Positions 1 to 45,546 of a stretch of DNA of 45,546 nt are shown here, piece after piece. A program made the translations under genes and the position numbers. Numbering within the stretch: position 1 is the first letter of the stretch; each line of letters opens with the position of its first letter. Origin of the DNA: Guillardia theta CCMP2712 (taxonomy: Eukaryota; Protista; Cryptophyta); assembly GCF_000315625.1 (NCBI RefSeq), contig NW_005434560.1, positions 198,077 through 243,622 on the forward strand, read 5' to 3'. The notes beneath the pieces were generated by a model. That model was not told where the DNA came from and did no database searches. It was given only the letters and a program-made list of their open reading frames with translations.

Positions 1-185
1 GGGACAGGGTACCACGCCAGTATAATTCAAATCACCCCACCCTACTTTATCCCTGTCTCACTACCCCCCAGTAAGAGAGAAAAAACCGGGGTAGCTGAAT
101 GGAAGTGTATATATGAACCCCTTCCCAAGGAGAAAAAAAAAGACCAATTTTGCTAGAGCCTGCATATGGCCTTGTGAACGGCATG
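1..185. mobile_element. Terminus of a probable TIR DNA element related to 3521-5649, abutting SatA
   Basis: Ends ...GGCATG where SatA starts mid-unit (same ATG end as the 3521-5649 element). 13-48 (CACGCCAGTATAATTCAAATCACCCCACCCTAC) resembles the reverse complement of the subterminal 3641-3677 of that element. Other end is outside the window. Confidence 0.45.
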
Positions 186-3100
186 TGGCCGGGGGCCTGA
201 TCTCTCCGGGCGGCCGTGACCGGTCAGCGGACCGTGTCAGCAGGCCCGTGACATGTCAGCCGGCTGACAGGGGCGGTGACCCGGCTGACAGGCTCACCTG
301 ACCGGTCACGTGACACATCACGTGACCGAGACAAGACTTTTTTATATCGCAGATCCAAAAACCCATAGGACATTTCTCCCAGGGGGAAGAAAACCTCCCT
401 TGACCCCCCTGTTTCTCGACGGATCCTGCCGGCCGGGCCGGTCAGTAGACCGACTGCAGCCTTCAGCCCCGCCTCAGACCCCCTGGAGGCCCGCCAGGAG
501 GCTAAGTGTCCGGAGATTGGCCGGGGGCCTGATCTCTCCGGGCGGCCGTGACCGGTCAGCGGACCGTGTCAGCAGGCCCGTGACATGTCAGCCGGCTGAC
601 AGGGGCCGTGACCCGGCTGACAGGCTCACCTGACCGGTCACGTGACACATCACGTGACCGAGACAAGACTTTTTTATATCGCAGATCCAAAACCCATAGG
701 ACATTTCTCCCAGGGGGAAGAAAACCTCCCTTGACCCCCCTGTTTCTCGACGGATCCTGCCGGCCGGGCCGGTCAGTAGACCGACTGCAGCCTTCAGCCC
801 CGCCTCAGACCCCCTCAGAGGCCGCCAGGAGGGACCGGTCAGCGGACCGTGTCAGCAGGCCCGTGACATGTCAGCCGGCTGACAGGGGCCGTGACCCGGC
901 TGACAGGCTCACCTGACCGGTCACGTGACACATCACGTGACCGAGACAAGACTTTTTTATATCGCAGATCCAAAAACCCATAGGACATTTCTCCCAGGGG
1001 GAAGAAAACCTCCCTTGACCCCCCTGTTTCTCGACGGATCCTGCCGGCCGGGCCGGTCAGTAGACCGACTGCAGCCTTCAGCCCCGCCTCAGACCCCCTG
1101 GAGGCCCGCCAGGAGGCTAAGTGTCCGGAGATTGGCCGGGGGCCTGATCTCTCCGGGCGGCCGTGACCGGTCAGCGGACCGTGTCAGCAGGCCCGTGACA
1201 TGTCAGCCGGCTGACAGGGGCCGTGACCCGGCTGACAGGCTCACCTGACCGGTCACGTGACACATCACGTGACCGAGACAAGACTTTTTTATATCGCAGA
1301 TCCAAAAACCCATAGGACATTTCTCCCAGGGGGAAGAAAACCTCCCTTGACCCCCCTGTTTCTCGACGGATCCTGCCGGCCGGGCCGGTCAGTAGACCGA
1401 CTGCAGCCTTCAGCCCCGCCTCAGACCCCCTGGAGGCCCGCCAGGAGGCTAAGTGTCCGGAGATTGGCCGGGGGCCTGATCTCTCCGGGCGGCCGTGACC
1501 GGTCAGCGCCGGGACCGTGTCAGCAGGCCCGTGACATGTCAGCCGGCTGACAGGGGCCGTGACCCGGCTGACAGGCTCACCTGACCGGTCACGTGACACA
1601 TCACGTGACCGAGACAAGACTTTTTTATATCGCAGATCCAAAAACCCATAGGACATTTCTCCCAGGGGGAAGAAAACCTCCCTTGACCCCCCTGTTTCTC
1701 GACGGATCCTGCCGGCCGGGCCGGTCAGTAGACCGACTGCAGCCTTCAGCCCCGCCTCAGACCCCCTGGAGGCCCGCCAGGAGGCTAAGTGTCCGGAGAT
1801 TGGCCGGGGGCCTGATCTCTCCGGGCGGCCGTGACCGGTCAGCGGACCGTGTCAGCAGGCCCGTGACATGTCAGCCGGCTGACAGGGGCCGTGACCCGGC
1901 TGACAGGCTCACCTGACCGGTCACGTGACACATCACGTGACCGAGACAAGACTTTTTTATATCGCAGATCCAAAAACCCATAGGACATTTCTCCCAGGGG
2001 GAAGAAAACCTCCCTTGACCCCCCTGTTTCTCGACGGATCCTGCCGGCCGGGCCGGTCAGTAGACCGACTGCAGCCTTCAGCCCCGCCTCAGACCCCCTG
2101 GAGGCCCGCCAGGAGGCTAAGTGTCCGGAGATTGGCCGGGGGCCTGATCTCTCCGGGCGGCCGTGACCGGTCAGCGGACCGTGTCAGCAGGCCCGTGACA
2201 TGTCAGCCGGCTGACAGGGGCCGTGACCCGGCTGACAGGCTCACCTGACCGGTCACGTGACACATCACGTGACCGAGACAAGACTTTTTTATATCGCAGA
2301 TCCAAAAACCCATAGGACATTTCTCCCAGGGAACCTCCCTTGACCCCCCTGTTTCTCGACGGATCCTGCCGGCCGGGCCGGTCAGTAGACCGACTGCAGC
2401 CTTCAGCCCCGCCTCAGACCCCCTGGAGGCCCGCCAGGAGGGACCGGTCAGCGGACCGTGTCAGCAGGCCCGTGACATGTCAGCCGGCTGACAGGGGCCG
2501 TGACCCGGCTGACAGGCTCACCTGACCGGTCACGTGACACATCACGTGACCGAGACAAGACTTTTTTATATCGCAGATCCAAAAACCCATAGGACATTTC
2601 TCCCAGGGGGAAGAAAACCTCCCTTGACCCCCCTGTTTCTCGACGGATCCTGCCGGCCGGGCCGGTCAGTAGACCGACTGCAGCCTTCAGCCCCGCCTCA
2701 GACCCCCTGGAGGCCCGCCAGGAGGCTAAGTGTCCGGAGATTGGCCGGGGGCCTGATCTCTCCGGGCGGCCGTGACCGGTCAGCGGACCGTGTCAGCAGG
2801 CCCGTGACATGTCAGCCGGCTGACAGGGGCCGTGACCCGGCTGACAGGCTCACCTGACCGGTCACGTGACACATCACGTGACCGAGACAAGACTTTTTTA
2901 TATCGCAGATCCAAAAACCCATAGGACATTTCTCCCAGGGGGAAGAAAACCTCCCTTGACCCCCCTGTTTCTCGACGGATCCTGCCGGCCGGGCCGGTCA
3001 GTAGACCGACTGCAGCCTTCAGCCCCGCCTCAGACCCCCTGGAGGCCCGCCAGGAGGCTAAGTGTCCGGAGATTGGCCGGGGGCCTGATCTCTCCGGGCG

Positions 3101-3520
3101 GCCGTGACCGGTCAGCGCCGGGACCGTGTCAGCAGGCCCGTGACATGTCAGCCGGCTGACAGGGGCCGTGACCCGGCTGACAGGCTCACCTGACCGGTCA
3201 CGTGACACATCACGTGACCGAGACAAGACTTTTTTATATCGCAGATCCAAAAACCCATAGGACATTTCTCCCAGGGGGAAGAAAACCTCCCTTGACCCCC
3301 CTGTTTCTCGACGGATCCTGCCGGCCGGGCCGGTCAGTAGACCGACTGCAGCCTTCAGCCCCGCCTCAGACCCCCTGGAGGCCCGCCAGGAGGCTAAGTG
3401 TCCGGAGATTGGCCGGGGGCCTGATCTCTCCGGGCGGCCGTGACCGGTCAGCGGACCGTGTCAGCAGGCCCGTGACATGTCAGCCGGCTGACAGGGGCCG
3501 TGACCCGGCTGACAGGCTCA
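186..3520 (+). repeat. Satellite A tandem array, 332-bp monomer, about 10 copies, with a 5-monomer higher-order repeat
   Basis: Near-identical units in register at 310, 642, 925, 1257, 1593, 1925, 2257, 2534, 2866, 3202. Confidence 0.98.
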
Positions 3521-5649
3521 CATTCTGGGGTCAAACCGCGTTGGTCTTTATTAACGCAAAAGAGGAATGCGTATGCTGTTCTCATAGGATACCGGTGGTA
3601 GTGTACCCCATGGTTTTTGAGGGGTGTTGCTCGGTAATATCAGTGGTAGGGGTGCTTCAAATTTTGAACTGGCGTGTCCATTTGTTTTAACGGCAATGAA
3701 TTGTTTATTCGAATCCGTGGTACAAACAGTTGTACTGAGTAACGGTTCATAACTGCTAATTTGTACTATCTAAAACAATTTTGATGACCCACCCTATCAA
3801 TGAGGGTGGGGAAACGCTCCCATCATTCCCATCGTCTAATCGCACTCCGAGCCGTCATGCTGAGCCGCCGGGCGAGCACAGCAGCAAGGTCAGCGAGCTG
3901 CCACCATGAGCACAGGTGAAGAACCGCCGAGTAAGAAGATGATCGCAAGGTACCATTGGCATCAAGAATTCAGCACATATTCTGACATGGTGATCTTGTA
4001 GAAGTGGATCAAGGCTGCATGAGTTCGTCATCCTACATTTCCAACGACTAAGTCAATCGTATCATCAATTTCTCTTCAAGACTTCTGGGCTCTCAGAGTA
4101 ATGTACTTTATCTGAAAAGTGAACTGAATAAGATAATCTGTAAGATAATGACGAGTCCGCTTAATTAAGGTGCAATCACATCTCACTTGACTCCCTCCTC
4201 GGCACGGCAAATCTTCTGTACGCTTCGATACATCGTTGCTTCACATCATCAGAACAACTTTGATGACTTCTGCTTCTTTGAAATATGCCAATTACTTGAC
4301 TCTCACGACGCTCTTGTTGATTCTTCCCTCCTCTCTTCAAACTCTCCTCATTCAGGTTATTTGCATGTTTGCATGTTTGCTGAAATACATCAACTTTGCT
4401 TGGCTTCCCTAATGGTGGAGCTTTTGACGTCCAATTAAGCCTCAGATCATATCAGGGATCAAGACTCAAGCTTGTAAGCTGGCATGCAAGAATCCATTGT
4501 GCGTTGCAACCAGACTGACATTAATGTAGAATCAAGGTTGGAGGTGATATCTGATTTGACATTTATTATTCATTCGAAGCGTTTATCTCAGGATGTCGAA
4601 CTATCAGCAAATTGACACGGACTCCCAGACAATGATAATGACAACCACAATGTCATATGGGACTTCTCCAACTGCGCGCACAACAGAATGGAAGCACATC
4701 TGCCATCCAACACCGTGCGGTTGAGTTTGCTGTCTTGAAGAGGTTTCAATCTTGTTTGTCACAAAGAGGCAAGGCTTTGAGCATGTGGACATGGATATAT
4801 ACAAGACTATGCATCTTCACAAAGTGTTTTGAAGTCATGCAACAAGAGATGCATCATTCAAAGGCGGAGAAGTTCAAACATGATCTGAACAAGTCATGTG
4901 GCACAGTGAAGCATCTCTCATAAATATGATATTCCATCCAGCACATAAAGATGAAAGTCTGCATGGAATAAAGGTCTTGGACTTTTGTAATACGCTTCAG
5001 CTACAAGCATGCAGAATCTAGTTCTCAACATCGCCAGGCTTTTGCTACCTGTGCACAACGATTAGAAAATGAACAATCCACAGAAGAACTCCATACCTGT
5101 GTGATGGAACGAGTTCATTTGCACCTTCTCCTCTCACAAAATACTTGAGAGTCTCTTCATGCTCGTGTGTGTTCGTGGTTTACTCGTCCCCTTCCATGGA
5201 TGCGTTCAAAAATATGATCCAGACTTTGAAACAGATTATGGCATAATAACATTTTCACCAACCGACGCAGAGGGTTTGACGAAGAGAGATGTTGATGAGA
5301 GTCACCTGCTGCGAGTCACTGCAACTTGGGCTAACATGCTCGCACAAAACTCAAACACTGAAGACAAGGATCCGCAGAGAAGAGCTTCGCGACATGAGAG
5401 AAGAATGGCGAGGGAAGACGCACTGGGGTAGTGGGTGATGGCGTGTAGAATTAAAACATTTTAGAAGGTACCAGGAAACGATAAGCTAAACATCCAAAAT
5501 CACTTTTAATCACAGTTTTGAACATAGTTTGAATTTCAACAGTACAGAATTTCAACCTGCGCGAATCACACGCCGAGTACCCCCATTTTCCCATGCACCA
5601 CCCCCTTGAAAATATGGGACGAGAACCAACGCGGTTTGACCCCAGAATG
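3521..5649. mobile_element. Non-autonomous or degenerate TIR DNA transposon (2129 bp) inserted in SatA
   Basis: Perfect 25-bp TIRs CATTCTGGGGTCAAACCGCGTTGGT (3521-3545; reverse complement 5625-5649). TSD TCA at 3518-3520 and 5650-5652; removal restores the SatA unit. No long ORF inside. Confidence 0.93.
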
Positions 5650-7532
5650 TCACCTGACCGGTCACGTGACACATCACGTGACCGAGACAAGACTTTTTTA
5701 TATCGCAGATCCAAAAACCCATAGGACATTTCTCCCAGGGGGAAGAAAACCTCCCTTGACCCCCCTGTTTCTCGACGGATCCTGCCGGCCGGGCCGGTCA
5801 GTAGACCGACTGCAGCCTTCAGCCCCGCCTCAGACCCCCTGGAGGCCCGCCAGGAGGCTAAGTGTCCGGAGATTGGCCGGGGGCCTGATCTCTCCGGGCG
5901 GCCGTGACCGGTCAGCGGACCGTGTCAGCAGGCCCGTGACATGTCAGCCGGCTGACAGGGGCCGTGACCCGGCTGACAGGCTCACCTGACCGGTCACGTG
6001 ACACATCACGTGACCGAGACAAGACTTTTTTATATCGCAGATCCAAAAACCCATAGGACATTTCTCCCAGGGGGAAGAAAACCTCCCTTGACCCCCCTGT
6101 TTCTCGACGGATCCTGCCGGCCGGGCCGGTCAGTAGACCGACTGCAGCCTTCAGCCCCGCCTCAGACCCCCTGGAGGCCCGCCAGGAGGCTAAGTGTCCG
6201 GAGATTGGCCGGGGGCCTGATCTCTCCGGGCGGCCGTGACCGGTCAGCGGACCGTGTCAGCAGGCCCGTGACATGTCAGCCGGCTGACAGGGGCCGTGAC
6301 CCGGCTGACAGGCTCACCTGACCGGTCACGTGACACATCACGTGACCGAGACAAGACTTTTTTATATCGCAGATCCAAAAACCCATAGGACATTTCTCCC
6401 AGGGGGAAGAAAACCTCCCTTGACCCCCCTGTTTCTCGACGGATCCTGCCGCCGGGCCCGTCAGTAGACCGACTGCAGCCTTCAGCCCCGCCTCAGACCC
6501 CCTGGAGGCCCGCCAGGAGGCTAAGTGTCCGGAGATTGGCCGGGGGCCTGATCTCTCCGGGCGGCCGTGACCGGTCAGCGGACCGTGTCAGCAGGCCCGT
6601 GACATGTCAGCCGGCTGACAGGGGCCGTGACCCGGCTGACAGGCTCACCTGACCGGTCACGTGACACATCACGTGACCGAGACAAGACTTTTTTTATATC
6701 GCAGATCCCAAAAAACCCATAGGACATTTCTCCCAGGGGGAAGAAAACCTCCCTTGACCCCCCTGTTTCTCGACGGATCCTGCCGGCCGGGCCCGTCAGT
6801 AGACCGACTGCAGCCTTCAGCCCCGCCTCAGACCCCCTGGAGGCCCGCCAGGAGGCTAAGTGTCCGGAGATTGGCCGGGGGCCTGATCTCTCCGGGCGGC
6901 CGTGACCGGTCAGCGGACCGTGTCAGCAGGCCCGTGACATGTCAGCCGGCTGACAGGGGCCGTGACCCGGCTGACAGGCTCACCTGACCGGTCACGTGAC
7001 ACATCACGTGACCGAGACAAGACTTTTTTATATCGCAGATCCAAAAACCCATAGGACATTTCTCCCAGGGGGAAGAAAACCTCCCTTGACCCCCCTGTTT
7101 CTCGACGGATCCTGCCGGCCGGGCCCGTCAGTAGACCGACTGCAGCCTTCAGCCCCGCCTCAGACCCCCTGGAGGCCCGCCAGGAGGCTAAGTGTCCGGA
7201 GATTGGCCGGGGGCCTGATCTCTCCGGGCGGCCGTGACCGGTCAGCGGACCGTGTCAGCAGGCCCGTGACATGTCAGCCGGCTGACAGGGGCCGTGACCC
7301 GGCTGACAGGCTCACCTGACCGGTCACGTGACACATCACGTGACCGAGACAAGACTTTTTTATATCGCAGATCCAAAAACCCATAGGACATTTCTCCCAG
7401 GGGGAAGAAAACCTCCCTTGACCCCCCTGTTTCTCGACGGATCCTGCCGGCCGGGCCCGTCAGTAGACCGACTGCAGCCTTCAGCCCCGCCTCAGACCCC
7501 CTGGAGGCCCGCCAGGAGGCTAAGTGTCCGGA
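5650..7532 (+). repeat. Satellite A array continued, about 5.7 copies
   Basis: 332-bp units; from the unit at 6330 onward they carry GGGCCCGTCAGTAG instead of GGGCCGGTCAGTAG. Confidence 0.98.
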
Positions 7533-8083
7533 CGGCCCGCACGGGCCTGTAGCTCGCCGGAACCCTGGATTTTCAACTCAATTTCCAGTTGAGTTTCGAC
7601 CTCGAAAAAAATCCTATACGTATAAATACGTTGCAAGTTTTTTCTTCCCGGCTTCTCTCCCATATCATTTTATACCTCCCCGCGACCCCTCGGCTCAAGC
7701 GCCACACTGGCATTTTGTCGGGAGGCTCATAACCTGTTTCCACGGGCCCGGACGGCCCGCACGGGCCTGGAGCTCGCCGGAAAGGCCCGGAATATGCCCA
7801 AAGGATGTTAATCAGGCCAATCCAAAGCAAAGAGACATAATCAGGACTTTTTGGAGAGATTTCCGATCAATTAGTACATGAACTGGTTTATAGGTAGAAA
7901 AACCCTGGATTTTCAACTCAATTTCCAGTTGAGTTTCGACCTCGAAAAAATCCTATGCGTATAAATACGTTGCAAGTTTTTTCTTCCCGGCTTCTCTCCC
8001 ATATCATTTTATACCTCCCCGCGACCCCTCGGCTCAAGCGCCACACTGGCATTTTGTCGGGAGGCTCATAACGGCCCGGACGG
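7528..8083 (+). repeat. Satellite B, 340-bp monomer, forward orientation, about 1.6 copies
   Basis: AACCCTGGATTTTCAACTCA recurs at 7561 and 7901. Joined to SatA through a CCGGA microhomology (7528-7532). Confidence 0.93.
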
Positions 8084-8695
8084 GTACGAAACAGTAGACG
8101 ACACGGCCGAGACCTGGAGGACCTTTCTCCCGTTGGACGACCGTGCAAGGTTCTGCGCGTTCACCCCGGCGGTCACCGCCTGCATGTTGGTCCAGGACTG
8201 AGACTGCAGGGCCACGATCACCGCCGTCGTGTTCGGGGGGAGGTCCGTCCCGTTCCCGATCGCCTGCATGAGCCTCCGATGGTTGCCCGAAAGCCCGCTG
8301 CCAGGGTCCACATGGTTGGTCAGGATCTGGGTGACATAATCGATAACAAGGCTGCTGACCTCGGCCCCGTACGTCGCGACGTACAGCTCGATCTGCTTCT
8401 TAAGGTAGTCCTGCAGGCTCGTCCCCGCCGGTATGTCACCCTCGATGTTCAGGCGGATCAGGGAGTAGTAGGTCGTGTCCTTGGGCGGTGCCTTCGCGGT
8501 GGACTGAGCCTGCGTGAGCTGCCCGGGGCTCGGGGTCGCAAGGATCGTTGTCACGGGGACGAAGCCAGCCGATGTCTCCGCGAGTGTGGAGTTCGAGGCA
8601 TTGACAAGCAGCGTGGGGTCGGTTTCATTGCATTGCACTCCACCCAGCCCAAACACCAGGAGGTCAAGAGTCAACAATAATGTAGCCAGCCGCAT
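8066..8695 (-). pseudogene. 3'-truncated gene for a secreted or surface protein (signal peptide, S/T/P-rich stretch), virus-like
   Basis: ATG at 8695 gives MRLATLLLTLDLLVFGLGGVQC, with TATATAA 30 nt upstream. The frame runs into SatB at about 8083 and stops inside the satellite. Confidence 0.65.
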
Positions 8696-9228
8696 TTGCG
8701 TTCGATTTGGGTTTCGACTTATATACCACCAATACGGCCACCACTCGAAAGAACAGCGCAAACAAGGGGAAAACCACAAACGGGCTCAGGGCAAGCAGGG
8801 GAACAAAGATGACACTGCCATCGTCGCTCTCATAACCGACTGGAGTATCATCCTGACAGTGCAGCAAATCGAGTTGTGTTGCCATCTCGGTCGCGGGCAA
8901 CTTCAAGTCCGTGGGTGGGGCTTGGGCTAAAACCTCGGCCTTAGCTACAGCTACAACCTCAGCCTCAGCTACAACCTCAGCTTCACCAAGAGCCTTCTCA
9001 ACAAACTTCCTCAACGCACTCTTGAACTCACCCTTCTTGAAACTAATCCCAACAACACCAACCTTAGATCCCTTCCCATACACTCGGCGAAGACTAGCAC
9101 GGTGGCACACAACAGCAACCATCACTCTCGCTACCAAAAACGTGGCAATGTGACTCTTCAGAGACCACAGACCGTTTTAAAGGCCGGGAGATTTTTACTA
9201 CAGGGGATGAAAGAACCACCCCACCCTA

Positions 9229-9392
9229 CCAAAAAGTCCTGATTATGTCTCTTTGCTTTGGATCGGCCTGATTGACATCCTTTGGGCATATTCCGGGCCT
9301 CTCCGGCGAGCTCCAGGCCCGTGCGGGCCGTCCGGGCCCGTGGAAACAGGTTATGAGCCTCCCGACAAAATGCCAGTGTGGCGCTTGAGCCG
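9229..9392 (-). repeat. Satellite B partial unit, inverted
   Basis: Reverse complement of about 7690-7853. Confidence 0.93.
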
Positions 9393-9555
9393 TTACGGTT
9401 CTAGGCGGGTTCCTTCACCAAGTTGGTGAAGGCTGCCCAAAATAGATTTCCGTTTGAGCGTTGACTAAACATTTGTACCAAGGCTTTTTTTTCACTACAT
9501 TCTTCCAAACACATCTATTGCCGGGACAAACAGCTAGTATTTACAACGGAACGCA

Positions 9556-10593
9556 ATGCGGAGTTCATGTCTGCAGGCTTCTTTCTCAATTTTACTTGTG
9601 TTTGTGTTAATGCGTTTATTGAATACATTTGGGTTTACAAGTATTCACAGCAACACGTTGCCTATACGGATAACTTCCAATCACAACGGTGTACAAATGT
9701 CCAACATCTCGATCTATGACTGCGTCCTTTTCAATAATGAAATCGCTATGTTGTACTTTCGCATGCATGAACTCTTTGATGTTGTGGACTACTACGTTGT
9801 TGTTGAAGCAACCACAACATTCTCGGGAAAGTCCAAGAGTCTCATAATACCAGAGAAAAGACATCTGTTCAAGAAGTTCGAAGAGAAGCTTATCTACTTT
9901 CCAATCGTCCATGACCTCAATTTCAGTGATGCATGGCAAAGAGAGCAATTCCAACGTGATTGCATTTTGCGTGCTATCCCTCATTCTTTGAAAGATCAAG
10001 ACATTGTAATGTTACATGATTGTGACGAAATCCCAAATAGAACCATTCTTGAGTTCATTCGCAGCGGTAAAATTGCATTAAATCCAAATGGATGTACCTT
10101 TCCCATGGATTTGTGGTACTTTTCTATGAACTTCCCTCCGTTTGCTGACGTTTGGCGTCCTCCCAATCGCGGGGCAGTACCTTTCAAAAAGATTCGCTCA
10201 TACCTGCAACACATAAGTTTGGATAAGGAAAGGATATCACGATTCTCATCTGTCAGCATTCGAATTTACTCTCGACTTGCAGATTGTCCAACGGTTGCAA
10301 TTTGTCAAGGAAAAACATCTGTTTATGGTGCTGTATCGTGTGGTGGAGGATGGCATTTCAGTTATTTCGGCAACGAAAGATTTATTCGCAGTAAATTAGC
10401 TTCTTTCAGTCATCAAGAATATAACAAACAACAAGTATGGAGTCAAATTAAAGAGAAATTGACAGTTGGCGGCGACTTGTTCGGTCGCAAACAACCTCTC
10501 CGTTTGCCAGGCAAATACCAATTCCCCGCTTGCTATGATGTGTTGAACAAATCCTTGCAAGATACAAATTTCGAACCTTCCATTCGTCTGTAA
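9556..10593 (+). CDS. Glycosyltransferase family 17 protein (beta-1,4-N-acetylglucosaminyltransferase, MGAT3-like), type II membrane
   Basis: 345-aa uninterrupted ORF with N-terminal TM anchor and GT17 motifs YDCVLFNNE, VVVEATTTFSG, WQREQFQR, DCDEIP (DxD), GGWHFSY, KLASFSHQE. Confidence 0.9.
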   Translation: MRSSCLQASFSILLVFVLMRLLNTFGFTSIHSNTLPIRITSNHNGVQMSNISIYDCVLFNNEIAMLYFRMHELFDVVDYYVVVEATTTFSGKSKSLIIPEKRHLFKKFEEKLIYFPIVHDLNFSDAWQREQFQRDCILRAIPHSLKDQDIVMLHDCDEIPNRTILEFIRSGKIALNPNGCTFPMDLWYFSMNFPPFADVWRPPNRGAVPFKKIRSYLQHISLDKERISRFSSVSIRIYSRLADCPTVAICQGKTSVYGAVSCGGGWHFSYFGNERFIRSKLASFSHQEYNKQQVWSQIKEKLTVGGDLFGRKQPLRLPGKYQFPACYDVLNKSLQDTNFEPSIRL

Positions 10594-10913
10594 TACACTT
10601 TTCTCCTTCATACAAAATGCTTCATATGGTCCTAAGTACGAAACAGCGTTTGCACAAATTTCACTCCAAGATAGCAAAAGATGACACATCACAAATGTGT
10701 TTGCTGTTGTCATGGAACCCGTGACAACCAACAAGCATTGGAATTTTGTTGTTGCAAGGACGTAGCGTTATAGAACTGTGGCTGTTGGGCAACAGAGAGT
10801 GGGGAAAATCTGATGAGGACACATGTTCACCGCCTACCAGCTCCCCCTCCAGGGGTGCATCAGAGACATGGCTTTGAGGTCTGCCCGTCCGATAGTCAGG
10901 TTGTACAAGAGAT

Positions 10914-11140
10914 CTCCCGACAAAATGCCAGTGTGGCGCTTGAGCCGAGGGGTCGCGGGGAGGTATAAAATGATATGGGAGAGAAGCCGGGAAGAAAAAA
11001 CTTGCAACGTCAACTGGAAATTGAGTTGAAAATCCAGGGTTTTTCTACCTATAAACCAGTTCATGTACTAATTGATCGGAAATCTCTCCAAAAAGTCCTG
11101 ATTATGTCTCTTTGCTTTGGATCGGCCTGATTGACATCCC
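10914..11140 (-). repeat. Satellite B partial unit, inverted, running into the gap
   Basis: Reverse complement of SatB with an internal deletion. The first 34 bp duplicate 9359-9392. Confidence 0.92.
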
Positions 11141-11142
11141 CA

Positions 11143-11242
11143 NNNNNNNNNNNNNNNNNNNNNNNNNNNNNNNNNNNNNNNNNNNNNNNNNNNNNNNNNN
11201 NNNNNNNNNNNNNNNNNNNNNNNNNNNNNNNNNNNNNNNNNN
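11143..11242. other. Assembly gap, 100 N (probably unsized)
   Basis: Run of N. Confidence 1.
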
Positions 11243-11257
11243 TCACACCGTTGCCCG

Positions 11258-11535
11258 CTATGAGTCTTTTCTAAGGCCGCCCTTGCGGGCCCGCCTCAGT
11301 ATATATATGAGTCGGATGACACAAGGAGGTATCAGATCAGTCTAGATGGAGGCCAATGAGCCTCTCCATGACCTCAGATGGAACTAAGATGCAGGCTCAC
11401 CTCGTTCACTCCTCATAGCGTTGCACGTTATGAGTTTTTTCTAAGGCGGGCCCTGCGGGCCCGCCTCAGTATATATATGAGTCGGATGACACAAGGAGGT
11501 ATCAGATCAGTCTAGATGGAGGCCAATGAGCCTCT
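11258..11535 (-). repeat. Satellite C (171-bp monomer), inverted, two partial units
   Basis: Reverse complement of the unit at 17730-17900, with a short non-matching filler at about 11384-11425. Confidence 0.92.
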
Positions 11536-12268
11536 GATTAGTGTGGCGTGCAACAGTACAACCTCTTGCGCTGGTACGAGCAATGGTGATAATTACAGTG
11601 GGGGTCCATCAAGTTTAGTAACCCTCAAGCCAGAGGAGAACATGTGTGAGCAGTCCCAATTGTCAGCTGCGACAGAATCGGCCATCTGGCACCTTCGGCT
11701 CGGACATCTGGAAGCAAAGATTCAAAAATTACTAGCCGATTCGGTGAAGTATATCACGTACAACAGGCGCCTAAAGAAATCTCCTTGTCACATCTGTAGA
11801 ATAGCAAAGTTCGTCTCACGGCCGATCCATCGACAGTCGGATTTCCGACAGGAGCGGGCATCAGAGGTCAATCAAGTCTGGCATATTGATTTGAAAGACA
11901 TGATTGTACAATCCGAGCCTGGTGGTTATAGATATTTCTTGATCATTGTGGACGTCTTTTCTGGATTTGTGCGAGTACGACCTATGCGCACGAAAAGTCA
12001 GACGGCTGCTATCCTCATGGAAATACTGTTACAAGAGGATCGTGACAGCTCTCGTCCTAAGGTACAGAAGATTGTATCTGACAACGGTTCAGAATTCAGC
12101 TCTGTGGAGCTGGAGAGCTTTTTCGTTGATCGTGGGATACGACATGACAAAATTCCAGAGTACTCTCAGGTCTACAATGCGTTCGCTGAACGTGGAATCA
12201 GAAGCGTGACGTCGATTAATCGGACGTTATTGCGTCAGAGCGGTGTACCGAAGTCGAAGTGGGAATAC
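11536..12268 (+). pseudogene. pol: Copia pol part 1: GAG-pre-integrase and integrase core, 5'-truncated
   Basis: WHLRLGH, CHICRIAK, WHIDL, VSDNGSEF, AERGIRS (DDE). The ORF-track start (11516) lies in SatC. Confidence 0.92.
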
Positions 12269-12495
12269 TGTTAGGGGTTACGTAAGCGGTTACGAATACT
12301 TCAGTCAACTAGCTGTCTTATCCGGTCGGTTTGGTTGGTTTGGTAGGTTTTGGTCGAATAAAATGGATCCGAACTTTCTATACGTTCAGTGAGCGCGATT
12401 GTGTTGAGGTTCCTGTTCGCTTGTTAACGCAAGTTATCAAGTTGGTTCAAGTTCACAGAGTCAAAGCACATCATCAGGATTGTCAATCCCTAACA
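12269..12495 (+). repeat. 5' LTR
   Basis: TG...CA ends with an 8-bp terminal inverted repeat. Identical by eye to 14118-14344. Confidence 0.96.
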
Positions 12496-12593
12496 TTGGT
12501 AGCGTAAGGTTTGGTTTTTGTTCGAAGTAATTGCGGATTGCGACAATTTGATTTGATTTGATCGACAAGGAGCTTGAAAGGTAACCTCTGGAT

Positions 12594-13983
12594 ATGCAAT
12601 CGGATGTAGAAAGGATAAGAAGGTCTCCTGGAGATGGTCCTCTTGGAAGTTCAGGCTTGGCAGTCATGCTTGACAACTTTAGAAGGAGTTTCGATGAGGA
12701 AACGTCTGAAGACAAGACGATGAGGGAAGTTACGACGGTACCTTCTACCTCAGAAGAGGATTCGAACGGAAATCAGCGAGACGTCGCGGGATTTTCGAGG
12801 ATTAATATACCTTCTTATGATGGATCGGTCACGCAACAAGTGCGCGACAGGGAGGGCGCAGTGGACTTGGAAATTTCCAGGATTGCGTCTCCGGCAGGTT
12901 CGACCCGGCCGAGGTTCGAATCAGTGCAGTTTGAAGAATTGGTCGCTGCAAACAAGAAGTTGCGAGAAGAATTGCAACTCGCAATGGACATGCAAGTAAA
13001 GTATGAAGCTTTCGTCAAGGAAGTGATGTTTCGTAAGGAAAGAGAGCTCGTCGAGACAAAACAGGAAATCTCTGTCCTTAGGGAAGAAAATAAAAAAAAT
13101 GTTCGAGGAAATGATGCAACGGTTCAGATTAAATGAATCAGGAGCAGTTCAATACCTTCCGATCAAGGAACCAAGAGGGGCTGATGCAACGTGCAAGCAA
13201 AATGATACGAGCATGTCGAATGACATGTCAAGTCAGCATGTCAAGCAGCAGTCTTCCCTTGTGAAGTTTCATTCCAAGGATATTTCTCGATTTAATGGAG
13301 AAATGACTCTAGAATATTCCGTTGCAAGTTGGTTTGGGGAGCTTGAGTTTCAATTCCAGCGTCAAAGAATTCCTCCAGATCAAAAGGTTGACATCGCTGC
13401 AACATTAGTTGGTAATCGTGTGAGGAATTGGTTGCAAACATTGCGTGGCGAGGATAGATTAATTTCCACACAAGGTACTTGGGAATCATTCAAATCGTTG
13501 CTGGTGAAGGAATATTTGTCGTTGTCGCACTTGCAGTATATTCTGGGTGAGATTCAACGTACGATACAAGGGTCAGAGGAAAAGACTTCGGATTTTGTCA
13601 ACAGGTTTTCAGCTTTAGCAAATCATTTTATTGCTTGTTGCATGGTATTATTTCATGGACAAGGACAAGTCGAGACAGCTTGCACGAGGTTTGGTCTTGA
13701 ACGGTATTTCGCACAGAATTTGTTCGATGAGGTGACCGCGAGTTTCGTCATGAAGTTGTTGATTGACTTGGAAAAGCAAAATGTGAACAAGACTTTGAGT
13801 ATTGGGAGTTTGTTGCCAGCATTGTATCGAGAAGCTAAGTCCATGGATTTGACAACCGATGCGTATAGGAATGACAGGTCAACGCATCATGAGGTTTCGT
13901 ACGATGATGAGTCAGTGGAGGATACCGACGAAGATTCTCAGCATTCATCTTCGACTCAGGATGAGCAGGACTTACGTGAATAA
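12594..13983 (+). CDS. gag: Gag-like protein (coiled coil plus retrotransposon capsid), frameshifted at an A8 run near 13092-13099
   Basis: ORFs 12594-13136 and 13099-13983 join if one A is removed (..EENKKMFEEMM..). Capsid pattern WFGELEFQF..IP..KVDIAATL..VRNWL..WESFKSLLVKEY is Ty3/gypsy-type. Confidence 0.75.
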
Positions 13984-14117
13984 CATTGGCCCAATGCACT
14001 TCGCGCTACTCAATTGAAATGACTTGAGTTGGCTGCCGTTTTCTTGTTATGCAGTATTTTAATGATCAGCGAAGTTCATAGAGATGTTTCTCAGATGATA
14101 ATGCGCTTGGGAGCGTA

Positions 14118-14344
14118 TGTTAGGGGTTACGTAAGCGGTTACGAATACTTCAGTCAACTAGCTGTCTTATCCGGTCGGTTTGGTTGGTTTGGTAGGTTTT
14201 GGTCGAATAAAATGGATCCGAACTTTCTATACGTTCAGTGAGCGCGATTGTGTTGAGGTTCCTGTTCGCTTGTTAACGCAAGTTATCAAGTTGGTTCAAG
14301 TTCACAGAGTCAAAGCACATCATCAGGATTGTCAATCCCTAACA
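14118..14344 (+). repeat. 3' LTR
   Basis: Direct copy of 12269-12495, followed by TSD AATAC. Confidence 0.96.
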
Positions 14345-14349
14345 AATAC

Positions 14350-17300
14350 TCTATCATGCAAGCTGTTATTTTGTACAATGTGCTGCCTAGTGGACGAAAT
14401 CTAGGGTATTCCTCACCATACTTGATATATACAACCGAGCAGTTTGACTTTCGCAAGCTGAAGGTGTTTGGGTGCAGCACTTTCTTCAAGAATGAACTAC
14501 GCACGTCAAAGGTGGATGACCCAGCAATTCATGGTTTAAATCTGGGAAACGCGTGCGCTTTCTCTGGATATAAGGTGGGGTATTTGGTTTGGGATATCGA
14601 GCATGATAGAATCGTCCATACGAATAATCTTACGTTTGACGAGCTGTATTTTCCATTACGTTGCCGACGTTTTCAGGCGTCTAATGTGGAGGATGAATTT
14701 TTGAAGGAACTAGTACCTTGTGCACCAGTGGCATCTGACGATGACGAAGAATCCTCGGAAAATGCGAGTGAAACAGAATTGCAAATTCCTGAGGAAGTTG
14801 CAACGTCTGGCAGGAAGCGACAGGGAGACTCTGGTCCTGACGCAAGTGAAGTTTCCGCGAGCAAGCGCCTCCAATTGGAATTTCCACCTTCCACGGTCCA
14901 AGGCCTGACATCTGGAGATCAACGGGAGGATACAGGAGAGCATCGGTTGGGGGATGATACCGAATATGTGCCTGACGGTGCAGTGTCTCCAGTTCCTCCA
15001 GCAGGCCGAAGAACACGGAGGGATTTTAAGGAGGAGCGTGGGGTCTTGGAAAGCAAATATGTCAATCGAGATGTCGAAGTTCTTGTAAATGGTCAAGTAG
15101 AGCAAGGCAAAATTCTGCAGATAGTTTTCAAGGAGGGAAAGTTTCTCGCGCGGATTGTTTTCCCAACTCTCGACAATTACTGGGTGTTACGGTCTGTCAC
15201 TGATCCTGACATCAAGTTTTTGGAACGAACCGAACAGAAAGCAATGGTGGTGCTTACAAGTGGGGAGACAATGTCGGAGGTCTGCATGTTAGCAGATTAT
15301 TATTCGTGCAGTTTTCCACCGAACGTCTTTGGTGATATGTCCGACCATACCAAAGTACCTTGACCGGGCAGCGGATGAGATCATGGATGTTGTCGAAGCT
15401 ACAGTGGGTGGATCACCTGAAGTTGTTGTACTCTCACAGCACAAGCAATTTCCGCAGTACCTGCATGTAACAAATATAGTGCACGGGTCGACTGAGTCTG
15501 AAGAAATCTTGTATGTTTGGGACAGGGCGGATGATAACATGAAAGGCAGTCAGCCAGTATGCCCGCGTTTTGTTCCAGTATGGAGGGATGAGATGTACAA
15601 AACTCGTTTACAGCATGTCGATCCTGTGTCATCTGCCCCACAGGTCAGTGCTGATGTGGACTCTACTTTCAGAGATACGCGTCTTCTTGTGGCGAATCTA
15701 GCGTTGGTCTCTCCCGTATGGGACGCGGTGGAGCTGGCGTCTGACTTGTTATCTCTGATGTCTTCCGACCGTGACAATCCAGCTGCAATGCCTGAGATTC
15801 AGGCAGATTACGCAATGACAGCGGCCTGCGATGCAGGAAATGTGGAGAACGAAAGTAGTTTTGACAAGTTACCAGATCCCAAGACAAGGTCAGAGATGTT
15901 ACGTCGTCCGGATCGGCATCTTTGGGAGCAGGCTGAAAAGGAGGAAATTGCGAAGATCGAAAGTCGAGGCGTCTGGGTAGTTGTTACGCGTGATCAGAAA
16001 AACAGGGAGTCAAATCATTCTGTCCTTGCTCGCGGCTTGTGGGTGTATGCCTCAAAACGAGACTTGAAGGGCAAGATCTTGAAACGAAAGGGGCGGCTAG
16101 TTATCATGGGCAACTTACTCCCTTCATCTGAAGAATTGTTTGCACCGACTACATCGTTGGACAATATCCGGCTCTTGCTGAGCATCGCGGTTGATACCTC
16201 CAGATATCATGAGTCTTCTTCCTGAGTGCCTCCTCAAAGTCTTGAAGTCGCTCTATGGACTTCGCATTGCACCAAGGAGATGGTATCTTAAGTTCACGCA
16301 GGTGTTGAAGACGGTGGGAGCAAGTGGGATAGGACATGATGAGATCATCTACCGATACTCCAACTGTGCGGGGGACGTCTTGCTTCTGACTGTCTTCGTG
16401 GATGACTTACTCATTGTCTCTCAAACTGAAGCAGTTAAGATTGAGTTTCTTGAGAAGCTCAACACAGTATTCGACTTTTCGGGGAGTGAGGCAACAGGTA
16501 CCTTCTTGGGCATTCACATAGAACAGAATGACGATCAGGGTCGGATAACTTTGTCACAACAGCATTTCATTGAAAAGATTGTTGAACGCTTTGAAATAGT
16601 TGCCAGGGGCGTCAAAACGGTATTACCTGGTCACTATCTCAAGACTTATCACTTGGAGGGTAAGTTGTTGAACAAGAAGGAAGTCCGCACTTATCAGAGT
16701 CTCCTGGGGTCCATTCTCTACGTGGCAAATTGTACGCGGGTTGATATCGCATTCGCAACGAGCGTCCTTAGTCGCTTTGCTCGTGCTCCTCGGCAGTGCG
16801 ATATGGATGCCTTAATTCATCTTCTACACTTCTACAGTACCTTTACACTACTCGGGAGGTTCAGATTGTATACCATTGTCACGGTGTCTCTTACCACCAG
16901 GAGTGTTTTGTCAATGAGATGATTGCATTCAGTGATGCTGGTTGGGGTACCGAGATTATCACGAGACGGAGTCAAAGCGGATATGGAATCGTTCTGAATG
17001 GTGGGGTAGTCGTCTTTGGATCCAAAATGCAGAAGGTTGTTGCCCTGAGTTCTTCAGAAGCTGAAATTTATGCTGCCACCACATGCGCAAAACTAGTCAA
17101 GCTTTATAGAAATCTCTTGGGTCAGATGGGATTTATGCAGACTCGTCCTACTCTCTTGCTAATCGACAATGAACCATGTCTGAGGCTTTTGTGGGACAAG
17201 CGAAGTTATAGTCGACTCAAGCACATTGATATTCGAACGAAGTATGCTGTTGATTTGGTAGAAAAGGACGAGCTCTATCCAGAAAAGATTCATACTTCTT

Positions 17301-17401
17301 ATCAGCCTGGTGATTTGCTGACGAAAGTTCTGCCTTTGAATCGGTGGAGGCTCATTGGTGAATTTCTTTTCGGAGGCCCCTTACCTGATATGCTGCTCTG
17401 A
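14350..17401 (+). pseudogene. pol: Copia pol part 2: integrase C-terminus/SH3, long linker, RT, RNase H; three frame disruptions
   Basis: Excising the nested element restores KWEY-SIMQAVILYNVLP. Motifs LKVFGC, KRKGRLV, ELFAPT, KSLYGLRIAPRRWY, FVDD, TRVDIAF, FSDAGWG, ALSSSEAE, KHIDIR, DLLTK. Frameshift near 15350, deletion near 16190 removing the 'DVKTAFL'-type RT motif, and an 8-bp duplication CTTCTACA at 16821-16836. Confidence 0.92.
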
Positions 17402-17539
17402 GGATGCTCGCCTGTCATGCTCTCTGCGCTTCTGTCGGGGACAGTGCTACTCTGTTCCCATGCCGTCAGTCAAAGTTGTATGCCCCGTGTGTGGTTGACG
17501 GTGATCCGAGCTCCAGCCTCCGACAGGGAGATCGTGCTG

Positions 17540-17921
17540 CCACCTTCCATCTGAGGAGCCCCACCGCAAACATACCCCCAGATCCCCTCCCACCTTCCAT
17601 CTGAGGTCATGGAGAGGCTCATTGGCCTCCATCTAGACTGATCTGATACCTCCTTGTGTCATCCGACTCATATATATACTGAGGCGGGCCCGCAGGGCCC
17701 GCCTTAGAAAAAACTCATAACGTCGGGAGCCCCACCGCAAACATACCCCCAGATCCCCTCCCACCTTCCATCTGAGGTCATGGAGAGGCTCATTGGCCTC
17801 CATCTAGACTGATCTGATACCTCCTTGTGTCATCCGACTCATATATATACTGAGGCGGGCCCGCAGGGCCCGCCTTAGAAAAAACTCATAACGTCGGGAG
17901 CCCCACCGCAAACATACCCCC
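17540..17921 (+). repeat. Satellite C block, about 2.2 units
   Basis: CCCCACCGCAAACATACCCCC recurs at 17559, 17730 and 17901 (171-bp period). Confidence 0.97.
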
Positions 17922-19841
17922 ATACGGTTTATCTCTCGTTCCAGCTCATGGCCTGCTCCTTCCATTGCTCTTTCAACACTTACTTCTTTACGGACGATCA
18001 GTGCAAGCAGTGCAACGCTTCCTGCGCACTGGGGACGCAGTTCCAGGGGTGCAACCCGGACGGGACGCCGATCTGTACGACCTGCACTCAGAGCCTGCCG
18101 GTTCATTCCGAGTGGGAGAAGAACCTCTGTGTTCACAAGTGTGATCCGGGGTACTACGCCTTCAATTCTTCCCTCTGCCTCCCTTGTGATACGTCGCCGT
18201 GCCCCGTGGGAGAGTACAGGGATACGTGCCAGGCGGTGGTCGGGGCGGTATGCCAGCAGTGTACCACCAAGAGGTCTACGATGGGGGCCTACCAGAGCTA
18301 CGAGGCTTTCATCACACCGGGCGTTCCGTTCGACGTTGATAATTGCAAGACAGAGTGTGTTGCAGGCGCTTTCCGCCATGGCCCGAACTGCTTCCCCTGC
18401 CGGCAGGCCCCCTTCGCTTCCTGGGAGCTTCTCGACCCCGTGCCGCACTGGACGTTGGCTTGCACCCGGGTTCAGGATGCCAAGGCGATGCCCTGCACGA
18501 GTTTGAAGAATGGGAGGTACACGGGTTACGCGACGGCCCTGGACCGGGATTGTCCAGCGGTATGCAACCCGGGGTATTACCTGGAACGGGTGCCGACAGG
18601 GTTCCAGGTGCCCTATTGGGAGCTCGGGACTCAGCCGGGCAACCAGACGTCGATGACAGTGTATGTGAATATTTCGAGGTGCATCCCCTGCATGTCATCG
18701 CCGCTCACCAACGGTGCATACACGGACGCTTGCAATTACGTCTGTGACAAGGATTATGTGAAGGACCCCAACGCTTCGATGCCCTACCGTTGCCTCTACT
18801 GTCCCGGGCAGGCCTGCAGCAGCGGGGAGTACCAGAGTGGATGCGGGGCTTCGGCCGCCTGCAAGGCGTGCGACCCACTGTCAGACCCTCATCGGACCTA
18901 CACCGGGCAGGGGTATTACATGGACCCCGCATCTTGCCCTGAGCAGTGTGCGAGCGGGTACTGGGCCGCTTCCACCGCTGTGAACTGCACGGCCTGCACG
19001 GCAGAAGCCTCGCTGAACTGCTCGCTTGCCACCCACTTTGTCAGGAGGTGCGCGCCAACGTCCGACGCCAAGTGTCTGCCCTGCACCGCCTCATGCGATC
19101 GCAAATCTGCAGTGTGCCCGCTGCCTCAACCCATTGCCTACCAACGCGCGGTTCCAGTCCGAGTGCCAGTTCCAGTGCTTCGCGGACTATGTGCAGTATA
19201 ACTCAACATACTGTGGATATTGCAACCCGAACCGGGTCTGTGGTGTCGGCACTTACATGGACGCTTGCCAGAGCTCGAATGGCTTTACTGGATGTTCCCC
19301 TTGCAGGAATGGCCTTGCGCAGAACAGCACGGTGATCTACATGACGGCGGGCGACCCGTACTCGCCCTACTCCTGCTCGTGGAAGTGCGCCACGGGTTAC
19401 ACCCTCGGTCGGAACTCGAGCGGTGGTCTGGCCTGCCTTCCACCGGTGAACTATATCATGCCGACGCCCGCCCCCCTCCAGACGCCGTCATCCTACTGCC
19501 CCCCAGGCCAGTTCCTGACGAACCAGCTCACCTGCCAGGCCTGCAGTGACGTGCTTCCATCCAAGTACGCGACTTGGACAACGGGATGCAGCTGGATATG
19601 CACCGGCGGTCGCATCGCCGTGCAGCATCCCATCCAGAAGTGGTACACCTGCATGCTGTACTCGGATTACCAGGCAATTGCTCTCAATCCAAGGCGCGTG
19701 ATGGTCCAGAGCCCCTTCAACGACACCTACAGGCCTCACGTGGTCGGGTACAGCCAGCAGGCCTCTGGGATTGCCGCGGCGGGGTTTGCCTGCATCGTGG
19801 GCTTCATCGGCATGGGGCTCCTTTGTTGTAGGTACAAGTGA
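17922..19841 (+). pseudogene. Cys-rich (TNFR/GCC2-GCC3-like repeat) type I membrane protein, 5'-truncated and frameshifted near 19100
   Basis: The frame is open back to the SatC junction, with no signal peptide. CxxC and CxxGYY repeats. ORF 17948-19201 continues in 19026-19841, which ends in a TM helix and CCRYK. Confidence 0.75.
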
Positions 19842-19883
19842 TGGTGAGGATCCGATATAAACATAGACCCCTGTGTATTGGGT

Positions 19884-20663
19884 ATGATGTCGAACGGGAA
19901 GAGGAATCTGGCGAGGGTGTGGTCGGATGTCGCGATGGGCGAGCTCTCCGTGCTGACCTGCCTCTGTGGGCTTGCCTTCATCATGCAGTACAGCGTCTTT
20001 TTCATGCTCATGTTCAAACAGCCGGGCATCAGGGACTTCAACGCCCCGTACTGTGAATCTCTCCATTATATCAGCGACAAGCTCGCGATGGACAAGGGTG
20101 TGGCGAGCCTTATGGTGATCAGCGGCGTGCTCTCGTGGGTGGTGATTGGGGTTATCAGCGCGAGGCAAGACACATGGGTGAACCGCGGTATATTCGGCTG
20201 GTTGGCCACGGTGGGGTATGCGGGAACAGTGGCCGTGGTCCTTTTCAACAACACCAGCAACAACGGGGATATTCATCTTGCCGGGGCGGGTGTGTTGGCT
20301 GTGTCGTACATTATTGCACAGATCATACTGAGCCTGATCTACTTCGCCGAGAAGTCCATATCGAAGATCAGCAAGTGGTCCGCCCTAGCGTTGAGCTTTG
20401 CCTGCCTTTGCTTCCTTCTCGCGTACATTATCGTTTACTTCACTATGGTCTACTTGAATTCGCCCTGTCGGAGCACCGTGGTGATACTCGAGTACGTGGT
20501 CTACCTGATCACTTCGTTGAACAATGTCATTGTCTATGTCGCATTCACGGCTAACCATACCCGCAAGAAAATAGACTTCTATGACAGGAGGAATGGCAAT
20601 ATTGGCATGGATTTTGTCCCTGTTGTGCATCCCAAGGTGGAACTAGAAAGGCTCATTTACTGA
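19884..20663 (+). CDS. Multi-pass membrane protein, possibly Frag1/DRAM/Sfk1-like
   Basis: About 6 hydrophobic helices, with YISD, HLAGA and late LEY motifs resembling that family. TATAAA at 19856. Confidence 0.55.
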   Translation: MMSNGKRNLARVWSDVAMGELSVLTCLCGLAFIMQYSVFFMLMFKQPGIRDFNAPYCESLHYISDKLAMDKGVASLMVISGVLSWVVIGVISARQDTWVNRGIFGWLATVGYAGTVAVVLFNNTSNNGDIHLAGAGVLAVSYIIAQIILSLIYFAEKSISKISKWSALALSFACLCFLLAYIIVYFTMVYLNSPCRSTVVILEYVVYLITSLNNVIVYVAFTANHTRKKIDFYDRRNGNIGMDFVPVVHPKVELERLIY

Positions 20664-20694
20664 TAGATGATTATAAGAGCGGTACGGAACACCG

Positions 20695-21048
20695 TTGAGC
20701 AAAGCGACGGCGAGGTGGGTCATTGCCATGATTGCCCTTCTATCGTATGCAATACCTGTTTTCCTTGTCAGTATGGGATCAGTGTCCCTCATCATATGCG
20801 TGCAGGCGATCAGGCTCATGATACCTTTCGTTGAAGATCGTGACGAGCTCCTGACCGATCAGAAGGAGCTGCCATCCTGGCCCGTGTTCTCGGCCGGCGG
20901 TTGTGCCATCGATATTGGAGTTATCGGTTCGTCTAAGGATGAGATGCTTATTACATCGGTCGATTCACCTGCATGCGTGAGGGATGACACCGTCGCGGAT
21001 GTTTCGGAAACGGGAGGTTCGCAGTTCGAAGACGCGTTGGAGCCCTGA
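20695..21048 (+). CDS. Small membrane protein, hypothetical
   Basis: Hydrophobic N-terminal half and TATAAG at about 20672. The 3' part overlaps the opposite-strand ORF. Confidence 0.4.
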   Translation: MSKATARWVIAMIALLSYAIPVFLVSMGSVSLIICVQAIRLMIPFVEDRDELLTDQKELPSWPVFSAGGCAIDIGVIGSSKDEMLITSVDSPACVRDDTVADVSETGGSQFEDALEP

Positions 21049-21497
21049 TCGGTGAATGAAAAATCCATCGTCTGCTCGTGTGTGACCGTGTCACGATCGC
21101 TCATATCCTCCACGCTGCTGATGTCATCATCCGCCTCGACCCCACCGCCATCGTCATCCTCTACCACTTCTCCTTGGAGATCATCCTCGCTCTCTTCGGA
21201 ATTCTGGTCGTACCGGAAGAATCCGCCCCCCTTCTTACCCGGGTAGTAGTCTGAGTCGTAACTCGCTTCGCTGATTCCTTCCTCCTCATCCTCCTCCTCC
21301 TCCTCCTCTTCCTCCTCTAATGACTGATCTTCATTCACGTCCGGATGCAAGGCAACATCCCTCGTGATCTCATCGTTCAGTGTCCTCGCTGCCTGCTGGA
21401 AGCGGGAGCTGCGCTCGTCCAGCTCCTCCCACTCGTAAACCTCCCTCACCCGGTTCAAAGCCTCCTGGACGCATCTCCGTTTTGGCCTCTCGCTCAT
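20859..21497 (-). CDS. Acidic low-complexity protein, hypothetical
   Basis: 212 aa with a basic NLS-like start (RPKRR) and a poly-E/D tract. Confidence 0.65.
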   Translation of the reverse strand: MSERPKRRCVQEALNRVREVYEWEELDERSSRFQQAARTLNDEITRDVALHPDVNEDQSLEEEEEEEEEDEEEGISEASYDSDYYPGKKGGGFFRYDQNSEESEDDLQGEVVEDDDGGGVEADDDISSVEDMSDRDTVTHEQTMDFSFTDQGSNASSNCEPPVSETSATVSSLTHAGESTDVISISSLDEPITPISMAQPPAENTGQDGSSF

Positions 21498-21559
21498 CCT
21501 CTACGCTCACAGCCGTCGCAGTTCACGAGTTGATCCCTTGGATCTTTTTTATTTCCCGT

Positions 21560-21916
21560 CTACGCTGAATGGATAGATAAGCAGACCTGGCAGGGCTCGT
21601 TGATGGGAACGTGGATCCTGTCCTCTCCCCGCACATGTACGAACAGCATTCTTCCATTGGACAGGATGTAATGGTCCTGCAGCGCACTCCTGTCCTGCTT
21701 CTCCACCGGGGGTGGCTTTCCTGGGAATGCGTAGCCGTTGCACCTCGCTTTCCCCTTCATCTCTCTGCAGGTCACGCCGGAGCGCACGAGAGAGTGGCAT
21801 TTGTCGCCAAGGTAATGGCCGCACGACCAGCACACGATTGGATCGGGCATCCAGTTCAGGTGCCAAACGTCGAGTAGATCATCGCTGGGGGCGAAGCTCC
21901 TTTTGGGTGGAGGCAT
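21560..21916 (-). CDS. Small Cys/His-rich (putative zinc-binding) protein
   Basis: 118 aa with CWSC, C..C and CQVC. Confidence 0.55.
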   Translation of the reverse strand: MPPPKRSFAPSDDLLDVWHLNWMPDPIVCWSCGHYLGDKCHSLVRSGVTCREMKGKARCNGYAFPGKPPPVEKQDRSALQDHYILSNGRMLFVHVRGEDRIHVPINEPCQVCLSIHSA

Positions 21917-21977
21917 GGCGGTGATTATGGAAGCCTGGTTGAACTCCTCGATCCATGGGCATCAAAAAAAAGCATAG

Positions 21978-22220
21978 ATGAGGTGTGCACCGATGCGTTA
22001 CCTATGCGATGGTCAAGGTATGATCAGAAGAGAGAAGCTTGTCGATATGGTATGGGATGTACTGGAGGAGTCGAGCCTGATTTTGATATGGGTTGGTATG
22101 TGGAATGTCCTTTGTATAGTGTTCGACGACACATCCATCAGCATGAACATAGCACTGAGCATGGTGGGTTTTTTTGTTCGCTCTGTCCTTGTTGTTGCGA
22201 ATGAGAACGCAACGCGGTGA
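21978..22220 (+). CDS. Small two-TM protein, hypothetical
   Basis: Two hydrophobic segments, followed by a T tract. Start uncertain. Confidence 0.5.
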   Translation: MRCAPMRYLCDGQGMIRREKLVDMVWDVLEESSLILIWVGMWNVLCIVFDDTSISMNIALSMVGFFVRSVLVVANENATR

Positions 22221-22283
22221 GATTGTTTTTTTTTTGATTTCGTAGGGATAGGGTGTGGGCATCGGCCGATACGTCCGTGATCA

Positions 22284-23306
22284 ATGCTGAGATGGTCGGA
22301 GCTCAATGCCGCCGTCGAGAAGGCAATGGACCCAAACGGCGAGGGTGGGGAGATTCCGGAGGGCATGAATATCAGCGACATGATGCAAGAATGGCTGACG
22401 CAGACGGATCCAAAAGAGAAGGCGACGAGCGAGGCGGTCTTGAACCGCATGCATGCGCAGGGAAGCGTACTGGCGCGCATGGCGTACCTGGCCTTGGAGG
22501 TCGATGCAAGGAAGGTGCAGGATGTAGTCCCGGGATGCAAGGAGCTGGAGCTCTCGGAGGAGCCGGTGGATGCGATGGGATGGAAGGAGTTGAGCCAGGC
22601 CATGGACAACGTGCAGATAAACTGGGGAAAAGTCTCCTCCCTGCCTGGGGTGAAGGATCTGTGCTGGAAGCTGTTCGCTCGCTTCGGATACTTCGCGGGG
22701 TACGCCTTTGGCGACGGGGAGGATGGCATCGACATCGTACACGACCGCGAGCCCTGCGCGGATGGTCATAGACTCTCTGACCTGGCAAAGCAGCAGGCGC
22801 TCGACGCCTTCTTCTGCATGTTCCGCTACCTGTGGCTCGTGGCAAGGCAGCAGCCCGTGCAGGAGCAAGGCCCGGAGTTGGACCTCAGGACGTTCCACTT
22901 CGAGGCGGCGACCGACACTTACCATGAGACGACCATGCACGACGATGTTCACATAGGCGCGCTTTTGCAATACATGCACCGTTTCTCAGGGCTCTTCCAC
23001 TCCGTCAGCCAGGCCGTTTACTACCATCACCCAACTTACTCCCGAAGGCGCGCCCCGATGTCGATGGGTGCGCTCTCCGAGGAGGGGAGGTCCGCGGCCG
23101 ACTGGATCCCCGTCCTGCGGCAGCTCTACCCGCAGTTGCAACTCTTCTACGAGTCATGCGACCTGCGGACTTTGCCCCCGGACGGATGGTGCTGGCTGCA
23201 CGCCCCGGGCAGGGTGTGGCTCGTCGGGCCCCATACGGCGGTTCACTGGGACCCTTCCCCCGTCAAGCTACTCGGGGTGTACCTCCGCGCCAACCCTGGA
23301 ACGTAA
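22284..23306 (+). CDS. Hypothetical protein, 340 aa
   Basis: Long ORF with GC-ending codons and natural amino-acid composition. Confidence 0.75.
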   Translation: MLRWSELNAAVEKAMDPNGEGGEIPEGMNISDMMQEWLTQTDPKEKATSEAVLNRMHAQGSVLARMAYLALEVDARKVQDVVPGCKELELSEEPVDAMGWKELSQAMDNVQINWGKVSSLPGVKDLCWKLFARFGYFAGYAFGDGEDGIDIVHDREPCADGHRLSDLAKQQALDAFFCMFRYLWLVARQQPVQEQGPELDLRTFHFEAATDTYHETTMHDDVHIGALLQYMHRFSGLFHSVSQAVYYHHPTYSRRRAPMSMGALSEEGRSAADWIPVLRQLYPQLQLFYESCDLRTLPPDGWCWLHAPGRVWLVGPHTAVHWDPSPVKLLGVYLRANPGT

Positions 23307-23374
23307 TCTTTTGCCGTCGGGTAGGAGATTTAAGTGGGTCGTGCACCCCGCGTGCAAACAGGGCCCTGTGCGAC

Positions 23375-24901
23375 ATGGCCGACCGGAGACTTAACCCCAG
23401 ACAGACCATTGACACAGAGGAGGAGTACTTGGCCGAAATACATAGAGTCAATTTGAGTTTGGATGAATATGAAAAGGATATGAACAATGTATTGACTAAT
23501 GCAGAAAGACATGCTCTTTTGTTAAGAATTGATGATGTGGTGAGGAGAGCAATTGATTTGATTCAAACGGATAAATGGAATAACGTAGAATGTCAAAAGG
23601 CCAGGGATGATCTGTCGGATCGAGTAAATAGAATTTATCAAGCTGTACAAAAATTCATTGCACAATCGGGTGGGATCCAACCGGATGACCAGCCAGGAAG
23701 CAATGGATCAGACATGGGAAGAGATGGAGAAATGCAAAAAAAGATGAGATATATGGAGGATGAGATTAAAGCGTTGCATGGAGTTTTGAAGCATGTCACT
23801 GATACAATGGGCATGCTTTTGAATCATGATGTAGCAGGTGAATTGCGCCAAGTACGGGACAATTATCGGAGGAACAACATTGAAGTCAGGGAATTGATCC
23901 AAGATATAGATAGACTGAATGCTCAGCTCAGCGATAGGACGAAACATTATGATGATTTGTTTCGTGAATTGGGTAGAAGAATTGCATACCTTGAAACATC
24001 TCAATTCTCCAGGAAATCAAGTCGAAATACAAATATTGTCCAAACACAAGAAAATCGAGACAATGACGCTTTAATTCAAGAGTTGATGCGCCGTCAAGAG
24101 CATCAGAATGCTACAATCTTTGAAATGATGGAGAGAGAGAAAATAATGAATCAACAAATCGTTGAGATGGAGAGACTTTGTGGCGGTGTAATGGATCTTG
24201 TGACGGTGGGGGGTGGTAAGCGTACACTTCCTGCAGCTCATAGGCATGTACCTCGAATACTTGATGGCAACGAATCACACGGCGCTATACCAGATTGGGT
24301 CTATAGACCAGATCGTGGTAATATGGACCTTCCACGTCATGTTTATGAGCAGCACAAGCCAATGCCACGTATTCAGGATTCTAGGCGTCACGGACATGGT
24401 GCTGAGTACGGTAATCCTGAAAGCTCTTTGCTGTTGCCTCACAAGGTGCGAGAAAAGTCAACAGAACCTTTTAAGGAGGAAGAAGAAGAAGAGGAAAAGG
24501 AAGCTGCCATGGACGAATCAAGGCATGGAAGGAGGGTCAAGTTCCCTTCTGACAGCCATTTGCACAAGTCCCATCACTATGATAGATTTTCCACCAGCGA
24601 CGAAATAGTAGATAAGCTGCGTCGCATGCGACAAGAGGTCATGGAGGCTACAGGTATTTTCAAGAAACACTGGCAGGGAGAAAGTGAGGCTACAGGTACT
24701 GTGAAGAAACACTGTGATTTGAAACCGGCGAGTAAGGGCGATGGTTCAGATATGTGGGAACTAGATTGCCCGGCACCCTTTGGTTGCCTTGGCACGAGTG
24801 CTGATATTGATCCGGTGAGCGATGGGGTGGATAGTCTTGACGTCGAGGTAAGACGTTTACATACCTTTGCCACAAAGCTGGACAAGTCACATGAGGTATG
24901 A
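23375..24901 (+). CDS. Coiled-coil hypothetical protein
   Basis: Likely start MADRRL at 23375 (TTTAA at 23329). Heptad-rich, with an AT-richer core than neighbouring genes. Confidence 0.7.
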   Translation: MADRRLNPRQTIDTEEEYLAEIHRVNLSLDEYEKDMNNVLTNAERHALLLRIDDVVRRAIDLIQTDKWNNVECQKARDDLSDRVNRIYQAVQKFIAQSGGIQPDDQPGSNGSDMGRDGEMQKKMRYMEDEIKALHGVLKHVTDTMGMLLNHDVAGELRQVRDNYRRNNIEVRELIQDIDRLNAQLSDRTKHYDDLFRELGRRIAYLETSQFSRKSSRNTNIVQTQENRDNDALIQELMRRQEHQNATIFEMMEREKIMNQQIVEMERLCGGVMDLVTVGGGKRTLPAAHRHVPRILDGNESHGAIPDWVYRPDRGNMDLPRHVYEQHKPMPRIQDSRRHGHGAEYGNPESSLLLPHKVREKSTEPFKEEEEEEEKEAAMDESRHGRRVKFPSDSHLHKSHHYDRFSTSDEIVDKLRRMRQEVMEATGIFKKHWQGESEATGTVKKHCDLKPASKGDGSDMWELDCPAPFGCLGTSADIDPVSDGVDSLDVEVRRLHTFATKLDKSHEV

Positions 24902-25137
24902 TTTGGCCCTGGATATGAACTGGGTGTCTTCCGGGATGAGCCTTGGCAGGTGGACATTCCTTATCGTCCTGGATATCTGTATCGACAGGAAGATTGCAAA
25001 CAGCTGCAGAGCGAAGATGGTGAGGAGGAACGCCAGTAGAAAACGCCTTGCGGCCTGCGTGGCCTTTGGTGCCATACCCATTGTCTTTATTCTTGTTTGT
25101 TCGTATAAATGCCGATGTTTAGCCCGCGTGTAATTCC

Positions 25138-25479
25138 ATGTCAGTGGACGGTGACAGTAGCACACATGAGAGGCTTGACTATCTCATGAGTCATATCATG
25201 GATATCAAGGAGTTTGATCTACTGATCAATGACAAAGTGAAGGATATGAGCGAAAGACTAGACGAGTTGACGCGTATGTACGGCGTTGTCGAGGGATTCG
25301 TCGACGATTTCAACAGTCAGATATATGAAGTTGAGGACAGACTTGGAAAGGTCGAGAAGCTCCTTGTCTTGGTGGAGAGGCGAGTGACGTTGTACACCGG
25401 CAAGGTGGACAGGGAGGTGGATCAGCTTGATACGGAGATTGAAGCTTTGCACGAGCAGGCTTTGAACCTGGTTCACTGA
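25138..25479 (+). CDS. Small coiled-coil protein
   Basis: 113 aa with heptads. TATAAA at 25104. Confidence 0.65.
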   Translation: MSVDGDSSTHERLDYLMSHIMDIKEFDLLINDKVKDMSERLDELTRMYGVVEGFVDDFNSQIYEVEDRLGKVEKLLVLVERRVTLYTGKVDREVDQLDTEIEALHEQALNLVH

Positions 25480-26156
25480 TGTCTGAGGAGTGTGTCCATG
25501 CTCTTCTTCCTGTCTTCGGTGTCATAGTCTTCGTTGGGTGCGTGGTGTGATGCATCCTCGGTTTCGTCGTCGTGCTTCACGGCCACGCTGGAGAGCACGT
25601 TGCCCGGCTGCGGCGTGGGAAGCCCGTGGGCGGTGTGGTGGGTGGAGTCGGACTTTATCCATGCGGAGTATCTCTCCGGGTCTACGACCTTGCCTTTCAT
25701 GAAGGCTATGCTGGTGTACACGTTCACGAGGAGGTCGGCGACGATGCGGATGATCAGGAAGTCCACCTGGGAGAGCATGACGAAGAGAGCGAAGACGCTC
25801 ATGATGCAGCAGTAGAGCGTCCAGACCTGGGTGATCAGGATGCACATGGTCTTGGAGTAGGGGAGGAACTTGGTCTTGTGGTCCTGGATTGTGTTCTGGA
25901 TCCACGGCATGATGGCGTCCCCCACGAAGGCGTTGATGGATGTGGAGACAAAGGTGAAGACGGCGATGCAGCTCCACTTGTACCATGTGTCGAGCTCCAC
26001 CCCCATCACCTTGGAGTGCTTCCCGGGTCCGAGCTTCATGAAATGGGAGTCCATCACCCCGAGCTCTGAGAAGATGCCGAGCACCATGCTCATCCAGGTC
26101 ATCAGGAGGACGCAGGTCAGCCTCTTGTCCTCGAAGAACCTGTTGATAACCTCCAT
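25473..26156 (-). CDS. Four-TM membrane protein of a type I associate with giant DNA viruses
   Basis: Motif string LGP..GVELDTWYKW..IMPWIQNTIQDHK..LPYS..SQVD. Family link is from recall, not a database search. Confidence 0.65.
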   Translation of the reverse strand: MEVINRFFEDKRLTCVLLMTWMSMVLGIFSELGVMDSHFMKLGPGKHSKVMGVELDTWYKWSCIAVFTFVSTSINAFVGDAIMPWIQNTIQDHKTKFLPYSKTMCILITQVWTLYCCIMSVFALFVMLSQVDFLIIRIVADLLVNVYTSIAFMKGKVVDPERYSAWIKSDSTHHTAHGLPTPQPGNVLSSVAVKHDDETEDASHHAPNEDYDTEDRKKSMDTLLRHQ

Positions 26157-26273
26157 CCCTGACGCTCTGGCGCACGCAGTGGGTTAACTATATCGGCGGC
26201 TCAGGGCAGACGAAACACGTCAGGTCCATGGTTGGTGGTTATTTAACCCCGGCTGCGCGGTGGGTGGCATGGT

Positions 26274-26588
26274 ATGCAGTGTGTGAGAGAGAAGTTGGTC
26301 AAGTTGAGGGACGAGCGTATCTTGGAGATCGGACGCACACTGGATTCGTTGGAGGAAGACTTCGGCTTTGACCTTACCGGGTACAGGGATGGGTTGCCGG
26401 AGCTCTTTCAGCTGAAGGATTATGGTGGCATGCCGCCCATATGGAACTTCGTCATATCCCTCATGCCCTCCGGCAGGGAGGAAGAACCACCGGAAGAAGG
26501 GCTGGCGGTGACAGTGAACGACTTTATAGATGACGTGGATGTCCTTATGAAGATCAACAGGGATATTTCGAAGGAGGGATTAAACTAG
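26274..26588 (+). CDS. Hypothetical protein, 104 aa
   Basis: TATTTAA at 26240, 34 nt upstream of the ATG. Confidence 0.6.
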   Translation: MQCVREKLVKLRDERILEIGRTLDSLEEDFGFDLTGYRDGLPELFQLKDYGGMPPIWNFVISLMPSGREEEPPEEGLAVTVNDFIDDVDVLMKINRDISKEGLN

Positions 26589-27157
26589 CTTTCCACCCTA
26601 GACTCTCTCTCGACCCTCTGCATGATCTCGTTCAGCGCCCTCCTTGGGATGTGGACAGAGCTGCAGACCCTCTGTATGATGACGTTGCAGATGTTGTCCC
26701 GCACCTCCTGCTTCATCCCGATCTTCTCCGAGTCCTTGGTAGCGTGGAAGAACTGGCATATCACCTCTGAGGTGTCGATGTAGGTCTTCGGCAGGGCACT
26801 GTTGAAGGTTGCCATACCACCTCCCCCCATCTGCGTGGAGAGGGAGGCGCAGCTCCTCTCTTGCATGTGCTGCAGGATATCGAGGAGGAAGGACTTCTGG
26901 TCCTCGTCCATGCAGAAGAAAGGGTAGATCGCCGTGTTGCAGTCCTGGAAGGGAGCGAGGCCGGTCTTGGTGATGTTGATCCTCACTGGCGTGGAGAGGA
27001 ACATGCAGATCGTGTGTGTTATGGGGTCATGTATGTCGGACGTGCAGGAGTTGCACATGTAGGAGAGCATGTTCCGTAGATACACCCCCCTCAAGAAGAG
27101 GGATTGGAACTGGGTAAGTATGCTCTCCTCGGTAATGTCATTGCCTCCGCTCTCCAT
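26585..27157 (-). CDS. Hypothetical protein, 190 aa
   Basis: GC-ending codons; TAATAAA about 36 nt upstream. Confidence 0.7.
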   Translation of the reverse strand: MESGGNDITEESILTQFQSLFLRGVYLRNMLSYMCNSCTSDIHDPITHTICMFLSTPVRINITKTGLAPFQDCNTAIYPFFCMDEDQKSFLLDILQHMQERSCASLSTQMGGGGMATFNSALPKTYIDTSEVICQFFHATKDSEKIGMKQEVRDNICNVIIQRVCSSVHIPRRALNEIMQRVERESRVES

Positions 27158-27222
27158 TCTGGTATCGGTCGTGAATCTTTCCGTCGTTTATTACCGAAGG
27201 GGAAGATAGATACAAATAAGAT

Positions 27223-27477
27223 CTAGATAGACTCGCTTATCCAGAAGATCTTTTTGATGATTTCTGTTGGAAGGTCACTGAAGACGGCTGCTTTTACCCC
27301 CCTCTTCCGGCAAAGCTTCATTCCATAGACGAAAGACTGTATCTTTGACAAATGCCTGTAACCTTGCACCTGGAAATCGATCTTGTACCAAAAATGGCGC
27401 AGATCCGAATCTATGCCAAAGTCTCTGCACAGCTCCATCAGATCATCGAAGTACTCTGAAGTCTCGGGCGCGATGTG
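27223..27477 (-). pseudogene. C-terminal fragment ending in an F-box-like motif
   Basis: FSDLPTEIIKKIF at the C-terminus. In frame with the upstream ORF across one TAG at 27478-27480. Confidence 0.4.
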
Positions 27478-27996
27478 CTAGGTGAGGCTGACAGGGTCGT
27501 TTTTGTACATGGCGACCTGCTTCGACCGCTCAATGTGGCAGAGCGACATCTGCCTGTTCCAATCGTTCGCCGCGATGGTGGACGTGAACGCCGTGTCGTT
27601 GCAGTAGTAATACGTATAGGGCCTCTGCCCGGCAAAAGATGGGCTGTCGAAACTCAGGGGCAAGGGGGCGACGGGCATGTAGCTGGATGTCCCACCCACG
27701 GTGGTCTTCAGCACGCTCGTCTCACCGAAGAGTGTCACACGCTGGCTGCCGATGGGCTGGCCATAGACGTTGGTGTACAAAGACTTGAAGATCGGGAACC
27801 GCATGCTGCCAGAGTTGTACCCAAACTCGATCACGTGCACCGAGAAGATGACGAGGAAGGAGAACGCCAGGCTGAACTGGATAATGAAGCTCACCATGAA
27901 GACATAGTTATCCCAGGAGGTATGCATCCAACTCGACCTTTTCTCACTGTCTTGGCTGCTCGCCGCATACGCCGGACCACTTGATCTTTCCGCCAT
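27478..27996 (-). pseudogene. Membrane protein N-terminal part, probably 3'-truncated
   Basis: Likely start MAERSS at 27996, with TATAAA 35 nt upstream. One TM helix, then an abrupt stop. Confidence 0.5.
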
Positions 27997-28076
27997 GCCT
28001 TTTTGATGCCCGTCCGCGCTCGACATTTATATGGTTCAGTCTCTGGAAAAAAATCCTGGGCATCTAGGCGAGGCAG

Positions 28077-29154
28077 TCACTGGGCCCCACAGAGGAGCAG
28101 GTCCGAGGAGAGCTCCGCACAGCCGCACCGGCAGAGGGGGAGGAGGAGGGCCTGGAACACCACGGAGGCGTTGGTGACGACGATGAATATCATCCACGCG
28201 ACGTACAAGAGCATGCCCTCGTGCTCCGGGATGGAAAATACCACCGAGAAGCTAGTCGCGCTGTGAGGGTTGTGTGTGCAGATGATGTCGACGTCGGGGT
28301 ACCGATCCTTGACCCTGTCGTGCATGTCGCCGTTCCACTCCTCGTAGTCAGTCAGCATGCAGGTTGGTTGGCCTGACTGAAGCAAAGATGCTAAGTTCTT
28401 GAGGCAACGGGGCGGTGAGCGGGGAGCGGTAATAGCCGGAGCTGTTGGTGAGCCATACCCCTTGGTCTGTTAGGTAGGGAGAGTACACAGTAGACGTCGG
28501 GTCTTCAAAGGTGAGAGGTTGATAGGGGCCGATGTAGTGATTGACCAGGCTTCTTGTCCAGGTGATGAAGTCGTCCGGCCTGCCGGTCATATCGAAGAGG
28601 TCGTACCAGAGCCTCAACCAAGCCTCATCCGAGGCGGTGCTCCGGAACAAAGCACCCGCCGCCACCGCTGCTTCCACCCTGAGGTAAAGGTTCTGGAAAC
28701 CCAGAAGGATGTAATTCACGGTGGAGAGGTTGATGAAGGCGGTGATGTGGGTCCCATTATCCCTTATGCCCTCCGCCGACTTCATGAAGACTCCCAGGGT
28801 GGCGGAGATGTTGCGCAGGCGGAGGGTCCAGGCGATGTCGCCATAATCGACGGCGTGCGACACCTTGATGAGCCCGCGGCCCTCCCCGATGGGCGGGAGG
28901 TAGAGCTCGGGCACGATCTTCTGGATCCTGTAGGGGACGTTGAGGTAGGAGGTCTGCGTGGTGATGCGTGCAGAGTCCCCGTAGACGTAAGGGGTAATGT
29001 CACCCAGCAGGGCGTTGTTGTAGTTGATCCTCGCATTCGCCGTCCCGTTCAACCCGTACGGCAGGTTGTCCGTGCTCAGCGGGGGGAGCGGGCCCTGGTT
29101 CATCACCACCTCGGGCATCCGCGGGTTGTTCAGGTTACCGAAAAAGTTCGACAT
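28077..29154 (-). pseudogene. Virus-like protein (INLSTVNYIL motif) with a frameshifted or chimeric 3' part ending in a TM helix
   Basis: ORF 28348-29154 (MSNFFGN) overlaps ORF 28077-28385 in another frame. TATAAAA at 29210. Confidence 0.55.
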
Positions 29155-29294
29155 CGCTCGCTCTCGCCTTACCAATCACATGCGGGTGTCGTGCCGCGGG
29201 GCCTTTTATATGCATCGATCCTTGCACACCCAAGTAGAACATCGAGATCTTTACTCAACGCATTCAACAAATCTACGAACTGCTCGGTATCCAC

Positions 29295-29669
29295 CTACTG
29301 CACGGACATATTCTCAATCATTCTCATGCAAACATGGAAGTGATGGTTGTCGATGAAGTCCATGGCATCTTCCAAGGCCTTGATCTCCTGAGCATGCTTG
29401 ATGCCGTCCTTGCTGAGGGTGGCCTTCTCCTTCTTCAGCACACGGACGGCCTCAACACAGGCGTCGACCTTCAAACGTCTGTACTGACGGGTGATAGAGT
29501 CCAACTCCTTCTGCAGCATCTCTTTGCCAGATGCAGCGCGTTGGAGCTCCTCCTCGAGCTCCTTCTGGATCTTGTCGACGTCGTGCAACTTTGCATCCAG
29601 ATCCAGGCACCGCGAGGATTGCTCGAAGAGTTCTTTGTATTCGGGTACGAAAATCCAGGTCGCGAACAT
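29295..29669 (-). CDS. Coiled-coil protein, 124 aa
   Basis: Heptad repeats. TATTTAAA about 39 nt upstream. Confidence 0.65.
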   Translation of the reverse strand: MFATWIFVPEYKELFEQSSRCLDLDAKLHDVDKIQKELEEELQRAASGKEMLQKELDSITRQYRRLKVDACVEAVRVLKKEKATLSKDGIKHAQEIKALEDAMDFIDNHHFHVCMRMIENMSVQ

Positions 29670-29738
29670 TTCGCGTGGTGCGGGGATGGTTTATCCGATG
29701 TTTAAATAGTGCGGCATGCAACCGACAGCCTTGGAATT

Positions 29739-30505
29739 TCAGATCTGGTCCACCCCACCGTCCCTCCCCCTCTGCAGCATCTCGCGGAGCAGCCGGGTGT
29801 CTTCATCATCGGCCTCCTCCGCTGCCTCGTAGGGGACGGACATTTCAAGCTCGAGAGCGGAGGAGGGCCTCTGCCGGTTTGAGCCGTGGTAGCCGTACGC
29901 GGGTGTGTCTACGGGGTCCGGGGTGGGGGGCTTCCTCCTCCGTTCGGGATGGGAGAAGTAGCCGCGGAACTCGCTCTGCTGCTGGTAGAACTTGAACATG
30001 ATGCATACCCAGACCATGCCGGCGAACACGCAGGCAATCACCTGCCCCACGAACATGACGGGGAAGAAGCGGGTGATGCACATCGTGAAGGGGTTGTCGT
30101 GGCCGTCCGAAGGGTCGCGCACCCTGAGCCGGAAGGTGTAGAACCAGCTGACCGAGAGGCACTGGAAGGTGATGGCGCGTATGGAGAGCTCCAGCACGGA
30201 GGCGGAGGACAGCGGGAGCAGCGTGTGGACGTAGAACATGATGGCGCCGAGCAGGATGTCCGGGTGTGGGAGGATGGATAGGATCCAATGGCGCCCGAGC
30301 GGGAGCTCATCCTTCACGAGCAGGAAGAGCGCCATGAAGCACCATACGGCGTTGAGGGCGATGTCCCTGGCGCTGTCCACGTACCCCGTCCTCACCCTCT
30401 CGGAGTCGATCACGAAGCAGAGCAGCACGCAGGCCACGGAGAGGTTCGAGTCGATGCCACCCTGCACCTCCACGGTGAAGAGTATCCGGTCCACGGTGCG
30501 CTTTA
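29739..30505 (-). pseudogene. Multi-pass membrane protein, 5'-truncated
   Basis: Genuine-looking TM sequence extends up to about 30505 with no start codon or promoter. Beyond that the frame is antisense to the plus-strand gene. Confidence 0.6.
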
Positions 30506-33500
30506 CAACATGACGGTGGTGAGCCTGGAGTACATCAATGAGTACAACGTGGCCGTCACGGTCCTGCAGGCGAGCATGCAGAGCTTCGATGTCCTGACCC
30601 GCCTTCCCAAGCCAGGCTATGACGGGTACCAATACGTGGTCTACTTTGTGAACCCGACGACGAACGAAGGGCCTTCGACCAGCATGTACAGCCCGCTGGT
30701 GCCACAGTCGCTCCTGAGCGAGGGCCTGCTCTGCCCCAACGAGAGGCGCATGCCGGAGATCGGCGCCAGCCTGGCAGAGGCATGGGCTGGCGTGTTGCTG
30801 TTCATGCGCCTGCCGCTCAATGCGGTTGTGCTCTTCCCTGCGATCTTCAGTGCGGGGGACTGGCCTCTCTTCACGCAGTGTGCCACCGTCACGCTTGGGA
30901 ACTCGATGCTGTTGAACTGTGGCAAGGGCATACTGAACGTGGACCTCGCTTTCGAGGCTTGGCACCGCTCCTCCTTGTTGTATTATCAGTCGTTCGTCAA
31001 GATCATCACTTTCGGTCAGGGGCTCAGTCCATCCTCCACCGTTTTGCTGTATGCCAAGCAGGCGGTGATAGGGTCGACGACGGCGGCCACCTACATGGTC
31101 CACGGGAGCCCCGCCTTCATGAGTAAGCTGCTGGCGTCGGTGGACTTCAACCGACCCTTCGCCGACCTGTCGCATGCGATGCTCTATGCCCTGCCCCCAT
31201 GGATACGCATCTTCGGCAGGATGATGCGCTTCTCCGTCACCAGCTTCCATATGTTCATGCACTTCTTGGAGAGGCTGATCATGGATTATGTGCTGAAGCT
31301 CGCTGCCGGGGAGAAGATCGATGCCGGCATATTCTCCATCCTGACGGGCATGCGTGGGGACATCGAGGATCTCATCGTGACCCCGAACGAGCAGATCTGC
31401 GGCGGGGTGAGCCTCATCTTCGGGTACACCAACCCGCCCGCCACCGTCATGCGGTACTTCTGTGAGGTTGGCGCCAAAGTCGTGCTCGACCTGTTCGACT
31501 TCCTGACCGTGTTCTTCGTCGACTTCCCCATCGTGAACTGCATATGCAAGGACTCGCAGGGCGTGGTCTACTCCTCCTACCTGGAGCAGAGCTGCTACCC
31601 TTGGACTCCCGTCAGCTACCGCCCTCTCCTCAACGCCCTACTGGTGGAGTCTGCCGGGAGCCGAGCCCTGATGTGCAGCATGGTTGTCAACATGACCAAC
31701 AGCAACATATCCTCTGCGTTCGACAGCACGTTTATGGCGCTGTACGATGGGTACACGAGCGTGGGGTCCGTCTTCGATTACTTCCTTATCTTCATGGACC
31801 CTTCCAGCGGGACCTGCAACAACTATTACACCTCGGACTACGTCATGTCGATCATGCCGGAGCCCATCGACTACTTCACGATGTGCTACACCACCAGGCT
31901 GTGTGAGGTGGCCTGCGGTGAGCAGTACGATGCGTTCAATTCCGCTCTGGTGGCGGTGTCAAAGGGGAAGGACCTCGTGTATACCATGAACAAGACCGTG
32001 ACGGTGGAGAGCCAGTTCTTTACCGCGGACGGCGAGTACTATGGGACGAACAGGCTTCCCTTCGATATATTCTCGGTGGTAGAGTTGTCGGGGTGCAACC
32101 GTGTTTGTTACGGTGACATCGCCCAGTCCGGTGCCCCGAGCCAGCCCGATCGCTGCATCTCTGCGGTTGGGCTCGACTCGAGCCTGAGCGTCGTGGTCAA
32201 GGCCTACTGCCTCCCCTCCAGCCTGAAGACGGGGTTCCGTCCCGCCGCGACTGTGACGGACGGCAGCTTTCCGCATGGGATCGATTACAAGGTCGCTGGC
32301 AGCTCGTCTTGGTCGGGGTCGATCATGAGGATGCAGTATGTTAGCATCAACCTCGTCGACTCCATAGGCCATAGCAACATTGTGGTGGTCGCCACGTCGA
32401 AGAATGTATCTCTGATCAGTGACCAACAACAGAGTTATACACTGCTTCAGACCATACCGAGCTCGCAGAAGGCGGTACAGCTGACGGATGTGTATAGCAT
32501 CGACGAGGTGCAGAGCTTCCCGGACGATGGGGTGGCGGACATCTTCGTTCAGGCGACGACGACGACGTGGGATGCATCCGGTAGCCCCAGCACCGGCCCC
32601 GTGTGCCTGCATATCGCGCTGAACACACAGACGTTTGCCAACCTCGTTCAGCTCAAGTCTTCTGCCTACACCATCAGCAAGTGCTCTGCCTCCAACAATG
32701 TCTTCTCCAAGGTGACGACCCCCTACGTGACCTGCCTGGGACACGCGTGCTCCGGTGTGGCCCTCTTCCCCACCAACGACGGCTATCCCGTCACTGTTTG
32801 CGATAGGAAAGTCGGTGATCTGACGTGCTACAGTGTTTCGAGCGTTGGCCACCTAGCATCGGACTTGGGTCTGAGCAGCGAGCCCAACCCGCCGGCAGAT
32901 CTCCATGACGCAGGACAATGTCTTCATACGCCAATCACCCAAGCTGGCACAGAACTCGCTCACGGGCTGGAACGGGGCCGGTCAGCAGAGCTCGATGACG
33001 ATCTTCGCCGTGGCGGACCAGAAGGTGACGACGACCTGGCTCTCGGACATCCGTCTCGTTGTGAATGCGGGGGTGTGGAATGGCACACGGTCCTACTCCT
33101 CCTCCTACCAGATGCTCACGACCCTGAAGAAGAATTGCAGCGTGAGCGACTGCACCGGTTGCATGGGCTACCCCACGCTGCAGAGCCTCTGCTACGCAGC
33201 CTCCCAGTGTGCTGTGGCCAGGTGCATAGGCACCGAGGTCAACTTCCAGCGGCCCCTGTGTGCCATGGGATCCGTGGTGTCGAAGATGCTGCGCCAGAGC
33301 CTCATCACGATGCAGAACGTGTACCTCATCTTTGCGCAGAGCATGGCGCTGATCGTCGACGCATCCACGGGGCAGATCACGAACAGGGTGGTGATCGAGT
33401 GGCCGGACCAGGTGTTCTTCTCCGCCATGTGCGACATGAAGGATGTCACCATCTCCGCCGTGGGCATGCTCATGTCGCTCATCAACGGGATCACGATGAA

Positions 33501-33879
33501 GGCACAGCAGGTGCTCAGCTCGTCGCAGGTGGCGCTCGTTCCCACGGACCCCACATTCAACGCCAGGGCCACGCTTTCGATGGCGAGCATGACAAACCTC
33601 TTCTCGCAGATCCTTCTCCTCCCTATCTATGGCGCCGTAGCCTCGCAGAAGACCTTTGTCTGCACGACCAACTCCCTGACGGCGGTATTGAACACCGACC
33701 TCCTGGGCAACTTCCAGCTCGTCATCGGCGACCCGAGCATACAGGCGGTCAGCGGGGATGTGGCAGGGGTATGCCTGACGCAGGTCTTCAACCAGGACGT
33801 CCAGAACATGGCGCTTGGCGGGGCGAGCAACACCCTTGGCTCTGCCGTTGCCCAGGTGGCAGAACCCACCGCCTCATAG
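30500..33879 (+). pseudogene. Internal fragment of a very large Cys-containing membrane or virion-type protein, frameshifted near 32880
   Basis: Natural sequence from ALYNMTVVSLEY to LGLSS, then continuing in the 32905-33879 frame (SPTRRQISMTQDNV). Both ends collide with opposite-strand genes. Confidence 0.7.
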
Positions 33880-34991
33880 CCGGCTATGCACAGGCACTTG
33901 TTGGGGTCGGCGGCGGTCGTCCCGACGGGATTCCATCGGTTCGCCCCACACGCGATGCACAAGCTGTTCTGCCCGTACGTGGCCTCGGGGCAAGGCGCGC
34001 ACACCCCATCCCCCACATGGTAATACCCGTCGCAGCAAAAGGCACCCGCCAACGACGCCCTCCCCGCGGGGCATGACAGACACTGGGCACCCCGTAGGCT
34101 CGGCTGGTACGTGCCCGCCGGGCAGATCGTGCAGCCCAACTGTGACGCGGAGTTGATCGAGGTGTAACCATACCCACAGTCCGCGCAGCTCGTCGCCCCC
34201 AGCACATCCTGGTACGACCCAGGGGGGCAGTACTCACACAACCGGTTTAGGCTCGAATTGCCCCCAGCCTGGCAGTCGTGCACTTGATACTGCCCCGCCA
34301 GGCAAGAGTCGCAAGTGGTACACTTCCTGTCAATTGGCTTGTTCCCACCGCATGGGGTGCTTTCGTACGTCCCCGCCGAGCAAGCGGCGCTGCACGTGGT
34401 GCACACCCTATCCTGGAACTCATTGTTCCCCCCTTGGCATGCCGTTGTCTCGAATTCATTGGATCCACAATTGGAGCAAGCCAGGCATCCGGCGGGATTG
34501 TTCGCAATCGACGGTGAGTTGTAGTAGTAACCATCCGCGCAGTCGCAGCAGTACCCCCAGTCCAGAGGGGTGTGGCAGCCCCACACGATGGCTGCGGAGA
34601 CGACGGATCTCACAGTGTTGGACTCGCAGGTCCCAGAGGCACAGGCCTTGATGGGGCATGACCTGCTGTATGCCCACTCTATCGGTATGTCGGGGCTGTA
34701 CACGCAGTCCAGATCGGACGTCGACCCACCGTTGGAATAGTACATGCCGGGGCACTGCTGGCAATAGCCATTCGACATGTAATATCCCGGCTTGCACACG
34801 CACGAAGACCCTCCCGACATGATGTACTGGTTGTTCGGGCATGAAACACAGTCGGCACCATTGTAATATAGACCAGGCAGGCACACGCACTTGAGTTGTG
34901 AGAGGGAGTAGTAATAGTTGGTAGGGCACGTCGTTGCCGCCACCGACGGGATGAGACAAAGGCAAACGACCCACGCAGGAGGCGTCCGCAT
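33860..34991 (-). pseudogene. Secreted Cys-rich repeat protein, 3'-truncated
   Basis: Signal peptide MRTPPAWVVCLCLIPSVAA with TATAAAAA 32 nt upstream. Cys repeats stop at CLCIAGYEAVGS, then the frame reads antisense of the plus-strand gene. Confidence 0.7.
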
Positions 34992-35074
34992 TTACAATCA
35001 CAGCTAGGATTAATCTTTTTATAGACTTATTTCTCTCCCTCCACCTTCCTCCAATGCCATGTCTTTCTTCAGGC

Positions 35075-38000
35075 CTAGGGTGCCACCTCGCAGTAGAACC
35101 CGTCGCTGCACGGTACGCAGTCCCCGTCCACGTCGTAGTACCCTGGCGCACAAGCACAGCCCTCGGGGATGCTGGTGTTGACCCGTGAGCGGCGGACCAA
35201 ACCGCAGTCGTAGCAGACCGACATGCCCGTCGCGTTGTTGAACTTACCCGGTGGGCACTGCAGACAGTACGCGGCCCGGTACGTCTCCGAGTAAGTCCCG
35301 GCACCGCACTCGGGGCAGCCACCACCCTCGCCGTACTGCATCCGCGTGCCAGGAGGGCAGTCTGTACAGGCTGAAGAACCCTGCGGCGCATACTGCCCAT
35401 GGGCACAGGGCGTGCAGTTGGTGGATACGCCGACGGAGTAGCTGTTCAAGGGGCAAATGGATATGCAAGGGCAGGCGAAACCACCGTTGCTGTAGTGCAT
35501 GCCGAGCGGGCAATAGGCAGGGATATCCGACTTCGGCACGCAAATCCCTGCGGCAGCGCCGCCGCAACCCACCAGCACCTCGGTCGTCTGGCAAATGGGA
35601 CACGGGGTGCAATACCCGGATGTGTCGTTCTGACAGCCCGCCCGGTACTGGTTCCTTAGGCAGGCAGGGCACGCCTCGCACAAACCAGGGCCGAACCGTC
35701 CGCATCCCACTCTGTACTCACCCTCGGCGCACCCAACACAGGGCTCGCAAGCGCTTGTGCAGTCCCTCCTGTACTCCCCAACGGGGCAATCCGTGCAGGA
35801 CTGGCAATACCCGGGCGATGTCCCACCGCACCCCACAAGGGTCTCAAACGCGCTGCAAACCGTGCAAGGGTAGCAAGAGCCAGCGCTGCTCCCACCGCAG
35901 CCGGCAGCGTAATTTCCAGGGGAACAAGACGCACAGGCCTTGCAATTGCCCGCGGACTGCCCCCCGCAACCCAAAGCATACCGATTGTCACCGCAGTAAT
36001 CGCAGCTCTCACACGAGCCCTGGCTGCTACCGTAGCAGCCCATCCTGTATGTCCCGTCCCCACACGCCCCACAGTCGATGCAGAAGGTTTCATTCGACAC
36101 GCCGTTGCAGCCAGGGAAGTACTGCCCGGCGCTACAGGAAGGGCACGGCCTGCAGGCGCCCTGGCTCCCACCGCCACATCCATACCTGTACTGGCCCAGG
36201 GCACAGCTCGGGCACTGCTGGCATGTCCCATCCACAAGGTAGTACCCCTCGCAGCAGGAAGACCCCTGGACTGAGGTCGAACCCCTAGGGCAGGGATTGC
36301 AGGAGACCTGCCTGGCCTGGTTCTGGTAGGTACCAACGGGACACTGCTCACACACACCGGGGGACGGAAGGTAACTCCCCGCGGGGCAGTCCGAGCAGAA
36401 AGTCTGCTTCACGTCCGCAGAGAACGTCCCGAACGGGCATGTGTCGCACCAGTAGTAGCCGTACTCCGCGTTGTACCGGCTGTATTTCCCGACTGAACAG
36501 GACTGGCAGCTCGTCAGGGTGCTATCCGGCTCCTCCCCCTGTGGGCACGCCACACAGCCAACGTCCGCGGCAAGCGAGAAGGACCCCTGCGGGCATGGCT
36601 TGCAGTAGTACATGCTTGCATCAGACAACCCAAGCTTCAGGCACACCGATGGCAGAATGCTCGCACTGGGCTCGTAGGCAACGTAGTAGTTGGCCTTGCA
36701 GGAGCAGCTGTACAGCATCACCCCGTTCAGATTCTGCGCAAGGGACTGCTGGTCCAGGGCCTGGCTGACGCAGAACGAGGTGAATCCCTTCATACAAGAG
36801 CCTTGCTCTACCCAATGCTTGGTGTAATCGTAGGTCACTACATAGGGCAGGCTGGAGGGCATAGTAGAACAGCTCCTATCGACCGAGCCATACGCCGTCA
36901 GATCGATGTATTGACCGGAGGGACAAGCCCCGCCCCCCGACCGACAGCTCCCCGACACCAGATACCTGTTGTACAGATACCCATGCACACAAGTCGTCAC
37001 ACAGACCTCGCTCACTGGAATCTGATCCGCGTGGCATTGCACGCAGGCGGTGGACCCCGCTGGGGCATAGCTGTCAGTCAAGCACGAAATGCACGTCTCA
37101 TCCTTGGTGCTCGAGTACGTCCCTGCACTGCACTGGGCACAGGTCCCAGTCACGGGTGAGGAGCTTCCAGACCACGTCCACCCATAGCCAGGGCAGCAAA
37201 CCTTCCCGGTATATCCCGTGGACACAGCGCCACTGCAGGCAAGGCAGGCGGTGCTTCCCTGATCGGGCTGGTAGCTGCTCGCCCCGCACTCGCTGCAATG
37301 GGTCTGACCCGTGCTTGGCTGCTCGCTACCCCTGGGACACGGCAAGCAGGAGAGGTAGCGATTCTCCGCAGGCATGAAGGTGCCAGCCGGGCAGCTGCTA
37401 CAGGTTGTCGAAGAGCAGCTGTCACGGTAGCTCCCCGCAGGGCAGAACACCCAATCGGTGCACTTGCTTGGGAGAGTCTCACTGAAGAATTGCAGGGGTT
37501 TGTACGTGCAAACACCGGGGTTCCGCTCCTCACAGTACTTCAAAATGTCTCCCTCCGAGCAGGAGGACGTGTTGCAAACTGAACAGGCCCCGGAGGTGCT
37601 CGTCCCACAGAGCGCCGACATGTACTGGCCACTCGGGCACATCGTGCAGGGCTGGCACTCCCCGGGAGACGTTCCACCGCAGCCAACCCGGAAGCTAGAC
37701 GAAGAGCAAGGAAGGCAGTCGGAGCAGGCACCAGACGAAATACCCCCGCATACAACAGACGTATACTGGTTGGCACCGCAGCTCAGGGTGCAATCCTTGC
37801 AGGTCCCGGCCACTGTCCCCCCGCACCCCTCCAGGTACTGCCCGCTGTTGCAATCCGAGGTCGGACAGGGGACACACGATCCGGATTCCAAACCCCCACA
37901 CCCCACTAAGTACGTCCCAGGATCGCAAGTGGCACACGGCTGGCATGTCCCTTCCGAGGTGCCGGAGCAGCCCTTCCTGTAGTCCCCAGCAGAGCACGAC

Positions 38001-38426
38001 TGGCAAGGCATGCAGCTCCCAGCAGTGAGGTTGCCGCAGGCACTCAGATACTGGCCACTAGAACACTGCAACGTCGGGCAGGCGGTGCAAGTCCCAGGGT
38101 TCACACTCACACAATCCTTGTTGTACTCCCCGGCACCGCATGAAGCACATGGCACGCAGGTACCTGGGTTCGTCCCCGAGCAATTGGCCCTGTATTGGCC
38201 TAACGGGCATGAGCCACAGAGGTTGCAGACCCCCGCACTCACCCCACCACATCCAGTCAAGTACTGACCGCTGCTGCAAGTGTGGGTCGAACAAGACACA
38301 CAAGTACCTTGGCTTATATTCGCACAATCAGCCCGGTAAGTGTCGGGTGGGCAGGATAGCAATAAACACGACTTACATGAACCGCCATACACACCACTGC
38401 ATCCATCCCTGTAATATGTCGGCGGG
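35075..38426 (-). pseudogene. C-terminal part (over 1100 aa) of a giant Cys-rich repeat protein, 5'-truncated by SatC
   Basis: Dozens of CxxGxYxxGCxGxxxGxCxxC repeats. The frame stays open upstream of the tracked GTG as PPTYYRDGCSGV up to the satellite; no signal peptide. Confidence 0.82.
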
Positions 38427-38848
38427 CTCCATCTAGACTGATCTGATACCTCCTTGTGTCATCCGACTCATATATATACTGAGTCGGGCCCGCAGGGCCC
38501 GCCTTAGAAAAAACTCATAACGTCGGGAGCCCCACCGCAAACATACCCCCAGATCCCCTCCCACCTTCCATCTGAGGTCATGGAGAGGCTCATTGGCCTC
38601 CATCTAGACTGATCTGATACCTCCTTGTGTCATCCGACTCATATATATACTGAGGCGGGCCCGCAGGGCCCGCCTTAGAAAAAACTCATAACGTCGGGAG
38701 CCCCACCGCAAACATACCCCCAGATCCCCTCCCACCTTCCATCTGAGGTCATGGAGAGGCTCATTGGCCTCCATCTAGACTGATCTGATACCTCCTTGTG
38801 TCATCCGACTCATATATATACTGAGGCGGGCCCGCAGGGCCCGCCTTA
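38427..38848 (+). repeat. Satellite C block, about 2.5 units
   Basis: 171-bp period. Confidence 0.97.
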
Positions 38849-39148
38849 TTAATTCCTTTTCTTTTTTTTTTCTTATACATGTCTAATTATATAATAATAA
38901 ATGTATTATATGTTAGTACTAATATACATTACTCAATACATATAGTACTACCCACAAGGCAGGGTTCACCCTCCACAGCCCATGCTTTACATAAACGGCC
39001 GAGGAAAGCGCCGAGGCTCAGAGTAGGCCGCTACATGCATGGGCAGGCGGCCACACTGCAGGATGCCTGCGAGAGAGAAGAGGCGGACACCGAGCAAGAC
39101 GGCTTCGTCTACCCCCCACGCGCACAGATCGAGGATAAAGACAGAGGT

Positions 39149-39853
39149 ATGGACACGGAGGAGCCGATGGATCACACATTCCAGTGGATCTCGGCGATTC
39201 AAAGCGGCTGCATCATCGTCTCCTTCGCGTTCTACACCTCACTGGCACTCTCCAGGGACGTCAGGGAGGAGAAGTACAGGAACAACATCGATTGCGTACT
39301 GCAGACCATGGAGAGCATGACGGTGGACGCAATCACAGTCCTATTCGTCCTCGCTGGCTTCTCCGACTCGCACAGGAGGTGGAACGACGGCCTAAAATGG
39401 CCGGAGATCGCGTACAGCGTCAACGCGGAGATGTACCCCCACATCGCGCTCGTCAACACCCTCCTCATGCCCTTCGGGATGGCGGTGGACGGGCTGTGGT
39501 CGAGCCCGATGACATGGGTCATCAACCTTTCATCCATCCTCTATCTACCACCGTTCCTGGAGCTAAGGCAGGACTCCCGCTACCGCCTCTTCAACGAGTC
39601 GACGGCCATCCTCATGACCCTCCTCCTCTGCAGGACGGCCTACCCGCTGGCGAGGTCAGCGATCAACAGCACCATAAACAACTTCCCCGCACACCACGAG
39701 AAGATCAACATGGCCAACGTCATATTCCAGACGGCGGTGTCCTGCATTATCACCTCGATCAATCTCCGAGACAACCAAGCCTTTCAGCACCCTCGTAACC
39801 TCACTGAACACCATCAACGAGACGCAGCAGGGCCTTGGCATCTGCCCGAATGA
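39149..39853 (+). pseudogene. Multi-pass membrane protein, possibly acyltransferase-3 (OafA)-like, 3'-truncated
   Basis: Likely start MDTEEP at 39149. AITVLFVLAGF, EMYP and FNEST..AYPL resemble the VDxFFVLSGF, RxYP and NxxxWSL..YP motifs. Natural sequence is lost near 39770. Confidence 0.4.
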
Positions 39854-40457
39854 GGCGGTGTATCAGCGAGGCACTTCCACTGTCACTGGCCAAAGGTCCG
39901 ATAGGACAGACCTTACAGGAAACCGGCAGATCATCAGCGGGACGGTGGACTCCACGGGCGCCACGACGGTGTACGCGGACGGGTCAGCTGGGACTGCTTC
40001 GGTGCTCCCCTCCCTTGTCTCTACCTCGGATGGGTACATCGAGATTGGCAGCCTGTTCGAGGGTTACATCCAGGAGCTGATCGTCCTGGGGACGGCAGTC
40101 ACAACAACGCAGCGGGAGGCGATCCACCGGTACCTCTCCAAGAAGTGGCACGTCTCGCCGCACCGGATGGACTCGAACGGGGACGGGACGTCGGACTACT
40201 GGGACCCTTCGGGGGTGCCGCCGTGCAGCGTGTGCTCGGCGGGCTCGAGCAGCGCCCTGGGGGCGTGCCAGGCCTGCCAGGCGGGGAAGTACAGCCCGTA
40301 CGGGGGGCGGTGCGACTGGTGCCCGGGCAACTCGACCTCGTACCCCGGCGCGGTGTCGATCGCCCAGTGCTCGTGCGTGCCGGGCTACTACCGGACGAGC
40401 CTGACCACGTGCGAGGCCTGCCCTGCCGGGTTCTACTGCCCTGCCGTTTGTAGCTAG
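39775..40457 (+). pseudogene. C-terminal fragment of a LamG/concanavalin-like plus Cys-repeat protein, 5'-truncated
   Basis: The frame is open upstream of 39858 (FSTLVTSLNTINETQQG..). FEGYIQELIV..QREAIHRYLSKKW is a typical LamG-like domain end, followed by Cys repeats. Confidence 0.6.
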
Positions 40458-40551
40458 GTGGTTCTTGAAAATAAAATTTATCCTCTTCCTTTTTTTGTGT
40501 CCAGGGGTTCCATCCCGTCCATTTAAGACGCAGGGGGTTGTCTGGGAGAGG

Positions 40552-42684
40552 ATGAGGGCATGGATCACGCTTGTGTTCGCGCTCGGGTTGCTGCCCACCG
40601 GGGGCGACTGCTCCCTGTGCGTTGTAGGGTACTACGATGACGGCAACGGGGTGTGCGTCCCGTGCCCCCTGCATACCACAACGTCTGTGTTGGGAGCGAA
40701 GGGTTCGACCGCGTGCGATATGTGCGCGACAGGTTATTACAACCCAATGATGGATTACCGCGGTCCACTCGTCCAGATCATCCGGGACAAGCCGCCCTGG
40801 GGGGTGTACCTTGCCAGGGACTACAACAACGGGCAGATACCGGACGCGCAGGGGGTTCGCGCCGCCGCCACGGTGACGGGGGGCACCATCTCCCACGGGA
40901 ATGCATCGGGGAACGGAGCCAACGGGCCGGTCTCTTACGTGTCGGGAGATAGCAGCACCAGTATTCTGTTCCCTTCCGGGAGTATCCCGGACACCTTCAC
41001 GATATGTGGTGTGGCTCGTGAGACCAATGTCAACCCTGTCAATAATTTCGGCCTGGGCTTGATCTTTGTGGGTATGAACAACCCGTGGTTTCTGGGATGG
41101 TACTACAGCCTGGGGAGGGCATACTTTGGCAAGGATATGACGGACAACACGAACAAGTACAAGAACTACATGGATTGGATGGTGGTCTGCGGCACGAACG
41201 GGGGTGTCCACCCCAACAACATCAAGACGGCCATGCTGTCGGCTACCGGGTATACGATATCCAACTACGGGACGGCCGACGGTGGGAGCGGCGGCGACAC
41301 CCTTGCGATCAACGCCGGGTCCTTTTTCCCCCCCACGGGCAGCGAGTTGCTGGAACCCTTTTCTTTCCACTCCGTGTACATCTGGAACCAGACCCTGACC
41401 TCGGGTGAGATGGACAGCGTCATGAAGTATCTCCTCTATATCCTGGACGTGGGAGAGAGTGATTTAAAGTGCGATACCTGCGATTTCGGGTTTTACAACG
41501 CAGACGGCATTTGTGTGCCATGTCCAAGTGGCTTGAGTACCTCGCAGCGTAACTCCACTCTTTCTGACTGCCATTGCCCTGTTGGGCATTACCTTGATTC
41601 GAATGGTTATTGTTGGAAGTGCCCATGGGACTTTACCACCGAGACATCAAATGCTGACAATGTCACGTATTGCTTACGTAGGTATACCAGCACATCAACC
41701 AGCTATCAGGTGACATTCGATGTGGACGCCCGTATGGATGTATTGATCGTTGGGGGTGGAGGGGCTGGTGGATACTTCAATTCTCCTGTTTATATTTCGA
41801 TGTGGTCAATCTATTGGACCTATGGCGTCGGAGGTGGCGGTGCTGGTGGTATGGGGATAGGATGGCTGTTGCTAAAAAGCAATGTTGTTTACCAGATCAC
41901 GATTGGCGATGGTGGAAAGTCACAGGCATTTTCTTCTGGGACAGGGACAGGTCTAGACAGTGGATTGAGCGGTGGGGACACGACAATTATCGGGGGTGAT
42001 ATTGATGAGATAGCGTACGGCGGTGGAGGTGGTGGTGGGTTGGACTCGAGAGCTTCATGGACTGATACCCAAATCTCACAAACAGTAAAGGGAAAAGATG
42101 GTGGAAGTAGTGGGGGTTCTGCGAACAGCAAGAAATATAACAACGTGCCTGTTGTGAGTTACGTATCACCTGCTGCGACTGCTACTAAGGGGTCATCGAG
42201 GTTAACTACCCGACTTGGTGCTATGACTTACTACGGGAATAATGGAGGTGTGAGCGCAACGGATGAGGGTAGTTCTGGCGGTGGTGGCGCGTCGGAACCC
42301 GGAGAAGATGCTACCTCATCAAATCCGACGGGTCGTGCCGGTGGTAAGGGGATGCAATGGTTGGATGGTAAGTATTATGCGGGAGGTGGCAGCGGTTACA
42401 TAGATACTGCAACCCCACCAAGTTATACGTTGGGAAGTGGGGTGTCTGGCACGGGTGGGGGTGGAAGCATAGCAACCCTATCTTGTTGCCCTTGGATTGT
42501 CTTTAATCAAGATGGATTTTCGGGTACCGTCGTGTTCAAGGCCCAGGGTTGTAGTCCGGGAAGCTACATCGCCGATGCGACCAGCAATGTGTGCGTGCAG
42601 TGCAGTGCATCTTCATGTGCAAGCGATCAATATCTTCAGGGATGCCAAGGATATCATCCAGGCGCCTTTAGAAAAAACTCATAA
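40552..42684 (+). pseudogene. N-terminal part of a giant secreted protein (signal peptide, Cys repeats, lectin/LamG-like domain, glycine-rich fibre-like domain), 3'-truncated by SatC
   Basis: MRAWITLVFALGLLPTGGDC with ATTTAAG 30 nt upstream. Gly-rich domain DVLIVGGGGAGG..YQITIGDGG..AYGGGGGG..YYAGGGSG. The last residues FRKNS and the stop come from SatC. Confidence 0.8.
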
Positions 42685-43080
42685 CGTCGCGGAGCCCCAC
42701 TGCAAACATACCCCCAGATCCCCTCCCACCTTCCATCTGAGGTCATGGAGAGGCTCATTGGCCTCCATCTAGACTGATCTGATACCTCCTTGTGTCATCC
42801 GACTCATATATATACTGAGGCGGGCCCGCAGGGCCCGCCTTAGAAAAAACTCATAACGTCGGGAGCCCCACTGCAAACATACCCCCAGATCCCCTCCCAC
42901 CTTCCATCTGAGGTCATGGAGAGGCTCATTGGCCTCCATCTAGACTGATCTGATACCTCCTTGTGTCATCCGACTCATATATATACTGAGGCGGGCCCGC
43001 AGGGCCCGATTAGAAAAAACTCATAACGTCGGGAGCCCCACCGCAAACATACCCCCAGATCCCCTCCCACCTTCCATCTG
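42663..43080 (+). repeat. Satellite C block, about 2.4 units
   Basis: 171-172-bp period. Confidence 0.97.
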
Positions 43081-43831
43081 CCGTGACCCGGCTGACAGGC
43101 TCACCTGACCGGTCACGTGACACATCACGTGACCGAGACAAGACTTTTTTATATCGCAGATCCAAAAACCCATAGGACATTTCTCCCAGGGGGAAGAAAA
43201 CCTCCCTTGACCCCCCTGTTTCTCGACGGATCCTGCCGGCCGGGCCCGTCAGTAGACCGACTGCAGCCTTCAGCCCCGCCTCAGACCCCCTGGAGGCCCG
43301 CCAGGAGGCTAAGTGTCCGGAGATTGGCCGGGGGCCTGATCTCTCCGGGCGGCCGTGACCGGTCAGCGGACCGTGTCAGCAGGCCCGTGACATGTCAGCC
43401 GGCTGACAGGGGCCGTGACCCGGCTGACAGGCTCACCTGACCGGTCACGTGACACATCACGTGACCGAGACAAGACTTTTTTATATCGCAGATCCAAAAA
43501 CCCATAGGACATTTCTCCCAGGGGGAAGAAAACCTCCCTTGACCCCCCTGTTTCTCGACGGATCCTGCCGGCCGGGCCCGTCAGTAGACCGACTGCAGCC
43601 TTCAGCCCCGCCTCAGACCCCCTGGAGGCCCGCCAGGAGGCTAAGTGTCCGGAGATTGGCCGGGGGCCTGATCTCTCCGGGCGGCCGTGACCGGTCAGCG
43701 GACCGTGTCAGCAGGCCCGTGACATGTCAGCCGGCTGACAGGGGCCGTGACCCGGCTGACAGGCTCACCTGACCGGTCACGTGACACATCACGTGACCGA
43801 GACAAGACTTTTTTATATCGCAGATCCAAAA
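43080..43831 (+). repeat. Satellite A array resumed, about 2.3 units, running into the gap
   Basis: 332-bp units at 43117, 43449 and 43781; the two complete units carry the GGGCCCGTCAG variant. Confidence 0.97.
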
Positions 43832-43843
43832 GAGTATACTTCG

Positions 43844-44722
43844 NNNNNNNNNNNNNNNNNNNNNNNNNNNNNNNNNNNNNNNNNNNNNNNNNNNNNNNNN
43901 NNNNNNNNNNNNNNNNNNNNNNNNNNNNNNNNNNNNNNNNNNNNNNNNNNNNNNNNNNNNNNNNNNNNNNNNNNNNNNNNNNNNNNNNNNNNNNNNNNNN
44001 NNNNNNNNNNNNNNNNNNNNNNNNNNNNNNNNNNNNNNNNNNNNNNNNNNNNNNNNNNNNNNNNNNNNNNNNNNNNNNNNNNNNNNNNNNNNNNNNNNNN
44101 NNNNNNNNNNNNNNNNNNNNNNNNNNNNNNNNNNNNNNNNNNNNNNNNNNNNNNNNNNNNNNNNNNNNNNNNNNNNNNNNNNNNNNNNNNNNNNNNNNNN
44201 NNNNNNNNNNNNNNNNNNNNNNNNNNNNNNNNNNNNNNNNNNNNNNNNNNNNNNNNNNNNNNNNNNNNNNNNNNNNNNNNNNNNNNNNNNNNNNNNNNNN
44301 NNNNNNNNNNNNNNNNNNNNNNNNNNNNNNNNNNNNNNNNNNNNNNNNNNNNNNNNNNNNNNNNNNNNNNNNNNNNNNNNNNNNNNNNNNNNNNNNNNNN
44401 NNNNNNNNNNNNNNNNNNNNNNNNNNNNNNNNNNNNNNNNNNNNNNNNNNNNNNNNNNNNNNNNNNNNNNNNNNNNNNNNNNNNNNNNNNNNNNNNNNNN
44501 NNNNNNNNNNNNNNNNNNNNNNNNNNNNNNNNNNNNNNNNNNNNNNNNNNNNNNNNNNNNNNNNNNNNNNNNNNNNNNNNNNNNNNNNNNNNNNNNNNNN
44601 NNNNNNNNNNNNNNNNNNNNNNNNNNNNNNNNNNNNNNNNNNNNNNNNNNNNNNNNNNNNNNNNNNNNNNNNNNNNNNNNNNNNNNNNNNNNNNNNNNNN
44701 NNNNNNNNNNNNNNNNNNNNNN
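43844..44722. other. Assembly gap, 879 N
   Basis: Run of N. Confidence 1.
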
Positions 44723-44749
44723 GGGCCTTGTTGCCGCTTATCTCTTTCA

Positions 44750-45516
44750 TCATAACGTGGGGCAGCCCCATTGCAAACATACCTCCAGATCCCCTCCCCC
44801 TCCTCATCTGAGGTCAGGGAGAGGCTCATTGGCCTCCATCTAGACTGATTTGATACCTCCTTGTGTCATCCGACTCATACATATACTGAGGCGGGCCCCC
44901 AGGGCCCGCCTTAGAAAAAACTCATAACGTCGGGAGCCCCACTGCAAACATACCCCCAGATCCCCTCCCACCTTCCATCTGAGGTCATGGAGAGGCTCAT
45001 TGGCCTCCATCTAGACTGATCTGATACCTCCTTGTGTCATCCGACTCATATATATACTGAGGCGGGCCCGCAGGGCCCGCCTTAGAAAAAACTCATAACG
45101 TCGCGGAGCCCCACGGATTTTATGACCCCAGATCCCCTCCCACCTTCCATCTGAGGTCATGGAGAGGCTCATTGGCCTCCATCTAGACTGATCTGATACC
45201 TCCTTGTGTCATCCGACTCATATATATACTGAGGCGGGCCCGCAGGGCCCGCCTTAGAAAAAACTCATAACGTCGCGGAGCCCCACCGCAAACATACCCC
45301 CAGATCCCCTCCCACCTTCCATCTGAGGTCATGGAGAGGCTCATTGGCCTCCATCTAGACTGATCTGATACCTCCTTGTGTCATCCGACTCATATATATA
45401 CTGAGGCGGGCCCGCAGGGCCCGCCTTAGAAAAAACTCATAACGTCGGGAGCCCCACTGCAAACATACCCCCAGATCCCCTCCCACCTTCCATCTGAGGT
45501 CATGGAGAGGCTCATT
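44750..45516 (+). repeat. Satellite C array, about 4.5 units
   Basis: 171-172-bp period. The first unit, next to the gap, is degenerate. Unique sequence resumes at 45517. Confidence 0.96.
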
Positions 45517-45546
45517 CATAGCGTTGACATTTTGCTTTTTCTGCTT

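Follow-up and report, generated by a model that had tools for sequence, protein, structure and literature searches.

Among the closest published counterparts of the locus considered here is LE-Chr15 of Aurantiochytrium limacinum, an integrated, near-complete mirusvirus-like element of 269 kb that lies beside rDNA and telomeres, between tandem repeats with units of 366-529 bp. Collier et al. (bioRxiv 10.1101/2023.06.15.545109) ascribe its endogenization to recombination at a chromosome end rich in repeats. Mirusvirus MCP homologues have already been reported in the assembly of Guillardia theta, in clade E03 of Cryptophyta (Zhao et al., PMC10827195). In green algae, decaying giant endogenous viral elements have been invaded by transposons and repeats, according to the account of Moniruzzaman et al. 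2020 given in PMC12768974.

The window, which is the whole stretch of DNA that was analysed, comprises the last 45,546 bp of nuclear scaffold JH993078.1 of the cryptophyte alga G. theta CCMP2712 and is identical in sequence to that scaffold end. It is satellite-rich: in the assembly, five unique blocks are interspersed with tandem repeats of three families, whose units measure 332, about 340 and 171 bp. This layout had been proposed in a preliminary description and was recovered here by TRF and self-BLAST, with the blocks lying within a few bases of where they had been placed. The accompanying claim that such an architecture was undescribed needs qualifying, given the published repeat-bracketed integrant of Aurantiochytrium and the mirusvirus capsid genes reported in the G. 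theta assembly. The explanation that is considered reasonably probable is that this repeat-rich, and probably heterochromatic, scaffold end consists of pre-existing arrays of three satellite families that took in foreign or mobile DNA by ordinary routes.

Satellite arrays and assembly state

The satellites were mapped by TRF and self-BLAST, with SatB delineated by self-BLAST and by reading the sequence directly, and the repeat copies in the window are 94-100% alike. SatA has a 332-bp unit and is present, by TRF and self-BLAST, as about 10 copies at 186-3521, 5.7 copies at 5650-7532 and 2.3 copies at 43080-43843. SatB, whose unit is about 340 bp, amounts to only 1.6 copies on the forward strand at 7528-8083, where it contains the palindrome GGCCCGCACGGGCC, and recurs as inverted, reverse-strand pieces at 9229-9392 (found by self-BLAST) and 10914-11142, the latter with an internal deletion of 35 bp. 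SatC has a 171-bp unit and forms forward-strand arrays, detected by TRF, of 2.2 copies at 17540-17922 (with a displaced SatC scrap of 16 bp ahead of it), 2.5 copies at 38424-38848, 2.4 copies at 42663-43080, where it is joined directly to SatA, and 4.5 copies with 94% identity at 44723-45516. An inverted SatC block on the reverse strand at 11243-11535, found by self-BLAST, is more diverged, with 88% identity to the other SatC blocks overall and 100% over its final 111 bp.

Two assembly gaps interrupt the window. The first (11143-11242, 100 N) separates inverted SatB from inverted SatC; this junction is unsequenced and the link between the two is by scaffolding only. The second (43844-44722, 879 N of estimated length) lies between SatA and a terminal contig of 824 bp that is almost pure SatC and whose array stops 30 bp short of the scaffold end. 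No real gene spans either gap, and the listed ORFs that cross the second are artefacts of the Ns. Neither a telomere nor rDNA is present within the window, and RNA families and, by Pfam, acquisition genes were not found there. The assembly is an old draft, in which the SatC blocks of 2.2-2.5 copies may be collapsed long arrays.

Mobile elements and the smaller blocks

Two elements within the window arrived by their own transposition mechanism, leaving target duplications. One is a non-autonomous TIR DNA transposon at 3521-5649 within SatA, recognised from its perfect 24-26-bp terminal inverted repeats, its target duplication of 3-4 bp and the resumed phase of SatA. Its ORFs contain no Pfam domains. 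It is located just to the left of the range covered by the preliminary description (7528-45546). The other is a complete small LTR element on the forward strand at 12269-14344, which has 227-bp LTRs that are 100% identical, TG..CA ends, a 5-bp target duplication and a gag-like ORF only, the Pfam Retrotrans_gag match of which is weak.

This second element is nested in a Ty1/copia retrotransposon remnant, also on the forward strand, at 11536-17539. The remnant, identified by Pfam matches to rve, gag_pre-integrs, SH3_retrovirus and RVT_2, retains the integrase, its SH3-like end and the reverse transcriptase. It is cut short at both ends and lacks terminal repeats that would represent outer LTRs, as well as a gag and a protease of its own. 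Together with the one nested insertion, three or more stops or changes of frame break its pol into five ORFs. It had been held that the inserts lack LTR or TIR ends of their own, which is the case for the five blocks as wholes but overlooks the TIR transposon in SatA and the LTR element inside the copia remnant.

A gene-sized insert on the forward strand at 9393-10913 carries a glycosyltransferase family 17 ORF (Pfam GT17, E = 4e-27). The ORF is intact at 9556-10593 and the gene is transcribed, as its exact 345-aa product is present in the MMETSP transcriptome set. Its GC3 is 0.41 and its relatives are only 31-35% identical. The unique block at 8084-9228 has no assigned origin; its reverse-strand translations include an ORF with a predicted signal peptide and N-glycosylation motifs that is open into SatB, and its GC3 of 0.77 resembles that of the viral block, with no Pfam match and no relative in IMG/VR. 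A 3.8-kb insert on the forward strand at 38849-42662, with Pfam matches to Ephrin_rec_like and Gly_rich_2, encodes a membrane protein and a cysteine-rich, glycine-rich protein whose ORF is open into SatC. It possesses neither TIR nor LTR, and a viral or host origin for it is unproven. Four of the inserts had been described as virus-like or retroelement DNA; this holds for the copia and 20.5-kb blocks but not for 8084-9228 and 38849-42662, which have no diagnostic match for either.

The 20.5-kb block and a second locus

The largest unique block extends for 20.5 kb at 17923-38423 and is gene-dense; both strands carry ORFs, and long ORF-free stretches are absent. It is colinear with the Logan contigs L002 (78-90% nucleotide identity) and L041 (93%) and with the metagenome contig L011 (71-80% amino acid identity). 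The block is mosaic in structure, with three or more segments that each have their colinear counterpart on a different related contig. The relatives of its genes reside on gene-dense, Pfam-dark metagenome contigs of 22-238 kb that have a prokaryote-like coding density. Many of the block's genes keep intact ORFs, and in six of them dN/dS relative to a close relative is 0.10-0.24, which points to purifying selection. Were the SRR30639608 contigs of algal nuclear origin, such low values could also reflect the conservation of host genes in two cryptophytes. The earlier statement that the cargo decays is thus partly true, with the transcribed, intact GT17 ORF and these six genes as exceptions.

Pfam finds no viral hallmark gene within the block, in which neither an MCP nor a portal or terminase was recognised. 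The sole hallmark gene fold identified belongs to a capsid triplex-like gene remnant on the reverse strand at 28351-29175, assigned from its relatives, a modelled fold and coverage counts. The remnant corresponds to only the N-terminal part, some 40%, of a ~520-550-aa protein that has 266 relatives, and the coverage counts indicate one truncation. When a full-length relative was modelled, the top Foldseek matches were herpesvirus triplex chains, with probabilities of 0.90-0.99 against herpesvirus triplex proteins but low TM-scores (0.2-0.38). On this model, the family looks as if it folds like the capsid triplex proteins of herpesviruses or mirusviruses.

A long forward-strand ORF at 30288-34076, annotated as GUITHDRAFT_117723, matches a transcript of Hanusia phi at 60% identity and a 1551-aa relative at 29%, and gave no sequence match in Pfam or PDB. 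Two adjacent cysteine-rich ORFs on the reverse strand at 33627-38392, in which Pfam detects Ephrin_rec_like and TNFR repeats, match weakly to a 584-aa protein on the mirusvirus-like contig L007, and the upstream end of the pair is open into SatC. The colinearity with Pfam-dark contigs and the triplex-like fold of the shortened gene together identify the block as an endogenous fragment of a mirusvirus-like large DNA virus, an identification with which the MCPs published for this assembly agree.

SatA is also present on scaffold JH993205.1, where it is 95-99% identical to that of the window and abuts mirusvirus-like DNA of the same kind at its broken edge. The satellite there ends ~1.1 kb from a paralogue of the triplex gene, and colinearity with L011 breaks off at this same position. 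The paralogue adjoins an ORF with a VP39-like cap methyltransferase domain, and the locus also borders a 6.4-kb gap.

Junctions and comparison with known systems

Satellite phase continues across three of the inserts: that of SatA across the TIR element with the duplication of 3-4 bp, that of SatB on either side of the GT17 block, where 33 bp of SatB are directly duplicated at the flanks, and that of SatC across 38849-42662 with a duplication of ~6-7 bp. By our own arithmetic, three such near-continuities would arise together by chance with a probability of ~5e-4, and the resumption of phase with short duplications argues that these inserts landed in pre-existing arrays. Across the 20.5-kb block the SatC phase is discontinuous, with 43-46 bp of a unit missing, and both this block and the copia remnant are bounded by satellite and have genes severed at their edges. 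Five block edges truncate genes: the ORFs previously noted there as open (8083, 11536, 17922, 38426 and 42666) each have at least 200 codons and meet a stop no more than about 35 nt into the satellite. These severed genes, the resumed phases and the second SatA-virus junction agree with the proposal that the locus is a passive sink for broken DNA. Fragments may have been captured at chromosome breaks via end joining or template switching, the viral DNA perhaps deriving from a cryptophyte mirusvirus lineage that replicates in the nucleus, and the scarcity of genes in satellite DNA would let the insertions persist. The arrays could then have been shuffled and shortened by subsequent inversions and unequal exchange, while concerted evolution would hold the repeats uniform as the inserts drift. 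Dedicated acquisition machinery is unnecessary to explain the locus.

It is conceivable that the junctions are real but that long arrays have been collapsed and unique pieces from separate locations chained by the assembly, such that the alternating archive is absent as drawn. The SatC blocks are all of 370-425 bp, less than one Sanger read, with near-identical copies within each; the window lies at a scaffold end, contains two N gaps and closes with a contig of satellite; and the second locus likewise borders a gap. Chimeric joins should, however, give arbitrary phases instead of the resumed ones, single reads can span blocks of up to 425 bp plus both flanks, and the TIR element acts as an internal control whose SatA context was assembled correctly, making this an unlikely account. 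The 20.5-kb block might alternatively be ordinary host DNA of the cryptophyte lineage, with only the copia and TIR elements foreign. Whilst the expressed counterpart of the long ORF in H. phi, the low dN/dS and the lack of a Pfam viral hallmark gene would suit such an origin, it is rendered quite improbable by the gene-dense layout, the metagenome contigs on which the relatives lie, the match of the triplex-like fold to herpesvirus capsid proteins, the VP39-like domain at the paralogous locus and the truncation of one gene relative to its relatives.

Telomere-integrating herpesviruses enter a chromosome by recombining their own repeats with those already in it, a route also proposed for the Aurantiochytrium integrant, and the satellites could similarly be part of the mirusvirus-like genome or homologous to its ends. 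Viral DNA does abut SatC in the window and SatA on JH993205.1, and the LORE-TEARS tandem repeats of Aurantiochytrium offer a published parallel. Yet the related contigs (L002, L005, L007-L013 and L041) contain no satellite sequence, the satellite motifs are absent from IMG/VR, the junctions fall within viral genes and not at genome ends, and the same satellites hold the copia remnant, the TIR element and the GT17 gene; integration of this kind is judged improbable. The preliminary description also envisaged a dedicated memory of the repeat-spacer or piRNA-cluster type, in which foreign DNA would be captured by a satellite-marked cluster and supplied to silencing by small RNAs or heterochromatin. 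Three kinds of foreign DNA (viral, retroelement and DNA transposon) within 45 kb and the second satellite-virus junction would accord with this, but spacer size (1.1-20.5 kb), repeat type, phase and orientation are all irregular, the fragments occupy both strands, an intact, transcribed gene is included, two transposons inserted themselves, the viral genes appear to be under purifying selection and not in neutral decay, and neither acquisition genes nor RNA families were found in the window. Such a function is very improbable and the proposal is not upheld.

The locus also differs from CRISPR arrays, to which the alternation of repeats and unique DNA gives only a superficial likeness. The G. 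theta repeats are tandem satellites of 171-340 bp from three unrelated families in both orientations, and its 'spacers' include whole genes and have no associated acquisition genes. Animal piRNA clusters and pericentromeric 'transposon graveyards' are collections of nested, truncated mobile-element fragments in repeat-rich, gene-poor DNA. The G. theta locus likewise accumulates such fragments but, unlike piRNA clusters, has few transposon families, no strand bias and an expressed gene inside. With the giant endogenous viral elements of green algae, as far as these are portrayed in PMC12768974, it shares fragmented large-virus DNA in an algal nucleus mixed with mobile elements. Those elements belong to the Nucleocytoviricota, whereas the G. 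theta block is Mirusviricota-like and many of its genes have intact ORFs and signs of purifying selection against a close relative. The endogenous mirusvirus signals of Zhao et al. (PMC10827195) come from the same G. theta assembly, although that survey was anchored on MCPs and the 20.5-kb block has no recognised MCP. Compared with LE-Chr15, the G. theta locus is a rearranged fragment of ~20-24 kb with a truncated capsid gene, is without telomere or rDNA in the window and has transposons in the same arrays. In both, a protist chromosome carries herpes-like or mirusvirus-like DNA between tandem repeats whose units measure several hundred bp.

The satellite framework

The window makes up the final 45,546 bp of the 243,622-bp Guillardia theta CCMP2712 nuclear scaffold JH993078.1, and a locus taken from that record matches window 20288-43879 at every base. 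Three tandem-repeat families were borne out by Tandem Repeats Finder and by self-BLAST of the window. SatA, with a unit of 332 bp, occupies 186-3521, 5650-7532 and 43080-43843 (10, 5.7 and 2.3 copies, respectively) and is also found on a second Guillardia theta scaffold, JH993205.1. SatC has a 171-bp unit and occurs as four blocks of 2.2-4.5 copies at 17540-17922, 38424-38848, 42663-43080 and 44723-45516, together with an inverted and more diverged copy at 11243-11535. The satellite copies share 94-100% identity and form the head-to-tail arrays of a homogeneous unit that are characteristic of satellite DNA. SatB, with a unit of around 340 bp, consists only of 1.6 tandem copies at 7528-8083 and two inverted pieces at 9229-9392 and 10914-11142, and its standing as a satellite is weak. 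Between the repeats lie five unique blocks, present as the preliminary description had placed them.

Every SatB and SatC unit contains one copy of a GC-rich palindrome, GGCCCGCA(C)GGGCC (14 hits, where 0.01 would be expected). It lies at 7534-7547, 7754-7767 and 9316-9329 in addition to its place in each SatC unit, and is not present in SatA. In SatC it represents the core of a longer hairpin, a feature that prompted consideration of this repeat as a Helitron-like unit, which was dropped on account of the scattered junction phases, the single junction beside the hairpin and the lack of a Rep/helicase gene. The idea that the satellites are arrays of RNA genes (5S, snRNA, spliced leader or tRNA-derived) was also ruled out, as the window contains no Rfam families and no tRNAs.

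The assembly contains two gaps within these repeats. Gap 1 falls between the inverted SatB and the inverted SatC, which are thus linked by scaffolding only, and gap 2 has SatA on one side and an 824-bp terminal contig of almost pure SatC on the other. Neither gap is spanned by a real gene, and the ORFs called over gap 2 are artefacts of Ns. The SatC blocks are uniformly short and may be arrays that have collapsed in the draft assembly. A displaced 16-bp scrap of SatC is found at 17540-17555, ahead of the SatC block, and the last SatC copy is followed at the scaffold end by 30 bp of non-satellite sequence (45517-45546), which hints at one further junction beyond the assembly. No telomere-type repeat arrays, adjacency to which would mark the region as subtelomeric, are found within the window; the scaffold end is that of a draft, and a telomere may be nearby.

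The 20.5-kb block of probable viral origin

The largest of the blocks, at 17923-38423, is on balance probably the fragment of a mirusvirus-like element that became endogenous, and one virion-module fold has been recognised in it. Its ORFs are crowded on both strands and long ORF-free stretches are absent. Outside the satellites, every stop-to-stop ORF of 90 codons or more was scanned against Pfam on its own, including the adjacent ORFs of the large block that annotated gene models splice together. These 149 ORFs gave only three groups of hits, namely glycosyltransferase family 17 (GT17), Ty1/copia domains, and cysteine-rich Ephrin_rec_like/TNFR repeats with a glycine-rich domain. No DNA-virus capsid, packaging ATPase, polymerase or integrase was found by Pfam among the 149 ORFs, and the identity of the block as a Polinton-like virus or nucleocytovirus was rejected on this basis. 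For an HK97-fold major capsid protein, portal, terminase or protease there was no Pfam or PDB sequence match with any ORF. No PDB sequence match was obtained for the long ORFs or for the family profile, and IMG/VR was scanned without a hit for four proteins, one alignment of the family and two satellite motifs.

The recognised fold is that of a triplex-like protein, of which a gene remnant at 28351-29175 on the minus strand retains approximately the N-terminal 40%. A search of 1.84 billion representative proteins gave 266 relatives of this ORF, and a profile search more than 120; these are typically 520-650 aa in length and carry no Pfam domain. They are encoded on contigs of 22-238 kb from freshwater and other metagenomes, with prokaryote-like coding density and almost blank with respect to Pfam. 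The family as a whole has hundreds of metagenomic members. Its core of about 400 aa is strongly conserved and its C-terminus varies, extending some proteins to 1500 aa. There is no Pfam model for the family, and IMG/VR pattern scans found none of its members. When modelled alone, the 275-aa fragment of the window gave no fold match. A model of a full-length relative, P0155, was built with 59 aligned relatives and has a core pLDDT above 90. Against the PDB its top matches are some 40 chains of triplex size in herpesvirus capsid structures (~300 residues; best E = 6e-4, probability 0.90), and against BFVD the best-ranked proteins are subunit 1 of the herpesvirus capsid triplex and equivalents of it (probability 0.94-0.99). 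The TM-scores of these matches are low (0.2-0.38), and the assignment therefore depends on the consistency of the match list. A triplex protein outside the herpesviruses is a mark of the Mirusviricota (PMC12768974, PMC10827195), and Zhao et al. (PMC10827195) placed this G. theta assembly among the holders of mirusvirus major capsid protein homologues, in clade E03. On the strength of the model, the predicted triplex capsid protein is what would be expected of an endogenous mirusvirus, the window carrying its N-terminal part only.

The relatives also allow the organisation of the block to be compared. Logan contig L002, from run SRR30639608, is colinear with approximately 18,990-27,470 of the window at 78-90% nucleotide identity, and contig L041 from the same run encodes a full-length triplex-like gene with 93% nucleotide identity over the shared part, such that contigs of this run are 78-93% identical to the viral block. 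Six genes in the stretch colinear with L002 have dN/dS values of 0.10-0.24 at dS values of 0.30-0.47, indicating purifying selection since the window and L002 copies split; the low ratios could stem from a comparison of two viruses, of two endogenous copies or of two host genomes. On a related contig of 38.8 kb, L011, the triplex-like gene (80% aa identity) and the gene upstream of it (71%) keep the order that they have in the window, and L011 and the 238-kb contig L012 both carry neighbouring homologues in matching order. A further contig, L007, has three gene families in common with the block. To judge by their coding density, these related contigs may be free viruses. Set against its relatives, the block proves to be mosaic, made up of three or more colinear segments, and it is rearranged inside as well as at its edges.

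Three independent metagenome contigs each carry a Snf7 (ESCRT-III) gene (L005 5428-6096, L009 16044-16679 and L013 15832-16494) that lies downstream of the triplex-like gene, a few genes away, which suggests that the linkage is conserved in this viral lineage. Elsewhere in the block, the 1262-aa ORF at 30288-34076 is 100% identical to GUITHDRAFT_117723, and the sister alga Hanusia phi has a transcript that matches it at 60% identity. A relative with 29% identity is encoded beside a giant, cysteine-rich protein on a Logan contig that is rich in GC, and the pairing of the two genes thus recurs in a distant relative.

A triplex paralogue, GUITHDRAFT_121630, is encoded at a second mirusvirus-like locus of the G. 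theta genome, on JH993205.1 (L006), where it adjoins a 2028-aa ORF with a VP39-like cap 2'-O-methyltransferase domain. Along L006 6733-21359 a SatA array is followed by the triplex paralogue, the 2028-aa ORF and then genes like those of L011 and L012, with which the locus is colinear at 77-88% aa identity. The SatA array is 95-99% identical to that of the window and stops about 1.1 kb from the paralogue, at the exact point where colinearity with L011 ceases, and this edge therefore represents a second satellite-virus breakpoint. The locus borders a 6.4-kb assembly gap.

The remaining blocks and the arrival of the inserts

The block at 9393-10913 contains an intact GT17 ORF of 345 aa (9556-10593). 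The exact 345-aa product is found in the MMETSP transcriptome collection, so the gene is transcribed and is not decaying, and since the annotated product has 176 aa the gene model appears to be too short. The GC3 of this block is 0.41, unlike that of the other blocks. The nearest metagenomic relatives of the protein are only 31-35% identical and lie on AT-rich contigs, densely packed with genes, which could belong to giant viruses or to bacteria, and the exact protein was not found on any other contig on record. The blocks at 8084-9228 and 38849-42662 resemble the viral block in GC3, and the second of these encodes cysteine-rich repeats weakly similar to those of the 20.5-kb block, but neither has a diagnostic relative.

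The block at 11536-17539 holds a Ty1/copia remnant on the plus strand, in which the Pfam domains rve and gag_pre-integrs, SH3_retrovirus and RVT_2 follow the order of a copia pol gene, with the integrase and its SH3-like end ahead of the reverse transcriptase. This pol is scattered over five ORFs, which implies one nested insertion and at least three frame changes or stops. Outer LTRs or other terminal direct repeats, and a gag and protease of its own, were not found in the block, and in the absence of terminal direct repeats the outer element is regarded as a remnant. Nested within it at 12269-14344 is a complete 2.1-kb LTR element with TG..CA ends, 227-bp LTRs and a 5-bp target duplication, which codes for a gag-like ORF only. 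The two LTRs are 100% identical, which suggests a recent insertion mediated by the enzymes of another element. The statement that none of the inserts has LTR or terminal inverted repeat (TIR) ends of its own thus holds for the outer copia element but not for the nested one. The SatC copies that flank the copia block are of opposite orientation, which indicates an inversion. Just to the left of the range in question, inside SatA, lies a 2.1-kb non-autonomous DNA transposon (3521-5649) with perfect 24-26-bp TIRs and a 3-4-bp target duplication, which doubles as an internal assembly control.

The phase of the satellites was mapped at every junction. SatA resumes across the TIR transposon with the 3-4-bp duplication, inverted SatB resumes across the GT17 block with a 33-bp direct duplication, and SatC resumes across 38849-42662 with some 6-7 bp duplicated. 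On the two sides of the 20.5-kb block the SatC phase is discontinuous, with 43-46 bp of a unit missing. The joint chance of the three near-continuities is around 5 in 10,000 (9/332 x 67/340 x 15/171), and it follows that these three inserts entered pre-existing arrays; the resumption of phase is also evidence against chimeric joins at these places. At the five boundaries where the preliminary description had reported ORFs cut mid-domain, a long ORF was indeed open across the junction, stopping no more than about 35 nt into the repeat, and the blocks concerned are therefore fragments that did not move by transposition of their own. Satellites are absent from all of the related contigs examined, and their motifs are absent from IMG/VR.

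Two explanations had been offered for this arrangement, a passive sink for double-strand breaks and a dedicated memory locus of a repeat-spacer or piRNA-like kind. A memory locus is not supported, and the structural features tested speak against it. The blocks are irregular in size, as are the repeat families, phases and orientations between them, and the fragments lie on both strands; neither acquisition genes nor RNA families were found in the window. Moreover, the region includes an intact, expressed gene and viral genes under purifying selection. In view of the GT17 gene and the six viral genes, the notion that the cargo decays is only partly true. The passive sink agrees with the simplest account, in which repeat-rich chromatin would tolerate and collect insertions. 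Transposons would enter by their usual mechanism, and broken viral, retroelement and gene DNA would be caught at breaks with short duplications or deletions. The arrays may then have been reshuffled by unequal exchange and inversions, with concerted evolution keeping the repeats uniform.

Relation to known systems

Among the viruses of plankton, mirusviruses are an abundant group that has been recognised only recently, and to our knowledge few hosts have been confirmed for them. A satellite-embedded fragment in a model cryptophyte, together with near-identical relatives in one public sequencing run, provides a handle on a cryptophyte-mirusvirus pair, and the triplex-like family, for which there is no Pfam model, could be an extra marker for such viruses.

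A CRISPR array has short regular direct repeats, uniform spacers and acquisition genes, whereas the window has tandem units of 171-340 bp from three families in both orientations and inserts of 1.1-20.5 kb, with no acquisition genes found, and so is not CRISPR-like. In a piRNA cluster, fragments of diverse transposon families are nested in large numbers and often share an orientation. The window contains a copia remnant, an LTR element nested in it, a TIR element and a viral fragment, one of each, on mixed strands. The broader idea of a new eukaryotic 'memory array' is not supported. The closest published parallel to the window is found in Aurantiochytrium, where a 269-kb mirusvirus-like integrant lies between tandem repeats with units of 366-529 bp at a chromosome end (bioRxiv 10.1101/2023.06.15.545109). 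It is conceivable, though rather unlikely, that mirusvirus DNA, and perhaps foreign DNA of other kinds, lands or recombines preferentially in the satellite arrays of G. theta. In that case the two junctions would reflect a repeat-guided entry shared with Aurantiochytrium and similar to the integration of some herpesviruses at telomeres, and such clusters might seed silencing. Taken with the Aurantiochytrium case, the two satellite-virus junctions raise the question of whether repeat-rich regions are the usual entry point.
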